A stretch of 64,000 nucleotides of DNA, taken from positions 21,493 to 85,492 of the forward strand of contig JBFLZG010000137.1 of the NCBI GenBank assembly GCA_040756235.1. Reading direction: 5' to 3'. Each line of letters begins with the position of its first letter. Position 1 is the stretch's first letter. Both the position numbers and the translations under genes were made by a program. The notes under the pieces were generated by a model. It saw only the letters and a program-made list of their open reading frames with translations, was not told where the DNA came from and made no database searches. This DNA comes from a bacterium (GTDB lineage Bacteria > Desulfobacterota > DSWW01). Below, in pieces: positions 1 through 64,000 of the stretch.

Positions 1-654
1 TGCTTCGCGAACGAGATCGGCCGATTCTGCAAGAAGCTGGGGATCGACAGCCATGAGATCATGGACATCCTTTGCCGGGACACCAAGCTGAACCTGTCCG
101 CTTCCTACCTGAAACCGGGATTCGCCTTCGGCGGCTCGTGCCTTCCGAAAGACCTGCGCGCGCTCCTGCAGAGGGCGAGACAGCTCGATCTGGAGCTGCC
201 GGTCCTGGCGGCCCTCCTGCCGAGCAACGAGCTGCAGGTCCGGGAAGCTTTCGCGCTCGTGGAAAGGACGGGGAAGAGAAAGATCGGCGTGCTCGGGATG
301 AGCTTCAAGCCGGGCACCGACGATCTGCGTGAGAGCCCCATGGTCGAGCTGATCGAAAAGCTCATCGGCAAGGGTTACGAAATCGCCATTTACGACCGCG
401 AAGTCTCGCTGGCAAGGCTCGTCGGTGCCAACAAGAAATACATCGAGCTCGCCATCCCGCACATCGCATCGCTCATGAAAAGCTCCCTGAGCGAGGTGCT
501 GGAACACGGCGAGGTCATCGTCATCGGGAACAGAACCACGGAGATCGACAACGCCGCCGGTCGACTCGATCCGGGCAAGATCATTCTCGACCTGGTGCGA
601 GCTCCGGACGTGATGAGGCGCAAGGATGTCTTCTACCAGGGATTGTGCTGGTAA
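1..654 (+). CDS. algD: GDP-mannose 6-dehydrogenase (AlgD-type nucleotide-sugar dehydrogenase), C-terminal ~217 aa; 5' end outside window
   Basis: Frame 1 is open from nt 1 (CFANEIGRFCKKLGIDSHEIM...) into the listed 61..654 ORF. KPGFAFGGSCLPKDLRAL, GMSFKPGTDDLRESP, LIGKGYEIAIYDR, GANKKYIE..IPHI and the terminal GLCW follow the C-terminal half of Pseudomonas AlgD almost position for position (recalled, not searched). Confidence 0.85.
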   Translation, partial: CFANEIGRFCKKLGIDSHEIMDILCRDTKLNLSASYLKPGFAFGGSCLPKDLRALLQRARQLDLELPVLAALLPSNELQVREAFALVERTGKRKIGVLGMSFKPGTDDLRESPMVELIEKLIGKGYEIAIYDREVSLARLVGANKKYIELAIPHIASLMKSSLSEVLEHGEVIVIGNRTTEIDNAAGRLDPGKIILDLVRAPDVMRRKDVFYQGLCW

Positions 655-1915
655 GATCCTGATGCTGGCAGAAAGCGACTTCCCCCTGGACGGCAGGGTC
701 CGGAACGAGGCCCTCACCCTGTCACGGGAGGGGTACAAGGTAACGGTGATCTGCGGGAGGTCCAAGGGCCAGATGGCGAGGGAGGTGTTCCGCGGCATCG
801 AGGTCTACCGCGTGCCGCGCCTCTCGGTGTTCGACAAGGTCCCCGGGCTGCGTGCGCGGTCGTGGGGCAGGGCCCTGCACCTGGCGCTGGCCGCGGCCGG
901 ATATGTCGTGGAACATGCCTATTTTCCCGCGGTCTGCCTGCTGCTGTCTCCCTACATCCTGCTGCGGCAGGGATTCGACGTCATTCACGCGCACAATCCC
1001 CCGGACACGCTCTTCGTCGTGGGAGCCTTCTACCGGCTGTTCGGGAAGAAGTTCGTTTTCGATCATCACGACCTCTCTCCCGAGCTCTTCCTCTCCCGGT
1101 TCTCGGCCCGGGACGGGGTGTTGTATCGCGCCCTTCTGCTGCTCGAGAGGCTCTGCGTGGGCAGCGCGAACGCCTGCATCGCGACCAACGAGTCCTATCG
1201 GGAGATCGAGATCGCGCGCGCCAACAAGGACCCGAACGATGTCTTCGTCGTGCGCAACGGGCCCGATCTCGATGCGCTCGAGCGGACTCCCGACGAGAGC
1301 CTGCGGCCGCCCGGCAAGAAACTCCTCGTCTACGTGGGGGTCATGAATCCCCAGGACGGCCTGGAGTATCTGCTGCGGGCCATGCGCTGCCTCGTGGTCG
1401 AGCTGGGCAGAAGCGATTTCCGCTGCGTCCTCGTCGGCACGGGCGATTCGCTCGCTCGTCTGCGGGATCTGTCGGCGGAGCTCGGCCTGGCCGACTGTGT
1501 GCAGTTCACCGGCTTCATCCCCCGCGAGGAGGTGATGCGCTATCTCGCGACCGCGGACATCTGTCTGGACCCGGACCCTTCGAGCCCCCTCAACGACGTC
1601 TCCACGTGGATCAAGATCATGGAATACATGTCGTTCGGAAAACCGATCGTCAGCTTCGACTTGAAGGAGACGCGGGTTTCCGCGGGGGGCGCGGCAGTGT
1701 ACGTCGAGCCGAATGACGAGAAGGCCTTCGCCCGGGCCATCGCCTCCCTGATGGACGACCCGGAGCGGCGCCGTGCCATGGGCGCCTTGGGAGCCCGCAG
1801 GGTCGAACAAGAGCTCGCGTGGCAGCATGTCTCGCGCAACCTGATCCGCGCGTACCGGTCGATCCTCCCGGCAGGAAGGGCGCGGCGCGCCGACCCGAAA
1901 CCCTCGCCCTCGTGA
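626..1915 (+). CDS. glycosyltransferase family 4 (GT-B fold)
   Basis: 429-aa ORF. N-terminus ILMLAESDFPLDGRVRNEALTLSREGYKVTVI and C-terminal KIMEYMSFGKPIVSFD (E-x7-E-like) are typical of GT4. The start is ATG 626 (29-nt overlap with algD) or in-frame ATG 662. Confidence 0.8.
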   Translation: MSSTRDCAGKILMLAESDFPLDGRVRNEALTLSREGYKVTVICGRSKGQMAREVFRGIEVYRVPRLSVFDKVPGLRARSWGRALHLALAAAGYVVEHAYFPAVCLLLSPYILLRQGFDVIHAHNPPDTLFVVGAFYRLFGKKFVFDHHDLSPELFLSRFSARDGVLYRALLLLERLCVGSANACIATNESYREIEIARANKDPNDVFVVRNGPDLDALERTPDESLRPPGKKLLVYVGVMNPQDGLEYLLRAMRCLVVELGRSDFRCVLVGTGDSLARLRDLSAELGLADCVQFTGFIPREEVMRYLATADICLDPDPSSPLNDVSTWIKIMEYMSFGKPIVSFDLKETRVSAGGAAVYVEPNDEKAFARAIASLMDDPERRRAMGALGARRVEQELAWQHVSRNLIRAYRSILPAGRARRADPKPSPS

Positions 1916-1920
1916 GCGTG

Positions 1921-3327
1921 ATGGACCGAGCTGTCTTCTTCTGGCCGCTTATTGCGGCCGTGGCGGCCGTGATCGCCGCATCCTCGCTCCGCACGGCCGC
2001 CTACATCACCATCGGCTCGATTTTCTTCCCCCTCTACGTCGGCGCCCTGGGAAGAGACGTCGTCACCAGCACGACCCTCTTCATCCTGATCGTGTACGGG
2101 AAACACTTCATCCGATCCTATAACCGGCCGCGATCGGCCCTGGACGTCTTTGTCTTCCTGCTGCTCCTGTCCGGGACTGTCTCGGCCGTCCTCTCGGTGG
2201 TTTCCGTGTACCCGGACGTGTTCCGCATGGGCTACTCGGTCCGGCATTATCTCGGCTTCGCCAGTGCGATTCTGCTCTTTCTCCTGCTCGAGGACAGCGG
2301 CCGCGCCGCGCACGAGCCCGCGGCTGCGAGTCGCGGGCCGCGGGTGAACACGGTCCTCAGCCTGGTGCTCATCCTCACCGCGGTGCACGTCGTGATCTCC
2401 ATCGGGGTCAAGTACGTGCCGTCTCTCGGCAGCGCCTTCGCGCTGTTCGTCCCCAAAGGAGAGGTGTTCGACATACCGGGCAGGGGCTCGATCGAACGCA
2501 TGGGGAGCTTCGCACTGGGCGGTGCCGAGAACTACGGCGAGCTGCTGGCGGTGCTCGCGCCCATCGTGGTGTACAAGATGTTCTCGGGAAGGCTGTGGTG
2601 GGGCCTTTGTCTCATGCTCTTCGCCCTGGGGGAGATCTTCAGCGTCACCCGGTCCGGGATCCTGCTGATGGCGGCCGGCACGTTCATCGCGATCCTGGTT
2701 CACGGGAGGAGCAACGCCATGCGTTTTGCCGGCCTGGCGTACGTCCTGACCGGAGCGCTCCTCGGCCTCGTCTTCCTGCTTCCGGGCGTCGTGGGCGACA
2801 TGACGGAACGTTTCGGATTGGCCCTGCAGACCTACGACTCCACCGGCGACTTCTTCGAGGCGATCAACCGGGCCGAGCTCCCGCGGCGGTGGGAGGATCT
2901 GTGTTCCGAGCTTTCCCTGTTCGGCCGCGGCTTTGTCCCCACCCCCTTCGGCCACGGACCGGTTCATTTCCACAACCTGGTGCTCACCACCCTGTACCGC
3001 CTGGGAGCAGTCGGGTGTTTCCTGTTCCTGCTCGTGGCCGCCTGGCCGGCAGGCCGGCTGATGCGCCGGCTCGCGGCCGGCAGGCGGATGCATGCGCCTC
3101 TGGCCTTCTCGTGTCTGCTCTCCATGGCGCTCCTGGGCGTGAACGAAATGAAGTTCGAGTTCACCCGGGAGGCCCCCTACCAGCAGCTGATCTGGGCGCT
3201 CCTGGGAGTCTTCGCCAGCATCGGGCAGACGGAAGCTGCTTCGCTTCCGACCGGGGAGGATTCCGAGGGTGCACGGCCCGACGCTGCGGACCGGGCCGGG
3301 GCAGCGGCCGGCGCAGCGCCCGGGTGA
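1921..3327 (+). CDS. O-antigen polymerase/ligase-like (Wzy-type) polytopic membrane protein
   Basis: Start trimmed to ATG 1921 (MDRAVFFWPLIAAV...), just after the GT stop at 1915. There are about 10-12 hydrophobic segments with one large loop. The assignment rests on architecture plus Wzx/Wzy locus context, not on a strict motif. Confidence 0.6.
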   Translation: MDRAVFFWPLIAAVAAVIAASSLRTAAYITIGSIFFPLYVGALGRDVVTSTTLFILIVYGKHFIRSYNRPRSALDVFVFLLLLSGTVSAVLSVVSVYPDVFRMGYSVRHYLGFASAILLFLLLEDSGRAAHEPAAASRGPRVNTVLSLVLILTAVHVVISIGVKYVPSLGSAFALFVPKGEVFDIPGRGSIERMGSFALGGAENYGELLAVLAPIVVYKMFSGRLWWGLCLMLFALGEIFSVTRSGILLMAAGTFIAILVHGRSNAMRFAGLAYVLTGALLGLVFLLPGVVGDMTERFGLALQTYDSTGDFFEAINRAELPRRWEDLCSELSLFGRGFVPTPFGHGPVHFHNLVLTTLYRLGAVGCFLFLLVAAWPAGRLMRRLAAGRRMHAPLAFSCLLSMALLGVNEMKFEFTREAPYQQLIWALLGVFASIGQTEAASLPTGEDSEGARPDAADRAGAAAGAAPG

Positions 3328-3330
3328 GAC

Positions 3331-4272
3331 ATGGTGAGCTACGTCTACATCTGCTCGGCCAGGTACTCCGGAAGCACGCTCCTGGACCTGCTCATCGGAG
3401 CGCACTCCAGGGCGGCCTCGCTGGGCGAGATCTCTCATCTGCCCAAGAACCTGGCGTTGAACACGCCCTGTACGTGCGGAGCCGGGGTGCGGGCGTGCCC
3501 GCTGTGGACGCAGGTGGCGCGCCGGCTGAGCTCGAGTCTGGGGCGCGACCTCCTCGCCCATCCCTACGCCCTGGATCTGGGATACGTCAGCGCCAGGGTC
3601 GTGGTCGACCGGCACAGGCAGACACAGATATACGAGCTGCGCAGGACCGCGGCCCACGCCCTCTGGTTCCTGGAGCTCCGATCCGGCTTGCGGCGGCACG
3701 GGCCTTCGCTGATCCCGGCCGTGCGGCATGCCGTCGCCAACAACTGGCTCGTCTATGACGCGGTTCGGGAGATCCTCGACGTGGATCTGGTCGTGGACTC
3801 GACCAAGCACTACCTGAAGGCGGTGGAGCTCTACAAGGCCAGGCCCGGGCCGTTCCGCATCGTGCTGTTGACCCGCGACGGGCGCGGCGTGCTGCAATCC
3901 GGCCTCAAGAGAGGGGATGAGATCGAGCCGTCGATCCGCGGCTGGAAGAACCACTACCGCCGGGCGCTGCCGCTCATCGCGCGACACGTTCGCCCGGACC
4001 ACGTGCTGCGCCTGAAGTATGAGGAGCTGGCGGCTGCGCCTGCCCGGGTGCTCGAGCGCATCTGCTCCTTCCTGGGGGTCGCGTACGAGCCTTCCATGCT
4101 GAGCTTCACGGCCAAGACCCAGCACATGACCAACGGGAACGAGATGCGGTTCCGCAAGCAGCCCGACATTCGAGCCGATGAATCGTGGCGGACCGAGCTC
4201 ACGAAATCGCAGCTCGAACGATTCGACGAGCTCGCCGGAGAGCTGAACCGGGAGCTCGGATACCGGGAGTGA
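3331..4272 (+). CDS. PAPS-dependent sulfotransferase family protein
   Basis: N-terminal P-loop-like ICSARYSGSTLLDLLIG, central IVLLTRDGRGV and C-terminal LKYEELAAAPARVLERICSFLGV match the 5'-PSB / 3'-PB layout of bacterial sulfotransferases. Confidence 0.7.
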   Translation: MVSYVYICSARYSGSTLLDLLIGAHSRAASLGEISHLPKNLALNTPCTCGAGVRACPLWTQVARRLSSSLGRDLLAHPYALDLGYVSARVVVDRHRQTQIYELRRTAAHALWFLELRSGLRRHGPSLIPAVRHAVANNWLVYDAVREILDVDLVVDSTKHYLKAVELYKARPGPFRIVLLTRDGRGVLQSGLKRGDEIEPSIRGWKNHYRRALPLIARHVRPDHVLRLKYEELAAAPARVLERICSFLGVAYEPSMLSFTAKTQHMTNGNEMRFRKQPDIRADESWRTELTKSQLERFDELAGELNRELGYRE

Positions 4273-4274
4273 GC

Positions 4275-5078
4275 ATGACCGCAAAGCCGGCTGCGGAAAT
4301 CACGCGCTGGAAGGATTTTGCCGCCCGGGTGCGCTCCACCGGCCAGCCGCTGCTGCGCAGGCTGGAGGAGTTCCCGAGCTCGATCCTGGTGACCGGGTGC
4401 CAGAGGTCCGGGACCACGATGGTTGCGAGGCTGATCACGAACAGCGACGGCATGACCCGGTACTGGTTCGGCCCCGACGATGAGCTGGACGCGGCGTTGA
4501 TCCTTTCCGGCCGGGTGCCGCACCAGCCGAAGGGGCGCTACTGCTTCCAGACCACCTACTTGAACGAGCGCTATTACGAGTACTTCGACATGTCCGACTC
4601 TCACAAGGTCATATGGATCCTGCGCAACCCGTTCTCGGTCGTGCGCTCCATGCTCCATAACTGGAAGGACTTTGCCCTCAACGAGCTGTTCGATGCCTGC
4701 GGCACGCCCTACCTCACGCCCGGGGAATACCGTCGCTATCGGTGGCTGGGGGTGCACGGCGTCAGCCGGCTCGTCAGGGCTTGCTGCGCCTTCCAGGGAA
4801 AGGTCTCTCAGCTTTTCGAGCTGCGCGCCAGGCTGCCTGCCGGAAATCTCCTGATCCTGGAATACGAAGACCTCGTGCGCGAGAGAGAGGCGACACTGGC
4901 AGCGCTTTATCGCTTCGTGGACCTGCCGTTCCGGCCCGAGTACGGCGCCGAGGTGCGATCGAGCAGCATCGGTCTTGCAAAGCGCCTGTCCAGACGGGAG
5001 CGGGCCGCCATAGCAGACCGCTGCCAAGGGATTTACGAGCAGGCGCTGCCGTTTCGATGGAGGCCGCAAGGACCTTGA
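4275..5078 (+). CDS. PAPS-dependent sulfotransferase family protein (second copy)
   Basis: Start trimmed to ATG 4275, 3 nt after the previous stop. Motifs are ILVTGCQRSGTTMVARLI (5'-PSB loop), VIWILRNPFSVVRSM (3'-PB) and LEYEDLVREREATLAALYRFVDLPF. Confidence 0.7.
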   Translation: MTAKPAAEITRWKDFAARVRSTGQPLLRRLEEFPSSILVTGCQRSGTTMVARLITNSDGMTRYWFGPDDELDAALILSGRVPHQPKGRYCFQTTYLNERYYEYFDMSDSHKVIWILRNPFSVVRSMLHNWKDFALNELFDACGTPYLTPGEYRRYRWLGVHGVSRLVRACCAFQGKVSQLFELRARLPAGNLLILEYEDLVREREATLAALYRFVDLPFRPEYGAEVRSSSIGLAKRLSRRERAAIADRCQGIYEQALPFRWRPQGP

Positions 5079-6274
5079 ACTTCCTGTTCGTCTCCAGAGA
5101 CGAGTACCCGCCCTACCGCGTGGACGTCGCCGTGCTCTTCGGCGAGGAGATGGTGGCGCGGGGCCACCGGATCGAGTGGATCCTCCAATCCGGAAGCCCG
5201 GCGGAGCGCGCCTACCGGACGGTCTGGCGGTCCTGCCGGGTGTGGGTGGGAGCTGCGGACTACGGCAAGTCGGCGGCCCGCAGGTTGCGGCGGGTCTTGC
5301 TCGGGATCGCCAACGATCTGCGGGTGTTGCGCCTCGTCCGCAGGGGCCGCTACGACTTCATCCAGGTCAAGGACAAGTTCGTTTCGGCCTTGCCGGCCCT
5401 GGTCGCGGCGCGGGCCACCGGCACCCGGTTCTTCTACTGGTTGTCCTATCCCTTCCCGGAGGAAGATCTGCTTGCCGTGAGGGAGGGCGCGGCGCGCTAT
5501 CCCCGCTACCGGCTGGCTCGCGGCATGGTGAGGAAAGCGCTCCTTTACAGGCTCCTGCTGCCGGCGGCGGCCCATGTGTTCGTGCAGAGCGAACAGATGA
5601 AGAGCGACGTCGCCGCGCACGGCATACCCGCGACCAAGATCACCCCGGTTCCGATGGGGGTCCGGGCGGTGCCGTCCGCGCTTCCGCAGAGCGGAGAGGG
5701 CCCTGACGGTCCTCCCATCGTGCTGTATCTGGGCAGCCTCGATCGGATCCGCAGATTGGACTTCCTGCTGCGCGCCTTCCGCAGCGTCCTGGCGCGGGCG
5801 CCGGAGGCCAGGCTCCACCTGGTCGGGGGCGGGAGCGAGCCCGAGGACGAGGCTTTTCTCAGAGCCGAAGCGCGGCGCCTGGAGATTGCGGAGGCGGTCG
5901 ACTTCAAGGGCTTCGTTCCCATGGAGGAGGCGTGGTCCCATGTGCGGCGGGCCGCGGTGTGCGTTTCGCCGTTCCACCCTACGCCGATCCTCAATTCCAC
6001 GTCCCCGACCAAGATGATCGAATACATGGCCATGGGAAAACCGGTGGTGGCCAACGACCACCCGGAGCAACAGCTCGTGCTCGGCCGGAGCGGCGGCGGC
6101 CTGTGCGTGCGGTACGACGAACAGTCCTTTGCCGACGCCATCCTGGAGCTGCTCAACGACCGGGAGAAGGCGGCGGAGATGGGGCGCAGGGGCCGCTTCT
6201 GGGTGGAGCGCTACAGGACCTACAAGGTGATCGCGGATCGGGTCGAAGAGGTCTACTTGAATGCGTGCCGGTGA
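5057..6274 (+). CDS. glycosyltransferase family 4
   Basis: Start trimmed to ATG 5057 (MEAARTLNFLFVSRDEYPPYRVDV...), overlapping the sulfotransferase end by 22 nt. The C-terminal half carries GFVPMEEAW...VCVSP and PTKMIEYMAMGKPVVAND (E-x7-E). Confidence 0.8.
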   Translation: MEAARTLNFLFVSRDEYPPYRVDVAVLFGEEMVARGHRIEWILQSGSPAERAYRTVWRSCRVWVGAADYGKSAARRLRRVLLGIANDLRVLRLVRRGRYDFIQVKDKFVSALPALVAARATGTRFFYWLSYPFPEEDLLAVREGAARYPRYRLARGMVRKALLYRLLLPAAAHVFVQSEQMKSDVAAHGIPATKITPVPMGVRAVPSALPQSGEGPDGPPIVLYLGSLDRIRRLDFLLRAFRSVLARAPEARLHLVGGGSEPEDEAFLRAEARRLEIAEAVDFKGFVPMEEAWSHVRRAAVCVSPFHPTPILNSTSPTKMIEYMAMGKPVVANDHPEQQLVLGRSGGGLCVRYDEQSFADAILELLNDREKAAEMGRRGRFWVERYRTYKVIADRVEEVYLNACR

Positions 6275-6332
6275 GGGCACGGCCGAAGCCCGCGGCCAAG
6301 GAGATCCGGTGGGAAAGGACGCGGCAAGGCCG

Positions 6333-7631
6333 ATGGTCGTGGCGTATGTGCTGCTGCGGTTTCCCTACCTCACCGAGACCTTCATCGCCGACGAAGCGAG
6401 CGCCCTTCAGGGTCTGGGCGTGCCCATCCGCATCGTCTCGCTCCTCGGGCCGCGCCCGGGGCCGGTGCAGCCGCTCTCCAGGCGCCTGCAACGGGAAGCC
6501 TGGTATGCGCCGGGCTTGCTCTCTCCCGGGATCTGGCGGGCGCAGGCGCACTTCCTGAGAAAGTCGCCGCGCCTGTACCTCCGCCTCCTCCTCGACCTGT
6601 TGCGCTGCCCGTGCGCCGGCACGAGGCAAGCCCTCAAGCGGATCCTCATCTTCCTGAAGTCCGTTGCGGTCGCCTACAGGTTCCGGGCGGCCGGGATCTC
6701 GGTATTCCACAGCCACTTCGCCGGCCTGTCCGGCGCGGGCGCGGCGGTCTGCGCGCGCCTTCTCGGCCGGCCCTTCACCGTGACGGTGCACGCCTACGAT
6801 CTGTTCGTCCGGCAGGGCCTGCTGGGATACGTATTGGAGCGGGCCGCGCACGTCGTATGCGTGTCCCGCTACAACGCCGAGCGCATTCTCAGCCTGCGCC
6901 TGTGTGCAGGGGAAAGGGTCTCCGTCATCCGCTGCGGCCTGGATCTCTCTGAGTTCCCTTACCGCGGCCGCGCGGGCAGCGGCCGCGGGTCGAGGCAGGA
7001 CCCGATCCGGATCCTTTCGGTCGGATCCCTGATCGTGAAGAAAGGGCACAAACACCTGATCGATGCGTGCGGGCTGCTGCGCGATCGAGGGGTGTCCTTT
7101 GCGTGCAGCATCATCGGCGCGGGGCCGGAGGAGCGGAATCTCAGGAGGCAGGTCGGCTCTCACGGGCTGGAGAGCCGGGTCGCGCTCATGGGCGCGCGCA
7201 CGCGGCCCGAGGTCATCGAAGCGTATGCGCAGCACGATCTCTTCGTCCTCGCCTGCGTGGAGGCCGAAGACGGGGACAAGGACGGCATTCCCGTGGTCCT
7301 GATGGAGGCGGGCGCCACCGGTCTGCCGATGATCTCGACCGGCGTATCCGGGATCCCGGAGCTGATCGCCGACCGGCGCACCGGGCTGCTGGTCGCGCCC
7401 GGCGATCCGCTTCAGCTCGCGGACGCCGTCCTGAAGGTGGCCGGAGGCCCGGAGTTGGCGGAATCGCTGAGCCGCAGCGCGCGCAGACGGGTGGAGGAGG
7501 AGTTCGACATCCGCCGCAATGCAGCCTCTCTGAAGGAGGTATTCATCGGGGTGAGCGCGGAGGCGGGGGCGGCTGCAGACCGAGATCTTCCGGAAGACTT
7601 CCTCCGGCGAGCTGAAAGACCGTGCGCGTGA
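6333..7631 (+). CDS. glycosyltransferase family 4 (WcaL/colanic-acid-type)
   Basis: Start trimmed to ATG 6333 (MVVAYVLLRFPYLTETFIADE). Also KKGHKHLIDA and EDGDKDGIPVVLMEAGATGLPMISTGVSGIPELI (E-x7-E). The last ~30 codons overlap the convergent gene on the other strand. Confidence 0.8.
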   Translation: MVVAYVLLRFPYLTETFIADEASALQGLGVPIRIVSLLGPRPGPVQPLSRRLQREAWYAPGLLSPGIWRAQAHFLRKSPRLYLRLLLDLLRCPCAGTRQALKRILIFLKSVAVAYRFRAAGISVFHSHFAGLSGAGAAVCARLLGRPFTVTVHAYDLFVRQGLLGYVLERAAHVVCVSRYNAERILSLRLCAGERVSVIRCGLDLSEFPYRGRAGSGRGSRQDPIRILSVGSLIVKKGHKHLIDACGLLRDRGVSFACSIIGAGPEERNLRRQVGSHGLESRVALMGARTRPEVIEAYAQHDLFVLACVEAEDGDKDGIPVVLMEAGATGLPMISTGVSGIPELIADRRTGLLVAPGDPLQLADAVLKVAGGPELAESLSRSARRRVEEEFDIRRNAASLKEVFIGVSAEAGAAADRDLPEDFLRRAERPCA

Positions 7632-9069
7632 GGTCGACACCGCCCTTGCCGTCCACGCCTCCCTTGAAGGAGTAGCCGCTCTGGACCATCGCATCCGCAA
7701 TTCTCTCGTTCATGGGCCAAGGCCAGAGGGGCTCGCGGGTGAGCACTCCGTCCACGTACCGGTACTGGATCTGTGCTCCGACCGACCGCTCGGCCACGTG
7801 GGGCCGCAAATCCTCGGACAGACCGTGCTGCAGGACGTTCCTTCCGGGCCCGGTGATGCGGGGGTCGCGTACGGCGAAGTGGGCGGGGGCCGGGTCGGTG
7901 TAGTCGGCCGCGGCGTTGTCCCAGAAGAGCACGTAATCCAGGAGGGAACCCGGGTAGAGCCCGCGGCTGCGCGAGCCCATGACGATGGAGCTCTCGATCG
8001 GGCCGGTCTGGCCCGCGGCCAGCACTCCGGCCCCGGTGCTCCCATCACCCCCGCCGCCGATGCTGGTGAGATGGGACCCTGCGAACGACATCACCTGCAT
8101 GTTGAACGGGTTGACCCCGGGCTTCTCCGTGTAGGCGATGCAGTCGCGGATCAGGTAGCGCGTGCCCGGGTCGCAGTTGTTGTGATGGTAGAGCTGGTTC
8201 GGAGAGCCTCTCTGCCCCGACAGCTGGTAGGCGATGCAGCCCAGCAGGCGGTATCCGCCGTCCGCGAAGGTATCGTCGACGCCGAAGGCCCCGCTCTTGA
8301 TGACGGCGGACGGGGCGTCCGGGTATTCGTCCCAGGTGCTGATGCAATTCTCGACCAGGCTGCCGGTGGAGCGATACGACCAGGTGATTCCGATCGCATA
8401 GGTGTGGAGCGCATCGCCGTCGAGGTGGGTCCATCTGGCGAAGCACCTTCTGAAGGTGGTACGGGCATCTTGATGCCGGCCGAAGATCTTCCGCGCCGGT
8501 CCCCAGCCGGCGCAGTCCTCGATCAGGTTCCCGGCCGAATTGCCTACGAAGAAGATGTAGGAGTTGCGCTTGGCCGGCGCATCCCAGGCGCAGACGCGGC
8601 GGATGCGGTTGTGGTCGGAGCCCTGATCGATGTGCACGACCCCCCAGGAGCCGGAGCCGCCGGGCGGGCCCGCGCTGCAGGCGTTGATCCCTTCCACGAT
8701 GAAATAACCGTTGCCCCGGTCGAGTGCGACGGGCCTGCGCAGCATCTCCCCGTCGACCGTCACGCGGCCGTCGTGAAGGGCTGCGATCCGGATCAAGGCA
8801 TCGGCCCGGCCGCTCAGGCGCGCGGGCGGGCGGATCATCGCGCGCGCGCCGCGGTAGCGGCCGTCCGTCAGGTACAGCGTGTCTCCGGGGCCGGCGACGG
8901 CCCAGAAATCCGCAACCTCAAAAGGGGCGTCGGGAGAGCGGCCGTGGCCGCGGCCGTCGGGGGATGCGTAGAACGTGGCCGCCGTTGCGGGCCGCGGGAG
9001 CAGCAGGCCGGGGAGAAGCAGGACGGCGGCGAGGCGGACCGAAAGGAGCAAGGCGGGCCTCCGGATCAA
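7543..9069 (-). CDS. secreted right-handed parallel beta-helix protein (putative polysaccharide lyase/hydrolase/modifying enzyme)
   Basis: Signal peptide MIRRPALLLSVRLAAVLLLPGLLLPRPATA. The mature start FYASPDGRGHGRSPDAPFEVADFWAVAGPGDTLYLTDGRY is the classic opening of pectate-lyase-fold proteins. The 3' end overlaps the convergent GT gene by 89 nt. Confidence 0.6.
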   Translation of the reverse strand: MIRRPALLLSVRLAAVLLLPGLLLPRPATAATFYASPDGRGHGRSPDAPFEVADFWAVAGPGDTLYLTDGRYRGARAMIRPPARLSGRADALIRIAALHDGRVTVDGEMLRRPVALDRGNGYFIVEGINACSAGPPGGSGSWGVVHIDQGSDHNRIRRVCAWDAPAKRNSYIFFVGNSAGNLIEDCAGWGPARKIFGRHQDARTTFRRCFARWTHLDGDALHTYAIGITWSYRSTGSLVENCISTWDEYPDAPSAVIKSGAFGVDDTFADGGYRLLGCIAYQLSGQRGSPNQLYHHNNCDPGTRYLIRDCIAYTEKPGVNPFNMQVMSFAGSHLTSIGGGGDGSTGAGVLAAGQTGPIESSIVMGSRSRGLYPGSLLDYVLFWDNAAADYTDPAPAHFAVRDPRITGPGRNVLQHGLSEDLRPHVAERSVGAQIQYRYVDGVLTREPLWPWPMNERIADAMVQSGYSFKGGVDGKGGVDLTRTVFQLAGGSLPEDLGLQPPPPPRSPR

Positions 9070-9279
9070 GTGCCGGGCCTCCCGTCATCCTGCCCGGAGC
9101 GGATCGTGCAGGGTGGCAGAGAGTGGCGTGAGAGGCATGGCGCCTTTCGTATCAGAAGACGAAGCAGGGGTCAATGGCTCGGGGGCGCTCGAGAGGGTTC
9201 TGCGATGCCGCGTCACGCAGACGCCCGCGGTTGCGGAATCGTCCGTGCGCTGCTGCGCGCGATGCGGGATTGACGATCC

Positions 9280-10815
9280 ATGGGCTCAGAGCAGCAACAT
9301 TCCGGGGCAGAGAGGGCGAAGTCGGGCAGTTTCGCCGGCAACGTGGCGAGACTCTCTGCGGGCGAAGGGGTCGCCCAGATCATCGCCGTCCTCTCGCTCC
9401 CCGTCCTTGCGCGGCTCTACGCTTCGAGCGAGTTCGGCATCTTTTCCATTTTCACCTCCGTGCTGACGATTCTCTTTCCCCTCACCACGTTACGTTACAA
9501 CAATGCCATGATGCTGCCGGAGAAGGAGAGCGAGGCGGCAAACCTCCTGGCCCTGTCGATCGCTGCGGTGCTCGGTTTCGGCCTGCTCGCGGGGTGCGCC
9601 GTCGCGCTCTATGTGCTGCTGCCGTCCGTGCAGGCGCGCTGGCCAGTCCCGGCGGCTACGGCTTACCTGGCGCTCATGCCTCCTTCCATGATCATCGCCG
9701 GCTGCGCGCAGGCCATGATCTTCTGGGCCCTGCGCCAGAAGATGTTCACGCCCATGGCCGCGTCCAGGGTCGTCGAATCGGTTTCCGACAAGGCGCTGGC
9801 GATCACGGCGGGAGCGCTGCTCGGAGGAAGCGCGCTGTGGCTGATCGCGGCAAGAATGGTGGGGCCGCTGCTGGGCGCCTTCTACCTGGCCCGCACGGCG
9901 GTCCTCTCGTCCCTCGGACACTTGCGGCGCCAGGTTTCCCTCCGGGAAATGAGCCGGCTGGCGCGGCGCTACAAGGACTTTGCGCTCTTCTCCAATTTCG
10001 CCTTTCTGATCAACAACCTCTACCGGGAATTGCCGTTGATCTTCCTTGCCGGCCTGTTCTCGGTCGAGGTGGCCGGCTACTACGGGCTGGCGATGCGCGC
10101 GGTGAAGATGCCGACCCAGTTGCTCGGGGAGGCGATCAGCAGGGCTTTTTTCCAACTCGCTGCCGCGCAGGGCGGCCGCCGGGAAGGGCTTGCGAAAGAT
10201 ACGGTGAAGCTGCTGCGCTCCCTGCTGACCGCTTCTTTGCCCCTGCTCGCGGTGCTGATCCTGCTCGGCCGGCCGATCTTCGAGATCCTGTTCGGGTCCG
10301 AGTGGCGCGAGGCCGGGCGGTACTGCGAGATCCTGGCCGCCTATGTGCTGGTTTTCTTCGTCTTCCGGCCGTTGAGCGTCCTTTTCGACGTCTTCGAGAA
10401 GCAGCGGGAGAGATTGCTGTTCAACGTGGTCGTGCTGGCCGCTCAGAGCGGGGTGCTGCTGCTGGGAAGCCGGTGGACCGGGTCTGCCCCGGCCACTTTG
10501 ATGCTGTTCACCGCCGTCTCCGTGGTGATTCATGCCGCGGGTTGCGGATACTTGCTGCGGCTGGCGGGAGTGAGACTCGCGGAAGTCTGTGGAATCGTTG
10601 CATCCAAACTGGCCGGCATGCTGCCGCTGGCCGTTGGGCTCGGCGTCTCCAGAAGCCTGCTGCCCGGACATCCCGCAAGCAGCGCGATGGTCCTGGCCAC
10701 GTGCTTCCTGGCACAGGGCTGGTGGATGGTGCGCCATGACCCCGAAGCAAGAGAGGTGACAGGCCGGATTCTGCTCCGGTTCCGCCGGCCCGCTGACGGG
10801 CGCCCGAACCCGTGA
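9280..10815 (+). CDS. oligosaccharide/polysaccharide flippase (Wzx, MOP superfamily)
   Basis: 511 aa with about 12-14 TM segments. The N-terminus GNVARLSAGEGVAQIIAVLSLPVLARLY is typical of Polysacc_synt flippases, and the gene sits in an EPS locus. Confidence 0.8.
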   Translation: MGSEQQHSGAERAKSGSFAGNVARLSAGEGVAQIIAVLSLPVLARLYASSEFGIFSIFTSVLTILFPLTTLRYNNAMMLPEKESEAANLLALSIAAVLGFGLLAGCAVALYVLLPSVQARWPVPAATAYLALMPPSMIIAGCAQAMIFWALRQKMFTPMAASRVVESVSDKALAITAGALLGGSALWLIAARMVGPLLGAFYLARTAVLSSLGHLRRQVSLREMSRLARRYKDFALFSNFAFLINNLYRELPLIFLAGLFSVEVAGYYGLAMRAVKMPTQLLGEAISRAFFQLAAAQGGRREGLAKDTVKLLRSLLTASLPLLAVLILLGRPIFEILFGSEWREAGRYCEILAAYVLVFFVFRPLSVLFDVFEKQRERLLFNVVVLAAQSGVLLLGSRWTGSAPATLMLFTAVSVVIHAAGCGYLLRLAGVRLAEVCGIVASKLAGMLPLAVGLGVSRSLLPGHPASSAMVLATCFLAQGWWMVRHDPEAREVTGRILLRFRRPADGRPNP

Positions 10816-11031
10816 GTCAGCTCCGGCCTTCGGCTCGCCACACGAAACTCTACCGTCCTTTTCTCGACACCCACGTACGACCCCGCACGGAGAGCCGGCC
10901 CTGAAGGTTGCGGCCGACTCCGTGGGATGCGGCCGGTCCCGACGGACCGCGGCCGAGCGGCCACGGCTGCCGGCGGACCCTGCGACAACCCTTGCCGGCA
11001 CACACGCGGCAGCGCAACAGGGAGGTGCGAC

Positions 11032-11733
11032 ATGCTGGTTCATCGATGGCAGTTGTCCTGCAAGCGTCTTATGGACCTTCTGGCAGCAAGCATGGGAGTG
11101 ACTCTGCTCCTTCCCGTCCTGGCCGTGATCGCCGCGGCCATCAAGCTGACTTCGCCCGGGCCGATTCTGTTCAGGCAGTCACGCTCGGGGCTAAATGGCC
11201 GCCCGTTCCAGGTGCTCAAGTTCCGCACCATGACCACCGACACGCGGCCGGTGGTCGGCACGGAAACGCTGGAAGACGACCCGCGGATCACGGCGGTCGG
11301 ACGGTTCATGCGGAAGACGGGACTGGATGAGCTGCCTCAGCTGTTCAACATTCTTCGCGGCGAGATGAGCATCGTCGGCCCGCGGCCGCTGCTGCAATGG
11401 GAAAACGACATGTGCAACGCGCGCGAGAGGCGCCGTCTGGAGGTCAAACCGGGCATCACCGGCTTGTCGCAGATCCACGGGCGCAACGCGATTCCCTGGC
11501 ACGCGCGCGTGGAATGGGACGTCCGCTACGTGGAGCGGGCCGGCATCCGTCTGGACCTGTGGATCCTGCTCAAGACGGTCCCGCTCGTGCTCTTCGGCGA
11601 GAACGCCTATGCGGACCCGGGGATGGATATCTATTCCGACCCGGCCAATGACAATGACCCGGCATGCGCACGGGCGGCCGGGGCCGGGGACTCGCAGTGC
11701 CTGTCGGGCACCGCGGAACAGGCTCGGCGGTAA
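11032..11733 (+). CDS. undecaprenyl-phosphate sugar-phosphate transferase (bacterial sugar transferase, WbaP C-terminal type)
   Basis: Start trimmed to ATG 11032, preceded by GGAGG. One N-terminal TM, then PGPILFRQSRSGLNGRPFQVLKFRTM, DELPQLFNILRGEMSIVGPRP and KPGITGLSQI, the signature blocks of this family. Confidence 0.9.
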   Translation: MLVHRWQLSCKRLMDLLAASMGVTLLLPVLAVIAAAIKLTSPGPILFRQSRSGLNGRPFQVLKFRTMTTDTRPVVGTETLEDDPRITAVGRFMRKTGLDELPQLFNILRGEMSIVGPRPLLQWENDMCNARERRRLEVKPGITGLSQIHGRNAIPWHARVEWDVRYVERAGIRLDLWILLKTVPLVLFGENAYADPGMDIYSDPANDNDPACARAAGAGDSQCLSGTAEQARR

Positions 11734-11760
11734 GACGGACCGGATGCGGAGGGATGCCCC

Positions 11761-12891
11761 ATGAGTACCGTCCCCACCACCTCAGAAGACCCTTCGGTGG
11801 ACCGGGCCCGTACCGGCGCGACTCCGGCGGCAGGCCGCTCACCCGTCCGCCCGGCTGCGGAGATCGCAGATCATGCCGCAGAGAGCTACCAGATCGTTCG
11901 AGAGCTGCCGGTCGAGAAATGGCGCAGATTTGTTCTCGATCAGCCCGACGGCAACATTTTCCACACACCGGAGCTCTTCAAGGTTTTCGAACGCGCCAAG
12001 GGCCATGAATCGAGGGTGTGGGCCGTCGTGGACGGCAGATCGGAGGTCCTCGCGATCTTTCCGCCGGTGAGAATCAGTGTCGGCAAGGCGATGGGGATCT
12101 TCGCCAGGAGGGCGGTCGCTTACGGAGGCGCGCTGTGGAACGCGAGCGCCGCCGGCCGGAACGCTCTGGCCGCGCTGCTGAGGGCCTACAAGCGCGATCC
12201 CCGAAAGTCGGCGCTCTTCACCGAGGTGCGCAATCTTTCCGATGCTTCGGCCGGAGGGCCGATCTTCACCGGGCTCGGCTTCACCTACACGCCTCACCTG
12301 AATTACCTGATCGACCTCGACCGGCCCCCGGAAGCGGTCCTCGGCTCGATCGGGCGGCGCACCCGCAAGAAGATCCGCCATGCCCTGCGCAGCGGGGATG
12401 TGGTCGTCCGGGAGATTGCCTCCAGGGAAGAGCTGGCGCCGTGGTACGCCGTGCTTCAGACAACGTATCACCGCGCGCGAGTGCCCCTGCCGGACATTTC
12501 GCTGTTCGAGGCGGCCTACGATCTGCTTCACCCTCTCGGGATGGCCAAATTCCTGGTCGCCCAGACGAACGGATCCTACGCCGCCGTCTCGGTCGAGCTG
12601 CTTCACAAGGACGTGATCTACGGCTGGTACGGAGGCACCGACCGGAGGTTTTCCAGATACAGCCCGAACGAGGTGCTCACCTGGCATATCCTGCAGTGGG
12701 GAGCGACTCACGGCTACAAGGTCTACGACTTCGGCGGCGCAGGGGACCCGGATGAACCTTACGGGGTGCGCGATTTCAAGGCCAAGTTCGGCGGAGAGCT
12801 TGTCTCCTTCGGGCGCTATACCCTGGTGCATTCCTCGGTGCTGCTGCCGATCAGCAAGGTGGGGTATGAAATCTACCGGCGATTTCTCTGA
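11761..12891 (+). CDS. FemAB-like / GNAT-fold aminoacyl(acyl)transferase
   Basis: 376 aa. YGWYGGTDRRFSRYSPNEVLTWHILQWGATHGYKVYDFGGAG and VRDFKAKFGGELV are typical of the FemAB/FemX family. Confidence 0.7.
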   Translation: MSTVPTTSEDPSVDRARTGATPAAGRSPVRPAAEIADHAAESYQIVRELPVEKWRRFVLDQPDGNIFHTPELFKVFERAKGHESRVWAVVDGRSEVLAIFPPVRISVGKAMGIFARRAVAYGGALWNASAAGRNALAALLRAYKRDPRKSALFTEVRNLSDASAGGPIFTGLGFTYTPHLNYLIDLDRPPEAVLGSIGRRTRKKIRHALRSGDVVVREIASREELAPWYAVLQTTYHRARVPLPDISLFEAAYDLLHPLGMAKFLVAQTNGSYAAVSVELLHKDVIYGWYGGTDRRFSRYSPNEVLTWHILQWGATHGYKVYDFGGAGDPDEPYGVRDFKAKFGGELVSFGRYTLVHSSVLLPISKVGYEIYRRFL

Positions 12892-12962
12892 GGTCGTTCA
12901 AGCTGATGCCGTCGGAAACCCGCGGCACGCCGGCTGCGCCGGTGCGTGAATCACAGGGGCCG

Positions 12963-14069
12963 ATGCAAGTCACCCATCTCACGGATCGTCAGCGCGGCAC
13001 ATGGAGCGACTTTCTCGGCCGCGAGCCTGCTTTCGCGCTGCTGCAATCCTGGGAATGGGGCGACTTCAAAGAGAAGCTCGGCTGGAAGGCGTTTCGCATC
13101 GCGGTGACGCTCGCGGGCCAGATCGTTGCGGGAGCGCAGCTCCTGATCAAGCCGCTCCTTCCTGCGATCGCCAGCCTCGCCTACGTGCCCCGCGGGCCGG
13201 TCGGGCGCTGGACGACGGACGGGGAAGCTGCCTCCCTGCTCCTGGCCGAGCTCCACCGCGTCGCCCGAGAGCACCGAGCCGTCTTGTTGAAGCTCGAGCC
13301 GCCTCTGCCGGACGGGGAAGGAGCGGCGGAGGCCCTTGCAGGACGCGGCTTCCGCGCGAGCCCGTACAACAACCAGCCCCGATCCACGATCATACTCGAC
13401 CTGGGGGGGGAGCCGGACCGAATCCTGATGCAGATGCGCCAGAAGACGCGCCAGTACATTCGCAGCGCGGTGCGTCAGGGGGTTACCGTCCGGGCCGGCG
13501 AGGCCGCGGACCTCCCGGACGTCTGTGAGCTCATCCGGATGAGCGGAAAGCGCAAGCGCTACCCGACGCGCAGCTCCGGCTACTACCAGACCGAGTGGCA
13601 CTCGCTGCAAGGTCACATCGTGGTCCTCATGGCCTACCTGCACGGCAGGTTGCTGGCCCTGCGCACGATCTGTTCTTTCGGCAGGCATGCTGCCGAGCTG
13701 CACGCGGGATCCGTGGAACACGGCGGCAAGCTTCATCCCAATTACCTCCTCGTGTGGGAGGGGATCCGATGGGCCAAGTCGCGAGGCTGCCTGACTTACG
13801 ACTTCTGGGGCGTTCCCGAGCAGGTGGGACAGGACGCGTGCAGAGGCATGGGACCGACCGCGTCCGAACGGACCGATGATTTGTGGGGAGTGTACCGGTT
13901 CAAGCGGGGGTTCAGCAGGAATGTCGTGTCGTACGTGGGGTCGTACGACTATGTCTACAGACCGATGCTGTACAACCTGGCTTTCAACAGGTATCTGGGC
14001 TCGAAGAGAATGGACCTGATCGCCCCCTGGCTGGACCGCGTGCGGACCGCGCGCAGGGCAGGGCCATGA
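12963..14069 (+). CDS. FemAB family protein (second copy)
   Basis: Start trimmed to ATG 12963 (MQVTHLTDRQRGTWSDFL). ALLQSWEWGDFKEKLGWKAFRI, PNYLLVWEGIRWAKSRGCLTYDFWGV and YRFKRGFS are classic FemAB blocks. Confidence 0.8.
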   Translation: MQVTHLTDRQRGTWSDFLGREPAFALLQSWEWGDFKEKLGWKAFRIAVTLAGQIVAGAQLLIKPLLPAIASLAYVPRGPVGRWTTDGEAASLLLAELHRVAREHRAVLLKLEPPLPDGEGAAEALAGRGFRASPYNNQPRSTIILDLGGEPDRILMQMRQKTRQYIRSAVRQGVTVRAGEAADLPDVCELIRMSGKRKRYPTRSSGYYQTEWHSLQGHIVVLMAYLHGRLLALRTICSFGRHAAELHAGSVEHGGKLHPNYLLVWEGIRWAKSRGCLTYDFWGVPEQVGQDACRGMGPTASERTDDLWGVYRFKRGFSRNVVSYVGSYDYVYRPMLYNLAFNRYLGSKRMDLIAPWLDRVRTARRAGP

Positions 14070-14716
14070 GAATCCTGCCGCCGAACAATCCGTGGATCGA
14101 CCGCGTGACAGATCTGGCTGCGGACTGGCGCTTCGTGCACCTCAGCCGGGGATGGAAGCCCGGCCTGTCCTGGCTGGGCAGGCAGCTGGCCATGCTGCCG
14201 TACCGGCAGCTCCGGTTCTTCGTCCTGTCGCGGTCGCTGGCCGAGCCGATGCCGGAGCCAGCCCAGAAGATCGCGCTGAAGGTGCGGCCGTTCGCGCCCG
14301 GCGACCTCGAGTGGGTGCGGCGGGAGATCTTCCCTTCCGAGGCCCGGTTGTTCCAGCGGCGGCTGGAACGGGGGCACATGGGCTTCGTGGCCTGTCACGG
14401 CGAGCGGATCGTCGGGTACAGCTGGGCCTGCACGGACACCACCCTGGAGCGGCTGGAGCTGCGGCTCGAACCCGGGGACGTGCTCTTCACCGACTCGTTC
14501 ACGGTCCCGGCCTTCCGCGGCCGGGGCGTGCAGACGATGCTGTCCCTGGAGCGCCTGTGCGCGTTTCGCGAGCGGGGATACGCACGGGCGATCTTGTACA
14601 TCGAGGTGCACAACACGCCCTCCCTGGCGGTCTGGCGCAAGCTCGAGGCGCAGGTTCTCGCCCGCGTCCGCTTCCGGCGCGTCGGCTGCTGGCGCAGCAC
14701 GCAACACGACCCCTGA
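14066..14716 (+). CDS. GNAT family N-acetyltransferase
   Basis: Start ATG 14066 overlaps the previous stop (ATGA). FTVPAFRGRGVQTMLSLERLCAFRERGYARAILYIE matches the acetyl-CoA-binding R/Q-x-x-G-x-G/A block. Confidence 0.7.
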   Translation: MRILPPNNPWIDRVTDLAADWRFVHLSRGWKPGLSWLGRQLAMLPYRQLRFFVLSRSLAEPMPEPAQKIALKVRPFAPGDLEWVRREIFPSEARLFQRRLERGHMGFVACHGERIVGYSWACTDTTLERLELRLEPGDVLFTDSFTVPAFRGRGVQTMLSLERLCAFRERGYARAILYIEVHNTPSLAVWRKLEAQVLARVRFRRVGCWRSTQHDP

Positions 14717-14723
14717 GACGCAG

Positions 14724-16064
14724 ATGTCGGCAGCGATACGGCGACTGGTGTTGAGGGTGCACCGGCTGACGGGGCGGCGCGTGCTGGAGCGCCTGGAGGA
14801 GCTCAACCGCACGCAGTGGCTGGGACGGGAGAGCCTGCTGCGCCTGCAACGGGCCCGCCTGCAACAGGTGGTCGCATACGCGCACCGGCATGTGCCCTAC
14901 TACCGGCGAGTATTCGAGGAGGCGGGATTTCGGCCGGACGATGCGCCCATCGATCCTGAGGCGTGGCTTCGGATCCCGGTCCTGACCAAGGCGATCGTCC
15001 GCGCCCGTTTCCACGATCTCATGACCACCGAGCCGGAGCGCCGCAGAGAGCTGACTGAGGTGAGGACGTCCGGGTCTACCGGATATCCCCTGGTGTTCAT
15101 GCAGGACCGCGGCTACCGCGACAGCGTCACCGCCGATATCCAGCGCCACCTCGGCTGGGCGGGATGGAGGCTGGGCGAGCCGCACGCGTACATCTGGGGC
15201 GCGAGCTTCGACGCCAGCCTGCAGCATTCGCTGCGGGCTCGTCTCCTGGACTGGACCTGGAACCGTTGCGTGACGAACGCCTACCTGATGACCGAGGACT
15301 CGATGGCGGCCCTGGCCGGGCATGTACGCCGCAGACGCCCCCGCATCCTCTTCGGCTACGCTTCCAGCCTGCAGCGGTTCGCCCGGTTCGTCCGGCGGCA
15401 GGCCCTGCAGGACATCTCGTTCGACGGCGTCTTCTCGTCGGCCGAGGTGCTGTTTCCGGACGTGCGCCGGCTCATCGAGGAAACGTTCCGCTGCCGGGTC
15501 TTCGACCGCTACGGCTCGAAGGATCTGGGCGGCATTGCCTGTGAGTGCGAGGCACACGCGGGAGTGCACGTCAGCGCGGAAAACAATTACGTGGAGATCC
15601 TGCGCGACGGGCGCCCATGCCGCCCGGGGGAGGTCGGCGAAATCGTCGTCACGAACCTGAACAATCTCGGGATGCCCTTCATCCGGTACGGCATCGGGGA
15701 TTACGGCGCGTGGAAGAGCGCCGGAGAGTGTCCGTGCGGCCGCGCCGCGCCCATGCTGGAGGCGGTGCAAGGGCGCATCGGGGACTCGTTCAAGACGCGC
15801 GACGGCCGCACGGTCGGGAGCGTATTCGCCGGCTTGCTGGCCGACCCCGGGATCGAGCAGTTTCAGATCGTCCAGAAGTCGCTCGACCTGGTGGTCGTCC
15901 GGCTGGTGAAGCGGGGGGAAATTTCCCCGCGCACCCTGGATCGGATCGCGCGCGCGCTCCGCACCAGCCTGGGCGAGGGCGTCCGGGTCGTATACGAGTA
16001 CCCGGAAGCGATCCCGGTGCTGCCCTCGGGGAAGCACCGCGCCATGTTTTCGGACTGTGAATAG
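14724..16064 (+). CDS. phenylacetate-CoA ligase (PaaK)/coenzyme F390 synthetase-like adenylate-forming enzyme
   Basis: 446 aa. The TSGSTGYPLVF P-loop, a GYASSL..F block and the C-terminal LPSGKHRAM fit the PaaK-like family that recurs in EPS loci. Confidence 0.8.
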   Translation: MSAAIRRLVLRVHRLTGRRVLERLEELNRTQWLGRESLLRLQRARLQQVVAYAHRHVPYYRRVFEEAGFRPDDAPIDPEAWLRIPVLTKAIVRARFHDLMTTEPERRRELTEVRTSGSTGYPLVFMQDRGYRDSVTADIQRHLGWAGWRLGEPHAYIWGASFDASLQHSLRARLLDWTWNRCVTNAYLMTEDSMAALAGHVRRRRPRILFGYASSLQRFARFVRRQALQDISFDGVFSSAEVLFPDVRRLIEETFRCRVFDRYGSKDLGGIACECEAHAGVHVSAENNYVEILRDGRPCRPGEVGEIVVTNLNNLGMPFIRYGIGDYGAWKSAGECPCGRAAPMLEAVQGRIGDSFKTRDGRTVGSVFAGLLADPGIEQFQIVQKSLDLVVVRLVKRGEISPRTLDRIARALRTSLGEGVRVVYEYPEAIPVLPSGKHRAMFSDCE

Positions 16065-16153
16065 GGCCGCGTGGCCGGCCGCGCGCCGCACGGGCCTGCG
16101 GCTCTCGGCTCTCCGGACCCATGACCGAGATCTTCGATCTTCTCAGGGGGTGA

Positions 16154-16840
16154 ATGATGAAACGAGATCTGCTTGTGCTGCGATCGTTGCTCCGGCTCGC
16201 CGCCGCGATCGTGTTCCTGTTGCTCCCGGCCGCCGAGCTGGCGGGCGAATCCGAGCTTCCTCCCGTGCCGCTGGGCAGCCCGGGAACGGACTGGCAGCCC
16301 GATGCAGGAGACGCCTTGCCCGAGGCGGAGACCGGCGTCCCCGCGGCCCCCGCTCCGCCGGACTACGTCGTCGGGGCCGGGGACGAGCTCGAGATCTTCG
16401 TCTGGCGCAACGACCAGCTCTCCCGCCGCGTGACCGTCATGCCGGACGGCACGATCTCGCTCCCGTTGATCCAGAAGGTGTCGGCTGCCGGCTTTACGGC
16501 CGAGCAGATCCGGGACCGCATCACCGAGCTCTTGAGCGACGACCTCGAGCGCCCCCGGGTCAACGTGATCGTCAGCGCGACCCGGAGCTGCCGGGTCACC
16601 GTCCTCGGACGCGTGGTCAAGCCCGGGGTCTACCCCCTCACCGGCACCACCACGGTGATCGAGGCGATCTCCATGGCCGGCGGGCTCACCGAGTGGGCCA
16701 AGAAGCGCAAGATCACGGTCATCACGCGGCGGAACGGGAAAGAGGAGAGCGTCCGGATCAACTACAATAAGATCGTTTCCGGTGAAGACCTTTCCCAGAA
16801 TCTGGTGCTGCAGCGCGGCGACACGATCGTGGTGCCGTAG
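16154..16840 (+). CDS. polysaccharide export protein (Wza/EpsE-like; Poly_export + SLBB)
   Basis: Signal peptide, then DYVVGAGDELEIFVWRNDQLSRRVTVMPDGTISLPLI and VTVLGRVVKPGVYPL..TTVIEAISMAGG. Confidence 0.85.
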   Translation: MMKRDLLVLRSLLRLAAAIVFLLLPAAELAGESELPPVPLGSPGTDWQPDAGDALPEAETGVPAAPAPPDYVVGAGDELEIFVWRNDQLSRRVTVMPDGTISLPLIQKVSAAGFTAEQIRDRITELLSDDLERPRVNVIVSATRSCRVTVLGRVVKPGVYPLTGTTTVIEAISMAGGLTEWAKKRKITVITRRNGKEESVRINYNKIVSGEDLSQNLVLQRGDTIVVP

Positions 16841-16853
16841 TCCTGCCTCTTAC

Positions 16854-16926
16854 GAGCTCTTCTCCCCCCTTTCGCAAAGGGGGGGTGGGGGGATTTCGGA
16901 TGGAGCAGCCGAGCTCGAAAATCCCC
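16854..16926. repeat. 73-bp intergenic repeat, copy 1 (contains 9-bp-stem hairpin CCCCCCTTT-cgc-AAAGGGGGG)
   Basis: gagctcttctcccccctttcgcaaaggggggg...ggatggagcagccgagctcgaaaatcccc. It is 68/73 identical to 16982-17054. A third solo hairpin (cccccctttttcaaagggggg) lies at ~16932-16952. Confidence 0.9.
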
Positions 16927-16981
16927 CCTGACCCCCCTTTTTCAAAGGGGGGCAAAGAAACCGGCGTCAGGCTCTTTCCCT

Positions 16982-17054
16982 GAGCTCTTCACCCCCCTTT
17001 CGCAAAGGGGGGCCGGGGGGATCTTGGATGGAGCAGCCGAGCTCGAAAATCCCC
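16982..17054. repeat. 73-bp intergenic repeat, copy 2
   Basis: Direct repeat of 16854-16926 with 5 mismatches, in the same orientation and 128 bp downstream. It ends 24 nt before the predicted start of the OM barrel gene. Confidence 0.9.
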
Positions 17055-17078
17055 ACCAACCGGAGCGATACCCAGCTC

Positions 17079-18383
17079 ATGAAAAACTCGTCTCCTGTGT
17101 ATGTCCTCTTTCTGGCCGGCGTTGCCGCCTGCCTGTCCGCTGCGCCGGTCGAAGCGCGCTGGAGTCTGAAGCCTCGCGTGTATGCCGAAGCACAGTACGA
17201 CGACAACATCCTCCTCTCTGCAGAGAACGAGCAGGATGATCTCATCACGACCGTTGCGCCCGGGCTCAGCCTGGCGCACGAGAGCCCGACCGACGAGGTG
17301 AACCTCGACTATCAATTCCTGCACTCCTTTTTCCGGGAAAACTCCGAGCTCGACTACTCGGGTCACATCGGCCGCCTCCGGGCGCACAAGGACTTCGGCC
17401 GCCTCGGCTTCGATCTGGCGGAGGTGTTCCTCCGTTCCGAGAACCCGGTCGAGCTTACCGGGCTCGTCACCTTCGAGCGCCCTTCCCTCCGCCGCGGGGA
17501 GAGGTTCCGCTACACCCGCAACATCGTGGCTCCCGAGCTCCGCTTCCGTTTCGGCGAGGGGCGTTCCGTCCGCCTCTATTACCGGAACAACCTTCTCAGG
17601 AACCAGGCCGGGGACGTGGCCGACCAGGACGCACACGCGTACGGCGCCGCCCTGGCATTCCGGATCAACATACGCAACCGCTTCGACCTTTCCTACGAGC
17701 GAGCGGACCGCGACTACGGAGAGATCGTGCCGCCGCAGCCTTCGCGCGACTCCGAGGGGGACATCGGCCGCATCCGGTACACCCATGCCTTTGACCCGAG
17801 GATCGCCGTCTTCACCGAGTACCGCTACGACGGAAGGGATTTCGAGCGGGAGACTCCGGGGTTTTTCGACTACACGACCCATGACCCGAGGCTCGGGGTG
17901 ACCTACGAGCTTGACGATCGCACGCGCCTCAGCGCGTCCGCCGGCTATGCCGTTCGGGAGGCGGAGGAAGGCAGAGACCAGGAGACCTTCTCCGGCCGGG
18001 TCGACCTCACGGGGCAGCGCGGGCGCCTGGAGCTCGAGGCATACGGGGAGACCGGCTTCGACGAGGATTTCGTGAGCGCGGAGCTTCTGGGGTTCTACGA
18101 GTTCTGGCGCGCAGGCCTGCGTGCGACCTTCCCGCTACTGGAGCGCCTGTCCCTGGAAGGATACTTCTACTTCGAGCGTGACGAGTTCGACGACATGGAC
18201 CGCCGCGACCGGATCCTGAGCGGCCGGGCGACCCTGAGCTATCAGCTTCTCCGGTGGTTGTCCGTGTCGCTCCACTACCAGCGCATCGAACGGAGCTCCG
18301 ACGTCTCCTCCGAAGAGTTCGAAGACAACCGCGCCCTCGCCCGGGTCACGGTCGAACATGACTTCCTCCAAGAGGCCCCCTGA
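17079..18383 (+). CDS. outer-membrane beta-barrel protein associated with the EPS export genes
   Basis: Start trimmed to ATG 17079, giving signal peptide MKNSSPVYVLFLAGVAACLSAAPVEA. The body has an alternating Y/R/D/F-rich beta-strand pattern throughout. It sits directly after the Wza-like gene, as EpsL-type barrels do in exosortase-type EPS loci. Confidence 0.6.
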   Translation: MKNSSPVYVLFLAGVAACLSAAPVEARWSLKPRVYAEAQYDDNILLSAENEQDDLITTVAPGLSLAHESPTDEVNLDYQFLHSFFRENSELDYSGHIGRLRAHKDFGRLGFDLAEVFLRSENPVELTGLVTFERPSLRRGERFRYTRNIVAPELRFRFGEGRSVRLYYRNNLLRNQAGDVADQDAHAYGAALAFRINIRNRFDLSYERADRDYGEIVPPQPSRDSEGDIGRIRYTHAFDPRIAVFTEYRYDGRDFERETPGFFDYTTHDPRLGVTYELDDRTRLSASAGYAVREAEEGRDQETFSGRVDLTGQRGRLELEAYGETGFDEDFVSAELLGFYEFWRAGLRATFPLLERLSLEGYFYFERDEFDDMDRRDRILSGRATLSYQLLRWLSVSLHYQRIERSSDVSSEEFEDNRALARVTVEHDFLQEAP

Positions 18384-18533
18384 ACCCCGGCCTTCCCGCA
18401 GAGCTTCCCGCCCGCAGCTTCGCCGGTCCGTAATAGCGCCTGCCTCTTCCTGACCCAACAAGAACCCGAACAGACCGTCTTCCCGCATCCTCTGACAGAA
18501 CGATGCCCTCGCTCGTTCATGCGAGGCGGCGCT

Positions 18534-19331
18534 TCAATCCGCCCGGGGAGCACGAGGGCGCATGCCGCACGGAAGGACGCGAACGATCTTCAGGAAGCCG
18601 CCTTGCACGAGCAAGCCGAGCTTGACCATCGCCACGCAGGCCATGCCCCAGAGGGGCGCGATCAGGATGGGCATCCCCTCGCCGGTTGCGTACTGCCAGT
18701 TCCCGGTGGCCGTGCCCATGTACTCATAGAGCGCCCCTAGCAGCGTGCCGCAGAGAAACAGCCAGAAGGTCTCGTGCCAGTCGAAGTCCTCGAGGATCAG
18801 GAAGCACGTGACGAGCACGCCCCCAAGAACGTGGACGTCCATGGCCCTTGCCCAGTCGACCCGGAGGATCCCTTTCCACGTCAGGGCAAGACCGATCGCG
18901 GGGAGAGCGAAGAAGCTCGCCTTCTGGATCCACGTTACGCGCCCCTCGCCTCGTGTCCTCTTTCGCCCGCCCAGAAGCAGGTAGAGGTGATAGACGGTCA
19001 GCAGGCAGACCCCCCATGTGAACACGACGTAGATGGGCGGTGTTTCCCGGGTCGCGTACGCCCAGACGCCCCTGGTCGTTCCCCACCACTCGCCCCAGTA
19101 GGCGAGAGCAAAGGCGGACAGGAAGAGCGGGACATCCTTTCTGGAATCGCTCTTCAGGAGCGTGAGACAAATCACGACCAGAAGCTCCAGCCAGACCGCG
19201 AGCCCCTGGGAGGGAAGGAGGCGCACCGTTCGCTGCCATCCTCCCATGGCGAAGTGGAGAACGCCCCAGAGCAGGAAGAGATCGAACAGGACGGTGGCGA
19301 GGGTCGCGTAATGTTTCCTCGGAAATCTCAT
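18534..19331 (-). CDS. 8-TM integral membrane protein with internal 4-TM duplication (unknown function)
   Basis: Start trimmed to ATG 19331 (MRFPRKHYATLATVLFDLFLLWGV). The two halves carry the same motif: AYWGEWWGTTRGVWAYATRE and ALYEYMGTATGNWQYATGE. Confidence 0.6.
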   Translation of the reverse strand: MRFPRKHYATLATVLFDLFLLWGVLHFAMGGWQRTVRLLPSQGLAVWLELLVVICLTLLKSDSRKDVPLFLSAFALAYWGEWWGTTRGVWAYATRETPPIYVVFTWGVCLLTVYHLYLLLGGRKRTRGEGRVTWIQKASFFALPAIGLALTWKGILRVDWARAMDVHVLGGVLVTCFLILEDFDWHETFWLFLCGTLLGALYEYMGTATGNWQYATGEGMPILIAPLWGMACVAMVKLGLLVQGGFLKIVRVLPCGMRPRAPRAD

Positions 19332-19613
19332 GACGGAGCCTGACTTCAGGGTGCCAGGTCCGGCCTTCACGTCCGGAACGCCCCCGGGCCCCTGGTGTGG
19401 GCCCTTGTGCGAGAGGGTCGTCGGGGTGCCGTGACTCGGGTGCGGGCAGGATAAGCGAGAGGGTCCAGGCGGGTCAACGCGAAAAGTGACCCGCACATTG
19501 AAGGTTCCTTCATAGGGTGCTTCAACCGGAAGAGTTCGTGGGTATACGCATCGGTCATCCGAAGGAGCTCAGAATCCAGCTCGCTGTCGGAGATAGCGAA
19601 GGTCGCCCGCACT

Positions 19614-21833
19614 TCAGGGGGAATCATCCTGGAGGTCGCTTTTCCTGCCCGACCTCCTCGGGAAGAGTCTGGCCGCGAGAGGGGCCAGAAGTAGGAACGC
19701 GAAGTTGCCGATGTCCGAGAGCGTCTTGCTCTCTGCGCCGACCCCCTCTGTCGACGCGAGCGTATCCCAGCCGACCGGGGGCGGGGTCGCGCCGGTCCCG
19801 GAGGTGAACAGCAGCGTTCCGTCGTTGCCGTGGCTGCTCATGTAGATCGAGCCGCTCCCGCTGAGCGCCATGCTGCTGAAGTCACCGCTTCCGAATAGCC
19901 GGTCACAGGCAGTCTCGGTCACCCAGGAACCTGACGCGTTTGTTGCCATCCTGAGTTGTGAGCTCGTCCCCGACCCGTAGGCGATATAGACCTGGTCCGA
20001 GTCATTCAGCGCAATGGAGCTCTGCTGGCACGGTTCTTCACCCGTCATGGGGTCCAGAGTCGTCGTCAGCCACAAACCCAAGGCGTTGGTCGCATACCTC
20101 AGCCCCTCGGCGGCCGTATAGCTGACATGAGCTCTGGCGGCGCTGTCCAGGGCGATGGAGGTGGCTCCCAGGTATACCTGAGCGACAGGTATGGCGACCC
20201 AGCTGCCAGAGGCATTCGTCGCCACTTTGAGACCGTATTGACTCAGGCCGTAAAGCCCCATGTAGCTGATGTAAGCATGACCGGCCCTGTCCAGGGCAAG
20301 GGAAGCATTCCGTTCCGCCAGCCCGGAGCTTTCCACCGTGGTCGTCACCCAGGTACCCGACGCATTGGTTGCGTATTCGAGGCCGTTGCCGTTTCCGTAT
20401 GCGATGTGGACCTTGCTCGACCCATCCAGGGCGATGGATGTGTACTGCCGGAGCCAGCCGGAATCCACCACGGTGGTTGCCCAGATTCCAGACGCGTTCG
20501 TCGCGTACTTGAGATTCGCAGAATCGCCACTGGGGTCGACTTCGAGGTAGCTGATGTGGACCTTGCCCGACCGGTCAACGGCGATGGAGCCAAAGGATCC
20601 GACGTTTCCCTCTGAGTCCACGGTAGCTTTGACCCAGGAGCCCGACGCATTGGTCGCGTATCTGAGATCCTGGTTGGTTTCGTCATAGTAGCAGATGTGG
20701 GCCTTTTCGGAGCCATCCAGAGCAATGGACGTGTACCATCCAAGATCGCCCGCAGAATCCAGGGTGGCCTTCATCCAGGAGCCCGAGGCGTCGGTCACGA
20801 CCACGAGATCCCCGTCCGTATCGTCGCGGTAACTGATGTGGACCTTTCCCGAATCGTCCAAAGCGATGGAAGTGTAATGGGTCACGGCTGCCGCGGAGTC
20901 GAGCCTCCGCCTTACCCAGGAGCCCGACGCATTGGTCGCGTACTTGAGATCCTCATTCGTTTCGTCCACGTAGCTGATATGGACTTTGTTCGAGCCGTCG
21001 ACGGCGATGCAGCTATTGGTCCCCACCAGGCCCGTGGAGTCCAGCGTTGTCGCGACCCAGGACCCCGAAACATTGGTCGCATACTTGAGGTCATAGTTGG
21101 CGTCGTAGGCGATGTGGGCCTTTCCCCAGCTGTCCAGGGCGATCGTTGTGTGCGAGCCCATTTCTCCGGCCGAGTCCAGCCTTGTCGCGACCCAAGACCC
21201 CGAAACATTGGTCGCGTACTTGAGATCGGCGTTTGTACTGTCGAGGTAGCTGACGTGGACTTTCCCCAATCCATCGAGTGCGATGGAGCTGGATCCCCCC
21301 ACGAAGCCCTCGGAGTCCACCGTGGTCGCGACCCAGGACCCCGAAGCGTTCGTCATGTACATCAGATCGCCAGTCGGGTAATCGTTGTAGCTGATATGAG
21401 CTCTACCCGAGCCATCCACGGCAATCGAGCTTTGCTCCACGTGACCCGTAGAAGTCAGCGGGATGATGACCCAGGAGCCCGAAGCGTTCGTCGCGTATTT
21501 CAGAATGCCGCCGCTGGTGCCTCCCACGTGGGTGATGTGGATCTTGTCCGAGCCGTCCACTGCGATCGAGGTCCGGTATCCGCAGTCGGCATCCAACATG
21601 GTCGTGACCCACGTCCCGGACGCATTCGTGCTGTACTCCAGCGCGCCCAAGGTCTCGTTTCGGGAGCTGACGTGAATCGCTCCGGCAGAGTCGATCGCCA
21701 GAGATGAGCCTTGCCCTCCCATTCCACCCGATGGCAGTCTGTCCACCACCTCCGTGACCCAGGCTCCGGCAGGAAGGGGGAAAAGACACAGAACCCAGAG
21801 GCATGCGCAAGAGAGAAGAAGCTTGCCCTTCAT
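19614..21833 (-). CDS. secreted tandem-repeat protein (~13 x 44-47 aa YATNASGSW repeats, beta-propeller-like) with C-terminal TM + basic tail
   Basis: Start trimmed to ATG 21833 (signal peptide MKGKLLLSCACLWVLCLFPLPAGA). The repeat unit is L.YATNASGSWV..(T)LDS.G.VG..TSIALD.SGKVHISY. The C-terminus is LSDIGNFAFLLLAPLAARLFPRRSGRKSDLQDDSP. Confidence 0.8.
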   Translation of the reverse strand: MKGKLLLSCACLWVLCLFPLPAGAWVTEVVDRLPSGGMGGQGSSLAIDSAGAIHVSSRNETLGALEYSTNASGTWVTTMLDADCGYRTSIAVDGSDKIHITHVGGTSGGILKYATNASGSWVIIPLTSTGHVEQSSIAVDGSGRAHISYNDYPTGDLMYMTNASGSWVATTVDSEGFVGGSSSIALDGLGKVHVSYLDSTNADLKYATNVSGSWVATRLDSAGEMGSHTTIALDSWGKAHIAYDANYDLKYATNVSGSWVATTLDSTGLVGTNSCIAVDGSNKVHISYVDETNEDLKYATNASGSWVRRRLDSAAAVTHYTSIALDDSGKVHISYRDDTDGDLVVVTDASGSWMKATLDSAGDLGWYTSIALDGSEKAHICYYDETNQDLRYATNASGSWVKATVDSEGNVGSFGSIAVDRSGKVHISYLEVDPSGDSANLKYATNASGIWATTVVDSGWLRQYTSIALDGSSKVHIAYGNGNGLEYATNASGTWVTTTVESSGLAERNASLALDRAGHAYISYMGLYGLSQYGLKVATNASGSWVAIPVAQVYLGATSIALDSAARAHVSYTAAEGLRYATNALGLWLTTTLDPMTGEEPCQQSSIALNDSDQVYIAYGSGTSSQLRMATNASGSWVTETACDRLFGSGDFSSMALSGSGSIYMSSHGNDGTLLFTSGTGATPPPVGWDTLASTEGVGAESKTLSDIGNFAFLLLAPLAARLFPRRSGRKSDLQDDSP

Positions 21834-21907
21834 GTTGTGGCCCCCCCCGGATCGTGAACTCGGCCCCATAACGCCTGCAAATGCTGCTCGCCCTGCTTCG
21901 CGGCGGC

Positions 21908-21937
21908 AGGATAGGTCAAAGCCGGTTGGTCAGTCAA
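21908..21937 (-). promoter_or_regulatory. candidate sigma70-type promoter for the repeat-protein gene
   Basis: On the minus strand: TTGACT (complement of 21932-21937), an 18-nt spacer, then TATCCT (complement of 21908-21913). It lies at the edge of the only AT-rich stretch (~21925-21990), about 75 nt upstream of ATG 21833. Confidence 0.3.
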
Positions 21938-22101
21938 TGAATAAAAATATTTGACTTGACATATTGCTCATTTTTCAACTCTCGGAAGGCCTCGAAGCCT
22001 CATGTGACTCCAGGCCGCCCCCGCCCGCTTTCACGATCGGTTTCGCCGCGAGCGGCGGGGTGGTACCACCCCGTTTTGAGAGGGTGGTCGCCACCACCTA
22101 C

Positions 22102-22555
22102 TCAGGGTTTACGCTCTGCAAGCCGTGCCGCCGGATTGTGGATGACGGAGCCTGCTTGATAGTAGCCGAGACCTACGCCCACGGATCGGCGGCCCGAGAG
22201 CGCCATGACGTCGCCGAGTGTTACCCCCCGTCGTCCTCCCTCGGTCACAAAGCCGGAACGGAGGCTGTGCCCCCCCAAAGGGAGCTGAATTCAGACTGGC
22301 CAGTGCCGCCCTTCGCTTCACGATCTCGGTCACACTCTTCTCCGAGAGGGGGCCTAACGATTTGCCGCTTTTTGAAAGGCGTCTGAAGAGAGTCCCTTCC
22401 GAAATCCCGCTCGCTTTGAGCCACGCCTCCAGTGCGATCGCCGCGCGTCCAAGGACCGGAAACTCCACTCCCTCGCCCTCCTGGTCCGTCTTGGCGGTGG
22501 CGAGATGATATAGGTAGAGCTTGTCCCACAAGCTCTGGTTCGGGAGCCTGTTCAA
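22102..22555 (-). pseudogene. tyrosine recombinase/phage integrase remnant (N-terminally truncated, frameshifted)
   Basis: Translation: ...ATAKTDQEGEGVEFPVLGRAAIALEAWLKASGISEGTLFRRL...SVTEIVKRRAALA. After a 7-nt homopolymer (C7 on the plus strand, 22270-22276) the conserved C-terminus continues in another frame: HSLRSGFVTEGGRRGVTLGDVMALSGRRSVGVGLGYYQAGSVIHNPAARLAERKP. Only about 150 of the usual 300+ aa are present. Confidence 0.8.
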
Positions 22556-22668
22556 AAATGCTCAGATGCCAGGCGCGCGAAATCCCGAGGAATGAGGCGT
22601 ACATTTCAGTACGCCGCAATGACGAGGGACGAGTGCAACGCCGCAGATGGGCGTTTTGGGACAGGCTC
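22544..22668 (+). mobile_element. MITE-like repeat, copy A (left end truncated)
   Basis: gagcctgttcaaaaatgctcagatgcc...caacgccgcagatgggcgttttgggacaggctc, followed by TA. It aligns with 46027-46153 and abuts the truncated end of the integrase remnant. Confidence 0.8.
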
Positions 22669-22740
22669 TAGCTAGGGGCGACCGGCCGGCGCACCTGGGC
22701 GGGATGGACAAAGCCGTCAGGCGTGTCCACCAACCAGGGC

Positions 22741-22959
22741 TCAGGCAAACAGCTCATCGCTTGCCTCTGCATCCATCTCCAGCTGTTCCTTCTGGCTCCA
22801 ACGGCAGCCGCTTCTGCAGGCCGCGACGGCGCGGATTCCGCAAAAGGGAGTACTGAATGCCAGCCTGACCTCCAGCCCGCCGCCGCACTGCGGGCAGCGG
22901 AGCTCCGTCTCGACCGTACCGCCCGCAAGTTCCGGTCTTTGCGTATCCGACTCTTTCAC
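22741..22959 (-). CDS. small Cys-rich (zinc-ribbon-like) hypothetical protein
   Basis: 72 codons from a GTG start. Contains CPQCGG ... C..(8)..C...C. Third-position GC looks coding-like. Its start codon lies inside the 16-bp direct repeat at 22953-22968. No family recognised. Confidence 0.3.
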   Translation of the reverse strand: MKESDTQRPELAGGTVETELRCPQCGGGLEVRLAFSTPFCGIRAVAACRSGCRWSQKEQLEMDAEASDELFA

Positions 22960-23019
22960 GATCGGTTTGCCTCCCGGGTTTGCAGGCGCACCGTTGCGGC
23001 GGCGGCTGAGCGGAGTCGG

Positions 23020-24174
23020 TCAGTCATAGGTCTTCAAGAGCTCCCGCGCGATGATCATGCGCTGGATTTCGCTGGTGCCGCCGCCCAGCGTGTTGGCAAT
23101 CGAGTCCCGTATGTCTCTTTCGATCGGGTACTCCTTCATGTAGCCGTAACCGCCGTGAATCTGGAAGGCGTCCAGCGCGTCGAGGCGGCTCGTCTCGCCG
23201 AAGAACAGCTTGGCCAAGGAAGCTTCCATCGTGGCCGGCATGCCCCGGGATTTCATCCAGGCGACCTTGTAGAAGAGGGTCTTGTAGATCTCCAGGTGCA
23301 TCCTCATGTTGGCGAGCTTGTGCTGGATCTCCTGAAAGTGCGCGATCGGCTGGCCGAACTGGACGCGGCCCTTGGCGTAGCGCACCGCCTCCTCGAGGCG
23401 CGCCTCGGCCACTCCGACCAGAGCCGGCAGCATGGCCGCCCTTTCCCAGACCAGGGTGCCCATGGCGACCTGGAAGCCCTTGCCGACGGCGCCGAGCACG
23501 TTCTCCTCGGGAACGACGCAGTCCTCGAAGATCAGCTCTCCGGTCGGCGACGAGCGCATGCCCATCTTCTCGAGCTTGCGGCCCCGCAGGAACCCCTCGA
23601 AGGTGCTTTCCACCAGGAAAGCGGTGATGCCCTTGTGTCCGAGGGAGCGGTCCACGGTGGCCAGGACCACGAATAGGTCGCCAATGGGGGCGTTCGTGAT
23701 GAAGGTCTTGGAGCCGTTGAGGACCCAGCGGTCTTTCTTCTTTTCGGCCCGGGTGGCGATGCTCGCGACATCGCTTCCTGCGCCCGGCTCGGTCTGGCCG
23801 TACCCGCCGATCCATTCGCCGGAGGCCAGCCTCGGCAGGTATTTCTCCTTCTGCCGGTCGGTGCCGGCCTCGACGATCGGGATCTCACAGATCACCATGT
23901 GAGCGCCCAGGGAGGTGACGAAGCCGACGTCCCTGGAGCCGTGGCCGAGCCCTTCCATGGTGATGCAGATGGTCAGGGGGTCCAGATCCAGGCCGCCGTA
24001 TTTCTCCGGGACGAGCATTCTCTGGAACCCGAAGTCCGCTGCCTTCGTCCACGCATCCCGATCCAGCTCTTCCTTTGCATCCATCTCGGCAGACCGGGGG
24101 GCGACCACTTCCTTGCCGAACTTGTAGGCCTGATCCCTCATGGCGAGCTGTTCCGATGTCCAGGAAAAATCCAC
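23020..24174 (-). CDS. acyl-CoA dehydrogenase
   Basis: Start trimmed to GTG 24174 (VDFSWTSEQLAMRDQ...), preceded by GGAGGGA; this gives a canonical 384 aa and removes the overlap with the upstream gene. Motifs are GGYGQTEPGAGSD, IHGGYGYMKEYPIERDIRDS and GGTSEIQRMIIAREL. Confidence 0.9.
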   Translation of the reverse strand: MDFSWTSEQLAMRDQAYKFGKEVVAPRSAEMDAKEELDRDAWTKAADFGFQRMLVPEKYGGLDLDPLTICITMEGLGHGSRDVGFVTSLGAHMVICEIPIVEAGTDRQKEKYLPRLASGEWIGGYGQTEPGAGSDVASIATRAEKKKDRWVLNGSKTFITNAPIGDLFVVLATVDRSLGHKGITAFLVESTFEGFLRGRKLEKMGMRSSPTGELIFEDCVVPEENVLGAVGKGFQVAMGTLVWERAAMLPALVGVAEARLEEAVRYAKGRVQFGQPIAHFQEIQHKLANMRMHLEIYKTLFYKVAWMKSRGMPATMEASLAKLFFGETSRLDALDAFQIHGGYGYMKEYPIERDIRDSIANTLGGGTSEIQRMIIARELLKTYD

Positions 24175-24250
24175 GTTCTCGTCCCTCCGTTCCGGGTTGA
24201 GGGGCTCGTCCCCTTCTGCCGCGGATGAATCTTCGGGCGTGCCTGCCCGG

Positions 24251-25762
24251 TCAGAAGATCTCCTTCTCTCTGTCCACGAAATCCGGGATGCTGAGGTAGT
24301 ACTCCTTCGGTTGAGTCCTATCGAGTCCCTCGTAGGTAGCCTTGGCCAAGGCGATCCTCTGCCTGATCCTATGGAGGGCAACGAGCGCCTCTTTCTCCAG
24401 GGCCACGAGCGTCTGGTCCAGGGCCTCGTCTCCCAGCCCCAGTCTCTCCTTGAGGTCCTCCCGGCGCATGTACAGGCCCGGATGCCGCTTGTAGTCCTCG
24501 GCGAGGGCGTCCATCAGCGCTTTCTTGGCCTCCTCCTCGGTCAGGGGGCGTTCCAGAACCGCAGAGCGGGCAGCCTGTTCGTGGGCCTGTGCCTCCTTCT
24601 CCCACTGCTTCCAGACGAGGGTGCGCAGGATTTCGTTGGAGCCTGCACCGATCTGGATGAGCTTGGAATCCCGCATGTGCCTCTCCACGGGGTACTGCGT
24701 GGTGTATCCGTCCCCGCCGTGACATTGCACCGCGTCGAGCGTCGTCTTCATCAGGCTGTCGGTGGCGAAAAGTTTGGCCGCGGAGGCGCCCAGCGGGACG
24801 TCTGCTCCTGAGTCCAGCATGCGGGCCGTGTAGTACGTGAGCGTGTGCCCGAGAAGGATGCCCGTGATCATGTCGCTCCCCATGAACTGGACGGCCGGAA
24901 TCTCGGAGAGGGTCTTGCCAAACTGAACCCGTCTGTGGGTGTAGTTCAGCGTTTCGTTGAGGGAAGAGCGCGCCACGCCGATGGCGCCGGCCGCGACGCC
25001 CAGGCGCTCGATGTTCAGGGCGTCGGCCATGATCTTCCAGCCGTCCCCTTCATCCAGAATCCGGTTCTCTTTGGGGACGCGTACGTCCCGGAACCGCAGC
25101 GCCGCGTGCCGGGACCCGAAGCGACCCATGACGTCGTGGATCGCCTCGACCGAGAAGCCCGGCGTACCCTTTTCCACCAGGAACGCGCTCATGTGACGGT
25201 GCGTGGCGCGCTCCTTGGGGTCATCGCTGGTCTTGCAGTACACGCAGTAAAGGTTGCCCACGCCGCCCACCGTGATGAACCGCTTGCGGCCGTTGATCAC
25301 GTACTCGTCTCCGTCCGGAACAGCCGTGGTCTGCACGGCGGCAGCGTCCGAGCCGCAGAAAGGTTCGGTGATGGCGATGCAGGCGAAGCGTTCCCCTGTC
25401 GCGAGTCCGGGAAGAAATCGCCTTTTCTGCTCCTCGGTACCGAAACGGACGATGGGCGAGTACCCGTAGATGGTGGTTTCGTAGAAGTCCACGGCCACGG
25501 CGGCTCCGCGCGCGATCTCCTCCAGCACGATGCACATGCCTGTCGTTCCGTAACCATTGCCCATCCCCCCGTACTTCTCGGGGATCAGGATGCCGAACCA
25601 CCCCTTTCTGCCGATCTCGCTCATGAACTCCCAGGGGAACTTCTTGGTCCGCTCGATCTCCTTGATGCGGGGAGCGATGACGGCATCGGCAAAGGCGGCT
25701 GCCTCATCTGCCAGTGCTTTCTGCTTCTCGTTCCACCAGAAGTACTTTTCCATCGTGTACAT
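24251..25762 (-). CDS. acyl-CoA dehydrogenase with ~110-aa C-terminal extension
   Basis: Start at ATG 25762 (MYTMEKYFWW), preceded by GAGGGAG. Motifs are CIAITEPFCGSDAA and CHGGDGYTTQYPVERHMRDSKLIQIGAGSNEILR. An extra helical tail follows: ...EEEAKKALMDALAEDYKRHPGLYMRREDLKERLGLGDEALDQTLVALEKEALVALHRI... Confidence 0.85.
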   Translation of the reverse strand: MYTMEKYFWWNEKQKALADEAAAFADAVIAPRIKEIERTKKFPWEFMSEIGRKGWFGILIPEKYGGMGNGYGTTGMCIVLEEIARGAAVAVDFYETTIYGYSPIVRFGTEEQKRRFLPGLATGERFACIAITEPFCGSDAAAVQTTAVPDGDEYVINGRKRFITVGGVGNLYCVYCKTSDDPKERATHRHMSAFLVEKGTPGFSVEAIHDVMGRFGSRHAALRFRDVRVPKENRILDEGDGWKIMADALNIERLGVAAGAIGVARSSLNETLNYTHRRVQFGKTLSEIPAVQFMGSDMITGILLGHTLTYYTARMLDSGADVPLGASAAKLFATDSLMKTTLDAVQCHGGDGYTTQYPVERHMRDSKLIQIGAGSNEILRTLVWKQWEKEAQAHEQAARSAVLERPLTEEEAKKALMDALAEDYKRHPGLYMRREDLKERLGLGDEALDQTLVALEKEALVALHRIRQRIALAKATYEGLDRTQPKEYYLSIPDFVDREKEIF

Positions 25763-25837
25763 GGCTGCTCCCTCTGGGTGCCCGGGCATTCAGGCGATTC
25801 AAGGAAACCGGCTCGTTCTTGCTCCCCCTGGCACGGG

Positions 25838-26644
25838 TCACCTGCCCCGGAACACAGGGGTTCTCTTCTCCCGAAACGCCCGGACTCCCTCCCTGTAATC
25901 CTGCGTGGTGATCAGGAAGGACTGCGCATTCATGACCTCCTCCAGACCGGTCTCTACATCTCCATGCTGAGCGGCCCGGTTGATGAGCTGCTTTCCGAGC
26001 CCCAGGGCCAGCGGGGACTTGCGGGCCATCCTGGCGGCGATCTTGCGGACCTCTTCGGAAAAGGTCTCCGGAGGGAAGACTCGATTCACCAGCCCCTGGC
26101 CGACCGCATCCGCCGCTGTCAGAGGCTCGCCGGTGAGAATGAACTCTTTGGCCCTGGCCAGGCCCATCAGTCGCGGCAGCCGGACGATCGCCCCGGCGTC
26201 GGGCAGGAGACCGAAATCGGTCTGGGGCATCCGCAGGGTCGCGCCTTCCACGGCGTATCTCAGATCGCAGCACAGGGCCAGCTCCACCCCGCCCCCCACG
26301 GCAGGCCCGTTCAGGGCCGCGATGGTCAATTTCTGGATGTCTTCCAGGCCGCCGAACACCCGGTTCCAGCGACGCTGCTGGTTCAGCCGGAACTCCGCCG
26401 GTGTCAGCGTAGAGAGAATCTCCAGGTCCGCACCGGCCGTGAAGTATCTGCCGGCTCCGGTCAGGAGAACCACTCGCACCTCGTCGTCCGCCATGAGCTC
26501 CTGAAGGACGGTCCACAGCTCATGCAGCATCTCGAAGTTGATGGCGTTCAGCTTCTCCGGGCGGTTCAGCCTGATGGTGGCGATCGCTTCGGCCTTCTCG
26601 TACGAGACCGTCTGGAACGGCATCTTTTTGCCCTCTGCGGTCAA
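25838..26644 (-). CDS. enoyl-CoA hydratase/isomerase (crotonase family)
   Basis: IATIRLNRPEKLNA, LTGAGRYFTAGADL and ALNGPAVGGGVELALCCDLR. Confidence 0.9.
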   Translation of the reverse strand: MTAEGKKMPFQTVSYEKAEAIATIRLNRPEKLNAINFEMLHELWTVLQELMADDEVRVVLLTGAGRYFTAGADLEILSTLTPAEFRLNQQRRWNRVFGGLEDIQKLTIAALNGPAVGGGVELALCCDLRYAVEGATLRMPQTDFGLLPDAGAIVRLPRLMGLARAKEFILTGEPLTAADAVGQGLVNRVFPPETFSEEVRKIAARMARKSPLALGLGKQLINRAAQHGDVETGLEEVMNAQSFLITTQDYREGVRAFREKRTPVFRGR

Positions 26645-27411
26645 GCCAGGGCCCCTCCGTCCACCGCCAGGATCTGGCCTGTGATGTAATCAGCGGCGGC
26701 AGAGGCCAGGAAAACCGCCACCCCTTTGATCTCATCTTTCTCGCCGAGCCTCTGCATCGGAATGGTGTTCAGGATCGCTTCGCGGCGGTGCTCGAGAATG
26801 TATCGGGACATGCGGGTGGCAAAGTAGCCGGGCGCGATTCCGTTGACCGTGACATGGTACCGGCACCACTTGCGGGCCAGGTCTCTGGTGAATGCCGCAA
26901 TCGCTCCTTTGCTCGTCGAGTAGGGAACGGAGTCGGCCACCCGCGGGTCCACGGAGGCCAGACCGGCGACAGACAGGATGTTGATGATCTTGCCCGCCCT
27001 CTGCTCGATCATCCGCCTGCCTGCCTCCCGGGAACAGAGGAAGGTGCCGGTGGTGTTGACCGCCAGGGTCTGCTCCCACTTCTCCAGGGAAAACTCCTCG
27101 AGCGGGGCTTCCCAGGCGTAGCCGGCATTGTTGATGAGCACGTCGATGCGATCGAAGTGCTGCAAGGTCTGCTCCACCAGGCCTCTGACTTCCTCCGGCT
27201 CGGACACGTCGCATCTGAGCGCCACGGCCGGCACGCCTATGTCACGGACCTTCTCAGCCGCCGCCTCACACCGTTCCAAGTTGCGGGCGGCGAGAACCAC
27301 GCTCGCGCCGGCCTCGGCAAGTCCCTCGGCCATCATGAGACCCAGTCCGCTGGACCCACCGGTCACGATGGCCACTTTCCCGGACAGGCTGAAAAGCTCG
27401 GGAGCTTTCAT
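26641..27411 (-). CDS. SDR family oxidoreductase (3-hydroxyacyl-CoA/3-oxoacyl reductase-like)
   Basis: TGGSSGLG, NNAG and YSTSK (YxxxK). There is a 4-nt overlap with the downstream hydratase gene. Confidence 0.9.
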   Translation of the reverse strand: MKAPELFSLSGKVAIVTGGSSGLGLMMAEGLAEAGASVVLAARNLERCEAAAEKVRDIGVPAVALRCDVSEPEEVRGLVEQTLQHFDRIDVLINNAGYAWEAPLEEFSLEKWEQTLAVNTTGTFLCSREAGRRMIEQRAGKIINILSVAGLASVDPRVADSVPYSTSKGAIAAFTRDLARKWCRYHVTVNGIAPGYFATRMSRYILEHRREAILNTIPMQRLGEKDEIKGVAVFLASAAADYITGQILAVDGGALA

Positions 27412-27437
27412 GGGCCGAATCCCCCTGTTCCCGCCCA

Positions 27438-27627
27438 GAGGCTATCCCAAAACGCCCATCTGCGGCGTTGCACTCATGCGGCGTGGAGGTCCTGGGGCAG
27501 CCTGCCCCGGCGAAAGCCGGGGTCACTGCGGCGTACTGCCATGTACGCCTCGTTCCTCAGGATTTCGTGCGCCTGGCATCTGGGCATTCTTGAACAGCCT
27601 CTGAACTGAGCCTGTTGGGACGGGCTC
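27438..27627 (-). mobile_element. MITE-like repeat, copy B (reverse orientation, ~45-bp internal insertion)
   Basis: gaggctatcccaaaacgcccatctgcggcgttgc...gtacgcctcgttcctcaggatttcgtgcgcctggcatctgggcattcttgaacagcctctgaactgagcctgttgggacgggctc. It is the reverse complement of the 46002-46153 element. Confidence 0.8.
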
Positions 27628-27644
27628 TCCCGACAGCGCCGGGA

Positions 27645-28997
27645 TCAGCCGGAGGGAAAGAGCCTCTCCATCAGGCTCAGGGCAACGCTGGCTGCGGCCT
27701 GCATGCCCACGCCGCGAGCTTCACGGACCGTATCGCTCGCCATGAAGAGGTTCTGAATACCGGGCGGAACCATGGACGGCCTGTGCCGGCCCGAGATCCC
27801 GGGCGATTCGGAAAGGCCGTATGCCGCCGCGGTGCGGACCTCCCAGCGCGTGGCCTGGGCAAGACCCGGGAGCAGCTCCCGGCCGTCTTCCATGAGATTG
27901 TCCAGGACGTGCCGGACGGCCCTGCGGGTCCGCGCCCACTCAAGCTCGGAGAGGTCGGGCAAGTCCTGGTAACTGCCCTGGATGCACAGGTTGACCTGTG
28001 TCTGTCCGGCCTTGTCCCCGTAGGATTGGTGCTGGAAGAAGATCCCGTAGGTGCCGGTTCTGGGAAGATAGGGGTGCCACCGGAAGAGCCTGATGTCCCA
28101 CAGGGGCTCGTCCACTGCGCACACGATGGTCCACACGTGGCAGATCTTTTTTTCCAGCCTGCGGATCCAGTCCCGGTACCAGATCGGGAATTCGTCCTCG
28201 GAGATCACCTTGAACAGGTCCCAGACGGGCAGCGTGCAGATGACCAAGGGAGCCTTGACGACTTCGGTGGGTCTGATGTGCGAAGGGAACAGACGTTCCC
28301 CGACCTCCAGCTCGACCCCCCGCGCCACCCCCTGCTCGATCACGATGTCGCTCACCGGGGTGCTCAGCCGGATCTCGCCTCCGTGGGTCTCGATGTAATT
28401 CCTCAGAGGCTCGGTGAGCGCTCGAAGCCCGCCCTGCAACGTGCCGCCGATCTGGTTCAACTTGAGGCCGCGCTGAAAGTGCTCCCGGAAGAAATGGATC
28501 ATCTCCCCCAGGGAGAGATCCTCGGTCTTGTTTCCCACGTCGGCGATCTGCGCCAGATAGGTCCAAAGGAGCTCCCACCCCCTCTCTTCGCTCCGGCCGC
28601 CGTACCAGTCCCTCACGGAAACGTCATAGAGCCGCTCGACCTCCTCCCGCGGCATGGTGGCAAACGAGTGCAACACCTCTCTCGCCTCCGCCATGGGGAA
28701 GACGTCCTTCATCGGTCTCCAGGCCTCGTCCTGATAGACTTCGCCGCCCGGATACCGGTGGAGCTTGGGGAAGTCGAGGCCCAGCTTCTCGAAGATCCTC
28801 TCCAGGTGGCCCGCCTCGCTCGGCATGTGAGCCCCGTCGTCCAGCACATGCCTCCGGTGCTCGAGACAGCCCGCCCTGCCGCCCACGCCAGGCCGCTTGT
28901 CGAGCAGCAGGACCTTCTGGCCCCGGCAGGCCAGCAGGGCGCCCGTGCAAAGGCCCGTGAATCCCGCGCCGATCAGGATGGCATCATATTGCGGCAT
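27645..28997 (-). CDS. NAD(P)/FAD-dependent oxidoreductase, CrtI/phytoene-desaturase (amine oxidase) superfamily
   Basis: N-terminal YDAILIGAGFTGLCTGALLACRGQKVLLLDKRPGVGGRAG (GxGxxG...D/E....GG). 450 aa, and the C-terminal LFMASDTV..GVGM fits the family. Confidence 0.75.
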   Translation of the reverse strand: MPQYDAILIGAGFTGLCTGALLACRGQKVLLLDKRPGVGGRAGCLEHRRHVLDDGAHMPSEAGHLERIFEKLGLDFPKLHRYPGGEVYQDEAWRPMKDVFPMAEAREVLHSFATMPREEVERLYDVSVRDWYGGRSEERGWELLWTYLAQIADVGNKTEDLSLGEMIHFFREHFQRGLKLNQIGGTLQGGLRALTEPLRNYIETHGGEIRLSTPVSDIVIEQGVARGVELEVGERLFPSHIRPTEVVKAPLVICTLPVWDLFKVISEDEFPIWYRDWIRRLEKKICHVWTIVCAVDEPLWDIRLFRWHPYLPRTGTYGIFFQHQSYGDKAGQTQVNLCIQGSYQDLPDLSELEWARTRRAVRHVLDNLMEDGRELLPGLAQATRWEVRTAAAYGLSESPGISGRHRPSMVPPGIQNLFMASDTVREARGVGMQAAASVALSLMERLFPSG

Positions 28998-29043
28998 GGC
29001 TCGCTCTCCTGCGCGCTTCCGCGCGAACCGCTCCCCGGGGATC

Positions 29044-29694
29044 CTACGGTTTGAACCGGTCCCCGATTCCGTGAAACACGAACTCGATGACCTCTTTCTT
29101 CCGTTCTTCGATCATTCTTGCGCTGTAGACATCCTTCTTCCACAGCTCCCGGATCGTGGAGGCCGCCACGAAGAACATGGTCGTGCAGCCGAGGATGCTG
29201 GAGATGAGATGGACGGTGTCATTGGGGTGCCTCTCCCGGTCCCGGAGGTTCGAGTAAACGAACCGGTCCGCCATCTCGAAGGTTTCCTTGAGATAGGGCT
29301 TGGAGAGCATTTCGTTTACGTACCGGCCGCCGTCGACGGATTCCCGGAGAAGGATTCTTGCTACGTGATCCTTCTCGGCCAGGATGTCGATGCCCGACGA
29401 GATCAGCTTTCTCAGCTTCGCGGGAGGTGAGGCCTCTTCCATCATGATCGGGAAAAGGCGCCGCTGCAGGCTCACGTAGAAATTCTCGATCACCGTTCTG
29501 TAGAGGTTTTCCTTGCTGCCGTAATGGTAATTGATCTGGGAGGGGGGGACCTGGGCGAGCGCTGCGACTTCGACGATACGGGCCCCCTTGAGCCCTTTTT
29601 CAGCGAATACCTTCTCTGCAGCGGCCAGGATCCGGGCTTCCGTGCTGCCCGGTGGTTTCTGGCCCCTGCGCTGCTTGTGTTTCTGTCTCTTCAT
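29044..29694 (-). CDS. TetR/AcrR family transcriptional regulator (paralog 1)
   Basis: HTH block ILAAAEKVFAEKGLKGARIVEVAALAQVPPSQINYHYGSKENLY. It is about 70% identical by eye to the 33421..34089 product. Confidence 0.9.
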   Translation of the reverse strand: MKRQKHKQRRGQKPPGSTEARILAAAEKVFAEKGLKGARIVEVAALAQVPPSQINYHYGSKENLYRTVIENFYVSLQRRLFPIMMEEASPPAKLRKLISSGIDILAEKDHVARILLRESVDGGRYVNEMLSKPYLKETFEMADRFVYSNLRDRERHPNDTVHLISSILGCTTMFFVAASTIRELWKKDVYSARMIEERKKEVIEFVFHGIGDRFKP

Positions 29695-29745
29695 CTATCG
29701 TGCCTTCAGCGGCCAGCCGATGTTCCGTCGAGATTGGGATCATAG

Positions 29746-29763
29746 TTCGAATGATTGTTCGAA
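29746..29763. promoter_or_regulatory. palindromic operator candidate TTCGAA-N6-TTCGAA
   Basis: ttcgaatgattgttcgaa, 52 nt upstream of the TetR paralog 1 start, in the 312-bp divergent intergenic region. Confidence 0.45.
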
Positions 29764-29854
29764 ATTAGCCGACCCTGAAGGAAGTGTCAAGCAAAAATTG
29801 GATGAAGATACGCCTTTAAATATTGGCCACAGTGCATCTGCAGGAAGATTTTTG

Positions 29855-29905
29855 TTGCATCCACCGACCGAAATGGTTTAATCTCCGATTCGAACGTTTG
29901 TTCGA
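29855..29905 (+). promoter_or_regulatory. candidate sigma70 promoter (TTGCAT-16-TTTAAT) plus operator TCGAAC-GTTT-GTTCGA
   Basis: The -35 is at 29855-29860 and the -10 at 29877-29882. A perfect 6+4+6 inverted repeat at 29890-29905 lies immediately downstream, about 100 nt before ATG 30007. Confidence 0.45.
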
Positions 29906-30006
29906 TATCCGAGAGCCGGGTGGAGACGGACACGAGAGGGGGAGGTGCGCGCCCACCGTGTGAGATCCTGCGGACTCCGGGTGGGAAAACGAAAGGAGAT
30001 GCCCGG

Positions 30007-31521
30007 ATGAGTGGCAAACAGGTCGATGTCGTCGTGGTCGGCGGAGGCATCGGGGGGCTGATGACGGGGGCCATCCTCGCCAAGAGAGAGGGGCTGCGCG
30101 TGCTGCTGCTGGAGCAGGAACGATTTCTCGGAGGGAAGATCTTTTCCTTCGAGCACTCCGAGTTTGAGCCGGCCGAGTTCCGGCACCTGCTGTACGCGTT
30201 GACCCGGAGCCGCGTCATCCGAGCCGACCCTCCGCTGGAAGATCTCCTCGGACAGAAAGCGTTCCGCGACTTCATTTTCGAAGGCGGATGGCACGGGTTC
30301 ATCGCTGCGGACAGGAGCCGGGCGTCCTTCATCCTCAAGGCCCTGGGTCGCGACCTCAAGGTCATCCCGAACCGCGGTTTCCGGTGGTGGCAGAACAACG
30401 GCTGGCATGAGCTCCGGGACCGCATGCGCGACTGGACGGCGGAGGAGCTTCAGGAAGGCAAAGAGGTCTCCCGCCAGATGAACCTCATGTCGGCCGATGA
30501 AGCCAGCGCTTTCGACCACGTGGACATGCGTGCCTACATGCAGTCCCGGGCCCGGAGCCCGAGGGTCCGCCAGTTCCACGAGGTCCTGGCCGGGTGGGAG
30601 ACGGGCCTGAACGACCCGGCCCTGGTTTCCGCCGGCGAACATATCAAGACGGTCAACCTCGTCCATTGCTCGGGCCGGGACTTTCAGGCCGGAGGCGCCG
30701 GCGAGCCGGCGGGCGGGTTCAACTCCTTGACGCGGGCCTTTGCCGGGATCATCGAGGAAGCCGGAGGAGAGATCCGCACCGGAACGCCGGTGCGGGAAGT
30801 CCTGCTGGAGGATCACGCTGCCCGGGGCGTCAGGGCCGAGACCGCGGACGGCGCCCTGGAGGTCACGGCCCGCGCGGTCGTCTGCAACGTGCCCGTGCAA
30901 AGGGCTTTCTCTCTGATCCCGCGCTCGTACTGGCCGCTCGAGCTCACCGAGCGGATCTCGAGGGTCTGGCCTCTGTCGGGCATCCTGGGCTGGGTCTGCA
31001 CGAAACCTCCGATGGACCCCGGCTTTTCCGGAATCTATGTGGTCCCTGTTCTTCCGGGCTGCAGCGCCGCGGACGGCTTCCGGGGAGACGTCTTGTTCTC
31101 CTTCGAGGACGCGGGCGTGATCGATTCATCACGCGTGCCTCCCGGGCACGGTTTGCTGGCGGTCTGGGCCGGGCTGCTGTGCCGTGACCCGGACGAGATT
31201 CACAACCCGGCGCTCGTGGAACGGGTGGTCGAAGGGATCGCCGACTTCCTGAAGGTCCTGATGCCGGATTTCGAGCAGCAGGTGAAGTGGTATTTCTTCA
31301 CCATGGCCGAGGAGCTCTACAGCGTCTCCATCTCCCCGGGGCTGGTGGGCGACCGTCGCCTCCCGGTCACCCATCCGACGGTGAAGAACCTCTACTTCAC
31401 CGGCGATTCCGCGGCCCAGTGGGGGTTCGGCATTTCCGGGGTTGCGCTCAGCGCGGTGCGCTGCGCCACGGCGGTCTCCGGAAGGGACCAGTCGGTGATG
31501 TTGCCCTTCTACATGCGCTGA
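30007..31521 (+). CDS. NAD(P)/FAD-dependent oxidoreductase, CrtI/phytoene-desaturase superfamily (second member)
   Basis: Start ATG 30007, preceded by AAAGGAG. The N-terminus is VDVVVVGGGIGGLMTGAILAKREGLRVLLLEQERFLGGK and the C-terminus has NLYFTGDSAAQWGFGISG. Confidence 0.75.
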   Translation: MSGKQVDVVVVGGGIGGLMTGAILAKREGLRVLLLEQERFLGGKIFSFEHSEFEPAEFRHLLYALTRSRVIRADPPLEDLLGQKAFRDFIFEGGWHGFIAADRSRASFILKALGRDLKVIPNRGFRWWQNNGWHELRDRMRDWTAEELQEGKEVSRQMNLMSADEASAFDHVDMRAYMQSRARSPRVRQFHEVLAGWETGLNDPALVSAGEHIKTVNLVHCSGRDFQAGGAGEPAGGFNSLTRAFAGIIEEAGGEIRTGTPVREVLLEDHAARGVRAETADGALEVTARAVVCNVPVQRAFSLIPRSYWPLELTERISRVWPLSGILGWVCTKPPMDPGFSGIYVVPVLPGCSAADGFRGDVLFSFEDAGVIDSSRVPPGHGLLAVWAGLLCRDPDEIHNPALVERVVEGIADFLKVLMPDFEQQVKWYFFTMAEELYSVSISPGLVGDRRLPVTHPTVKNLYFTGDSAAQWGFGISGVALSAVRCATAVSGRDQSVMLPFYMR

Positions 31522-32366
31522 TGCGCGAACTCATGGGGGATGCCATGAAAGAAATCAGGGACAAGATCGTCGTGATCACGGGCGCCGGCAGCGGGATCGG
31601 GCGGGCGACCGCTATCCAGTTTGCCGGGCAGGGAGCTGATCTGGTCGTCTCGGACGTAAATGAGACGGGGCTGGCCGATACGGTGGCGGCGATTGAGTCT
31701 CAGGGCAGGAAGGCTCTGGCGCTGCGCACCGATGTGTCCAAGCGCGCCGAGGTGGCGGCCATGGTCGAAAAGGCCGTGGCCACCTACGGCCGCATCGACA
31801 TCTTCATGAACAATGCCGGGATCGGGATCACGGGCGAGATGCGGCATCTGACGCTCGAGGACTGGGAAAGGATCGTGAGCATCAACCTGTGGGGGGTCAT
31901 CTACGGCATCCATTTCGCGTTGCCCCACCTGATTCGGGAGCGGAGCGGCTATATCGTCAACGTCGCCTCCTCGGCCGGCCTGATCGCAAGCCCGGGGATG
32001 TCCGCCTACACGACCACCAAGTTCGGAGTGGTCGGCCTCTCGGAAGTGCTGCGCAACGAGCTGGCTCCCTACGGGATCGGCGTTACGGTCGTCTGCCCCG
32101 GATTCGTGCGCACGAACATCTTCAGCACCGCCGAGGTGAGAGGGATAAAGGACCCCGAGGAGGCCAGGAAGGTTCCACCCTGGCTGGGCATATCCGCCGA
32201 GGCCTGCGCGCGAGACATCGTCAAGGCGGTCCGGAAGAACAAGTTTCTGATCATTCCGGGTCCCGAGATGAAGGTGGTTTACGGCTTCAAACGGTTCGTT
32301 CCACCGCTCTACAACGGCTTCAACAGATTGATGGGCAGGCATATCCGGCGGATCAGCGTGGAATGA
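31521..32366 (+). CDS. SDR family oxidoreductase
   Basis: TGAGSGIG, NNAG and YTTTK. The start is ATG 31521 (TGATG overlap with the previous stop), or in-frame ATG 31533 or 31545. Confidence 0.85.
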   Translation: MRELMGDAMKEIRDKIVVITGAGSGIGRATAIQFAGQGADLVVSDVNETGLADTVAAIESQGRKALALRTDVSKRAEVAAMVEKAVATYGRIDIFMNNAGIGITGEMRHLTLEDWERIVSINLWGVIYGIHFALPHLIRERSGYIVNVASSAGLIASPGMSAYTTTKFGVVGLSEVLRNELAPYGIGVTVVCPGFVRTNIFSTAEVRGIKDPEEARKVPPWLGISAEACARDIVKAVRKNKFLIIPGPEMKVVYGFKRFVPPLYNGFNRLMGRHIRRISVE

Positions 32367-32394
32367 GAGCCCCGGGAGAGAGGGAGGTGGGAGG

Positions 32395-33201
32395 ATGGCC
32401 GAAAAAGAGGTCCTGTACGATTTGGAGGGCCCGATCGCGATCGTGACCCTGAACCGGCCGGCCAGGATGAACGCCCTGACGCTCGCCGCGCACCGGGAGT
32501 TGGCCGACGCCATCGAGCAAGCCGACAGGGATGAACGAATTCGGGCGATCGTGATCACCGGCGCAGGGAAGGGATTCTGCTCCGGGGATGACGTGGGAGA
32601 CGTGTTCCTGAGCCCGGAGGAAGACGCCTTCAAGACCCGGGAAGCCAGACTCAGACAAATTCAGGGCGAGCACCCTTTCCCGGGAGGGGGTCACCGGTTG
32701 CTGGCGATCAACAAGCCTTCCATCGCAGCCGTGAACGGCCCTGCCGTGGGGTACGGCTGCGAGCTGGCCCTTCTGTGCAACATGCGGGTCGCCTCGGAAA
32801 GAGCCCGCTTCAGCGAGATCTTCCTCAGGGTCGGCCTGATGCCGGACGAAGGCCTGCTGATTCTGCCGAGGCTGATCGGGCTCGCGAAGACCTACGAGAT
32901 GGTCCTCACCACGGACTTCGTCGACGCCCGGGAGGCCGAGCGAATCGGTCTGGTGAACAAGGTGGTTCCCCACGAGGAGCTCATGCCCGCAACCCTGGAG
33001 CTGTGCCGAAAGATCGCCGCCAAGCCTCCCGTCGCGACGCGGCTGGCCATGGAGGGGATCCGAAGGGGCCTTGGATGGCCGCTGGAGTCTTTCATGCGCT
33101 ACCAGGCGGTGGCTTCACCCTTCTGCGCAGAGACGGAAGACCACAAGGAGGGGGCCCGGGCATTCCTGGAAAAACGGGACCCGGTCTTCAAGGGCAGGTA
33201 G
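32395..33201 (+). CDS. enoyl-CoA hydratase/isomerase (crotonase family)
   Basis: IAIVTLNRPARMNA, ITGAGKGFCSGDDV and AVNGPAVGYGCELALLCNMR. Confidence 0.9.
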   Translation: MAEKEVLYDLEGPIAIVTLNRPARMNALTLAAHRELADAIEQADRDERIRAIVITGAGKGFCSGDDVGDVFLSPEEDAFKTREARLRQIQGEHPFPGGGHRLLAINKPSIAAVNGPAVGYGCELALLCNMRVASERARFSEIFLRVGLMPDEGLLILPRLIGLAKTYEMVLTTDFVDAREAERIGLVNKVVPHEELMPATLELCRKIAAKPPVATRLAMEGIRRGLGWPLESFMRYQAVASPFCAETEDHKEGARAFLEKRDPVFKGR

Positions 33202-33376
33202 AGGCTGTCCCAAAACGCCCATCTGCGGCGTTCGGCTCGTTCTTCGTTCCCGGCCTTCGCCGGGACGGGCTCCCCGCCCGTCCGCCGGATTTTCAAGTAC
33301 GCCGCATTCCTCAGAACGTCGCCTGCCTTGCATCTGGGCATTTTTGAACAGCCTCTGAAATCGAGGCTCTTGGGAC
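33201..33376 (-). mobile_element. MITE-like repeat, copy C (reverse orientation, distal end degenerate)
   Basis: It starts at the last base of the hydratase stop codon: TA|gaggctgtcccaaaacgcccatctgcggcgtt ... catctgggcatttttgaacagcctctgaaatcgaggctcttgggac. Confidence 0.8.
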
Positions 33377-33420
33377 GCGAAGGCGGTCCGGGCGCCGCCA
33401 GGCCTCCTCGCGGGAGCTGC

Positions 33421-34089
33421 TCATCGGAAGCGGGAGCCGATCCCGTTGAAGACGAAGTCGACGACTTCTTCCTTTCTCTCCTCGATCATCTTCCTGGCGT
33501 AGACATCCTTCTTCCAGAACTCGCGGATGGTCGAAGAGGCGATGAAGAACATGGTCATGCAGCCGAAGATGTTGGAGATGAGGTGGATGGTGTCGTTGCG
33601 GGAGTGCCGATTGCCCTTCATGTTCGAAAAGACGAACCGCTCCGAGAGCTCGAACATCTCGCGCAGGTAAGGCTTGGAGAGGACCTCGTTCACATACTTG
33701 CCCTTGTCGATGGACTCGCGCAGGAGGATCCTGGCCACGTGATCGTTCTCGGCCAGCATGTCGATGCCGATCTCGATCAATTTTCTGAGCTTTTCCTGCG
33801 GCGCGATGTCGTCCTTCATCATGATCGGGAACAGGCGCCGCTGCACGTTCGAATAGTAGTTCTCGATCACGGTCTTGTAGAGGTTCTCCTTGCCCCGGTA
33901 ATGATAGTTGATCAGGGACGGAGTCACCCGGGCGAGGGCAGCGATCTCTGCAGTCCGAGCGCCTTTGAGGCCCTTTTCCGCAAACACCCTCTCCGCCGCC
34001 GCCAGGATCCTCGCCTCGGTATCCTGCGAGTCGTTCCGGTTTCCATCCGACCACCACGGTTGCCTCATCCTGCTTGTCGAGCCCGCCAT
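33421..34089 (-). CDS. TetR/AcrR family transcriptional regulator (paralog 2)
   Basis: ILAAAERVFAEKGLKGARTAEIAALARVTPSLINYHYRGKENLY. It is collinear with paralog 1 over the whole length. Confidence 0.9.
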   Translation of the reverse strand: MAGSTSRMRQPWWSDGNRNDSQDTEARILAAAERVFAEKGLKGARTAEIAALARVTPSLINYHYRGKENLYKTVIENYYSNVQRRLFPIMMKDDIAPQEKLRKLIEIGIDMLAENDHVARILLRESIDKGKYVNEVLSKPYLREMFELSERFVFSNMKGNRHSRNDTIHLISNIFGCMTMFFIASSTIREFWKKDVYARKMIEERKEEVVDFVFNGIGSRFR

Positions 34090-34162
34090 GAGAAATCCCC
34101 CGCGCCCCCGAGGAGGGCAAAGCCCCTCGTCTCGAAGGAACCGCCAGTTGGGTCCAAACAGA

Positions 34163-34178
34163 TTGAACGTTTGTTCAA
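34163..34178. promoter_or_regulatory. operator candidate TTGAAC-GTTT-GTTCAA
   Basis: Perfect 6+4+6 inverted repeat 74 nt upstream of the TetR paralog 2 start. Its core GAACGTTTGTTC is identical to the site at 29892-29903. Confidence 0.5.
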
Positions 34179-34291
34179 ATTTAGCGGAGGCGTCGACCTC
34201 CTGTCAAGAGGGAAAAGGATCAAAAGATCGATCCAAACTCATCTTCTTTTCAGTCTATTCTGGATCCTGGCAGGGGCGCGCAAAAAAGTTG

Positions 34292-34336
34292 TTGACAGAG
34301 ATCTGGGATCCTGAAATACTTCGAACGGTTCTTCAA
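34292..34336 (+). promoter_or_regulatory. candidate sigma70 promoter (TTGACA-17-AATACT) plus imperfect operator TCGAAC-GGTT-CTTCAA
   Basis: The -35 is at 34292-34297, the -10 at 34315-34320 and the operator-like site at 34321-34336, 30 nt before ATG 34367. Confidence 0.45.
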
Positions 34337-34366
34337 AAGTAGACCCCTTCCGTGGAGTGACGAGCG

Positions 34367-34840
34367 ATGAGAATCGAGCAGGGCGAGCTGATTCTGGAGG
34401 ATGGCGAGGTCCCGGTCCGACCGGGGGCCTTCACCCGCGTCCCGGGAGATCCGGCGCCTCATCTGATGGGGCGGCAGTGCCCGGACTGCGGGGACATTTC
34501 CTTCCCGCCTTTCCGGCACTGCCTGCGGTGCGGAAGCGACCGGGAGACGGTGGAGAAGGTCCTGGGCAACGAAGCACGGCTGCTCGGGTACACCGTCGCC
34601 AGGCAGGTCATGCCCGGGTTCCACCCCGGATACGTGCTGGCCAAGGTGCGCATGAAGGATGATCCGACGCTGGTGCTGACTGCCCAGCTTGCGGATGTAA
34701 AAGAGGAGGATGTCGCGATCGGGATGGAGCTGGTCATGGTGCCGAGGATCATCAAGTCCCTCATGACAGGGGAAAAGGTCGTATCCTACTGCTTCCGCCC
34801 CAAGGACCCGGCCAGGGTGACGCCGGACACAGCGGGGTAG
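34367..34840 (+). CDS. Zn-ribbon/OB-fold protein (DUF35 family; thiolase partner)
   Basis: CPDCGDISFPPFRHCLRCGS (CxxC...CxxC rubredoxin-like), followed by an OB-fold segment. It lies directly upstream of a thiolase, the canonical pairing. Confidence 0.85.
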   Translation: MRIEQGELILEDGEVPVRPGAFTRVPGDPAPHLMGRQCPDCGDISFPPFRHCLRCGSDRETVEKVLGNEARLLGYTVARQVMPGFHPGYVLAKVRMKDDPTLVLTAQLADVKEEDVAIGMELVMVPRIIKSLMTGEKVVSYCFRPKDPARVTPDTAG

Positions 34841-34922
34841 GGGCGAAAGGATTTTTCCCTACAGCTCGCAACAGGCTCCGCAGATGGGCCTTTTTCAACG
34901 GCCTGCCAAGGAGGAGGCTTGA

Positions 34923-36086
34923 ATGAGAGACGTAGCAATCATCGGCGCCGGCATGATCCGGTTCGGCAAGTTTCCTGACTACCCGGCCGCCCGCATGGGA
35001 GGGGACGCGGCGGAGATAGCCCTCAAACAGGCGGGAGTCAAGCCCACCCAGATCGAAGCCACCTTCGTCGGGAATACCGGCGGGAACGCGCCCAACCTGG
35101 GGCAGCGGGTCAACGGCGAGATCGGGGTGACGGGAATCCCCGCATTCAATCACGAGAACGCCTGCGCCAGCTCTTCGGCCGCCTTCCGCCAGGCGGCCCT
35201 CGCGGTCGCGAGCGGCATTCACGACTACGTGCTCGTGGTGGGCGTCGAGAACATGACTTCCCACATCGCTTCGGGCCGCGTGCCTGCAGGCCCTCTCGTC
35301 CTTCCGCACGGAGCCAACATCGAGGCGGACAACGGGATGATGATGCCGGCCGTGTTTGCGCTCCTCGGGAGCCATCACATGGCCGAGTACGGAACCACAC
35401 CGGAGCAGTTCGCCAAGGTGGCGGTCAAGAACCACGCCCATTCCGTGCACAACCCGTACGCCCAGTACCAGAAGGCGTTCACGCTGGAGGAGGTGCTGAG
35501 CTCCCGGATGGTCTGCGATCCTCTGACGCTCCTGCAGTGCTGCCCGATCGGGGACGGCGCGGCGGCCGTGGTCGTCACGACCGCCGCGAACGCGGCGAAA
35601 CACACGACCAAGCCGGTCCACGTCGCGGGCTCGGTGCTGACGTCGGGAAAGTACAAGGCTTCGGTGGAAGGGCCGGTTCAGCTCGAGGCCTGCGTGCGGG
35701 CCGCCAGGCAATGTTACGAGGTAGCCGGCGTCGGGCCCGAAGATCTGGACGTGGTGGAGCTCCATGACTGCTTCAGCATCCACGAGCTGGTGGCCTACGA
35801 GGACCTCGGTCTCTGCCCCAAGGGCGAGGGCGGGCGCTTCATCGACGAGGGGCAGTCGGGTTACGGGGGCAAGGTGGTGGTGAACCCGTCGGGCGGGCTC
35901 CTGTGCAAGGGCCACCCGATCGGGGCCACGGGCGTGGCCCAGCTCGTAGAGGTGGTCTGGCAGCTCCAGGGTGTGTGCGGCGCCCGGCAGGTCCCGAATG
36001 CGAAGGTCGGCCTCACGCACAACGGGGGAGGCTTCGGACCCGGCAACGAGCCCGGCGCCATGAGCATCACGATCGTGAAGATCTGA
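34923..36086 (+). CDS. thiolase-fold protein (SCP-x/nonspecific lipid-transfer-type thiolase)
   Basis: Preceded by AAGGAGGAGG. Motifs are NACASSSAAFRQA (nucleophilic Cys), GHPIGATGVAQ and THNGGGFG. Confidence 0.9.
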   Translation: MRDVAIIGAGMIRFGKFPDYPAARMGGDAAEIALKQAGVKPTQIEATFVGNTGGNAPNLGQRVNGEIGVTGIPAFNHENACASSSAAFRQAALAVASGIHDYVLVVGVENMTSHIASGRVPAGPLVLPHGANIEADNGMMMPAVFALLGSHHMAEYGTTPEQFAKVAVKNHAHSVHNPYAQYQKAFTLEEVLSSRMVCDPLTLLQCCPIGDGAAAVVVTTAANAAKHTTKPVHVAGSVLTSGKYKASVEGPVQLEACVRAARQCYEVAGVGPEDLDVVELHDCFSIHELVAYEDLGLCPKGEGGRFIDEGQSGYGGKVVVNPSGGLLCKGHPIGATGVAQLVEVVWQLQGVCGARQVPNAKVGLTHNGGGFGPGNEPGAMSITIVKI

Positions 36087-36191
36087 TGAGACTCAGCGGA
36101 TGACATCTTCGGTTTCTGAGCCAGCCTGCTTGCAGGAGGAGATCTTTCGGGTTCCGGGGGCCGAAGGATGGCCGGATGCAAGGCGCGCGAC

Positions 36192-36268
36192 AATTCCGCA
36201 GGACAGCGGAATTGGACGCATCATCCGCGAGGATGATGCGCCCGTAGGGCGAGGGCCATGGATGGCCC
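36192..36268 (+). other. four consecutive perfect stem-loops in a 323-bp intergenic region (structured RNA / REP-like cluster)
   Basis: The four hairpins are: aattccgc-aggaca-gcggaatt (36192-36213); gcatcatcc-GCGA-ggatgatgc (36218-36239, GNRA loop); gccc-gta-gggc (36240-36250); gggcca-tgga-tggccc (36253-36268). Confidence 0.6.
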
Positions 36269-36409
36269 GAGTCAAATTTGAGGAGTGAGACGTAACCGGG
36301 AGTCACAGTGGACCCCGGCCTTCGCCGGGGCAGGCTCCCCCCGCCACATGCGCCATGCGGGCAGTACAGCGGATGTGCGTTTATCGACAGCTCATTACGG
36401 AGGGGAGCG

Positions 36410-37789
36410 ATGGCCTTTGCCGACTACTTCGACGAGAAGCTCTACCGAATCCAGAACACGCCCGAGGTGAAACAGATCCAGCTTGAGAAGCTCAGGCGCC
36501 ACCTGGCCAGGTTCTACCAGCAGAGCCCGGCTGTGCGCATGTTCGTGGATTCGCAGGGGATCGCGCCCGAGAAGATGACACTGGAGGCCTTCCGGCTGGG
36601 CTTCCCCCTGCTCGGCCAGGGAACGCTACGGGGATCTGTGGCCTCCGAAGGCTCCCGGGAACCGGGATACATCGTGCAGGTGATCTCCGGCATGCTGGGC
36701 ATCGACCCATCCGAGTACGTACTGATGTGCGCCACCTCCGGCACCACGGGAGAGCCCACGCCCTACTTCTTCACGGCCGAGGACCTCGATTTCATGCCGA
36801 GGGGCACGAGCCGCGGCATGTACATGGTGACCCAAGGCAACCTGGAAGAGATCAAGCGGATGCGGGCCGTGCAGGCCTTCGGGCTGAGCATGTTCGGAGC
36901 CGGTGTTCCGCTGGTGGAGTGCCTGATCCGGCTGGGCGTGGGCTGCATTCCGGTGGGCGCCGAGGCCGGTACGGACCGCATCCTCAAGTTCGCCGAACGG
37001 TTCGCCGCCAACTGCATCTGGTGCACGCCTTCCCTTGCGGAGTACATGGTGGACACCGCCCTCGAGCGGATCCGGGCCATCGGGTTCAAGTACGTCTTCT
37101 GCGGCGCGGAGCCGGGAGCGGGAATTCCCGAGGTGCGCCAGAAGATCGAATCCGGCTTCCAGACCAAGCTCTACGACGGCATGGGCCTGATCGGCGGCCT
37201 GACCCTCTTCTCCTGCGGAGAAGAGGAGTACGCGGGGATGCACCACCTGACGGACGACATGTTCCTGTTCGAGCTGGTGGACCCCGAAACCAAGGAGACG
37301 ATCCCCTGGGAGGACCAGGCGGTCGGCGAGATGGTGATGACGCCGCTCCAGGGGTGCACGATCCCTCCGGGACGCTTCTCCTCCGGCGACGTCGCTCAGC
37401 TGTTCCTTGCCCCGTGCAAGTGCGGCGCTCCGGGATGGCGGATCAAGATGCGGGGGCGCACGGACGACATGCTGAAGGTCAAGGGGGTCATCGTCTATCC
37501 GGCCGCGGTCGATGGCGTGATCACCGGGTTCGTGCCGCGCCTGACGGGCGAGTTCCGCATCGTCCTCGATGCGCCGCCGCCCCGGGTGGAGCCGCCCCTG
37601 AAGCTCAAGGTCGAGTACGGCGAGGGCGTTCGCGAGGAGGACCTGGAAGGGCTCGGCAAGGAGCTCGAGGCCGAGATGCACGCCAAGCTCAAGGTCCGCC
37701 CGCGGATCACCTGGGTGCCGCCCATGACGCTCGAGCGGGCGGCCCACAAGACCAAGTTCATCGAGAAGGCCTACGAAGAGAAGAAATAA
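36410..37789 (+). CDS. phenylacetate-CoA ligase (PaaK)-like adenylate-forming acyl-CoA ligase
   Basis: Start trimmed to ATG 36410, preceded by GGAGGGGA. It has the CATSGTTGEPTPYFFT P-loop and KVKGVIVYPAAV, and is 459 aa. Confidence 0.8.
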   Translation: MAFADYFDEKLYRIQNTPEVKQIQLEKLRRHLARFYQQSPAVRMFVDSQGIAPEKMTLEAFRLGFPLLGQGTLRGSVASEGSREPGYIVQVISGMLGIDPSEYVLMCATSGTTGEPTPYFFTAEDLDFMPRGTSRGMYMVTQGNLEEIKRMRAVQAFGLSMFGAGVPLVECLIRLGVGCIPVGAEAGTDRILKFAERFAANCIWCTPSLAEYMVDTALERIRAIGFKYVFCGAEPGAGIPEVRQKIESGFQTKLYDGMGLIGGLTLFSCGEEEYAGMHHLTDDMFLFELVDPETKETIPWEDQAVGEMVMTPLQGCTIPPGRFSSGDVAQLFLAPCKCGAPGWRIKMRGRTDDMLKVKGVIVYPAAVDGVITGFVPRLTGEFRIVLDAPPPRVEPPLKLKVEYGEGVREEDLEGLGKELEAEMHAKLKVRPRITWVPPMTLERAAHKTKFIEKAYEEKK

Positions 37790-37801
37790 GGGGAAGACCA
37801 G

Positions 37802-38605
37802 ATGCCCGAGATCTACATGAACGACTGGCCTCCGTTCGCGCCCGACGACCAGAACCGGCGCGAGGCCACGCTCGTGGCGGTCAAGCTCATGGCCAACGCG
37901 GCGCAGACCGCGCCGAACGCCGGGGGCGTCTCCCAGATCGAGGCCTCCATCGTTTACGGCTACCGCGAGCAGGACCAGATCGCACGGAAGATGGAGGAAA
38001 TTGCCCACACGCGCTACGCCGACACGATGCTCGGCCGCCGCTTCCTGTACGAAGCCGTCATGGTGAGAGAGTCGGACGCCGTGCTGCTGCTCGGGAATTT
38101 CCGCGCCAAGGACACGCCCATGGACGCCAAATGCGGCGCCTGCGGCGGCCGTCGCGATTGCTCTTTCCTGTACAGCAGGCGCGATGCGCCGAGCGGCATC
38201 ATCGATCACACCCGCCGGCAGCACGAGACGTTCATCGATGGTCCCCTCTGCGGTGTGCGCTGCCAGGATTTCGGGTATGCCATGGGCTCGGCCCTCTGGA
38301 TGGCCAACCGGCTGATGATCGACGCCAGGGCCTATATGACGGTGGGGATGGCCGCGCTCCTGGTCGGCTATCTGAAGGACTCCTCGATCTGCATCGGGGT
38401 CCTGGCTGCCGCGCTTTCCAAGAACCCGTACGTGGACGTCAACACCGACTACCACGTGCTCAATCTGGGCCGGCACGTGGACGGTCTCCGCAAGCACTAT
38501 GCCCTGGGCCGGCAGGCGGGCGGCGACTACCGGGTCTCGGATCCGGGCTTCGATGCCGCCAAAGCCAGAAAGAAGGCTCTCAAGGCGGACCAGGATTCCG
38601 AGTGA
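37802..38605 (+). CDS. DUF2148-type Cys-rich (putative Fe-S) protein, paralog 1
   Basis: AVKLMANAAQTAPNAGGVSQIE, CGACGGRRDC and GPLCGVRCQDFGYAMGSALWMA match my recollection of the DUF2148 layout. Confidence 0.55.
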   Translation: MPEIYMNDWPPFAPDDQNRREATLVAVKLMANAAQTAPNAGGVSQIEASIVYGYREQDQIARKMEEIAHTRYADTMLGRRFLYEAVMVRESDAVLLLGNFRAKDTPMDAKCGACGGRRDCSFLYSRRDAPSGIIDHTRRQHETFIDGPLCGVRCQDFGYAMGSALWMANRLMIDARAYMTVGMAALLVGYLKDSSICIGVLAAALSKNPYVDVNTDYHVLNLGRHVDGLRKHYALGRQAGGDYRVSDPGFDAAKARKKALKADQDSE

Positions 38606-38615
38606 GGGGGACCCC

Positions 38616-39443
38616 ATGCCTGTCTACGATGCCAATCAACTCGCTCAGGAAAAGCTCTTCGATGTGGCCGTCTCGTGCGCCCAGGCAGCTCTCAAGGCGC
38701 CCCAGATCACCGGCAAGGTCGAGATCAAGATGCAGATCCTGACCGGTGAGGAGCTCAACCCGATCATGGAAGCCCTGACCATCCTGGGGCGGATCGACAT
38801 GTTCAACTTCCTGAGCTTCGCCACCTGGCAGAGCGCGGCCGCCCAGGGCAAGATGCCGGTCTTGCTCCTCATCGGTGCGGACGTGCGCCACAGCGACCTC
38901 AACTACAACTGCGGGGCGTGCGGCTTTCCGACCTGCGGCGAGTTCAACAAACACTCCAAATCCGTGACTCCGCCCCCTTACATCATGGTGAAAGGACCGG
39001 TCTGCATCTGGCGCCTGATCGATTATGCAGGGGCCTGCGACTGGGCCTGCGCGACCGCCTGGCAGCACAATGTCACGAACCGGATCGAGATCGCCTCGGG
39101 CTGGGCGTCCCGCGAGGTGGGATACCTGGAGGATTGCGACGTGGTCCACGGCCTGCCGCTGGGGCCGTGCACGGACCTGCACTGGTACTCCCGTGAGGCC
39201 GTCTCTGCCATGATGGACTACGACCTCTGGCTCGGCCGCACCCACCAGAACTATCCCACCATGTTCGGCACCTTCCCGGGAGAGGGCAGGCCCGACATCA
39301 AGATCCGGCCCGACTGGTGGAAGCAGCCGGCCGAGGTCGAGATCAAGCACATCCCTCCGGAGCAGTTCGAGGAGCTCTACGCCGGGGTGGAGAACGACCT
39401 GAAGGAGCTGAAAGGACGGGTGAAGGCCGCAAGAGCCGAGTGA
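38616..39443 (+). CDS. DUF2148-type Cys-rich (putative Fe-S) protein, paralog 2
   Basis: Start trimmed to ATG 38616, preceded by GAGGGGGA. AVSCAQAALKAPQITGKVEIK, NYNCGACGFPTCGEF and GPVCIWRLIDYAGACDWACATA give the same architecture as the preceding gene. Confidence 0.55.
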   Translation: MPVYDANQLAQEKLFDVAVSCAQAALKAPQITGKVEIKMQILTGEELNPIMEALTILGRIDMFNFLSFATWQSAAAQGKMPVLLLIGADVRHSDLNYNCGACGFPTCGEFNKHSKSVTPPPYIMVKGPVCIWRLIDYAGACDWACATAWQHNVTNRIEIASGWASREVGYLEDCDVVHGLPLGPCTDLHWYSREAVSAMMDYDLWLGRTHQNYPTMFGTFPGEGRPDIKIRPDWWKQPAEVEIKHIPPEQFEELYAGVENDLKELKGRVKAARAE

Positions 39444-39476
39444 GCGCGGGAGGCTTCACCCTTGAGGAGAGAGGAT

Positions 39477-42425
39477 ATGGAAATCCATAAGAGCACCGTG
39501 TCCGCGGCAGCGCCGGAAGGCGGCACGCTGCCCGAAAGACTCAGCCGGATCGTGGGACCGGAGCGGGTCACGACCGACCCCGGGCGGATCGCGTCTCGTC
39601 TCGGGCGGCCTGCCGGTGCGGCGCCGGCCCTGATCTGTGTGGAGCCGGCCGATGCCGGCGAGGTGCAGGAGGTCGTCGCACTGGCCGCTCGCCTAGGCTC
39701 GGCGGTGTTCACGCTCACCGACCGCACGCCGGACCCCTCCCTGGAGCTCGGCCGGGGCGGCATCCTGCTGGATCTGAGCCGGTTGCAGGGAATCGAGCGC
39801 GTGGACAAGCGCAACTTGCTGGCCCACGTCGAACGCGGGGTGACGTTCGCGGCCCTGAAGGAAGCCCTGGACGGTCAGGGGGTCAAGATCGCGGCGCCGC
39901 TGGCGGCCACGTCGGACTCGGTGCTGCAGAACTTCGTCAATCGAGCGCCGCTCAAGAAGGCGACGCTCTACCCGGAGGTGCACGTCTACAACCTGCAGGT
40001 GGTCATGGCCGACGGCAGGCTCTTCAGGACCGGCAGCCACGCCCTGAACGAGCTGGAGGACTGTCGGGAAGACGGCGGGCCGAGCCTGAGCCGCTGGCAC
40101 ATCGGGAGCGAGGACGTCTTCGGCATCGTGACCCGCGCGACGGTGTGGCTGTACCCCAAGGCCGAGAGCCGGGACGCACTCCTGTTCGGGTTCGACCGGC
40201 TGGAGGATGCGGTCCGGGTGCTGCGCAACGTCCCGCGGACCGAGCTCGGGTGGGAGTGGCTGGCGCTGGACCGGCGGTTCGCCGCGCACCTGCTCGGGGA
40301 GAAGGAGCCTCGTCTGCCGGCCTGGACGGTGGTGGTCGGGTTCGATCACCGCCGGAAGATGGTGGAGTATCAGAAGCGACGAGTGGCGGAGCTCGTGGGC
40401 GGGCTGGACGGCCGGCCTCTGGAGGATTACCGGGAGGCGTTTGCGCGGCTTCTGGACGAGGTCTGGTTCCAGGCTTCCCCTTTGCACACGGGATATTACT
40501 GCGCGTGCAACCGCGCCGCCGACCTGGACCGCGTGGCCCGGAGCCATTTTTCCGGAGCCGGCGCCACCGGGGACGAGTTGGGCCGCTGTCTGCTTTCCGT
40601 CAACCGGGGCCGCTGCCTGTACGCGCAGCACGATCTGTTCATGGACGCCGGGGGGCGCGAGGCTCTCATGGAGGGCCTGGAACGTGAGCTTGCGGGCCTG
40701 GGAGCATTTTTCGACCGCCCCCGCGGGGCCGTGGCCGACGACGTGCTCGCCCGGGTGCCGAACCTGCGCAAACAGCTGGCCACGATCAAGGCGGTGGTGG
40801 ACCCGCAGGGAATCCTCAACCCGGGCCGGTACGTGCGCCGGGAAGATCCCGTTTACGCGCCCCTGGCGGTGGCATATTCGTGCGCCGAAGACACCGGGGT
40901 CGAGGCGGCCAACCTGGAGGAGGTGGAAGGCAAGGTCAAGGCGGCGTTGGGGACGGAGTGGGTGAGCTCGAACCGTGCGGACCTGTCCGCCTACGGGCGG
41001 GACTTCACCGTCTTCTCCGGGGAACGGCCGAACATCGTGGTCCTGCCGCGCACGACCGAAGAGGTGCAGGCGGTGGTGCGGATTGCCTACGCGCACAAGA
41101 TCCCCGTGGTACCCCTCTCGACCGGGTTCAACCACGGCGGGCTCACGGTGCCGAGGAAGGGCGGGATCCTGGTCGACCTGAAGCGGATGAACCGGCTGGT
41201 GTCGATCGACGAGGAGACGATGACGGCCACCTTCGAGCCGGGAGTGCGGATGCGCTCGTTGTGGTACGAGACGCACAACGTGGAGACCTTCGGCGGGATC
41301 CGGCTCAAGCCGATTCTTCCCCTGACCCTTGGAAGCGTCTCCCTCCTGAGCAACTACGTTTCCCGGGGGGGACCCGGCAGCGCCGTCAAGTACGGCTTCG
41401 GCTCCGACCTCACGGTCAACATGACCTGGGTTCTGCCCAACGGCGAGATCTTCAGGACCGGGCCGTCTTCGGTCCCGGGTGTGGGGGACCTCGGGCTCAA
41501 CTGGGGGCCGGGGCCGGACGTGACCGGCATGTTCTTCAACGCGGACGGCGCCTTCGGGATCTGTACCGAGATCACGGCCAAGCTCTATCCGGACATGCCC
41601 AAGGAACAGATCGTCCAGACCGCAGTCTTCGACGAAGACCCGGTCGGCTGCCGCAAGGCGTGCGACATCATGTACGACGTCTGCCAGGACAACCTGGTCG
41701 AGTTCATCTACAAGAGCCATCCGGGGGTCATGTGCGTGACCCTGGCCGGTCTCATGGGGGGCAAGCCTCAGGACTACATGATGATGACCCCCAGGCATCC
41801 GCTCTTCATGATCTTGACCGGAATGGACGAGGAGGAGCTGGCGATCCGGGCCGAGTTGGTGAGAGAGATCTTTGCCAGGCACGAGGTCCTGGAGCTCGAC
41901 GTGAGCATGCTGCCGCCCGAGTTTGCGGACTTCATGTCCACCGAGCCGATGAAGGCGAGCCTCGGGCTCAAGAACACGACCGTAGGGGCCTATCGGGGTG
42001 CCTTCCAGTGGCAGGCCGGCTACATACAGGTGGACAAGGTGCCGGGGATCAATCAGGAATACAAGAAGCTCATCCGGAAGTACTGGAAAACCTCGGACAT
42101 CTCCATGACCGAGGAGTCCGCGCTGACCGGGACCGATATCCAGGGTCCGCTCCCTTACGCCCGGATGGGGACCGTGGAGTTCGACTACTGGTGGGACCAG
42201 GGGAATCCGGAATCGGTCAAGCGGGCAGGGGTCATGATCCGCAAGACCACGGAGCTCATGTTCCGGCACGGGGTCATCCCGATCCGGAACATGTTCGGGT
42301 TCGGCGAGCTGCTGCTGCCGAGGCTCACCGTGTACAACGAGATCCTGAAGAAGGTGCGAGCCGTCTTCGACCCGGCCAACCTCATGCACCCGGACGTGCT
42401 GCCGGCGACCGAAGACTATGTGTGA
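39477..42425 (+). CDS. fused double FAD-binding PCMH/VAO-type flavoprotein (982 aa)
   Basis: There are two tandem FAD_binding_4-like modules. The C-terminal one is canonical (IPVVPLSTGFNHGG, GGILVDLKRMNRLVSID, VLPNGEIFRTG). The N-terminal one is collinear, but its glycine-rich FAD loops are replaced (FTLTDRTPDPSLELGRGGILLDLSRLQGIERVD; SDSVLQNFVN). Start is ATG 39477 after GAGGAGAGAGG. Confidence 0.75.
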   Translation: MEIHKSTVSAAAPEGGTLPERLSRIVGPERVTTDPGRIASRLGRPAGAAPALICVEPADAGEVQEVVALAARLGSAVFTLTDRTPDPSLELGRGGILLDLSRLQGIERVDKRNLLAHVERGVTFAALKEALDGQGVKIAAPLAATSDSVLQNFVNRAPLKKATLYPEVHVYNLQVVMADGRLFRTGSHALNELEDCREDGGPSLSRWHIGSEDVFGIVTRATVWLYPKAESRDALLFGFDRLEDAVRVLRNVPRTELGWEWLALDRRFAAHLLGEKEPRLPAWTVVVGFDHRRKMVEYQKRRVAELVGGLDGRPLEDYREAFARLLDEVWFQASPLHTGYYCACNRAADLDRVARSHFSGAGATGDELGRCLLSVNRGRCLYAQHDLFMDAGGREALMEGLERELAGLGAFFDRPRGAVADDVLARVPNLRKQLATIKAVVDPQGILNPGRYVRREDPVYAPLAVAYSCAEDTGVEAANLEEVEGKVKAALGTEWVSSNRADLSAYGRDFTVFSGERPNIVVLPRTTEEVQAVVRIAYAHKIPVVPLSTGFNHGGLTVPRKGGILVDLKRMNRLVSIDEETMTATFEPGVRMRSLWYETHNVETFGGIRLKPILPLTLGSVSLLSNYVSRGGPGSAVKYGFGSDLTVNMTWVLPNGEIFRTGPSSVPGVGDLGLNWGPGPDVTGMFFNADGAFGICTEITAKLYPDMPKEQIVQTAVFDEDPVGCRKACDIMYDVCQDNLVEFIYKSHPGVMCVTLAGLMGGKPQDYMMMTPRHPLFMILTGMDEEELAIRAELVREIFARHEVLELDVSMLPPEFADFMSTEPMKASLGLKNTTVGAYRGAFQWQAGYIQVDKVPGINQEYKKLIRKYWKTSDISMTEESALTGTDIQGPLPYARMGTVEFDYWWDQGNPESVKRAGVMIRKTTELMFRHGVIPIRNMFGFGELLLPRLTVYNEILKKVRAVFDPANLMHPDVLPATEDYV

Positions 42426-42436
42426 AGCAGGTTCTA

Positions 42437-42535
42437 GGTGTCAGGTTTCAGGTGTCGGACCCCCTCTTTCGCCCCTGAGAACTGGCCACTGAAAGCTGAC
42501 ACTGGGCAACTGAAAACGGGTAACTGACAACTCCT
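42437..42535 (+). repeat. short tandem repeats in the 137-bp gap before the CCG gene
   Basis: AGGTGTC/AGGTTTC/AGGTGTC at 42437-42457. Then about 2.5 copies of a ~21-bp unit rich in ACTGA (aactggccactgaaagctgac / actgggcaactgaaaacgggta / actgacaactcc) at 42481-42535. Confidence 0.7.
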
Positions 42536-42562
42536 CCAATCTTGACCGAGAGGGAGTCGACC

Positions 42563-43801
42563 ATGGCCAGGGATGCCAGGATCGCCCGGGACATCAAGCC
42601 CCTGATGGAATACCGGAACATGGCCTGGAAATGCTGGAAGTGCGGCTTTTGCCGCATGTCCCACCCGGACGAGCAGTTCACCCACAAATACGCGGACAAC
42701 TGCCCCCGGGGGACTCGGTACCGGTTCGAGTCTTTCTACGGAGCCGGAACGCAGGAGCTCGTTCGCGCCCTGACGTGTGATCCTCCCGAACTGGACCTGG
42801 CGGATCCGGAGACCGCGCAGAGGATTCAGAAGATCGTCTATACCTGCCCGCAATGCGGGGCCTGCCAGGTGAACTGCAACCCCACCAAGTTCCTGGAGCC
42901 GGCCAACGCCTCGATGGCGCTCAGGCAGTGGCTCGTGAAACAGGGGCTCGGGCCGCTTCCGGAGCACCAGCCGCTGGTCAAGAGCATCCTCAATTACGAC
43001 AACCCCTGGATGCAGCCGCGGGCGGCGCGCCAGAAGTGGGCGAAGAAGAGGAAGGTCAAGGACGCCGGCACGGAAAAGGTCGAAGTGCTTTACTACCCCG
43101 GATGCACGGCTTCCTATGACCCCTACATCCAGCCGGTGGCCGGCTGGGTGACCGAAGTGCTGAACGCGGCGGGCGTGGATTTCGGCATCCTGGGCAAGAA
43201 CGAGATCTGCTGCGGGTCCACGGTCCTGCGGGTCGGGGACCTGGATTCCTTCCGCACCATCCGGCGGCGCAACCTGGAATCCCTGAACTCCACCTCTGCC
43301 CGGGTGATCGTCACGGCATGCGCGGGCTGCTTCAGCACACTCACCCACGAGTACGAGGGAGATCTGAAGGCAGAGGTCAAGCACATCGTCCAGTTCGTGG
43401 ACGAGCTCATCCAGGCTGGGAAATTACAATTCAGAAAGGACCTTAATCTTAAAGTAACTTATCATGATCCATGCCATGTAGGCCGATATTGCGACGTTTA
43501 TGAACCGCCTCGCAACATCCTGAAGGCGTTGCCTGGCGTAACCCTCAAGGAGATGAACCGCATCCGTCAGTGGAGCTGGTGCTGCGGCGCTGGGGGCGGG
43601 TGCAGGACCGCCTTCCCGGAGGAGGTGGCCGGGTTCGCCGCCGAGGCGAGGCTGGAAGAGGCGCACGAGACCGGCGTCAGGACACTGGTCACGGCCTGTC
43701 CGTTTTGCGAGCAGAACCTCGGTGAGAACGCGAAGCGGACCCACGAGCGCTACGGCATGGAGGTGCAAGACATCATGGAGCTAGTCTATCAGGCGTTGTG
43801 A
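42563..43801 (+). CDS. (Fe-S)-binding protein with two CCG domains (HdrD/GlcF-like)
   Basis: Start ATG 42563 after GAGAGGGAG. It has CPQCGACQVNC, CKCGFCRMS-type clusters and two CCG motifs (NEICCGST, WSWCCGAGGG) with YYPGCTASY / YHDPCHVGR. Confidence 0.85.
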   Translation: MARDARIARDIKPLMEYRNMAWKCWKCGFCRMSHPDEQFTHKYADNCPRGTRYRFESFYGAGTQELVRALTCDPPELDLADPETAQRIQKIVYTCPQCGACQVNCNPTKFLEPANASMALRQWLVKQGLGPLPEHQPLVKSILNYDNPWMQPRAARQKWAKKRKVKDAGTEKVEVLYYPGCTASYDPYIQPVAGWVTEVLNAAGVDFGILGKNEICCGSTVLRVGDLDSFRTIRRRNLESLNSTSARVIVTACAGCFSTLTHEYEGDLKAEVKHIVQFVDELIQAGKLQFRKDLNLKVTYHDPCHVGRYCDVYEPPRNILKALPGVTLKEMNRIRQWSWCCGAGGGCRTAFPEEVAGFAAEARLEEAHETGVRTLVTACPFCEQNLGENAKRTHERYGMEVQDIMELVYQAL

Positions 43802-43840
43802 GAGGCTGTCGATAAACGGCCATCTCAGGCGTTGCGCTCT
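43802..43840 (-). mobile_element. solo end fragment of the MITE-like repeat
   Basis: gaggctgtcgataaacggccatctcaggcgttgcgctc lies directly after the TGA of the CCG gene. Compare gaggctgtcccaaaacgcccatctgcggcgtt at 33201. Confidence 0.55.
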
Positions 43841-43863
43841 GCGGGCCCGAAAGGAGAATCGCA

Positions 43864-44844
43864 TTGCCCGAGAAAGGTGTGGGTGATCGGAAAGGGCTCT
43901 TGCTCCTGCGCCTGGCCTTTCTGGCCTGTGCGCTGACCGCCGCGCTGGCTTCGCCTCCGGCCGCCCGCGCCGCCGAGGGCGCGGGGGCGATCTGGCGGTT
44001 CGATTTTCGTGATGTGTTTTATGACGCCACCTTCGTGCGGCCGGACTGGGGGGTGGTCGTGGGAGCCCGGGGCCGGATCCTCACCTCTCACGAGCGTTAC
44101 CCCAACCTGTGGGCCGTGCGGGAATCCGGCACGACCGAGCTGTTGACCTGCCTGAGCTTCGCGGATGAACGGCACGGGTGGGCGGCCGGGCACGGAGGCA
44201 TCATCCTCGGCACGACAGACGGCGGGCGCACCTGGGAGGTCCAGAGGGAGTCCGCGCCGGAGAACCAGCCCCTCTTCGACATCCAGTTCCCGACGTTCCA
44301 GGCCGGATACGCCTGCGGCGCCTTCGATACTTTCCTGAAAACCGCTGACGGAGGCAAGAGTTGGGAGGAGATCCCGACCGGCCTGGACATCATGCTCAAC
44401 GGGATGGCTTTTGCGGATGAACTACAGGGGTACATGGTGGGTGAGTTCGGGACCGTGGTTCGCACCCGGGACGGGGGAGCCTCGTGGGAGAAGCTCGATA
44501 CGGGAGACTACCAGGGGTCTCTCTTCGGCATCACGCTCCTGTCGGAGCAGGAAATCCTGGTTTGCGGGATCGCCGGCAAGATCCTGCGGAGCGAGGACGC
44601 GGGCGAGACGTGGAGCGGGATCCCGTCGGCCACAGACCAGTCCCTGTTCCGGGGGGCCGCCCAGGGGGAGGAGGTCGTCCTGGCGGGCAACTCCGGAACG
44701 ATCCTCTGCAGCCGGGATCGCGGGAAGCATTTCATCCCAAGGAAGGACGAGGATCTCACGAGCTTTGCAGGCGTGTGCCCACACCCGGGCGGAGGCTTCC
44801 TCTGCCTCGGAGACACGGGGAAGATCGTTCATCTGCAGCCCTGA
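43864..44844 (+). CDS. Ycf48/BNR-like beta-propeller protein, secreted
   Basis: TTG start 8 nt after AAGGAG. Signal peptide LLLLRLAFLACALTAALASPPAARA. Repeated T.DGG.SWE blocks (TTDGGRTWEV, TADGGKSWEE, TRDGGASWEK, SEDAGETWSG). Confidence 0.8.
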   Translation: MPEKGVGDRKGLLLLRLAFLACALTAALASPPAARAAEGAGAIWRFDFRDVFYDATFVRPDWGVVVGARGRILTSHERYPNLWAVRESGTTELLTCLSFADERHGWAAGHGGIILGTTDGGRTWEVQRESAPENQPLFDIQFPTFQAGYACGAFDTFLKTADGGKSWEEIPTGLDIMLNGMAFADELQGYMVGEFGTVVRTRDGGASWEKLDTGDYQGSLFGITLLSEQEILVCGIAGKILRSEDAGETWSGIPSATDQSLFRGAAQGEEVVLAGNSGTILCSRDRGKHFIPRKDEDLTSFAGVCPHPGGGFLCLGDTGKIVHLQP

Positions 44845-44900
44845 TCGGCTCATCCGGCCAGTCGGGATGAGGGGGCGGTTCGAACTCGCCAGAGGAGTCC

Positions 44901-45998
44901 ATGATGAGCCAGGATGCCTATTTCCAACTCGGTGAGCGGCTGAACGAGTATCAGGTGAAGATGATGCTGGTGGAGCCCTATCTGAAGATTCTCCGAGAGA
45001 TCTACACGGATGAAGAAGCGCAGCTCGGTGCTGAATTCCCCCTGGGAGCGCACACGGCTCCGGAGCTCGGCCAAAAGCTCGGCCGGCCGGAGAAGCCGCT
45101 CGCGGAGTTGCTGGAGAGGATGGCGGACAAGGGCACGATCTTTGTTACGAAGAGCGATGACGGAGTGAGCCGATACGCCCTGACGCCGTTCGTTCCCGGC
45201 GTGGTCGAATTCCAGCTCATGCGGGGCACGGATACGCCCAAAGACCGGAAGTTTGCCAAGATGCTGGAAGAGTTCATGGAGGGGGAGATGGCCGACCTGG
45301 CCCGGGCGGCATTCAAGGACCCGGAAGTGGCCAAACAGATGATCCCCGTTCCACCGGCTCGGACGGTCACGGTGCAGAAGGAGCTACCTCCCAATACCCA
45401 GGTCTATTCCTTCGAGAAGCTGAGCCAGCTCGTCGAGCAGGAAAACTTCTTTGGCGCGGCGAAGTGCTACTGCAGGCACCACGCATACCTGGTGGGAAAA
45501 CCGTGCAAGGTCCCGGGCGTCCCGGAGTATTCGTGCCTCATGTTCGGCAAGACAGCCGAGTATGTAACGGAACGAGGTTTCGGCAAGAGGATCACCAAGG
45601 AAGAAGCGTACCGGATCCTGGAGGCCACGGAGAAGGCGGGCCTCGTGCACAATACGAGCAACCTGCTCGACAGCACGGTTTTCGTGTGCAACTGCTGCGG
45701 TTGCTGCTGCGGCTTTTTGAAGAGCATGCAGCTCATGGGCACGAATGCGATGCTGTCCTTCTCGAACTTCAGGGTCCAGGCTGACACGGCGGAGTGCGTG
45801 GGGTGCGGGGATTGTGTGGAGCGCTGCCAGGTGGGTGCACTGAGTCTGGCCGAGGACGTAATTTCCGTGGCAGAGTCCAAGTGCCTGGGCTGTGGCAACT
45901 GCGTATCGGCTTGCCCTACGGAGTGTCTGACCATGGTCAGGCGTTCTGAGTGGATCCCTCCTGAGGCCGGAGATTCCCTGGGGGGGCTGGGGATGTAG
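44901..45998 (+). CDS. 4Fe-4S dicluster protein with N-terminal winged-helix-like domain and CNCCGCCC motif
   Basis: CVGCGDCVERC and CLGCGNCVSACP ferredoxin motifs. Upstream are CYCRHH...CKVPG...C and VCNCCGCCCGF. The N-terminal ~100 aa look wHTH-like (ELGQKLGRPEKPLAELLERMADKGTIF). Confidence 0.7.
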   Translation: MMSQDAYFQLGERLNEYQVKMMLVEPYLKILREIYTDEEAQLGAEFPLGAHTAPELGQKLGRPEKPLAELLERMADKGTIFVTKSDDGVSRYALTPFVPGVVEFQLMRGTDTPKDRKFAKMLEEFMEGEMADLARAAFKDPEVAKQMIPVPPARTVTVQKELPPNTQVYSFEKLSQLVEQENFFGAAKCYCRHHAYLVGKPCKVPGVPEYSCLMFGKTAEYVTERGFGKRITKEEAYRILEATEKAGLVHNTSNLLDSTVFVCNCCGCCCGFLKSMQLMGTNAMLSFSNFRVQADTAECVGCGDCVERCQVGALSLAEDVISVAESKCLGCGNCVSACPTECLTMVRRSEWIPPEAGDSLGGLGM

Positions 45999-46001
45999 TT
46001 A

Positions 46002-46153
46002 GAGCCTGTCCCAACAGGCTCGATTTCAGAGGCTGTTCAAAAATGCCCAGATGCAAGGCGCACGAAGTCCTGAGGAACGAGGCGTACATGGAAGTACGCC
46101 GCAGTGACGAAGGACGAGCGCAACGCCGCAGATGGGCGTTTTGGGACAGGCTC
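46002..46153 (+). mobile_element. MITE-like repeat, copy D (complete, with target-site duplication)
   Basis: Terminal inverted repeats GAGCCTGTCCCAA ... TTGGGACAGGCTC (15 bp if the flanking TA is included). TAGTTA flanks both sides (45996-46001 and 46154-46159); the left copy contains the TAG stop of the upstream gene. Internal hairpins are ggcgtac-atggaa-gtacgcc and aacgcc-gcagatg-ggcgtt. Confidence 0.85.
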
Positions 46154-46169
46154 TAGTTACGCCTTGCTC

Positions 46170-46188
46170 TTGTCCCGGAGCGGGACAA
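46170..46188 (+). terminator. stem-loop TTGTCCCG-gag-CGGGACAA (possible terminator; no T-tract)
   Basis: Perfect 8-bp stem, 17 nt after the MITE and 133 nt before the MMPL start. Confidence 0.25.
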
Positions 46189-46320
46189 TACCGTTGGGCT
46201 GTGGCGGGAAGGGCTTGTCAAACCGCGCTCAGAGGGGAGGAAAGACAGGGAGGGGTATTCTATCAACGAGAGCATGCCTGGCAAGCCGGTTGTGAGACAC
46301 CACACTAGACGGGGGGGCCT

Positions 46321-48684
46321 TTGAAACGAATTGCAGCGACCATCTTCAAGATTCGACTGCCTTTGCTCATCGTGCTGGCTCTGGCCACGCTTCTGCTCGG
46401 CTACGAAGCGAGCCGCCTCCAGGTGGTGACCGACTTCTCCAAGATGGTCCCGGACGACCATGCATACATCGTCGATTACGGGCCCTACAAGCAGATCTTC
46501 GGCGGCGGCAACCTGATCCGGGTGGAGGTCTCCAGCAAGCAGGGCACGATCCTGACGACCCGGTTCCTCGAGCTGCTCCGGAAGGTCAACGAAGATGTGA
46601 TGTTCGTCAAGGGCGTCGACCGGCTGACCGTCCGGTCCCTGGTCTCGCCGGAGACCCGCTTCGTCATGATCAACGAGGAGGGGTTCGACCTGGGGCCGGT
46701 CGTTCCGCCCAGGATCCCGGACACGGACGAAGGCCTGGCCAAGATCCATGACAACATCCTGCTGGCCCAGCTCAAGGGCCGGCTGGTCTCGATGGACCTG
46801 GAGTCGGCCCTGATCACGGGCGAGATCTACGAGAGCGGCGTCGATTATCTTTCGGTTTACAGGCAGCTCAACGAGATCCGCAGGACCTACACGAGCGACG
46901 AGGTCGGGATCCATATCAACGGCTTCGCCATGGTCGTCGGCTTCGTGAGAGACGCCCTGCCCAAGATCCTGGGGCTGTTCGGCGCTTCCATCTTCATCAC
47001 GATCCTGATCCTGTACCGCTGCTTCCGCTACCTGAGGCTGGCGGTGCTGCCCCTGGCCTCCGGCGCGCTGAGCGTGCTCTGGTCTCTGGGGATCGCCCGC
47101 GCGCTGGGGTTGAGCCTGGATCCGATGACGACGATCGTGCCGTTCCTCGTGCTCGCGATCGGGGTGAGCCACGGCATCCAGATGGTGAAGCGTTATCTGG
47201 AGGAGTGCGCGGTCCACAAAGAGGGGTACGACGCCGCGATGCACGCGCTGGCCGGCCTGATCGTGCCCGGCGTCGTGGCTCTCGGGACCGATGCCTTCGG
47301 CTTTCTGACCATCCTGCTCGTGCCGATCGGCGTGATCCGCGAGCTGGCGCTCACGGCGACCCTGGGCGTCCTCTGCATCATCGTGGCCAACATCCTGGTG
47401 CTGACCCTGGTCCTTTCCTTCTTTCCCAACCTGCTCACGTGGAGTGTGGAACCGGCCGAAAAGCAGACCCGGCCCCTGGTGGGCCGCCTGCTCACGCGCG
47501 TCGCCGCCCTCACGCACGGCCGCAACGCTTACCGGGTCGGGGTCGTGTGCCTGGCGCTGCTGGTGATGGGATTCCTCTACGCCCGCGACATGACGGTCGG
47601 CGACGTCAATCCCGGGGAGCCGCTCCTGTGGAAGGACTCGGTCTACAACCAGGACGCGGCCAAGATAATGGCGGACTTCATGCTGGGGATCGACTGGCTC
47701 TCGGTCGTGGTGACGGGCGCGGAGGAAGGGCTCTGCAAGGATTACGGCGTGCTGCAGAAGATGGAGGACTACGAGTGGGAGATCGGCTCGATACCCGGGG
47801 TCACGGTCGTGCTCTCCCCGCTGATCCTGGCGAAGGCGGTCAACGAGATGCTCCATGAAGGGGACATCCGCTGGAGGGGCCTTCCCAAGCAGCCCAAGGA
47901 CCTGGGTTACGCCATGCACTACGCGGGCTCGCACGAAGACAGCGAGTTCATGAGCATGGGGTGCCAGTCCATGAACATCCGGATCTTCCTCAGCGATCAC
48001 AAGGGAGACACGATCCGGCGGGTGGTCGCCAGGACCAAAGAGTTCATTGCCGGCCATCCCATGGACAGGGCCCGGTTCGTCCTCGCCGGCGGCAATGCCG
48101 GGGTGATGGCGGCGACCAACGAGGTCGTGGGCCGGGAGCAGGTCCCGATGCTCGCGCTCGTCTACGCTTCCGTGTTCCTGCTCTGCGTCGTCATGTTCCG
48201 GGAGGTGAAGGGCGCACTTTTCATCATGGCGCCGCTGTTTCTCGTCTCGGTGCTCTCGACCGCCTTCATGAAGGCCGTGGGCCTGGGGCTGAACGTCAAT
48301 ACCCTTCCGGTGGCCTCGCTCGGCGTGGGGGTGGGTGTGGACTACGGGATCTACATCTACTCGCGGCTGAGAGAGGAGAGAAAGGTCCACGCGCGCTTCG
48401 CGGATGCCGTGCAGGCCACCCTGCACACGACCGGCGCGGCCGTGCTCTACACCGCCATGACCCTGACCGCAGGCGTGTTCACCTGGATCTTCTCGGACCT
48501 GAAGTTTCAGGCCGACATGGGCATCCTGACCGGGTTTCTGTTCATCGGCAACATGATCGGGGCGGTGGTGCTGATGCCCACCCTGGTGTACATCTTCGAC
48601 GCCAGAACCAAGGAAGCGGGTCCCGCGATGTGCGCACCGAGCGCGGCTCCGGTCCGCAAAGCATCCGGAGACGGGCGGGAGTGA
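46321..48684 (+). CDS. MMPL/RND-superfamily (COG1033-type) lipid transporter
   Basis: 787 aa from a TTG start. It has two 6-TM bundles, each preceded by a large soluble loop. The layout and length are typical of HpnN-like MMPL exporters. Confidence 0.85.
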   Translation: MKRIAATIFKIRLPLLIVLALATLLLGYEASRLQVVTDFSKMVPDDHAYIVDYGPYKQIFGGGNLIRVEVSSKQGTILTTRFLELLRKVNEDVMFVKGVDRLTVRSLVSPETRFVMINEEGFDLGPVVPPRIPDTDEGLAKIHDNILLAQLKGRLVSMDLESALITGEIYESGVDYLSVYRQLNEIRRTYTSDEVGIHINGFAMVVGFVRDALPKILGLFGASIFITILILYRCFRYLRLAVLPLASGALSVLWSLGIARALGLSLDPMTTIVPFLVLAIGVSHGIQMVKRYLEECAVHKEGYDAAMHALAGLIVPGVVALGTDAFGFLTILLVPIGVIRELALTATLGVLCIIVANILVLTLVLSFFPNLLTWSVEPAEKQTRPLVGRLLTRVAALTHGRNAYRVGVVCLALLVMGFLYARDMTVGDVNPGEPLLWKDSVYNQDAAKIMADFMLGIDWLSVVVTGAEEGLCKDYGVLQKMEDYEWEIGSIPGVTVVLSPLILAKAVNEMLHEGDIRWRGLPKQPKDLGYAMHYAGSHEDSEFMSMGCQSMNIRIFLSDHKGDTIRRVVARTKEFIAGHPMDRARFVLAGGNAGVMAATNEVVGREQVPMLALVYASVFLLCVVMFREVKGALFIMAPLFLVSVLSTAFMKAVGLGLNVNTLPVASLGVGVGVDYGIYIYSRLREERKVHARFADAVQATLHTTGAAVLYTAMTLTAGVFTWIFSDLKFQADMGILTGFLFIGNMIGAVVLMPTLVYIFDARTKEAGPAMCAPSAAPVRKASGDGRE

Positions 48685-48692
48685 GGACGACC

Positions 48693-49718
48693 ATGACACG
48701 AGGAGTTGCAGAGGCAGGGCAGCCGGGACGCGAAGCGGTGCCTGCGGAGACCCGGATGCACGGCAGGACGCATGCGCCTGCGGAGTCCGCCTTCGATCGG
48801 AAGTTCATCTCCACGGTCCTGGCTCTTCTCGGCGCGGCGATCGTGTTTTTCACCTATCTCCATTTCTATCAGCCTCAGATCCTGCGCGTTCCCAGCAACA
48901 CCGACGTCTCGAGCTGGACGAACCCCGCGTTCGAGCAGACCTGCATTTACGACCGCATGACTGCGGAAGAGCGACAAAGGGTACTGGAGCAGGGGATCCC
49001 GCTCAACACCGTCTCCAACCTGATCGTGGCCGCGCTCTTCTCGGTCGTCTGCTCCTGGCTCTGTTTCGCTCACGCCCGGAAGCACTACGGCCGCTGGATG
49101 GCCTGGTGCTTCCTGTTCGGCTCCTTTGTCTTCACCGGCGCGCAGGAATCGATGTGGATCCTATTCGGCCGGTTCATGGGGCGCTCGGCCATGAGCGGTC
49201 TGGCGCAGGACCCGAGCGTGGGGACCTACTGGTTCACGCGCGGCGCCCTGTGGTTCATCGAGACGCCCGTGGAAGTCTGCCTGGGCTGGTTCTTTGTCGC
49301 CTACGGATGCGTGTGGATAGCTTCGAGGGTCTTCCCGGCTACGAGGCTGCTGGGCCGGGCCGCCGTGGGAGGCCTCATTGCCATGACCATCGACCTGTGG
49401 GAAGACCCGGTCGCGACCTCGCCGGAGCTCATGAGCTGGGTTTGGGCCAAAGGGGATTTCCTGCGGATCTTCGGGATTCCCCACACGAACTTCCTGGGAT
49501 GGTTTCTCCTCATTTTCCTGTTCGCGATCTTCTGGGAATGGCTGCCCTCCATGGAGCGCCGCTGGGGTCGGGGGAGGGCGACTCTGGCGTTTTTCGGCAT
49601 TGTCGTGGCCACGGAGGCGGCGATTCTGATCTTCATGCTGGTATGGTGCAGCGCCTTTCAGTCCCTGCTCGCTGCTTTGGGCTTCCAGCAGGGCATCCAG
49701 ATACCGCAGGGCTGGTGA
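48693..49718 (+). CDS. CruF/DUF422-like polytopic membrane protein, paralog 1
   Basis: Only the 3' part of the listed 47961..49718 ORF is credible. The start is ATG 48693 (after GGAGTGAGGA) or ATG 48756. The motif is IDLWEDPVATSPELMSWVWAKGDFLRIFGIPHTNFLGWFLLIFLF. Confidence 0.65.
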   Translation: MTRGVAEAGQPGREAVPAETRMHGRTHAPAESAFDRKFISTVLALLGAAIVFFTYLHFYQPQILRVPSNTDVSSWTNPAFEQTCIYDRMTAEERQRVLEQGIPLNTVSNLIVAALFSVVCSWLCFAHARKHYGRWMAWCFLFGSFVFTGAQESMWILFGRFMGRSAMSGLAQDPSVGTYWFTRGALWFIETPVEVCLGWFFVAYGCVWIASRVFPATRLLGRAAVGGLIAMTIDLWEDPVATSPELMSWVWAKGDFLRIFGIPHTNFLGWFLLIFLFAIFWEWLPSMERRWGRGRATLAFFGIVVATEAAILIFMLVWCSAFQSLLAALGFQQGIQIPQGW

Positions 49719-49747
49719 GACCTCTCGCAATCAGACAGGAGCGCTCC

Positions 49748-49954
49748 ATGTGGAAGAAGATCTGGAGGAACCGGGTGGAGTTCTATCCCTATTTTGCCAT
49801 TTATCTCTTCTGGTTCATGGGTGCCTTCCTGGGATCGCTCGGGATCCAGAACCGGCCGGGGATCGTCGCCCTGGGCGTGGTGACCGTCCCTTCGCTCACG
49901 CTGATCACGATCGCAGCGGTCCGCACGTACAGAGGGCTCCCCGGGTCTGCCTGA
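49748..49954 (+). CDS. small 2-TM membrane protein (68 aa)
   Basis: ATG 49748 after CAGGAG. MWKKIWRNRVEFYPYFAIYLFWFMGAFLGSLGI...GIVALGVVTVPSLTLITIAAV. It fills the gap between paralogs 1 and 2. Confidence 0.45.
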   Translation: MWKKIWRNRVEFYPYFAIYLFWFMGAFLGSLGIQNRPGIVALGVVTVPSLTLITIAAVRTYRGLPGSA

Positions 49955-50000
49955 GCCGCCTCACTTGACCCTTTCCCCGTGACCAGGGAGGCAGGACCGA

Positions 50001-50981
50001 ATGAAGCCGGCACCCTCCGTTCCCCTCGCGTTCCCGGCGCCTCCGCGGCCTTCTTATGACCGGAGCTTCGGCGCCGTGGCTTACGGATCGCTCGTGGCGG
50101 TCCTGCTCCTCTTCAGCTACCTGCATCATTTTCAGCCGCAAGTCCTGCGTGTGCCCGACAACGGCAGCGTGTCCTCCTGGCAGCGTCCGGCCTTCGAGGA
50201 GACCCTGATCCACGACCAGATGACCGCAGCTCAGAGGCAGGAGATCCGGTCACGGGGCGTGGTCCTGGGTAAGGATTTCGGCATGCAGCTCGCGGGCGAC
50301 CTCTTCACCATGGCCCTGGCCTGGGTCTGTTTCAGCCACGCCCTGCGGCACTTCGGCTTTTGGATGGCCTCGTGCTTTCTCATGGGGTCCTTCGTCTTCA
50401 CCGGCCTGGAGGAGACCCTCTGGATCCTCTCGGGACGGTTTTTCGGCGGGATGGTCCACAACCCTCTGGGAGAGACCTTTCACGGCACCTACTGGTTCAC
50501 CCGCGGGATCTTCTGGTTTCTGGAAACCCCGATCACCGCGTGCCTCGGCTGGTTCTTCATCGCTTACTCGTGCGTGCTCACCGCAGGAAAGGTCTTCCCC
50601 CGCATGGGCCTCTGGGGACGGGCCACCGTGGGCGGGCTGATCGCCATGTCCATCGATCTCTGGATCGATCCGGTGCAGACGGCGCCCGAGGTCACCTCGT
50701 GGGTCTGGGCCAAGGGCGATTTCCTGCTGTTCTTCGGTATTCCCCACTACAATTTCATCGGCTGGTTCCTCCTGATCTTCCTGTTCGCCATCTTCTGGGA
50801 GAAACTGCCCGGCATGGAGGCGCGGTACGGCCGAGCCGGAGCGACGAACCGTTTCTTTGCCATCGTGCTCGGCGTTCCCTGGCTCGTTCTCTTCTTCATC
50901 TGGCTGTGGCTCTTCGTACTCGGGAGCCTCTTCTCCTGGGCGGGAGTGGAACAGGCGGTGCACGTGCCCAGGGGCTGGTAA
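50001..50981 (+). CDS. CruF/DUF422-like polytopic membrane protein, paralog 2
   Basis: Collinear with paralog 1 (HFQPQVLRVPDNGSVSSWQRPAFEE vs FYQPQILRVPSNTDVSSWTNPAFEQ). The motif is IDLWIDPVQTAPEVTSWVWAKGDFLLFFGIPHYNFIGWFLLIFLF. Confidence 0.7.
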   Translation: MKPAPSVPLAFPAPPRPSYDRSFGAVAYGSLVAVLLLFSYLHHFQPQVLRVPDNGSVSSWQRPAFEETLIHDQMTAAQRQEIRSRGVVLGKDFGMQLAGDLFTMALAWVCFSHALRHFGFWMASCFLMGSFVFTGLEETLWILSGRFFGGMVHNPLGETFHGTYWFTRGIFWFLETPITACLGWFFIAYSCVLTAGKVFPRMGLWGRATVGGLIAMSIDLWIDPVQTAPEVTSWVWAKGDFLLFFGIPHYNFIGWFLLIFLFAIFWEKLPGMEARYGRAGATNRFFAIVLGVPWLVLFFIWLWLFVLGSLFSWAGVEQAVHVPRGW

Positions 50982-51004
50982 CGGACCTGAAACCGGGAGA
51001 AGCC

Positions 51005-51976
51005 ATGAACGACGACAAGCTGGGTCGAGGCGCTTTCTTTTACATGACGGCCGTCACCGTCTTCAACGTGGGCAACGTCCTGTACAACTACTTCTTCGTG
51101 GACCCGGTTCAGTTCCAGCAGTCCTACCAGCGCGCCGGCGACGCGCCCGGACCGCTGGAGTACTCGGCCCTGGTCAACATCTGCCTGAACCTGGTGTTCC
51201 TTTTCTGGAGCTCCTCGCTGGCCAAGGGTTGGGGGCGCACCCTGTCGGCCTTCTTCATCACGGTCCTCATCGCCTTCGTGGCCGAGGGGCTGGGCGTGCA
51301 TTACGGCTACGTGTTCGGCCACTATCACTACTCCGGAATCCTCGGGGTGCAGGTATGGGCCGTGCCGATCATCGTGTGCATGGCCTGGGAGCCCATCCTC
51401 TACGCCGCCTATTGCCTCACCGACTTCCTGATCCCGTCGGACTTGAAGAAATCCGGCTCCTTCGTACGGCGGATCTTCCCCTACCTGATCATGGCGGCCT
51501 TCGGCGGCATGGCCACCACGGCCTGGGACCTCATGATCGACCCGTTCGCCGTGGATCAGGGCTGGTGGATCTGGGAACAGGGCGGCCCGTACACTCCGTA
51601 CATTGCGACCGGCGTTCCGATCAGCAACTTCTTCGGGTGGTGGAAGGTGGCCTTCGTGTGTCACCTCGTCTATCGCCTCATCCTGGAGACGCACCCCAAG
51701 CCCCGCCGTTCTCTTTACCTGAGCGTCTACGGTCCCCTTATGCTCTATCTGCACCTGTTCCTGGGCGCCCTGAGCTCGATGCTGCTCTTCCTGAAACGGC
51801 CGGAAGTGGCGATGATCGGGGTCATGTGCATGGGAGGATTCCTGGTCCTGGCTTTCGGAAAGATCTTTCTGCTGAAGCAGCGCGTGGCGCCGCACCCGGC
51901 TGACCGCTGGCTCGCGGGAGAGGCCGGGGAGCCGGCCGCGGAGATCTCGCGCGAGCACGGGCGAGCAGTGGGCTGA
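51005..51976 (+). CDS. DUF422 (carotenoid biosynthesis protein / CruF hydratase family) membrane protein, paralog 3 (most canonical)
   Basis: Start trimmed to ATG 51005. First half: AFVAEGLGVHYGYVFGHYHYSGILGVQVWAVPIIVCMAWE. Second half: AWDLMIDPFAVDQGWWIWEQGGPYTPYIATGVPISNFFGWW. Both match the E..G...G.PFG.Y.Y / D...DP....W.W...GVP..NF.GW pattern I recall for PF04240. Confidence 0.65.
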   Translation: MNDDKLGRGAFFYMTAVTVFNVGNVLYNYFFVDPVQFQQSYQRAGDAPGPLEYSALVNICLNLVFLFWSSSLAKGWGRTLSAFFITVLIAFVAEGLGVHYGYVFGHYHYSGILGVQVWAVPIIVCMAWEPILYAAYCLTDFLIPSDLKKSGSFVRRIFPYLIMAAFGGMATTAWDLMIDPFAVDQGWWIWEQGGPYTPYIATGVPISNFFGWWKVAFVCHLVYRLILETHPKPRRSLYLSVYGPLMLYLHLFLGALSSMLLFLKRPEVAMIGVMCMGGFLVLAFGKIFLLKQRVAPHPADRWLAGEAGEPAAEISREHGRAVG

Positions 51977-52140
51977 GGTGCTCATTCGTAGCAGGGAGGC
52001 CACGGTGGCGGCCGGAGCGAGCACCATGAGCACTCGGTAGGGTGGACCAAGCCGAAGGCGTGTCCACCAACCACGGCTGCCGCATCGCGAGCGTGGCACT
52101 TGCGCGAAGTACAACCCGCCGGAGGTAAACAGGCAAGCAC

Positions 52141-53007
52141 ATGAGACTGGATTCCTGGGTAATGGAGCTGTTCTTCCTGCCCCTCGTGTACCTGGTCATG
52201 CGCGAGGCGCGGATCGTTTACGGCCGGGAGCGGGCCAGCATCTTTTTCTGGGGCTCGATCCTGTGGACCGGAACGATCGAGAACCTGGCGGTCATGTTGG
52301 GGGCCTACGACTACTTCGCCTACGCCAACTACTATTCCTTCGGTGGCAGGGTGATCCAGGGCTACGGCGGCTGGGTCGCCTGGATTCTGTTCGTCCCGGT
52401 CTCGATCTGCCTGGGCTGGTTCTTCCTGAGCTTTCCGGCCCTGATGGTCTCCATCCGCCTGCTGGGTGACCGGGCCAACATCTGGCTCAAGGCCGCCTTC
52501 GCGGGGCTCATCTTGGTGAGCTACGACGTGTTCTTCGACCCCCTGGCCGTGGTCAACCAGTGGTGGCGCTGGACCACGCCGGCCTTGTACATCCGCGGGG
52601 TCCCCTTGAGCAACTGGATCGGCTGGTTCTTCCTGCTGTTCTTTTTCGGCGCCCTCTACGAGCGCACCGTGCTGCAGCAGAAGGGGGTGAGAGGGCTTGT
52701 CTGGCTGGAGAGAATGCTGTTCCGGGCCGACACCACGGACCTTTCCGGCATGGACACCTGGAGAATCGGGAGGATCTTCTACTTCCGCCTGGCGGCCTAT
52801 CTGCCGGTGTTCTTCGCCGTCTCCATGATCGCCTCGCTGCTCACGACGACCCTCTGGAACAATCGGTGGGGTCCCTACCACAACGTCTTTCCGGCCACGG
52901 CCATTCACGAAAAGTACACGATTCCTGCAGCGGGACAGGCCGGCTCGCCCCGGCAGGAGCCGGCCATCCTCTCGGTCGGAGAGCAGCCATCGGGAGCAGA
53001 CAGATGA
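52141..53007 (+). CDS. CruF/DUF422-like polytopic membrane protein, paralog 4
   Basis: GTIENLAVMLGAYDYFAYANYY... and YDVFFDPLAVVNQWWRWTTPALYIRGVPLSNWIGWFFLLFFF. Confidence 0.65.
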   Translation: MRLDSWVMELFFLPLVYLVMREARIVYGRERASIFFWGSILWTGTIENLAVMLGAYDYFAYANYYSFGGRVIQGYGGWVAWILFVPVSICLGWFFLSFPALMVSIRLLGDRANIWLKAAFAGLILVSYDVFFDPLAVVNQWWRWTTPALYIRGVPLSNWIGWFFLLFFFGALYERTVLQQKGVRGLVWLERMLFRADTTDLSGMDTWRIGRIFYFRLAAYLPVFFAVSMIASLLTTTLWNNRWGPYHNVFPATAIHEKYTIPAAGQAGSPRQEPAILSVGEQPSGADR

Positions 53008-53252
53008 ATCATGCGGACCCTGTTGCGGATGCGGATTCGGCCGGCGCCGACAGAGCCCGGCGGAGAATGGCTTTCTGGCCTCTGCTCATGTACCTGATCG
53101 GGCTCGTCTGGGCGTACCTGAGCGTCCCTTTCGAGGGCCACACCTCCGCCCCGGAGAACGTCGTCTACAGCGTGCTGGTGGCAGGCCCCTTTTGGATCGC
53201 CATGCTCGTTTTCCTGGTCGTCGTCCGGCGGGATGGACGTGCGAAACCGTGA
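53004..53252 (+). CDS. small 2-TM membrane protein (82 aa)
   Basis: ATG 53004 overlaps the paralog 4 stop (ATGA). MAFWPLLMYLIGLVWAYLSV ... VVYSVLVAGPFWIAMLVFLVVV. Confidence 0.45.
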   Translation: MNHADPVADADSAGADRARRRMAFWPLLMYLIGLVWAYLSVPFEGHTSAPENVVYSVLVAGPFWIAMLVFLVVVRRDGRAKP

Positions 53253-53264
53253 TCTCCGGAGGGG

Positions 53265-54341
53265 ATGCAGATGGCCGAAAAGATCCATATTCTCGGGGCA
53301 GGCTTGTCGGGGATGGTTGCGGCGATCAACCTCGCTCGGCAGGGCCGGGAGGTTCTGGTGCTGGAGGGGGCGAAGGGCCTGGGCGGCATGGGCGGGCTGC
53401 ACCCCTCGGTGCACACGACCCCGATCGATCCGGCCTGGATGAGCCGGGAGATCGGTATCGACGTGACCCCGGTCTTCCACAGACCTAAAGGGTTCATGCT
53501 CGGCCTCGGCGACAAGACCTTCAAGCTCGACCCCGGCCCCATGCATTCCGTGGAGCGGGGCGCAAGGAAGACCTCGATCGACACCTTGCTCTACGAGGAG
53601 GCCCAAGCGGCCGGGGTCGCGTTCCAGTTCGGGGTCTACCTCAAGGACCTGCGCCAGCTTCCGAAGGGCTCGATCATCGCCACCGGACTCCACCACGAGA
53701 TGTACGACTACCTGGCCATACCCTCCGAAGTCCCGCGCGGCTTTGCCTCCACCCGCAAGATCGACTGGGAGAACTGGTGCGCGGGCAGTATGGCCTCTTA
53801 CACGGACGACTACTTTTACGCCAACTGCGTCAACCAGCTCATGTACGGGCTCCTGTTCGGCCGCAGGAAGGTGACGGTGGAGGGGCTGGAGGCCTGCAAG
53901 CTGGACATCCGGAAGAAGTTCGGCCTGGAGCTCGAGAACTGGGAGTACTTCACGGTGCGGGTGCCCACGGCCTCTGCCACCAACCCGAGGCTGTTCCAGG
54001 ACGGCTACATCCTGGCCGGCACCCTGGCCGGCGCCATGGACCCGATCGCCCTGTTCGGCATCCATGGCGCGCTGCTCTCGGGCAAGGTCGCGGCGACGGC
54101 GGTGGAGAGCCCGGATCAAGGCCTCGCGGAGTTCCGCAGGATCACGCGCTACTACCGGATCGCGTACTACGTGAAGCAGTTTCAGAAGAGCCTGCCGCCC
54201 AACCTGGCCGCGATGGAGTTCTCCCTCCGTCACCCGCGTCTGTTCTACCCGATGATGGCGATCTCCTCCGTCTCCGTACCGGGGTACCGTCAAGGCAACT
54301 GGAACTACGAGGTCATGAAGAAGTTGGAGAGGGTGCAGTAG
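53265..54341 (+). CDS. FAD-dependent oxidoreductase, geranylgeranyl-reductase-like
   Basis: KIHILGAGLSGMVAAINLARQGREVLVLE (Rossmann GxGxxG...E). LAGTLAGAMDPIALFGIHGALLSGKVAATA resembles the GDAAG.VDP.TG.GI..A..SG..AA block of the GGR/FixC family, with GT in place of GD. Confidence 0.55.
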   Translation: MQMAEKIHILGAGLSGMVAAINLARQGREVLVLEGAKGLGGMGGLHPSVHTTPIDPAWMSREIGIDVTPVFHRPKGFMLGLGDKTFKLDPGPMHSVERGARKTSIDTLLYEEAQAAGVAFQFGVYLKDLRQLPKGSIIATGLHHEMYDYLAIPSEVPRGFASTRKIDWENWCAGSMASYTDDYFYANCVNQLMYGLLFGRRKVTVEGLEACKLDIRKKFGLELENWEYFTVRVPTASATNPRLFQDGYILAGTLAGAMDPIALFGIHGALLSGKVAATAVESPDQGLAEFRRITRYYRIAYYVKQFQKSLPPNLAAMEFSLRHPRLFYPMMAISSVSVPGYRQGNWNYEVMKKLERVQ

Positions 54342-54423
54342 CCTCGAGCCTGCCCTCTACGACTCGGTCTATGTCGGGCGGAGGTTACATCACCGGGTCT
54401 TTCCGGGGTCCCGGGGAGAAACC

Positions 54424-57084
54424 ATGGAGCACTTCAGGCTATTCATCGATGGCGAGTTCGTCGAGGCCGAAAGCGGCGCCAGGCGCCCGTCCCTGGACCC
54501 GGGCAATGGCCAGCCCGTCGCCACCGTGGCCTGGGCCGGCGTGAGAGACGCCGATCGGGCCGTAATGGCCGCGCGGCGCGCTTTCGACAAAGGCGACTGG
54601 AGCGGTCTCGCTCCCAAGGACAGATCCCGATTCCTCTTCGACCTCGCGGACCGGCTGGGGAAGATGGCGCTGCGCATCATCCAGTACGAGTGCCAGGACT
54701 CCGGCGCCACGGTACGCCGCATCGGCGGGGAAGTGCTCGTGACGTCGGTGGTGATCCGGGACCTGGCCTGGTACGCGGCCGAGAAATTCGCCTGGCGGGA
54801 AGAGGTTCGTCTGAGCAGCTTCATTCCGACCCCGTGCCGGGACTACGTCGTTCGAGAACCCGTCGGCGTCTGCGCCGGCATCGCCCCCTGGAACGCTCCC
54901 TTCTCCATGGCGATCCTGAAGATCGTTCCCGCCGTCATCATGGGCAATGCGGTGGTTCTGAAGACCGCCTCCGACACGCCGATCAGCGCGCTCCTGTTGG
55001 CCGAGGCGGTGGCCGCCAGCGGCATACCGAAGGGAGTGGTCAACGTGATCACGGGTCCCGGTCCGGAAGTCGGCGAGGCCCTCTGCCGCCACCCGGGGGT
55101 CGACAGGATCAGCTTCACCGGCAGCACCGAGGTGGGGCGCAGGATCCTCGAGATGGGCGCCGACTCCGTCAAGAGAGTGACCGTGGAGCTGGGCGGCAAG
55201 TCGGCCGGCATCGTGCTGCCGGACGCAGACCTGGACATCGCCGTCGATGGTTCCGTCTTCGGCATCTTCCTCCACTCGGGCCAGGTCTGTGCCGCAGCCA
55301 GCCGGCTGCTCGTGCACCGGGACGTCTATGAGCCGTTCGTCGAACGGTTGAAGGCGCGCATTCCGGCCCTGAAGCTCGGCTACCAGCTGAACCCCGAAGT
55401 GCACATGGGACCTCTCATCTCCGAACGGCAAAGGGAGCGGGTCGAGCGGTATGTCGAGATCGGCAGGCGGGAAGGGGCGCGGCTCGTCTGCGGCGGCAGG
55501 CGTCCCGAGGGGCAGGAGTTCAGCAGCGGATTCTATTACGAACCCACGGTGTTCGCGGATGTCGACAATCGAATGACCATCGCCCGGGAGGAAATCTTCG
55601 GCCCCGTGGCCTGCGTCATACCCTTCGCAAGCGACGAGGAGGCGCTTCGGTTCGCCAACGACTCGGATTACGGGCTGGTCGGCGCGGTCTGGAGCCGTGA
55701 CACCGCACGGGCCGAACGCATCGCCGCGCGCATTCGGGCCGGCACGGTCTGGGTCAACGACTGGAACGCCTTCAACCAGTTCACGCCCTTCGGCGGATAC
55801 AAGCGGAGCGGCCTGGGACGGGAATTCGGACACGAGGGGCTCGCCGCGTACACCGAGGTCAAGCATCTGCACGTCTCCGGGGTGGCGGACAAGGAGAGCC
55901 GCGTCACGTATCAGCTCATGTTCGACTACCCGGCGAGCAAGGCCTTCCAGTTTCAGAGCCCCACCAGGATCGACGTCGGACCGGGAGCGGTTCAGAACAT
56001 CGGCAGCGAGATGTTCCAACTGGGCTGCCGACGGGCGGTCATCTTGTCTGACAAAGGGGTCCGGGACGCCGGCCTCGTGGACGTCGTCCAAAAAGCCGTG
56101 GGCGACTCGTGCGCGGGAGTTTTCGATGGTTGCGAGGAGGACCCCAGCTTCGAATCGGTCGACCGGGCCGCGGAGTTCTGCCGAAAGGCAGGCGCCGACT
56201 GTCTGATCAGCCTCGGCGGCGGCAGCTGCATCGACACCGCCAAATCGGTGTCGGTGATTCTTACGGTGGGAGGCAGGGCTCTCGATCATATCTTTGCCAG
56301 CCGCCTCGAGGGGCCGGTCACGCCGCACATCGCGGTCCCCACCACCGCGGGGACCGGTAGCGAGGTGACCTGCGGAGCGATCCTCACCCACAGGAAGCTG
56401 GGCCGCAAGCTGGGCTTCATGGACAAGGCCGTTTTTCCCCGGGCCGCGATCCTGGACCCGGTGCTCACCCGAACGCTTCCGCGGGGCCTTACCGTCGGCA
56501 GCGGGATGGACGCCCTCTCCCACGCCATCGAGGCGATCCTCTCCAAGCTCAGGAACCCGGTGGCAGAAGCCCACGGCCTCCACGCGATTCGCCTGATCGT
56601 GGAGAACCTTCCGCGGGCCGCGGAGCACCCGGACGATCTCGACGCGCGACTCAACATGCAGATTGCCTCCTCCATGGCCGGCATCGCGGTGTGCTCTGCA
56701 GGGGCGGGCGTGGGACACGCCATGGCGCACACGCTCGGGGCCTTGTATCACGTGCATCACGGAACCGGCTGCGGTATCTGCCTGCCCGTGGCCATGCGCT
56801 ACAATAAGGAGGTTTGCGCCCCGGAGCTGGCCCGTGTCGCCCAGGCCCTGGGCGTCGATACGCGCGGCCTCACAGAGAACGAAGCTGCGGATTCCGCTGT
56901 AACCGAGGTCGAGGGATTCATGCAACGTATCGGCCACCCGATCCGGATGAGCGAGGTGGGGGTGGACGAGACGGACTACGTGGTCCTGGCCCTGGAATGC
57001 ATGCTCGAGTTCTGCTGCCTCCTCAACGCCCGGCCGGTCACCAACCCCCTGGAGGTGGCTCACATGTTCCAGGCGGTGGCCTGA
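54424..57084 (+). CDS. fusion of a classical NAD(P)-dependent aldehyde dehydrogenase and an iron-containing alcohol dehydrogenase
   Basis: The N-terminal ~480 aa carry both ALDH signatures (VELGGKSA; FLHSGQVCAAASR) plus EEIFGPV. The C-terminal ~390 aa are Fe-ADH (GGGSCIDTAKS; HAMAHTLGALYHVHHGTGCGICLP). Confidence 0.85.
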   Translation: MEHFRLFIDGEFVEAESGARRPSLDPGNGQPVATVAWAGVRDADRAVMAARRAFDKGDWSGLAPKDRSRFLFDLADRLGKMALRIIQYECQDSGATVRRIGGEVLVTSVVIRDLAWYAAEKFAWREEVRLSSFIPTPCRDYVVREPVGVCAGIAPWNAPFSMAILKIVPAVIMGNAVVLKTASDTPISALLLAEAVAASGIPKGVVNVITGPGPEVGEALCRHPGVDRISFTGSTEVGRRILEMGADSVKRVTVELGGKSAGIVLPDADLDIAVDGSVFGIFLHSGQVCAAASRLLVHRDVYEPFVERLKARIPALKLGYQLNPEVHMGPLISERQRERVERYVEIGRREGARLVCGGRRPEGQEFSSGFYYEPTVFADVDNRMTIAREEIFGPVACVIPFASDEEALRFANDSDYGLVGAVWSRDTARAERIAARIRAGTVWVNDWNAFNQFTPFGGYKRSGLGREFGHEGLAAYTEVKHLHVSGVADKESRVTYQLMFDYPASKAFQFQSPTRIDVGPGAVQNIGSEMFQLGCRRAVILSDKGVRDAGLVDVVQKAVGDSCAGVFDGCEEDPSFESVDRAAEFCRKAGADCLISLGGGSCIDTAKSVSVILTVGGRALDHIFASRLEGPVTPHIAVPTTAGTGSEVTCGAILTHRKLGRKLGFMDKAVFPRAAILDPVLTRTLPRGLTVGSGMDALSHAIEAILSKLRNPVAEAHGLHAIRLIVENLPRAAEHPDDLDARLNMQIASSMAGIAVCSAGAGVGHAMAHTLGALYHVHHGTGCGICLPVAMRYNKEVCAPELARVAQALGVDTRGLTENEAADSAVTEVEGFMQRIGHPIRMSEVGVDETDYVVLALECMLEFCCLLNARPVTNPLEVAHMFQAVA

Positions 57085-57142
57085 TGAGAGCCCGCTGAAG
57101 AACAGGCACCGTGGCAGGCGAGCGGAAGCAGCGGATCGGCTT

Positions 57143-57161
57143 CTTCAACAGCCTGTTGAAG
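57143..57161 (+). promoter_or_regulatory. perfect 9-bp-arm palindrome CTTCAACAG-c-CTGTTGAAG abutting the RBS of the CrtC-like gene
   Basis: It ends 13 nt before ATG 57175. Its 3' arm runs into GGGGAG, the likely Shine-Dalgarno. Confidence 0.4.
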
Positions 57162-57174
57162 GGGAGCAAGCGTC

Positions 57175-58164
57175 ATGGCCCACGAGAAGACCGCGCAGAT
57201 CATCAAAGACCCGCCCGGCGTGGATGAAACGGCCCATCCCTTCGAGCCGGTCGAGTGGTGGTACGCCAATGCGCTGCTCGATGCGCCCGGCTCCCCCATC
57301 GACGGCTGCGCTCTGGTCGGGACATTCACGATCCAGAGGCAAATGGCCGAGTATTGCCATGGCCTGATCGTTTCGCCCGAAAAAGGGTCCTTGGCAGATT
57401 TTTCAGGCTACGAGCTGCCACCCGGGACCATTTCGAGCAGCCAGGAGGAGCTGCGCGTGGGCTGCCGCAAGAACTACCTGCGCGGCCGCTACCCCCGATG
57501 GAGGCTGCACCTGGAGGGAGAGGACTCGGGGCGTCTCTGCAGGGCCGATCTCGAATACCAGGCCGGGGTGGACGCGGACCGCCGCACCTACGACATTCCC
57601 CCTTCCTACATGCATCACTACGTCGTCTATCGGAGCCGGGTCCGGGGAGCGATCACCCTGGGAAAGGAGAGCTGGGAGGTCCGGGGAACGGGCTACTACG
57701 AGCATTTCTTCGGTTTCCTGAATCCGCTCGAGTCGAGCGGGTGGATCTGGTACTGGTGTCCCGCGGCCGGACCGCACCGGCTGGCCTTCAACCTGGGGGT
57801 GAGCGCCTTCCGGGGCGGCCGCAAGCCCCTGAGCTTCGTGTTTCTTACGGAAGACGGCAAGACCTTCGCCGACTTCACGTCGGCGTCGCTCGAGGTGCTG
57901 GAAGAGAGGAATCTCGGGGGGATCGTCTACCCGCACAAGATCCGTGTGACCGAAAGAAGCGAACAAGGGAAGCTCGACGCGGTGGTCACCCGGATGGAGG
58001 CCCATTATCACAGGGTGAACCGCAGCCCCCTGGCCACGTCCATATTCGTCACCGGCTTCTCGCTTCTGGAGGGGAGGGCCGCCTGGATGGGCCGGGGCTA
58101 CGACCTCACGGGCCGCGCCTTCGGCAGCGTCATGCGGGTGGAGCTGCCCGAGACGAACCCGTAG
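57175..58164 (+). CDS. CrtC/AttH-like lipocalin-fold hydratase (carotenoid 1,2-hydratase superfamily)
   Basis: HPFEPVEWWYANALLDAPG near the N-terminus and GTGYYEHFFG mid-protein are the two blocks I associate with the hydroxyneurosporene synthase (CrtC)/AttH family. 329 aa, with no signal peptide. Confidence 0.5.
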   Translation: MAHEKTAQIIKDPPGVDETAHPFEPVEWWYANALLDAPGSPIDGCALVGTFTIQRQMAEYCHGLIVSPEKGSLADFSGYELPPGTISSSQEELRVGCRKNYLRGRYPRWRLHLEGEDSGRLCRADLEYQAGVDADRRTYDIPPSYMHHYVVYRSRVRGAITLGKESWEVRGTGYYEHFFGFLNPLESSGWIWYWCPAAGPHRLAFNLGVSAFRGGRKPLSFVFLTEDGKTFADFTSASLEVLEERNLGGIVYPHKIRVTERSEQGKLDAVVTRMEAHYHRVNRSPLATSIFVTGFSLLEGRAAWMGRGYDLTGRAFGSVMRVELPETNP

Positions 58165-58215
58165 GAGCCCGCTGCAGGAACCCGGGGAGATGTTCCTGTC
58201 CGCCGCGTTGGCCGA

Positions 58216-59637
58216 TCAGCAACCCGAAGGCTGACGGCATTCGATCCAGTTGAGGATCCACTCGGTCACGTTGCGCGTCTTGTCCTCCGGCCCCAGGGGT
58301 ACGTAGCAGGCATCGTAGTCGCCGTAGTCGCCGAACGGTGCGCGCTCAGGCTCGACTGTGGCGCTCTCGTATTCCAGGGAAGCCACCGAGCTCGCGTGGC
58401 CGTAGCCGTCCATCACCCGGCTGGTGACCCTGGCACCGTACCCGTTCCCCTCCATCTCGGCCACGAAACGATCGACGTCTTGTTTGAGACAAGGCATGTC
58501 GCGATCGAGCAGCTCATCCGTTCCGCTGCCTCCTTGCATGACCAGGAAGTCCGGCAGGTCGGCCATTCCGGGCACGATCTGCCGGGTCGGAGAAGCGGCG
58601 TCCAGGTCGGCCCGGGTGCAGGATGCGGCCCGATGACCCGGGTCGATGTCCGGCGTCAGGGTCGTGCACGGCTCGAAGAAGTTGTTGAACAGAGCCCGGT
58701 AGAGCAAACCGCAGGGCTGCGGCGGGTCCAGGTTGACGTCGACCGGGTCGGTTCCATAGATCAGCCAGAAGGGGTCGGACGGCGGGCTCATGGTCACGAC
58801 ACCGCGGATGCGCGACCGGACGGAAGCATAATCCGCGTGGAGCGCCAGCATGGAGACCAGGTTCCCGCCGGCCGATTGCCCGGCGATGTAGATGTCGTTC
58901 GCGTCTCCCCCGTATGCGGCGATGTTCTGCACGGTCCAGCTGAACGCATCCGCCACGTCCTGCATGGCGTCCGGATACCAGGCAGCCTTGTCCATGAATC
59001 CCAGCTCGCCCGCGTCGAGCTTCAGCCGGCACTCCTCCTTGGTCTTGCAGGCCGCCGCGGAGAAGATCTTCGGATCAACCTCACGGTACTCCGTGACCAC
59101 CGTGATCCACTTCCTGGCTCCGGTGAAGACCTTCGGTATCCAGGAGTACATCTCCTTGGTCGAATCGGCCCAGGCCCCCCCGTGGACCCAGAACAAGACC
59201 CTTCTGGGGCCTGCGGCCGGCGCGTCGGAAGGAACGTAGATGTCCAGTTTCCTGGTTGGTTTGTTTTCCCAGTTCCTGTAGTGCTCCTGGTCCTGGGGGT
59301 CAGCCGAGCTCCCGTCCGCGTGCGCCTCTCCCTGGATGTTGCCCAGGACGCTCGAGCAGTTCTTGGGTTCTTCTTGTCCCCCGTCGGTCCAGTACGTGTC
59401 GATGCGCGTGACGGGGAAGTCGCCCGCATCTCCTCCGAACGGACCTTGGTAGGAACGGTCGAGATAGCAGCGAATGGTTGACCCGTCCAGGGAGTCCGGG
59501 CAGTCGTTGGCCGCGAGGAGCGCCTGCGGGTCAGCGCTTTCGAGCTGGCCGGAATCCGAGTGGCAACCGGCAAGACATGTGGCGGCGAGGAGGGCAAGAA
59601 GAAATCCAGGCGGCGAAATCCGTCGGCCAGCCGTCAT
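58216..59637 (-). CDS. alpha/beta-hydrolase (esterase/lipase) lipoprotein
   Basis: Start trimmed to ATG 59637. The lipobox is LLAATCLAGC. It has an HGG oxyanion motif (LFWVHGGAWADS) and a nucleophile elbow (IAGQSAGGN). Confidence 0.8.
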   Translation of the reverse strand: MTAGRRISPPGFLLALLAATCLAGCHSDSGQLESADPQALLAANDCPDSLDGSTIRCYLDRSYQGPFGGDAGDFPVTRIDTYWTDGGQEEPKNCSSVLGNIQGEAHADGSSADPQDQEHYRNWENKPTRKLDIYVPSDAPAAGPRRVLFWVHGGAWADSTKEMYSWIPKVFTGARKWITVVTEYREVDPKIFSAAACKTKEECRLKLDAGELGFMDKAAWYPDAMQDVADAFSWTVQNIAAYGGDANDIYIAGQSAGGNLVSMLALHADYASVRSRIRGVVTMSPPSDPFWLIYGTDPVDVNLDPPQPCGLLYRALFNNFFEPCTTLTPDIDPGHRAASCTRADLDAASPTRQIVPGMADLPDFLVMQGGSGTDELLDRDMPCLKQDVDRFVAEMEGNGYGARVTSRVMDGYGHASSVASLEYESATVEPERAPFGDYGDYDACYVPLGPEDKTRNVTEWILNWIECRQPSGC

Positions 59638-59898
59638 CCGAGCTTCCCTTCGCGCGGGTGGTGAAAGCAAGGCGCTCCTGCCAGAAGTTGATCGATTCAC
59701 GAGCCTATGGATCGGCGGGCTCCGTCCAAAAGTTGATCAAGACACCTGAAGAGTCGCCCCCGGGGCGCGGACCCGATCCGGCGGAAATCAGGCGGTTCCC
59801 GGTCGCTGCACCCATCGAATCGGATGAGAATGAGCTGTCGCGCGGAAGCTGCGGCAACCGCTCATCATCTGATGTATACATGCCGATGACAGGGAGGC

Positions 59899-60981
59899 AT
59901 GTCGGATGCCCTTGCCCTTGCCTTCCGGAGACCGCAGGCAAACGAACGAGCCGATTTGCGGGGGAAACGAGACGTGGATCTCTTGACCTGCAGCCCTCTC
60001 CCGAATCGATGCGCATGCCGTCTTTTCACTGCCCTTTCGGTCGTGGCGCTGACGGTCTGTGTGCCCGCCTGCGGCGGTGGGGACGGCCCGTCGATAGCCG
60101 CGGGGCCCGAGGCAGAAGGGATTTTCTGGTGGCCCTACGCCCAGACCGCTTGGTGCAACACGCATCACGACCCCTCCCTTTCCGACTACACCCGGTACGA
60201 CCCGGCAGACCGGTTCGAGGCGTCGGTCGTGCGTTTCGAGGAAATCACCGGCGACGCGCTCTTCACGGGCATGTCTTTCGACGATGCGAACGACCGCGTT
60301 TACGTGACGACCGGCCAGGCGGAGCAGCCCAACCTCTTCGCTTTCAACATGGCGGGGAAGCTCCAGTGGACCTCGGACGGCTGGGACCCGTCGAACTGGG
60401 ACCCGGGGGCCCGGCTCGGCTCCGGGGCGACCAGCGGCACCGCGATCGTGGACGTAGACGGGAACATCTACCTGTGCGACGCCGAGCGCGCCTGGTCCTC
60501 CACCCGCGACGGCCGCCTGCGCTGGTTAGCGCCTCTCCCGGTGGAAGAGAGTGACGGCAAAAGCTACCCGTTCATCACCCCGTTCTTCACCCGCACCGGA
60601 CAGGTCGGCGGCGTGACCGCAGCCGGGCGGGTCGTGATCCTGGACCGCGCGACCGGCACGTCCGTCCCGGGAAACGAGGGCGGGCTCCTGCTGCCGGGGC
60701 TGGTGGAGGTTCAGGACGAGACCGAATTCTCCGTTCCCGGCTTTCTGATGAGCCGGCTCCTCTGGAACACCTGCGACCCCGAGAACCCCTACATGATGGA
60801 CCCGACGCTCATCGCAGCCCTCGGTCAGGCCTTTCTGGGGCGGGCAGCCCCGTGGCCAACGCCGCGGCGGTCCTGCCCGACCCGGACGACCCGACGCGCA
60901 CGCGGGTCTATGTCGCAGCACGGCTCGCGCCGGAAAGCCCGGAGAGCCCTGTTTCGGTCCGGCTCTTCCGCGTGGACGTGA
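59899..60981 (+). CDS. PQQ-like beta-propeller lipoprotein, 5' part (reading frame breaks near 60840-60852)
   Basis: ATG 59899 after GGGAGG. The lipobox-like segment is SVVALTVCVPACGGG. The sequence is meaningful up to ...DPTLIAALGQAFLGRAAP and then becomes R/P/T-rich junk (WPTPRRSCPTRTTRRARG). Confidence 0.6.
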   Translation: MSDALALAFRRPQANERADLRGKRDVDLLTCSPLPNRCACRLFTALSVVALTVCVPACGGGDGPSIAAGPEAEGIFWWPYAQTAWCNTHHDPSLSDYTRYDPADRFEASVVRFEEITGDALFTGMSFDDANDRVYVTTGQAEQPNLFAFNMAGKLQWTSDGWDPSNWDPGARLGSGATSGTAIVDVDGNIYLCDAERAWSSTRDGRLRWLAPLPVEESDGKSYPFITPFFTRTGQVGGVTAAGRVVILDRATGTSVPGNEGGLLLPGLVEVQDETEFSVPGFLMSRLLWNTCDPENPYMMDPTLIAALGQAFLGRAAPWPTPRRSCPTRTTRRARGSMSQHGSRRKARRALFRSGSSAWT

Positions 60982-61769
60982 GCTATGATGCGCGTGCGCA
61001 GAGGGTTGCCGTATCGGTGCAGGAAGATTTCGATGGGCTCATGGCGGGCGCCGAGGGGTGCGCGACGAGCCCCACGATCTCCCCGGACCGTTCGGCCGTC
61101 TACGCGGGGGACAGCCGCGGCTCGTTCTACGCTTTCGACGCGGAGGACGGACACCGACTCTGGCAGAATCCCCCGCAGCTGGGGAACATGCTCGGCAGCC
61201 CCACGGCGGCCGGCGACGACGGATCGATCTACGTGGCGACCGACGAGCGCCTGCACAAACTCCTGCCGGACGGAACGGTCCTCTGGTCCAAGACCTACCA
61301 CGAGTACGCCCGGCGGGAGGAGTGGGTGAAGAAGGTGGACGAGAACGGGGACGGCGTCGAGGATTACGTACGGTTCGCCATGCCGGCCGGACTGGCCGTC
61401 ACCTCGCCCAACCGGGTGCTCCTGCCCCTGACGCTGGGGTACCTGCTCCCCGACCAGGGGAGCAGCGTGGCCCTCTGGCCGACCCAGGCCGTGCTGGCCG
61501 TGCTCGACAGAGACGGGGAGATGGCGGCCGGCCCCTTCCCGGTCCCGGACGTTGTGGAGACCACGGCCTGCGCCGACAGGCACGGGAACGTGTATGTCGC
61601 GCACGTGTCGGCACTGAGCTCGGTTTGCAGCACCCTTTACTGCAAGCTGCATCTGGACCGCCTCGGGCTGCCCCTGGATGCGCCCATCGAGCCCGTGGGC
61701 GGCCTGAGCGTGCTTCGCGCCGCCGGCGCTGCGGGGGCGCCGCCGGCGAGAGGAAAGCAGCATCCGTGA
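60852..61769 (+). CDS. PQQ-like beta-propeller protein, 3' part (continues the previous ORF after a -1 shift)
   Basis: VANAAAVLPDPDDPTRTRVYVAA... and GSFYAFDAEDGHRLWQ, GSIYVATDERLHKLLPDGTVLW (BamB/PQQ-type blades). One extra base in the C4 run at 60848-60851 or the nearby G runs would fuse both parts into one ~620-aa protein. Confidence 0.6.
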   Translation: MANAAAVLPDPDDPTRTRVYVAARLAPESPESPVSVRLFRVDVSYDARAQRVAVSVQEDFDGLMAGAEGCATSPTISPDRSAVYAGDSRGSFYAFDAEDGHRLWQNPPQLGNMLGSPTAAGDDGSIYVATDERLHKLLPDGTVLWSKTYHEYARREEWVKKVDENGDGVEDYVRFAMPAGLAVTSPNRVLLPLTLGYLLPDQGSSVALWPTQAVLAVLDRDGEMAAGPFPVPDVVETTACADRHGNVYVAHVSALSSVCSTLYCKLHLDRLGLPLDAPIEPVGGLSVLRAAGAAGAPPARGKQHP

Positions 61770-61872
61770 GACCGCGGGTCCGACCGGAGCACCCCGGATT
61801 GCCGTCCGGAGCGAGATGGTCTAGTCTGCCATGGGATGACCATCCAATAGCTGTCGTTGAGGAAACGCACCC

Positions 61873-62688
61873 ATGCCCGAGCTGCCCGAAGTGGAGACCG
61901 TGCGGCGGAGCATCACACCCCTGATTCTCGGCAAGACCGTCGATTCCGTCGTGGTGCGCAGCCCGCAGCTCCGCTGGCCCGTGCCCCGGGGAATCGCCTC
62001 CCTGCTGGCCGGGCAGCGGGTGCGGGGGGTGGAACGGCGCGGCAAGTATCTGATCCTGAGGTTTGCAGCCGGCAGCGTCATCCTTCACCTGGGCATGTCC
62101 GGCCGCATTCTGATCTGCTCTCGAGACGCCGTGTACGATCGTCACGACCATATCGATTTGGTTTTCAAGGGCGGCCGGGCCTTGCGGCTGCGCGATCCGC
62201 GCCGCTTCGGGGCCCTGCTGTGGACCCGCGAAGACCCTCTTCGCCACCAACTGCTGTCGAGTCTCGGCCCCGAGCCTCTGGGCGACGGCTTTTCCGGATC
62301 CCATTTGTACCGGTGCGCCAGGGGCCGCAAGGCGCCGGTCAAGCACCTGATCATGGACGGCCGGGTGGTGGCCGGGGTCGGAAACATCTATGCCGCGGAG
62401 GCGCTTTTTGCCGCAGGCATCCACCCCGGCCGCGCCGCCGGACGCATCTCCCGGCCGCGCTGCGAGCGGCTCGCCGGGGCCATCCGCGAGGTGCTGGAAG
62501 AGGCCGTGGATTGCGGCGGCACCACGCTGCGCGATTTTCACGACCCCTCAGGGAGCCCTGGCCTGTTTCAGCCGAGACTGATGGTATACGGCAGGGAGGG
62601 GCAACCCTGCCGCGTCTGCGCCTCACCGGTCGCCAAGATCGCCCAGGGACAGCGCTCCACGTACTTCTGCAGGAGATGCCAGCGCTGA
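61873..62688 (+). CDS. mutM: formamidopyrimidine-DNA glycosylase (Fpg/MutM)
   Basis: MPELPEVETVRR N-terminus, the H2TH block, and the C-terminal zinc finger CRVCASPVAKIAQGQRSTYFCRRCQ. Confidence 0.95.
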   Translation: MPELPEVETVRRSITPLILGKTVDSVVVRSPQLRWPVPRGIASLLAGQRVRGVERRGKYLILRFAAGSVILHLGMSGRILICSRDAVYDRHDHIDLVFKGGRALRLRDPRRFGALLWTREDPLRHQLLSSLGPEPLGDGFSGSHLYRCARGRKAPVKHLIMDGRVVAGVGNIYAAEALFAAGIHPGRAAGRISRPRCERLAGAIREVLEEAVDCGGTTLRDFHDPSGSPGLFQPRLMVYGREGQPCRVCASPVAKIAQGQRSTYFCRRCQR

Positions 62689-62906
62689 ACGGATGCCGAG
62701 CCGGGCACATCCTTCTCCGGGAATGCTCGGGCCGCGGCCAACGGGACCGGGCTGAGGTGCTCGTGACCGAGCGCGGAGAGTCCGGCTGCGGCCGCCTTCG
62801 CCTGCCACCCCGGATACCGGAACAAGGCCGTCCTCCCCATCAGCACCGCCGACCGAGCGCGACAAAGATCGGGGCCCGAGGGCAAGTCGATACCTTCAGA
62901 TTTTTA

Positions 62907-62966
62907 TTGACAAGAGCTGAGGCGGGGCCGTATGCTGCCTCGGCCTTGAATAATGAAATTTCATTA
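62907..62966 (+). promoter_or_regulatory. sigma70-type promoter (TTGACA-18-TATGCT) with 16-bp perfect palindrome TAATGAAATTTCATTA as likely TetR operator
   Basis: The -35 is at 62907-62912, the -10 at 62931-62936 and the palindrome at 62951-62966, 25 nt before ATG 62991. Confidence 0.5.
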
Positions 62967-62990
62967 CTGTGTCGCGCCGGCGGGAGCGGA

Positions 62991-63629
62991 ATGGCCAAGG
63001 GAGCAGAGCAGAGAAGAGAACAAACGCGCGCGAAGATCCTGAGCGCGGCCGGCCGGCTCTTCAGCAGGAAGGGATACCACAATACGCAAGTCATGGATAT
63101 CTGCCACGAGGCACGCATCTCCGCCGGTACCTTCTACCTCTACTTTCAAAACAAGAGGGACCTTTTCGAGCACATCGCCAGGGAGACCCTGGAGGATGTG
63201 CGCACGAACCTGAAGAGGCTGAGGCAGCCGCGCGCGTCCGGAGACCTGCGGGAGCGTATGCAGCGGATCCGGGACACGTACACGACCTACTTCGACTACA
63301 TCGAGGCCAACCCGGAGCAGCTCCTGATGGTGCTCAGGGGCAGCTACGGCATCGACGAGGACATGGACGGGGCCGCATGGCGCTACCTGACCCGGTTCGC
63401 CGATGACATCGCCGAGGACTTCCAGAGCTGGCAGAAGCTGGGCGTTCTGCGCAAGTGCAACCCCGCCGTGCTGGGCCACATGGTGAACGGGATGACGCTG
63501 CAGGTGGCTCACAGCTACATCGTGGAGAAGAAGTTCACCCGGGAAGAGGCGCTGGAGACGCTGGTCGAAGTGAGCACGGCCATGCTGCGCTACTACCTGA
63601 CCGCGAAGGGCAGGAGGCTTCTCGGGTGA
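62991..63629 (+). CDS. TetR/AcrR family transcriptional regulator
   Basis: Start trimmed to ATG 62991 after GGGAGCGGA. The HTH block is ILSAAGRLFSRKGYHNTQVMDICHEARISAGTFYLYFQNKRDLF. Confidence 0.9.
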   Translation: MAKGAEQRREQTRAKILSAAGRLFSRKGYHNTQVMDICHEARISAGTFYLYFQNKRDLFEHIARETLEDVRTNLKRLRQPRASGDLRERMQRIRDTYTTYFDYIEANPEQLLMVLRGSYGIDEDMDGAAWRYLTRFADDIAEDFQSWQKLGVLRKCNPAVLGHMVNGMTLQVAHSYIVEKKFTREEALETLVEVSTAMLRYYLTAKGRRLLG

Positions 63630-63699
63630 CTCAGGGGCATCGGTCGGGTCTCCTCCCGGGTCTTTACCAGGCTACCCCTCTGCAGGAAGGAGTCGAGTG

Positions 63700-64000
63700 A
63701 TGGCAATCTTCAATGACGTCGAGCTCATCCGAAAAGTCTTCATCGATCTGTGGAATCACCTCATCGAAAAGACCGATTTCGGTCCGCAGATGCGGGAGGC
63801 CGGCCTGTCCGTGCTCTACGTGACCAAGGATCCGGACGTCTACATGTACGTCGACGGGAACGGGGTTTTGTTCGGTGAAGAGGCGCGGACCAAGGACGCC
63901 GTGATCACGATGTCCATGTCCGGGGACACGGTCCACAAGTTCTGGCTGAAGAAGCTCAACGTCACCAAAGCGCTCGCCCTGAGGCAGATCAAGGCCAAGG
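63700..64000 (+). CDS. SCP2 (sterol carrier protein 2-like) lipid-binding domain protein, 3' end outside window
   Basis: My own translation from ATG 63700 (after AGGAG): MAIFNDVELIRKVFIDLWNHLIEKTDFGPQMREAGLSVLYVTKDPDVYMYVDGNGVLFGEEARTKDAVITMSMSGDTVHKFWLKKLNVTKALALRQIKAK. The MSGDT.HKFW..KLN...A.....IK block is SCP2-like. The frame is open to the window end. Confidence 0.7.
   Translation, partial: MAIFNDVELIRKVFIDLWNHLIEKTDFGPQMREAGLSVLYVTKDPDVYMYVDGNGVLFGEEARTKDAVITMSMSGDTVHKFWLKKLNVTKALALRQIKAK

Follow-up and report, generated by a model that had tools for sequence, protein, structure and literature searches.

A 35-kb block of approximately 30 genes (23.0-58.2 kb of the window, the entire 64,000-nucleotide stretch that was analyzed) from an uncultured bacterium of the sulfate-reducer type has the look of a single co-regulated pathway in which a greasy, methyl-branched (isoprenoid-like) compound would be broken down without oxygen. 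The balance tips slightly in favor of the more specific view, derived from gene families and neighborhoods, that this block is a single TetR-controlled catabolic set of a strictly anaerobic Thermodesulfobacteriota-type bacterium, with a hydrophobic, methyl-branched substrate that is most probably an acyclic isoprenoid chain whose double bonds are trisubstituted or of the isopropylidene kind, resembling squalene, a carotenoid, a polyprenyl chain or the side chain of a sterol. All the gene families that the original prediction assigned to individual coordinates are found there, as indicated by Pfam matches, by paralogy in the case of the fourth DUF422 protein, and by fold only for the CrtC-like protein. 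The predicted edges of the island appear sensible because the flanking genes are unrelated: in the Pfam scan of the window, there is an exopolysaccharide cluster upstream (below ~18.4 kb) and other genes, such as Fpg, downstream (above ~59.7 kb). An alpha/beta-hydrolase carboxylesterase (58216..59700, minus strand; Pfam BD-FAE and COesterase) adjoins the last gene, g29, in convergent orientation; it is not kept beside island families in related loci, and its membership in the island is unsupported. Phytoene/squalene synthases, prenyltransferases and cyclases are absent from all Pfam scans of the window, which argues for a catabolic rather than a biosynthetic island. The window also encodes no oxygenase and, as originally predicted, no carboxylase, of either the biotin or the Acx type.

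Acyl-CoA enzymes and TetR regulators

Two acyl-CoA dehydrogenases with 33% identity to each other are encoded on the minus strand. ACADa (~384 aa; 23020..24174; Pfam Acyl-CoA_dh_N/M/1) has a start refined to a GTG at 24174, with a ribosome-binding site. ACADb (512 aa; 24251..25789; Pfam) carries a C-terminal extension of ~115 aa, and its top PDB matches, Bcd-type dehydrogenases, span residues 22-392 only; its orthologs (68-90% identity) adjoin ECHa, SDRa and CrtIa in loci L017 and L019 and the BdhE-g29 pair in L100. Next on the same strand are the crotonase-type enoyl-CoA hydratase ECHa (25838..26644; Pfam ECH_1, 197.7 bits) and the short-chain dehydrogenase SDRa (26641..27411; Pfam adh_short), a candidate 3-hydroxyacyl-CoA dehydrogenase, with orthologs in L017 and L019 at 65-68% and 73-74% identity, respectively. 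The plus strand encodes a second short-chain dehydrogenase, SDRb (31521..32366; Pfam adh_short; 68-76% identity to orthologs in the core loci), and a second crotonase, ECHb (32395..33201; Pfam ECH_1), the orthologs of which (76-78%) come after CrtIb in L013 and L053. These are joined by a DUF35 protein, a thiolase partner with a ChsH2-type zinc ribbon and OB fold (34367..34840, plus strand; Pfam OB_ChsH2_C and zf-ChsH2), and an SCP2-type thiolase (34923..36086, plus strand) that matches SCP2-thiolase type 1 (PDB 6hsj, 292 bits) and BbsB (7pxp, 263 bits). The PDB alignment shows that its catalytic residues, namely the nucleophilic Cys and the HDCF and GHP motifs, are intact.

The two TetR regulators, TetRa (29044..29694) and TetRb (33421..34089; both minus strand, Pfam TetR_N), are 70% identical and are indeed paralogs, as originally proposed; TetRb is kept, divergent from DUF35, in L003, L008, L011, L023 and other loci. 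A pattern search revealed two operator-like 18-bp palindromes in the divergent TetRa/CrtIb intergenic region (29746-29763 and 29889-29906) and two such sites in the TetRb/DUF35 region (34162-34179 and 34320-34337). The pattern TTCGAAYNNTTGTTCGAA thus has four sites, against 0.36 expected, all in these two intergenic regions and nowhere else in the window; the search returns seven rows for the four sites because palindromes score also on the reverse strand and there is one overlapping weak match. The sharing of these putative operators by the two TetR promoter regions supports co-regulation.

Redox, envelope and hydratase-like proteins

Most of the matches of island proteins to curated NCBIfam families are far below the cutoffs. 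The CrtI-superfamily flavoproteins CrtIa (450 aa; 27645..28997, minus strand; Pfam Amino_oxidase/NAD_binding_8) and CrtIb (504 aa; 30007..31521, plus strand; Pfam) share 24% identity, and in L017 the orthologs of the two (65% identity for CrtIa) are directly adjacent. All NCBIfam matches of CrtIa are far under the cutoff, and CrtIb belongs to a small family, with 36 members at E<=1e-10. A third flavoprotein, FADgg (358 aa; 53265..54341, plus strand), is distantly similar to geranylgeranyl reductases (NCBIfam GG-red-SF, E=2e-8, under the cutoff), with Pfam recognizing the Rossmann part only; its orthologs in the core loci show 63-79% identity.

A PaaK-family adenylate-forming CoA ligase (36410..37789, plus strand; Pfam AMP-binding_C_2), with PDB matches to PaaK (4r1l, 114 bits) and 2-hydroxyisobutyryl-CoA synthetase (6hdw, 85 bits), is encoded upstream of two putative Fe-S proteins, DUF2148a (37802-38605) and DUF2148b (38616-39443; both plus strand, Pfam DUF2148 and FeS). 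Orthologs of these DUF2148 proteins, with up to 90% identity, occupy the same position in L023, L024, L030 and L097, and homologs are present in L013, L051 and L087. The fused double FAD_binding_4 flavoprotein VAO2 (982 aa; 39477..42425, plus strand; Pfam) lacks the His metal motif in its N-terminal half, and a fold search with its AlphaFold model (pLDDT 82.7) ends in a tie between D-2-hydroxyacid dehydrogenase and VAO/eugenol oxidase/PCMH. In almost every related locus, the gene after it encodes an Fe-S protein with two HdrD/GlcF/TfrB-like CCG domains (42563..43801, plus strand; Pfam CCG, 116 bits; NCBIfam TfrB, 210 bits, under the cutoff). Coupling of the CCG protein to quinones is a conjecture because the cluster encodes no membrane anchor for it; there is no ETF in the cluster either. 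Another protein, of 365 aa (44901..45998, plus strand; Pfam Fer4 families), combines a Cys-rich segment with a C-terminal 2x[4Fe-4S] ferredoxin domain and has orthologs adjoining DUF2148 and PaaK-like genes in L005 (68%) and L087 (47%).

The envelope pair consists of an AmeC-like Ycf48/BNR propeller (43864..44844, plus strand; Pfam PSII_BNR), with orthologs in L014 and L053, and an AmeD-like HAE3-type RND/MMPL transporter with a sterol-sensing-type domain (46321..48684, plus strand; Pfam MMPL and Sterol-sensing; NCBIfam HAE3, 152 bits). The pair originally proposed for uptake or handling is present; uptake itself is not borne out, given that AmeABCD has been characterized as an efflux/tolerance system (PMC6394551).

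Four polytopic membrane proteins of the CruF family (PF04240/DUF422) are encoded on the plus strand (48756-49718, 50001-50981, 51005-51976 and 52141-53007; Pfam, paralogy, hydropathy). Three of the four pass the Pfam PF04240 threshold (106.5, 48.3 and 36.2 bits); the fourth goes unrecognized by Pfam, yet is 54% identical to one of the others, so that the predicted number holds. They are accompanied by two small 2-TM partner proteins (49748-49954 and 53004-53252, plus strand; hydropathy, conserved neighborhood), and the orders DUF422-tm68-DUF422 and DUF422d-tm82 are kept in L008, L011, L033 and L053. Two families of carotenoid 1,2-hydratases are known, CruF and CrtC (PMC6013536). The predicted CrtC-like protein, g29 (57175..58164, plus strand), is a soluble all-beta protein without a match in Pfam and PDB sequence searches, even at permissive thresholds. 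It is confirmed as CrtC-like at the level of the modeled fold only: a Foldseek search with its AlphaFold model (pLDDT 86) retrieves AttH, kievitone hydratase and 25-phosphosteroid lyase (2ich, E=1.6e-10; 7a0t, TM 0.65; 9g4c, TM 0.50). Most of the 14 g29 homologs found are from Nocardia; that of Nocardia nova SH22a belongs to a TetR-controlled operon with an ALDH, an SDR, a P450, an oxygenase of the MpaB/Lcp (rubber-oxygenase) family and a CoA ligase. The predicted ALDH-ADH fusion is present next to g29 (886 aa; 54424..57084, plus strand). Its AdhE-like identity is rejected in favor of the BdhE family (PMC12454647), an ALDH fused to an Fe-ADH, on the strength of the match to PDB 9ldl_C (965 bits over residues 1-883).

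Two DUF2148 proteins, the 365-aa Fe-S protein, the geranylgeranyl reductase-like flavoprotein and the two small 2-TM proteins were absent from the original list.

Co-localization of the island families in other genomes

Many loci of uncultured Thermodesulfobacteriota/Syntrophobacteria bring the island families together again, with the gene order rearranged. The VAO2-anchored loci L003, L008 and L011 combine FADgg, TetRb, DUF35, thiolase, PaaK, VAO2, CCG and CruF-like genes with small TM partners, with SDRb additionally kept in L003 and L008; in L002, L010 and L012, by contrast, VAO2-CCG occurs by itself. Among the CrtIb-anchored loci, L013 encompasses PaaK, thiolase, TetR, two DUF2148 genes, ECHb and one CruF-like gene; L014, Ycf48, MMPL, DUF1302, DUF1329 and CruF-like genes; L017, CrtIa beside CrtIb along with SDRa, ACADb and ECHa; and L019, VAO, CCG, DUF35, an FADgg-like gene, SDRb, ACADb, ECHa, CrtIa and SDRa. 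The BdhE ortholog (84%) adjoins the g29 ortholog (80%) in L100 and is linked there directly to ACADb (90%); this pair was seen together with other island genes in the window and L100 only. All seven long (>=8 kb) loci anchored by a DUF422 gene at least 67% identical to g23 contain other island genes; counting against the unit, 25 of the 36 long DUF422-anchored loci contain no further island family at >=40% identity. Some DUF422 genes of loci without island families have housekeeping-gene surroundings.

The check for independently distributed blocks came out against independence, and co-localization in differently ordered combinations supports the predicted single functional set. Its conserved core, consisting of the PaaK-like ligase, the fused double VAO flavoprotein with the CCG protein, DUF2148 and the CruF-like proteins, is without a characterized counterpart.

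Substrate, proposed route and comparison with known systems

The original isoprenoid reading gains from the fold of g29, shared with CrtC, AttH and kievitone hydratase, from the Nocardia homologs located beside a rubber-oxygenase-family gene, and from a second kind of anaerobic locus, L052, where CrtC-like and CruF-like genes recur with acyl-CoA enzymes (a CrtC-domain protein, five CruF-like genes, an ACAD, a thiolase and HgdAB-like dehydratases). The leaning is further due to the presence of four CruF-family membrane proteins, the AmeCD-like pair, the SCP2-type thiolase with DUF35, and the CrtIa/CrtIb pair, considering that CrtI-like heteromers carry out reactions at allylic positions of terpenoids without O2 (PMC4109377, PMC11061730). 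The substrate itself we infer from family membership. An aromatic side-chain substrate would also fit: the FAD domain of VAO2 is equally near to p-cresol methylhydroxylase and to D-2-hydroxyacid dehydrogenases, and a PaaK-type ligase is encoded alongside.

With an isoprenoid chain as the substrate, the AmeCD-like RND system would handle it at the envelope, and its double bonds would be processed without O2 by water-adding enzymes (the four CruF-like membrane proteins and soluble g29) and by flavoprotein dehydrogenases (the CrtIa/CrtIb pair, the geranylgeranyl reductase-like protein and VAO2). CrtIa/CrtIb might act at an allylic position, similarly to limonene dehydrogenase or delta-24 desaturase, with electrons leaving via the CCG, DUF2148 and ferredoxin-type Fe-S proteins. 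BdhE could then convert the resulting primary alcohol to an acid, to be activated by the PaaK-like ligase, and chain shortening would fall to both ACADs, both crotonases, both SDRs and the SCP2-type thiolase together with DUF35. Entry at the isopropylidene end would place methyls on C2 and C4, with propionyl-CoA and acetyl-CoA released in turn.

In the Atu route, a carboxylase deals with the beta-methyl group, whereas attack from the isopropylidene end would encounter no beta-methyl block, so that the island route could do without an Atu-type carboxylase; acetone-carboxylase-like genes are present in one related locus. CtmAB and delta-24-SD have a published covalent-flavin motif, whereas CrtIa and CrtIb contain no verbatim copy of it. 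A parallel at the envelope is the Castellaniella monoterpene island, where AmeC and AmeD (PMC6394551) are matched by the Ycf48/MMPL pair, with AmeD and the MMPL transporter both 787 aa long.

Architecture of the gene cluster and its surroundings

Genes in the window were called by third-position G+C content and then scanned against Pfam, with start codons adjusted by ribosome-binding sites and by the lengths of database copies. All the families that had been read from the raw sequence were found in place by Pfam, and several components that had been missed were added, namely a pair of DUF2148 proteins, a 365-aa Fe-S protein, a GG-reductase-like protein and small membrane proteins. As read from gene order and strand, the genes form three transcription units. 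The first, on the minus strand, runs from 29694 down to 23020 and encodes the regulator TetRa, the flavoprotein CrtIa, SDRa, ECHa, ACADb and ACADa (a and b denote the two members of each pair of window genes). The second, on the plus strand (30007-33201), encodes CrtIb, SDRb and ECHb. The third unit, also on the plus strand, begins after the minus-strand TetRb gene and spans about 24 kb from the DUF35 gene at 34367 to the end of g29 at 58164, with gaps of at most about 320 bases. Its products are, in order, DUF35, an SCP2-type thiolase, a PaaK-like ligase, two DUF2148 proteins, the fused double flavoprotein VAO2 (39477-42425; 982 aa), the adjoining Fe-S protein with two CCG domains (hereafter CCG; 42563-43801), a Ycf48/BNR propeller, the 365-aa Fe-S protein, an MMPL/HAE3 pump, four CruF-family (DUF422/PF04240) membrane proteins interleaved with two proteins of two TM segments each (48756-53252), a flavoprotein with faint likeness to GG-reductases (FADgg), an ALDH and Fe-ADH fusion (54424-57084) and g29, a protein of the CrtC/AttH/kievitone hydratase fold (57175-58164). 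The G+C content of the window is even at about 64%, with no compositional break, and the tRNA and Rfam scans of the window returned no match, so that nothing points to a mobile island in the narrow meaning of the term; the 23-58 kb region is a gene cluster and not demonstrably a mobile island.

Positions 1-18400 are occupied by an exopolysaccharide cluster that is unrelated to the catabolic set and encodes four GT4 glycosyltransferases, a Wzy-like protein, two sulfotransferases, a flippase, a sugar transferase, a FemAB-like acyltransferase, a Wza-like exporter and a beta-barrel porin; a sulfated polysaccharide is suggested as the product by the sulfotransferase pair. Between these genes and the catabolic cluster there is a 751-aa protein with a BNR_4 match (19614-21869, minus strand), adjoined by a 320-aa protein without an assigned family; no link of the BNR_4 protein to either cluster was established. 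Beyond 59.7 kb, the genes are unrelated to the set.

Related loci and putative common operators

Related loci (L001-L102) were collected from other genomes and metagenomes with VAO2 (one genome per species), CrtIb and the CruF-like proteins (in metagenomes) as anchors, and homologs of g29 were collected additionally. Across these loci the same families co-occur with their order shuffled, which is the classical signature of functional linkage and bears out the original prediction that the genes form a single functional set. An independent distribution of the blocks, named in that prediction as evidence against such a set, is not observed in the locus comparison because the same families recur together in shuffled orders.

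The VAO2 anchor retrieved 12 loci, all from metagenome-assembled genomes (MAGs) labelled as Thermodesulfobacteriota, Syntrophobacteria or simply 'bacterium'. Three of these (L003, L008 and L011; 64-66% identity) have a common block that consists of FADgg and TetRb, both on the minus strand, DUF35, thiolase, PaaK, VAO2, CCG and CruF-like genes with their small TM partners, tm68 and tm82. The gene order DUF422-tm68-DUF422 ... DUF422d-tm82 is complete in L008 and L011, and L003 has DUF422d-tm82 only; SDRb was mapped in L003 and L008, and housekeeping genes lie to the left of the block. In three further loci (L002, L010 and L012), VAO2 and CCG are found without the other families. The loci with the common block also encode a Cys-rich protein of 440 aa with two PCGSGGRL motifs and no Pfam family (L011, 16630-17949; L008, 18322-19647; L003, 15421-16743), located between SDRb (in L011, the second CruF-like gene) and the DUF422d gene; this protein has no homolog in the window, where the equivalent stretch holds the third CruF-like gene (51005-51976). 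A second VAO2 paralog (47-53% identity) is present in L004-L007 and L009, which come from the same MAGs as L001, L002, L008, L010 and L011. A paralogous PaaK-like ligase (38-45%) is encoded near this second VAO2 in L004-L006, along with an SDR in L004 and L005. The second VAO2 and the paralogous ligase together suggest a family of related pathways for differing substrates. Exact-sequence look-ups of P0053, the nearest relative of VAO2, and of the window thiolase gave no record.

The CrtIb family is small, with 36 proteins at E<=1e-10 in a collection of 5.8 billion, and occurs in four kinds of context. The first (L013) encodes CCG, a single VAO, PaaK, thiolase, a CruF-like protein, TetR, two DUF2148 proteins, another CruF-like protein, CrtIb and ECHb, and the second (L014) a CruF-like protein, Ycf48, MMPL, DUF1302, DUF1329, tm68, a second CruF-like protein and CrtIb. 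The third (L017/L018) combines aldehyde:ferredoxin oxidoreductase, TetR, DUF1302, DUF1329, ECH, CrtIa beside CrtIb, SDR, three acetone-carboxylase-like genes, SDRa, ACADb and ECHa. The fourth (L019) consists of CCG, VAO, DUF35, an FADgg-like protein, CrtIb, a third CrtI-like protein, SDRb, ACADb, ECHa, CrtIa and SDRa.

The CruF-like anchor retrieved 79 metagenomic loci. Other genes of the cluster are present in all seven long loci (at least 8 kb) in which the CruF-like protein shares 67% identity or more with g23, one of the CruF-like proteins of the window. The gene set of L023, L024, L030 and L097 comprises SDRb, TetRb, DUF35, thiolase, PaaK, DUF2148a (90%), DUF2148b, VAO2, tm68, a CruF-like protein and FADgg; L053 encodes CrtIb, ECHb, TetRb, Ycf48, MMPL, DUF1302, DUF1329 and CruF-like proteins; and L087 encodes the 365-aa Fe-S protein, two DUF2148 proteins, TetRb, a CruF-like protein, thiolase, PaaK, VAO2, CCG and FADgg. 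The contexts of more distant CruF-like genes are mostly different ones (25 of the 36 long loci), and some of these genes lie among housekeeping genes. The only close homolog of g29 (80%), in L100, is flanked by the ALDH-ADH fusion (84%) and ACADb (90%), a gene order that ties the right end of the window cluster to its left end. ACADb itself (24251-25789) has a C-terminal extension of about 115 aa past the region that aligns with solved ACADs, and its length (503-512 aa) is repeated in L017, L019 and L100. In the database protein P0099 (866 aa, on a 2.9-kb JGI contig), a CrtI-like N-terminus is followed by the N half of a VAO2 homolog. This protein was rejected as a true fusion because its middle part is a low-complexity, Arg/Pro/Gly-rich stretch typical of a frame error, and it is probably the product of such an error joining neighboring genes; it adds one more genome in which CrtI-like and VAO2 genes are adjacent.

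The two TetR paralogs are 70% identical, and each of the two divergent TetR intergenic regions contains two copies of the 18-bp near-palindrome TTCGAAYNNTTGTTCGAA (29746-29763 and 29889-29906; 34162-34179 and 34320-34337). At up to 3 mismatches, these four sites are the only ones in the 64-kb window, compared with 0.36 in shuffled sequence. They are likely operators common to both TetR paralogs and, at the sequence level, support a single regulon. In a search of the related loci at up to 2 mismatches, the only site beside a TetRb homolog was found in L023; the remaining matches are in L005 and L065, in neither of which was a TetR homolog mapped, and at this threshold the palindrome is not recognizably conserved in the more distant loci.

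Predicted enzymes and candidate substrates

Three of the four CruF-like proteins exceed the Pfam cutoff of 25 bits for PF04240 (106.5, 48.3 and 36.2 bits); the fourth has no Pfam match and is 54% identical to a PF04240 member. Each contains 4-5 hydrophobic segments. The small proteins that adjoin the CruF-like genes (68 aa, 49748-49954; 82 aa, 53004-53252) contain two such segments each, and the 68-aa protein is kept at 67-76% identity across many loci; both may be subunits of the membrane enzymes. For g29, no match was detected in Pfam at E<=5 or among PDB sequences at E<=10, and the CrtC profile PF07143 was not reached. The model of g29 built from 14 homologs (pLDDT 86, pTM 0.84) has the two-lobed all-beta AttH fold and, in Foldseek, matches AttH (2ich; E=1.6e-10, TM 0.63), kievitone hydratase (7a0t; TM 0.65) and, with a weaker score (TM 0.50), the 25-phosphosteroid lyase of anaerobic cholesterol degradation; one Nocardia homolog is named 'AttH domain-containing' in UniRef. 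The initial description of g29 as CrtC-like is thus correct at the level of the fold and fails at that of the sequence profile. CruF is one of two known carotenoid 1,2-hydratase families, and the characterized CruF, CrtC and kievitone hydratase enzymes hydrate an isopropylidene or prenyl double bond to a tertiary alcohol without a cofactor (PMC6013536). Judging from sequence and structural modelling, both of the hydratase families known for action on isopropylidene ends have relatives in the cluster, the membrane proteins through PF04240 and g29 through the AttH/kievitone hydratase fold. Unlike the characterized enzymes, the window copies are multiple and lie beside beta-oxidation genes, with no carotenoid synthase nearby, and g29 scores below every CrtC sequence profile.

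CrtIa and CrtIb are only 24% identical to each other; in the window their genes are divergent, with TetRa between them, and the orthologs are directly adjacent in L017/L018. This pair resembles two heteromeric CrtI-like enzymes that catalyze O2-independent allylic oxidation, the limonene dehydrogenase CtmAB (subunits 27% identical; PMC4109377) and the delta-24 steroid desaturase (26%; PMC11061730). The N-terminal flavinylation consensus G-F-L/R-X-N/S-T/L-H-A, the His of which binds FMN covalently (PMC11061730), has no verbatim match in CrtIa or CrtIb in a regular-expression search. Both proteins contain D/E-x-G-x-H (LDDGAH and FEGGWH), a motif whose register relative to CtmAB is not fixed; its His is retained throughout the CrtIb family. 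Matches of the two proteins to the NCBIfam CrtD/HpnE models are weak, and those in the PDB are limited to uncharacterized archaeal CrtI-like proteins.

VAO2 and CCG are similar to GlcDEF and to D-lactate/D-2-hydroxyacid dehydrogenases in the combination of two FAD_binding_4 modules with a two-CCG Fe-S protein. The catalytic flavoprotein of the D-2-hydroxyacid dehydrogenases has a His/His/Glu metal site (GH-GDGN-H motif). In the N half of VAO2, which can be aligned with mouse LDHD (residues 121-470), the His of this metal motif is missing, so that this half may be a GlcE-like non-catalytic module. Further differences from GlcDEF are the fusion of both modules in a single chain, a C half that is at least as close to VAO/p-cresol methylhydroxylase (PCMH), and a genomic neighborhood made up of a CoA ligase, a thiolase and CruF-like proteins. 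Where the C half binds FAD, it contains an invariant T-G-F-N-H-G-G (residues ~549-555) at the site where some VAO-family enzymes bear the FAD-linking His; covalent flavinylation is possible there.

The best PDB sequence matches of the C half are PCMH, vanillyl-alcohol/eugenol oxidases and 4-ethylphenol oxidase, in favor of an alternative under which the same coherent set would degrade a prenylated or alkylated aromatic compound, such as an isoprenoid quinone or quinol, a tocopherol-like compound, a prenylated flavonoid or a long-chain alkylphenol. In that case, the side chain para to the phenol would be oxidized by the VAO-type flavoprotein, as it is by PCMH and 4-ethylphenol methylenehydroxylase, and the prenyl group would be the target of the hydratases, as that of an isoflavonoid is for kievitone hydratase; the PaaK-type ligase would activate an arylalkanoate, which the thiolase and DUF35 would cleave in the manner of BbsAB. 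However, only the FAD-binding domain of VAO2 aligns with PCMH, the cap being not alignable by sequence, and in the fold search with the VAO2 model (pLDDT 82.7) D-2-hydroxyacid dehydrogenase ties with the vanillyl-alcohol/eugenol oxidases and PCMH. Likewise, the solved relatives of the ligase are phenylacetate-CoA ligases but also 2-hydroxyisobutyryl-CoA synthetase, and the thiolase scores 263 bits with benzoylsuccinyl-CoA thiolase BbsB but 292 bits with SCP2-thiolase type 1. Genes for a cytochrome c subunit, for benzoyl-CoA reductase or other enzymes that reduce or cleave rings, and for a decarboxylase or carboxylase of phenols are absent from the cluster, and an aromatic substrate appears improbable. 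The thiolase, with a Thiolase_C_1 domain, the Cys nucleophile (NACASS), HDCF and GHPIGATG, is predicted to be a true thiolase with its catalytic motifs intact, and the DUF35 gene is adjacent. SCP2/SCPx thiolases cleave 2-methyl-branched 3-oxoacyl-CoAs.

The ALDH-ADH fusion (Aldedh, 541 bits, followed by Fe-ADH, in Pfam) is not of the AdhE type, the end-to-end match being BdhE (cryo-EM structure 9LDL, chain 9ldl_C; 965 bits over residues 1-883 of 886, with identical length and domain order). The BdhE family was described in 2025 without an assigned physiological substrate and was proposed to be AdhE-like, for fermentation (PMC12454647). Unlike in that proposal, the window gene and its counterpart in L100 are located inside a catabolic cluster beside the CrtC-fold protein, which suggests that the enzyme oxidizes an alcohol intermediate of the pathway to the acid. 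The Ycf48-like protein and the MMPL pump match AmeC and AmeD by family and size; AmeABCD of Castellaniella defragrans is a four-gene system that is induced by monoterpenes and confers tolerance to them (PMC6394551). The window has no more of this system than the BNR protein and the pump, and no Pfam scan of it detected DUF1302 or DUF1329; all four AmeABCD-type components (DUF1302, DUF1329, BNR and HAE3) occur together in L014 and L053.

Additional hints at the substrate come from three loci. In Nocardia nova SH22a (L102; CP006850.1, 3913507-3934604), a g29 homolog heads a TetR-adjacent operon (9261-17534 of the locus) that further encodes ALDH, SDR, P450, an MpaB/Lcp-family protein (PF09995) and an acyl-CoA ligase. 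PF09995 includes the rubber oxygenases as well as MpaB, which cleaves a farnesyl chain, and this operon may be an aerobic one for isoprenoid-chain catabolism through chain cleavage or oxidation, formation of the acid and its activation. About a dozen Nocardia species carry a g29 homolog. A different type of anaerobic cluster (L052, 85-20900) encodes a protein that passes the CrtC N-terminal profile beside five tandem CruF-like genes with small TM partners, as well as a GMC oxidoreductase, and is flanked on one side by a thiolase and a 619-aa ACAD and on the other by two 2-hydroxyglutaryl-CoA-dehydratase-like subunits and a BcrAD-type activase; similar arrays are found in L044, L046 and L048. 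In L017, Hydantoinase_A, Hydantoinase_B and Acetone_carb_G (12627-17525) are inserted between CrtIa-CrtIb-SDR and SDRa-ACADb-ECHa, and an aldehyde:ferredoxin oxidoreductase and a small ferredoxin are encoded upstream (1064-3162), a hint, from gene content, at methyl-ketone and aldehyde intermediates.

The likeness to carotenoid enzymes could also be too remote to inform, with a hydrophobic substrate other than an isoprenoid, such as long-chain alkenes or alkenols, wax or steryl esters, or branched fatty acids. The matches to the CrtI family and GG-reductases are all far below the curated cutoffs, a PDB sequence search with FADgg yielded no informative match, g29 reaches no sequence profile, the ACADs, ECHs and SDRs are generic, an esterase adjoins the cluster, and growth of Pseudomonas on fatty esters needs DUF1302/DUF1329/BNR/RND systems. 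Nevertheless, several unrelated families whose characterized members all act on isoprenoid double bonds co-occur here and in separate loci, the Nocardia context of g29 is hard to explain by chance, and the thiolase is of the branched-chain SCP2 type with a DUF35 partner, a pairing that is unnecessary for straight chains; we regard such a substrate as unlikely. That the cluster makes or remodels an isoprenoid-type membrane lipid of the cell itself (carotenoid- or hopanoid-like, or polyprenyl-derived) for export to the outer membrane, with the CrtI-, CruF-, CrtC- and GG-reductase-like proteins as tailoring enzymes and the HpnN-like MMPL protein as the exporter, would agree with the biosynthetic tailoring roles of the characterized CrtI, CruF, CrtC and geranylgeranyl reductases, with hopanoid export by characterized HAE3 members (HpnN) and the exporter-like behavior of AmeABCD, with the occurrence of some CruF-like homologs alone among housekeeping genes, and with the unassigned substrate of BdhE, but is very unlikely because no synthase, prenyltransferase, cyclase, glycosyl- or methyltransferase was detected by Pfam in the cluster, half of its genes form a complete beta-oxidation set with a CoA ligase, controlled by TetR repressors in an arrangement typical of catabolic operons, the related loci contain in addition aldehyde:ferredoxin oxidoreductase and acetone-carboxylase-like or 2-hydroxyacyl-CoA-dehydratase-like genes, and the Nocardia homolog of g29 is accompanied by a CoA ligase and by an oxygenase from the family that cleaves rubber.

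The coherence of the cluster is well supported; that its substrate is an isoprenoid is what we infer. On this isoprenoid reading, the AmeCD-like system would handle a hydrophobic isoprenoid-type chain, the CruF-like proteins and g29 would hydrate or dehydrate trisubstituted double bonds, and the CrtIa/CrtIb pair, perhaps together with VAO2, would oxidize or desaturate allylic positions, passing electrons to CCG, DUF2148 and ferredoxin-type proteins. The primary alcohol would be converted to the acid by BdhE and to the CoA ester by the PaaK-like ligase, and the chain would be shortened by the duplicated ACAD, ECH and SDR enzymes and the SCP2-thiolase/DUF35 pair. If the attack begins at the isopropylidene end, the first CoA ester would be a 2-methyl-2-enoyl-CoA, hydration, oxidation and thiolysis of which would yield propionyl-CoA and a 4-methyl-4-enoyl-CoA; the next cycle would release acetyl-CoA and restore the 2-methyl-2-enoyl-CoA. 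With such a start, on chemical grounds rather than from data, the beta-methyl block would be avoided and an Atu-type carboxylase would be unnecessary; as originally noted for this enzyme, no Pfam scan of the window detected a carboxylase domain. The conserved core (PaaK, VAO2-CCG, DUF2148 and CruF-like proteins) may represent new chemistry. In its full form, this reading has a real chance but is less likely than not: it posits an undescribed mineralization of isoprenoid hydrocarbons or alcohols (squalene, acyclic carotenoids, polyprenols) without molybdenum or O2 in strictly anaerobic Thermodesulfobacteriota, the core of which would be a new activation of unactivated trisubstituted double bonds. 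That core would comprise the CruF-type hydratases with their TM partners, the double VAO with its HdrD-like Fe-S subunit, DUF2148, the PaaK-type ligase and SCP2-thiolase/DUF35; the CrtI-like heteromer and BdhE would feed a beta-oxidation with alternating release of propionyl-CoA and acetyl-CoA, and a sister system of the L052 type would couple CrtC/CruF-like hydratases to radical enzymes of the 2-hydroxyacyl-CoA dehydratase type.

Comparison with known pathways

The Atu/Liu pathway of Pseudomonas resembles the window cluster in its regulated ACAD/ECH/SDR set, which in Pseudomonas serves for methyl-branched terpenoid acids. Unlike that pathway, the window encodes neither geranyl-CoA/methylcrotonyl-CoA carboxylase nor an enzyme of the HMG-CoA-lyase type, so that the beta-methyl block must be avoided in some other way. 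The Atu/Liu pathway was rejected because these defining genes are missing from the window, and a steroid-ring pathway was rejected on the same grounds.

The oxidation of sterol side chains in Sterolibacterium denitrificans involves S25DH/S26DH, 25-hydroxysteroid kinase, 25-phosphosteroid lyase and the delta-24 desaturase (PMC11061730, PMC8449060). The logic, which the window cluster would share, is that a subterminal alkene, newly made or already present on an isoprenoid chain, allows the allylic terminal methyl group to be hydroxylated with water, followed by the acid, the CoA ester and beta-oxidation to propionyl-CoA. Points of resemblance are a CrtI-like heteromeric flavoprotein, comparable to the CrtIa/CrtIb pair, and the 25-phosphosteroid lyase, a structural match of g29. 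In contrast, the window contains no molybdenum hydroxylase, kinase or steroid-ring genes, and its hydratase-type proteins are the CruF-like and CrtC-fold ones.

The monoterpene island of Castellaniella defragrans 65Phen (ctmAB, geoABC, mrc and ameABCD; PMC4109377, PMC6394551) is similar in encoding O2-independent catabolism of a terpenoid, as proposed for the window cluster, in one block, in two distant CrtI/COG1233 flavoproteins (27% identical there and 24% in the window), in the succession of alcohol, aldehyde and acid followed by a CoA ligase and a crotonase/SDR/ACAD set, and in a 787-aa HAE3 RND transporter with a COG4447 BNR partner, DUF1302 and DUF1329 being present in the relatives of the window cluster. 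Its host is a denitrifier, whereas the window belongs to a Thermodesulfobacteriota host of the strict-anaerobe type. The linalool dehydratase-isomerase, the BadI-like ring-cleavage enzyme and the CtmEF ferredoxin/reductase described there have no counterpart in the window; CrtIa and CrtIb are shorter (450 and 504 aa compared with about 565 aa) and lack the verbatim flavinylation consensus. Conversely, the CruF-like and CrtC-fold proteins, double VAO/CCG, DUF2148, BdhE and DUF35/SCP2-thiolase of the window are not reported in the accessible text on that island (PMC4109377, PMC6394551).

In the literature, no description was found of an anaerobic squalene or isoprenoid gene cluster of this composition. 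Isoprenoids, including squalene, carotenoids, polyprenols, sterol and hopanoid side chains and archaeal lipids, make up a large reservoir of carbon in sediments and are used as geochemical biomarkers. To our knowledge, the genes behind their decay in sulfidic or methanogenic sediments are essentially unknown, the characterized O2-independent routes being those of the denitrifiers Castellaniella and Sterolibacterium. A conserved set in uncultured Thermodesulfobacteriota would supply testable marker genes for anaerobic isoprenoid decay, which would thereby become a testable question in sulfidic sediments. A physiological context would follow for several orphan families, namely DUF2148, BdhE, the CruF-like proteins encoded by anaerobes that make no carotenoids, and the AttH-fold proteins that also occur in Nocardia, and cofactor-free hydratases and flavoenzymes that oxidize C-H bonds without O2 could be of biocatalytic interest.

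Altogether, among known systems the window cluster comes nearest to the monoterpene island of Castellaniella and the O2-independent sterol side-chain pathway of Sterolibacterium, both from denitrifiers. Most of the conserved core has no counterpart in the known systems, the molybdenum enzymes are absent and the host is of another type. With these two systems the window cluster would share the chemistry at allylic or tertiary carbons with water, followed by the acid, the CoA ester and beta-oxidation, and it has some families in common with them, namely the CrtI-like pair, AmeCD and a lyase or hydratase of the AttH fold.

Follow-up and report, generated by a model that had tools for sequence, protein, structure and literature searches.

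The gene block at positions 36410-43801 of the window (the whole 64,000-nucleotide stretch of DNA that we analysed) is composed of two independent redox modules, a pair of DUF2148 proteins (A and B) and a flavoprotein/Fe-S protein unit, within one CoA-dependent degradation operon of an anaerobe. We consider it highly probable that the modules can be separated and that DUF2148-AB has a redox function in a ligase-plus-thiolase pathway. For the two-module catabolic operon taken as a whole, which is the best explanation that we can offer, we estimate a probability of roughly 0.45. The genes concerned are:

33421-34089, minus strand: TetR-family regulator, divergent (Pfam TetR_N, TetR_C_29)
34367-34840, plus strand: DUF35 protein, ChsH2-type zinc-ribbon plus OB-fold (Pfam OB_ChsH2_C, zf-ChsH2)
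34923-36086, plus strand: SCP-x/BbsB-type thiolase (Pfam Thiolase_N, Thiolase_C_1)
36410-37789, plus strand: PaaK-like acyl-CoA ligase of the AMP-binding_C_2 type (Pfam, NCBIfam)
37802-38605, plus strand: DUF2148-A (PF09918), predicted nitroreductase-like fold with an inserted Cx2Cx5Cx29C loop
38616-39443, plus strand: DUF2148-B (PF09918), paralog of A, with a Cx2Cx4Cx22C loop of the type of Pfam FeS (PF04060)
39477-42425, plus strand: fused two-module VAO/PCMH-family flavoprotein, 982 aa (FAD_binding_4)
42563-43801, plus strand: HdrD/GlcF/TfrB-like Fe-S protein with two ferredoxin-type Cys motifs and two CCG domains

The ORF coordinates agree with the original prediction of five tightly spaced, co-directional genes, from the ligase gene to the CCG gene, with intergenic gaps of 12, 10, 33 and 137 nt. 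GC3 is ~0.83-0.89 in all five, as genuine genes of this window (64% GC) typically have. Alternative TTG starts are present for the flavoprotein ORF (39462, upstream of 39477) and the CCG ORF (42542, upstream of 42563), and a GAGGGAG ribosome-binding site lies ahead of the ATG at 42563. A terminator in the 137-nt gap had been named as something that would count against a coupled unit; a scan of this gap detected no terminator-like sites, and its fold is not better than that of shuffled sequence (z = 0.34). The limits first proposed for the unit, 36410-43801, proved too short, since the DUF35 and thiolase genes lie upstream of the ligase gene on the same strand and are syntenic in all close relatives (the DUF35 gene in L001 and L092-L095). 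Between the TetR and DUF35 genes is a divergent promoter-like region with sites on both strands (34178-34320). The DUF35 and thiolase genes are probably the first of the operon, which would then span 34367-43801 and continue into transport genes up to 48684. Orthologs of the TetR protein, the probable repressor of the operon, occupy the same position in L001, L092-L095 and L097, and L130 also has a homolog.

The ligase matches Pfam AMP-binding_C_2 (41.7 bits) and, weakly, AMP-binding; because it scores only 127-139 bits against the NCBIfam PaaK models, far below their cutoffs of 646-700, we describe it as PaaK-like rather than as PaaK. The DUF35 protein is a thiolase partner, with a weak match to BbsA. 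NCBIfam matches of the thiolase fall under equivalog cutoffs. Among 68 DUF2148-linked homologs, 97% keep its nucleophile, Cys81, and all keep His281, His331 and Asn321; judged by these catalytic residues, it is predicted to be a true thiolase. We then determined which genes lie near DUF2148 pairs at 50 well-flanked loci, counting ligase and thiolase genes up to 7 kb away. Thiolase and any CoA ligase were each found at 92% of loci and ACAD at 72%; SDR (32%), ECH (12%) and VAO (6%) were rarer. Thus, the proposed CoA-thioester context holds, and so does the expected co-occurrence of the pair with a ligase, but not that with a VAO flavoprotein, which is absent nearby in 47 of the 50 loci.

Assignment of both proteins to DUF2148 was borne out by HMM search (PF09918; A, 52.6 bits; B, 47.9 bits; cutoff 25), as was the presence of conserved Cys clusters in both. 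In A, C111-x2-C114-x5-C120 and the Cys of G-P-L-C150 are invariant across 28 homologs; in B, C99-x2-C102-x4-C107 and the Cys of G-P-V-C130 are invariant across 71, and two further Cys residues, C141 and C145, are semi-conserved. Going by sequence, four invariant Cys per subunit would be suited to one all-Cys [4Fe-4S] cluster each. Comparison of A with B by hhalign indicated paralogy (probability 99.1%, E = 7e-19). AlphaFold models of A (pLDDT 65, with 35-40 in the Fe-S loop region) and B (pLDDT 87, pTM 0.83) retrieved only nitroreductase-superfamily structures in Foldseek searches, with probability ~1 and TM-scores of 0.35-0.57, so that each subunit is modelled as a nitroreductase-like fold with an inserted four-Cys loop. 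Flavin binding by A and B is only putative, because neither protein shows a clear N-terminal FMN-phosphate motif of the canonical nitroreductase kind, Pfam Nitroreductase matches neither, and the profile of A matched no solved structure by sequence.

In all 80 genome loci the two genes are adjacent, with B after A. A is the more conserved subunit: in pairwise comparisons over 68 paired loci, its sequences share 58% identity on average, against 42% for those of B. The identities of the two correlate (r = 0.92), indicating that they are co-evolving. Their constant adjacency and co-evolution, together with a nitroreductase-like fold that is dimeric by nature, suggest that A and B would form an obligate heterodimer, with A the presumed catalytic subunit and B presumed to serve in electron entry or as a structural subunit. 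In other lineages the pair carries its own electron-input module: Pfam places a GltD-like module (Fer4_20 plus Pyr_redox_2; NAD(P)H/FAD/2x[4Fe-4S] type) inside the B protein of L058 and L080, long B ORFs of the same kind are found in L061, L064, L072 and L084, and in P0188 the module is at the C-terminus of A, with a normal B and a ligase downstream. These fusions argue that the DUF2148 pair is an oxidoreductase itself and not a VAO-dedicated relay. An electron-input module of the same kind is joined to a substrate-reducing domain in 2,4-dienoyl-CoA reductase (FadH) and dihydropyrimidine dehydrogenase. We lean towards A/B being catalytic rather than a relay. By analogy with these two enzymes, its most likely chemistry would be ene-reduction or dehydrogenation, that is, two-electron reduction of a C=C conjugated to the thioester, or the reverse dehydrogenation; this assignment is tentative, with the odds against it. 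An ene-reductase role would leave A/B partly redundant with ACADs, given their presence at 72% of loci.

A redox-neutral function for DUF2148-AB is unlikely. The pair would then be a (de)hydratase or lyase for a hindered enoyl- or hydroxyacyl-CoA, filling a hydratase step that is usually missing, with its clusters taking part in radical chemistry or in activation, as those of 4-hydroxybutyryl-CoA and 2-hydroxyacyl-CoA dehydratases do. Consistent with this, ECH is an infrequent neighbour, as is MaoC, which does not appear in the set of 25 Pfam families to which most of the 149 nearest unassigned ORFs match; compact operons, for instance the one in Desulfotruncus arcticus (sigma54 activator, A, B, thiolase, SCP2, ligase, ACAD), have neither a hydratase nor a hydroxyacyl-CoA dehydrogenase gene; and since the thiolase appears catalytically intact, 3-oxoacyl-CoA must be made. 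However, four Cys ligands per cluster would leave no open iron site, and the pair has twice, independently, been fused to an NAD(P)H-dependent module, which speaks for net electron transfer. ECH and SDR genes are present near the block in the window and in its relatives, so the argument from a missing step cannot fix the DUF2148 reaction. An activator-type ATPase beside the pair, of the BcrAD/BadFG type, would also fit a dehydratase, but was seen at one locus, and as a fragment only.

The second module usually occurs without DUF2148. As originally described, FAD_binding_4 (140 bits) and CCG (116 bits) each match in two stretches, and each half of the flavoprotein is a full VAO-type module. The N-module (~residues 1-465) is GlcE/GlcD-like; its FAD loop is degenerate in comparison with that of the C-module (~residues 466-982), where the FAD pyrophosphate loop, P(L/Q)(S/T)TGFNHGG, is invariant in 24 homologs and the cap domain has no assigned type. 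The 982-aa flavoprotein is thus a fused GlcE/GlcD-like pair and forms a GlcDEF-type module with the CCG protein, which agrees with the GlcD/GlcF-like pairing first proposed. GlcDEF-type enzymes come with their own Fe-S subunit. Among 37 metagenome loci with the flavoprotein, the CCG gene comes after it in most, and DUF2148 occurs in the closest group only.

The original prediction was that all five proteins form one CoA-ester dehydrogenase/hydroxylase complex, in which the DUF2148 pair is only an Fe-S relay or scaffold between flavoprotein, CCG protein and ligase. Tight spacing without a terminator, all-Cys clusters without a recognised FMN motif, and conservation of the ligase-A-B-VAO block in close relatives at 72-86% identity (L001/L002 and L092-L095) all fit such a complex, but we now find it distinctly unlikely. 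The block is kept only among those relatives, and in L092-L095 it lacks an adjacent CCG gene. Besides the scarcity of VAO genes beside DUF2148 pairs, most well-flanked loci with the fused flavoprotein have CCG without DUF2148 (L097, L099, L103, L104, L106, L108-L110, L116 and L119), as does L129, where the flavoprotein is unfused. In L130 each module has its own operon, the two being divergent. Moreover, the Fe-S subunit that the pair would provide is already built into GlcDEF-type enzymes. What stands is the Fe-S redox role of DUF2148, given the invariant Cys residues and the GltD-like fusions; a plain ferredoxin-like scaffold does not accord with the nitroreductase-like fold and the invariant non-Cys residues of A. 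In the window's own lineage, electron exchange between A/B and the VAO/CCG module could nonetheless occur.

Unfused flavoprotein homologs (L009, L010, L129 and L130) connect this module to published systems. The gene order in L129 and L130 is FAD-CCG-FAD, with the CCG gene between both FAD genes, and both loci also carry ligase, thiolase, DUF35, TetR, FADx, Ycf48, MMPL, DUF1302 and DUF1329 genes. The 'Magic' and 'Nanopod' benzene clusters described in 2026 contain an FAD/CCG trio with matching order and neighbours (PMC13101534, sections 6, 12 and 13), and share with L129/L130 this trio next to genes for a ligase, beta-oxidation, TetR and Ycf48/MMPL/DUF1329; MMPL with a Ycf48-related protein belongs to the 'Nanopod' cluster (PMC13101534, Table 2). 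BzS1_12970/80/90 is the same trio (PMC13416013, section 3.5). The window's flavoprotein/CCG pair matches 'Magic' and BzS1_12970/80/90 by architecture and neighbours, the features on which they were compared, and is built like the glycolate-oxidase-like candidate "benzene-activating" enzyme of 2026.

It is very unlikely that DUF2148-AB is a dedicated carrier, a large ferredoxin without a substrate site that links ACADs or other dehydrogenases to redox pools. Were A/B to lack a flavin, its only cofactors would be two all-Cys clusters, as expected of a pure electron carrier; the frequency of ACAD genes and the varied redox neighbours of the pair (ETF/EMO-type CCG, Mo-oxidoreductase with NrfCD, AFOR-like protein, ferredoxins) are also consistent with this role. 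However, 48 columns of A are at least 95% identical and most are non-Cys, ACAD is already served by complete ETF plus CCG systems that co-occur with the pair, and the constant partners, ligase and thiolase, are non-redox enzymes. Four loci with the insertion in B (L058, L061, L064 and L080) have no ACAD gene beside the pair, so the fused NAD(P)H module there has no obvious client except A/B.

Downstream of the block are genes for transport and further redox proteins:

43864-44844, plus strand: Ycf48/BNR-like beta-propeller protein (Pfam PSII_BNR)
44901-45998, plus strand: 365-aa protein with a C-terminal 2x[4Fe-4S] ferredoxin domain (Pfam Fer4 family, residues 292-345)
46321-48684, plus strand: MMPL/RND-family transporter with a sterol-sensing-like domain (Pfam MMPL, Sterol-sensing)
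53265-54341, plus strand: 'FADx', a 358-aa FAD/NAD-binding flavoprotein weakly like geranylgeranyl reductase and HpnE

Homologs of the beta-propeller protein adjoin MMPL in L040 and L130, and it probably belongs to a unit that transports hydrophobic substrates. In L130 the MMPL homolog (461-463 bits) is followed by DUF1302 and DUF1329 genes, and a homolog of the 365-aa protein lies directly 3' of A-B in the same operon, making this protein a candidate electron partner of DUF2148-AB. FADx lies beside the DUF2148 pair or VAO genes in many loci (L001, L007, L009, L010, L021, L045, L089, L092-L095, L097, L106-L110 and L130). The same 30-kb island has four tandem CruF-like (Caroten_synth) genes and two CrtI/CrtD-like flavoprotein genes. 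We give little credence to a biosynthetic cluster that modifies or exports an isoprenoid- or carotenoid-like lipid: these genes, the MMPL exporter, the geranylgeranyl-reductase-like gene and the CruF-like genes directly after VAO or CCG in L092-L096, L111 and L123 would suit one, but ACP, prenyltransferase and phytoene/squalene synthase are absent, and there are genes for ACADs, ECHs, thiolase, ETF systems and an AdhE-type bifunctional aldehyde/alcohol dehydrogenase. The regulators, of the TetR/FadR type and, elsewhere, sigma54, are typical of catabolic operons, and the nearest counterparts in the literature are catabolic clusters that are highly induced (PMC13101534, PMC13416013).

As substrate, the neighbouring genes suggest an acid that is aromatic or derived from a hydrocarbon, or else an isoprenoid acid. 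These hints conflict, the CruF-like and CrtI-like genes indicating isoprenoids and the PaaX, BbsAB-like and OYE-type reductase genes of other loci indicating aromatics. In the two-module catabolic operon that we favour, a strict anaerobe would, under TetR control, use the PaaK-like ligase to turn a hydrophobic organic acid into its CoA thioester, and the thiolase with its DUF35 partner to shorten the side chain. The C-module of the flavoprotein may dehydrogenate or hydroxylate the substrate, with electrons leaving via the HdrD-like Fe-S protein. DUF2148-AB would act independently as an oxidoreductase of the CoA ester, with A catalytic and B the point of electron entry, and its electron partner may be interchangeable, a fused GltD-like module elsewhere and the ferredoxin-domain protein here.

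The original prediction grouped five tightly spaced genes at 36410-43801 into one unit. All five co-directional open reading frames were confirmed, as were the gaps of 12, 10, 33 and 137 nt between them, and their third-position GC content resembles that of real genes in the window (64% GC). The genes are thus real, but the unit is longer, with a DUF35 gene and a thiolase gene directly upstream. These two genes lie behind a divergent promoter-like region that they have in common with a TetR gene, and the seven-gene block, from DUF35 through the CCG gene, is syntenic in the closest relative (locus L001; handles of this form denote homologous loci). The features of this region are:

34367-34840: DUF35 gene, directly upstream of the five-gene block
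34923-36086: thiolase gene, directly upstream of the five-gene block
36410-43801 (+): five-gene block, opening with the CoA ligase gene
37802-38605 (+): DUF2148-A (hereafter A)
38616-39443 (+): DUF2148-B (hereafter B)
39477-42425 (+): 982-aa VAO/PCMH-family flavoprotein (N-module and C-module)
42563-43801 (+): HdrD/GlcF-like CCG protein

A terminator in the 137-nt gap ahead of the CCG gene would argue for uncoupled transcripts; we detected no terminator-like site and no unusual structure there, and the CCG gene has a good ribosome-binding site. The gap (42426-42562) contains repeated CTGA(A/C)A-like words (...actgaaagctgacactgggcaactgaaaacgggtaactgacaactcc...) with no stable fold, and these could be a regulatory or operator-like element. 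Pfam assigns the ligase to AMP-binding_C_2 (PaaK-type), finds FAD_binding_4 in two stretches of the 982-aa protein, and finds two CCG domains in the last protein of the block. However, all five proteins fall far below every NCBIfam equivalog cutoff; hence, none can be named as a known enzyme. The ligase scores 139 bits against a PaaK equivalog cutoff of 700 bits, and 126.5 bits against one of 646 bits; judged by sequence, its resemblance to PaaK is one of architecture only.

Assignment of A and B to DUF2148 (PF09918) held up in a Pfam HMM search (52.6 and 47.9 bits, respectively; cutoff 25), and the cysteine motifs first noticed in the window are invariant across homologs: Cx2Cx5C...GPLC in A (C111, C114, C120 and C150) and Cx2Cx4C...GPVC in B (C99, C102, C107 and C130). 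DUF2148 is a small family, for which a search of 1.84 billion representative proteins gives 446 clusters at E ≤ 1e-3, and we found neither a function for DUF2148 nor any mention of it in the literature searched. A scan of one genome per species yielded 159 relatives, and we retained the best 80 loci of these 159. All 80 are from strict anaerobes, and in every one of them a B-type gene immediately follows the A-type gene. Hosts of DUF2148 include Desulfobacterales, Desulfotomaculum-like Firmicutes (e.g. Desulfotruncus arcticus), Syntrophomonadaceae and Dehalococcoidia, among others; Desulfotruncus arcticus DSM 17038, D. alcoholivorax and Desulfocicer vacuolatum DSM 3385 are carriers available in culture. 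A and B are paralogous (hhalign probability 99.1%, E = 7e-19, 21% identity) and co-evolve: their pairwise identities correlate at r = 0.92. A is the more conserved of the two, with a mean pairwise identity of 58% versus 42% for B, and 48 versus 25 columns at ≥95% identity.

AlphaFold models of A (pLDDT 65) and B (pLDDT 87, pTM 0.83) both place the four-Cys segment as an insertion into a nitroreductase-like fold. For A and B alike, all of the top 50 listed Foldseek matches in the PDB belong to the nitroreductase/FMN superfamily, with probability ~1 and TM-scores of 0.35-0.57. Members of this superfamily bind FMN at the dimer interface, and their reactions include ene-reductions and C-alpha/C-beta dehydrogenations. 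Hence, both DUF2148 models are predicted to have the alpha+beta fold of NfsA/B, BluB, iodotyrosine deiodinase, the FbiB C-domain and AlbA, and the dimeric architecture would be alike, although for DUF2148 we propose a heterodimer of paralogs. The pair differs from the superfamily in its inserted four-Cys Fe-S loop and in having no sequence-level match to it: neither A nor B matches Nitroreductase (PF00881) in Pfam, phmmer and a profile search of PDB sequences found no solved-structure relative of DUF2148, and an hhalign comparison with two nitroreductases encoded at related loci yielded no sequence-level link. The canonical N-terminal Arg/Ser FMN-phosphate motif is likewise not evident in the aligned N-termini of A and B.

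We scored neighbours within 7 kb of the DUF2148 pair at 50 loci with at least 4 kb of flanking sequence on both sides. An SCP-x-type thiolase is present at 92% of these loci, any CoA ligase at 92% (PaaK-type 50%, FadD-type 44%), an acyl-CoA dehydrogenase (ACAD) at 72%, an SDR at 32%, a CCG protein at 20% (mostly the 680-aa type accompanying ETF), an enoyl-CoA hydratase (ECH) at 12% and a VAO-type flavoprotein at 6%. Thus, the expected association of the pair with a ligase is borne out, but that with a VAO flavoprotein is not. Most of the 149 nearest open reading frames that were unassigned match one of 25 Pfam families, and MaoC hydratases are not among these. One typical operon (L086) runs ligase, A, B, ACAD, thiolase, EtfA, CCG, EtfB, SDR; another, in Desulfotruncus arcticus, runs sigma54 activator, A, B, thiolase, SCP2, ligase, ACAD. 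The phenylpropanoate operon of Desulfococcus multivorans, considered as a DUF2148-type operon, has a FadB-like fusion and no DUF2148. Acetone-carboxylase-like (L003), AFOR-like, OYE-type reductase and PaaX genes at other DUF2148 loci hint at ketone, aldehyde or aromatic intermediates. In a Dehalococcoidales MAG (L003/L004), the pair lies beside acetone-carboxylase-like genes (hydantoinase A and B plus a gamma subunit) and a two-subunit CoA transferase; the same neighbourhood holds an HMGCS-like-DUF35 fusion, a thiolase, an HpaB/4-hydroxybutyryl-CoA-dehydratase-like gene and a molybdopterin oxidoreductase. This arrangement hints at ketone carboxylation feeding the thiolase.

Domain architecture indicates that DUF2148 has undergone two independent fusions. 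One lineage has a Fer4_20 + Pyr_redox_2 module within B, as an insertion immediately ahead of the Fe-S loop (L058 and L080 by Pfam, with long B open reading frames of the same kind in L061, L064, L072 and L084). This is the NAD(P)H/FAD/2x[4Fe-4S] module of GltD, NfnB and the N-terminus of dihydropyrimidine dehydrogenase. In the second fusion, an A-type protein (P0188, 747 aa; L128:1723-3966) has a GltD-like module at its C-terminus; next after its gene come a normal B gene and a ligase gene. That an electron-input module has been acquired twice speaks for a net transfer of electrons to or from A/B. Moreover, loci with the B insertion have no ACAD gene beside the pair, leaving no obvious redox client except A/B itself. 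Together, these observations favour a self-standing oxidoreductase over a passive relay. Analogy with 2,4-dienoyl-CoA reductase (FadH) and dihydropyrimidine dehydrogenase, whose substrates have a C=C bond conjugated to a carbonyl or thioester, suggests that A/B may reduce a C=C bond conjugated to the thioester. These enzymes, like the GltD-DUF2148 fusions, couple an NAD(P)H/FAD/Fe-S input to a domain that reduces the substrate and has a [4Fe-4S] cluster of its own; however, their catalytic domain is an FMN-containing TIM barrel of the OYE or DHODH type, and not the nitroreductase-like fold predicted for DUF2148. The likeness is one of function and not of membership, and the window itself has no fusion. 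Directly 5' of the A-GltD fusion gene, beside a transposase remnant, L128:1197-1670 encodes a 157-aa fragment of a BcrAD/BadFG-type ATPase, in a single occurrence; ATPases of this type act as activators for 2-hydroxyacyl-CoA dehydratases and benzoyl-CoA reductases.

Among homologs of the thiolase encoded upstream of the block, 97% retain Cys81, and all retain His331, His281 and Asn321. These proteins are true thiolases, since the nucleophilic Cys and catalytic His are kept. The same residues rule out an Ltp2-type retro-aldolase, which would have made a hydroxyacyl-CoA dehydrogenase dispensable through retro-aldol cleavage of the hydroxyacyl-CoA. As in BbsAB benzoylsuccinyl-CoA thiolase and the archaeal thiolase/DUF35 pair, a DUF35 zinc-ribbon/OB protein adjoins an SCP-x-type thiolase with its catalytic Cys and His intact, but the window proteins are not BbsAB orthologs (289 versus 750 bits with the BbsB model; 29 versus 250 bits with the BbsA model).

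Each half of the 982-aa protein is a complete module of the VAO family. The FAD domain of the C-module has its best PDB sequence matches in PCMH (1dii/1wve) and eugenol oxidase (E ~1e-25), and its pyrophosphate loop is invariant across 24 fused homologs. Similarity to the p-cresol methylhydroxylase/vanillyl-alcohol oxidase subfamily is confined to this FAD domain (query residues 14-250). The cap domain matches no known structure by sequence; no cap homologous to that of the 4-alkylphenol-oxidising enzymes was found, their catalytic, phenolate-binding and covalent-FAD residues could not be aligned with the C-module, and the window cluster, unlike PCMH, has no cytochrome c gene. In the N-module (39477-40871), the FAD loop reads T-L-T-D-R-T in place of P-x-G-x-G-x-S/T, with loss of the glycines, and varies among the 24 fused homologs; hence, the N-module is probably a flavin-free partner or pseudo-subunit. 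With the CCG protein, the module resembles GlcDEF glycolate dehydrogenase and the D-lactate/2-hydroxyacid dehydrogenases that have a CCG protein, all of which combine two VAO-type subunits with a GlcF/HdrD-like CCG Fe-S subunit. By this analogy, electrons would pass from hydride to FAD, Fe-S and an acceptor. The window module differs from GlcDEF in its unmatched cap domain and in its context of CoA-ester catabolism, and it lies below the NCBIfam cutoffs for GlcD (141 versus 568 bits), GlcE (17.6 versus 284) and GlcF (62.8 versus 333). The CCG protein is also below those for TfrB (210 versus 385 bits) and HdrB (58 versus 345).

We examined co-occurrence in the reverse direction at 37 metagenome loci encoding fused flavoprotein homologs (47-77% identity). 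At most of these loci a CCG gene follows the flavoprotein gene, and many have VAO and CCG genes with no DUF2148; the DUF2148 pair was found only in the closest group (L092-L095), where the CCG gene is not adjacent. We conclude that the two redox modules are separable. Thus, the CoA-dependent redox context originally proposed is retained, but a single five-protein complex is not. Replacement of ACAD/ETF by VAO/CCG would agree with the lack of an ACAD at the three VAO loci of the genome set; however, in L092-L095 an ACAD lies 3.5 kb downstream, which shows that one does not exclude the other, and we rejected this possibility.

In two unfused relatives (L129 and L130), the gene order is FAD (437-440 aa), CCG (407-409 aa), FAD (516-520 aa), and this trio adjoins SDR, DUF35, thiolase, PaaK-like ligase and SCP2 genes. 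L130 has a homolog of every window gene of the cluster: it also carries genes for TetR, a CruF-like protein, FADx (a 358-aa FAD/NAD-binding flavoprotein, at 53265-54341 (+) in the window), Ycf48/BNR, MMPL, DUF1302 and DUF1329 proteins, and a divergent operon encoding A, B and a ferredoxin-domain protein. The window homolog of this last protein (44901-45998, 365 aa) has no Pfam match in its first ~290 residues, followed by a 2x[4Fe-4S] ferredoxin domain. A different trio, encoding small ferredoxin-like, AFOR_N-only (434-499 aa) and BPL_N-like proteins, recurs 3' of the DUF2148 pair or the VAO trio (L090, L129, L008, L009, L011, L021 and L045). In L090 and L129 it is followed by membrane-anchored Fe-S respiratory-type genes, with NrfD and a molybdopterin oxidoreductase in the former, and Nitrate_red_gam and a second CCG protein in the latter.

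According to two papers of 2026, a trio similar to that of the unfused relatives constitutes the most abundant proteins of anaerobic benzene degraders (PMC13101534; PMC13416013). In Ca. Anaerobenzenivorax ORM2, the 'Magic' cluster (proteins #22-30; accessions WAC08368-70 for the flavoprotein trio) comprises AMP-binding, MaoC, FAD, (Fe-S)-binding/HdrD, FAD, class III CoA transferase, and paired hypothetical and MaoC genes, and a 'Nanopod' cluster contains DUF1329, Ycf48-related and MMPL proteins (PMC13101534). In culture BzS1 on benzene, the 'putative benzene dehydrogenase' BzS1_12970/80/90 (54.5, 46.5 and 65.8 kDa) accounts for about a fifth of the proteome; its genes precede beta-oxidation genes and a TetR gene, and more distant syntenic homologs, at 23-42% identity, are known from organisms that are not benzene degraders (PMC13416013). 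These flavoproteins are the leading candidates for the long-sought activation reaction (PMC13101534; PMC13416013).

The window has in common with these clusters two VAO/PCMH FAD subunits, one with FAD_binding_4 and FAD-oxidase_C and the other with FAD_binding_4 only, and an HdrD-type CCG protein of ~46 kDa (412 aa in the window, in agreement with the size of the published one). In both, an AMP-forming CoA ligase, beta-oxidation-type genes and TetR adjoin, and the hosts are strict anaerobes. The FAD-CCG-FAD order of 'Magic' and BzS1 is found in L129 and L130, and the Ycf48-related and MMPL genes of the window, plus DUF1329 in L130, match the 'Nanopod' cluster. In contrast, the FAD subunits in the window are fused, the CCG gene is last, and the N-module FAD loop is degenerate; DUF35, thiolase and the DUF2148 pair stand in place of the MaoC hydratases and class III CoA transferases of 'Magic', and there is no DUF2148 protein among the published cluster genes (PMC13101534; PMC13416013). 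Likened by architecture and published descriptions, the window module appears to belong to the 'Magic'/BzS1 flavoprotein family, and by this analogy it is a fused variant of a family newly prominent in anaerobic hydrocarbon research.

The operon, together with beta-oxidation-type genes and an AdhE-type gene, forms a catabolic island of ~35 kb (~23-58 kb), with two ACADs, two ECHs, two SDRs, two CrtI/CrtD-like flavoproteins and FADx:

23020-33201: beta-oxidation-type genes; (-) two ACADs, ECH and SDR; (+) CrtD-like flavoprotein, SDR and ECH
48700-53007: four tandem CruF-like (Pfam Caroten_synth) membrane-protein genes, at ~48.7-49.7, 50.0-51.0, 51.0-52.0 and 52.1-53.0 kb
54424-57084: bifunctional aldehyde/alcohol dehydrogenase (AdhE-type)

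The CruF-like open reading frames called at 50001-50981 and 50360-51976 are in different frames and overlap, so starts are approximate. In L092-L096, L111 and L123, homologs of these genes come immediately after the VAO or CCG gene, and L130 has one as well. The gene content of the island would fit an isoprenoid or other hydrophobic substrate. The 23020-33201 and 54424-57084 stretches also hold a second TetR gene. An exopolysaccharide biosynthesis and export cluster unrelated to the operon occupies 1-18400, and encodes three GT4 glycosyltransferases and two FemAB-like proteins, together with a sulfotransferase, a flippase, a Wzy-like protein, one Wza-like exporter and a beta-barrel porin.

We regard the DUF2148 pair as a new enzyme candidate that can be put to the test. 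On the boldest reading, a joint claim to which we give a probability of about 0.3, DUF2148-AB would represent a new class of heterodimeric Fe-S (possibly flavo-) enzyme on a nitroreductase scaffold, performing a specific redox step on CoA thioesters when aromatic, hydrocarbon-derived or isoprenoid acids are degraded anaerobically. Its companion in the window would be a fused relative of the flavin-dependent enzyme proposed as a 'benzene dehydrogenase', and the locus would represent one version of the unsolved system that activates hydrocarbons independently of oxygen. DUF2148 gains a predicted fold (that of nitroreductases, into which an Fe-S loop is inserted), a quaternary logic (A and B as an obligate paralog pair), an invariant metabolic context (CoA ligase and thiolase) and two independent fusions to an NAD(P)H module, which together make a concrete biochemical test possible. 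The GlcDEF-like architecture of the benzene candidates is part of a wider modular family with fused and unfused forms, which recurs with the transporter genes Ycf48, MMPL and DUF1329 in uncultured anaerobes; comparing its variants could separate benzene-specific from class-generic features.
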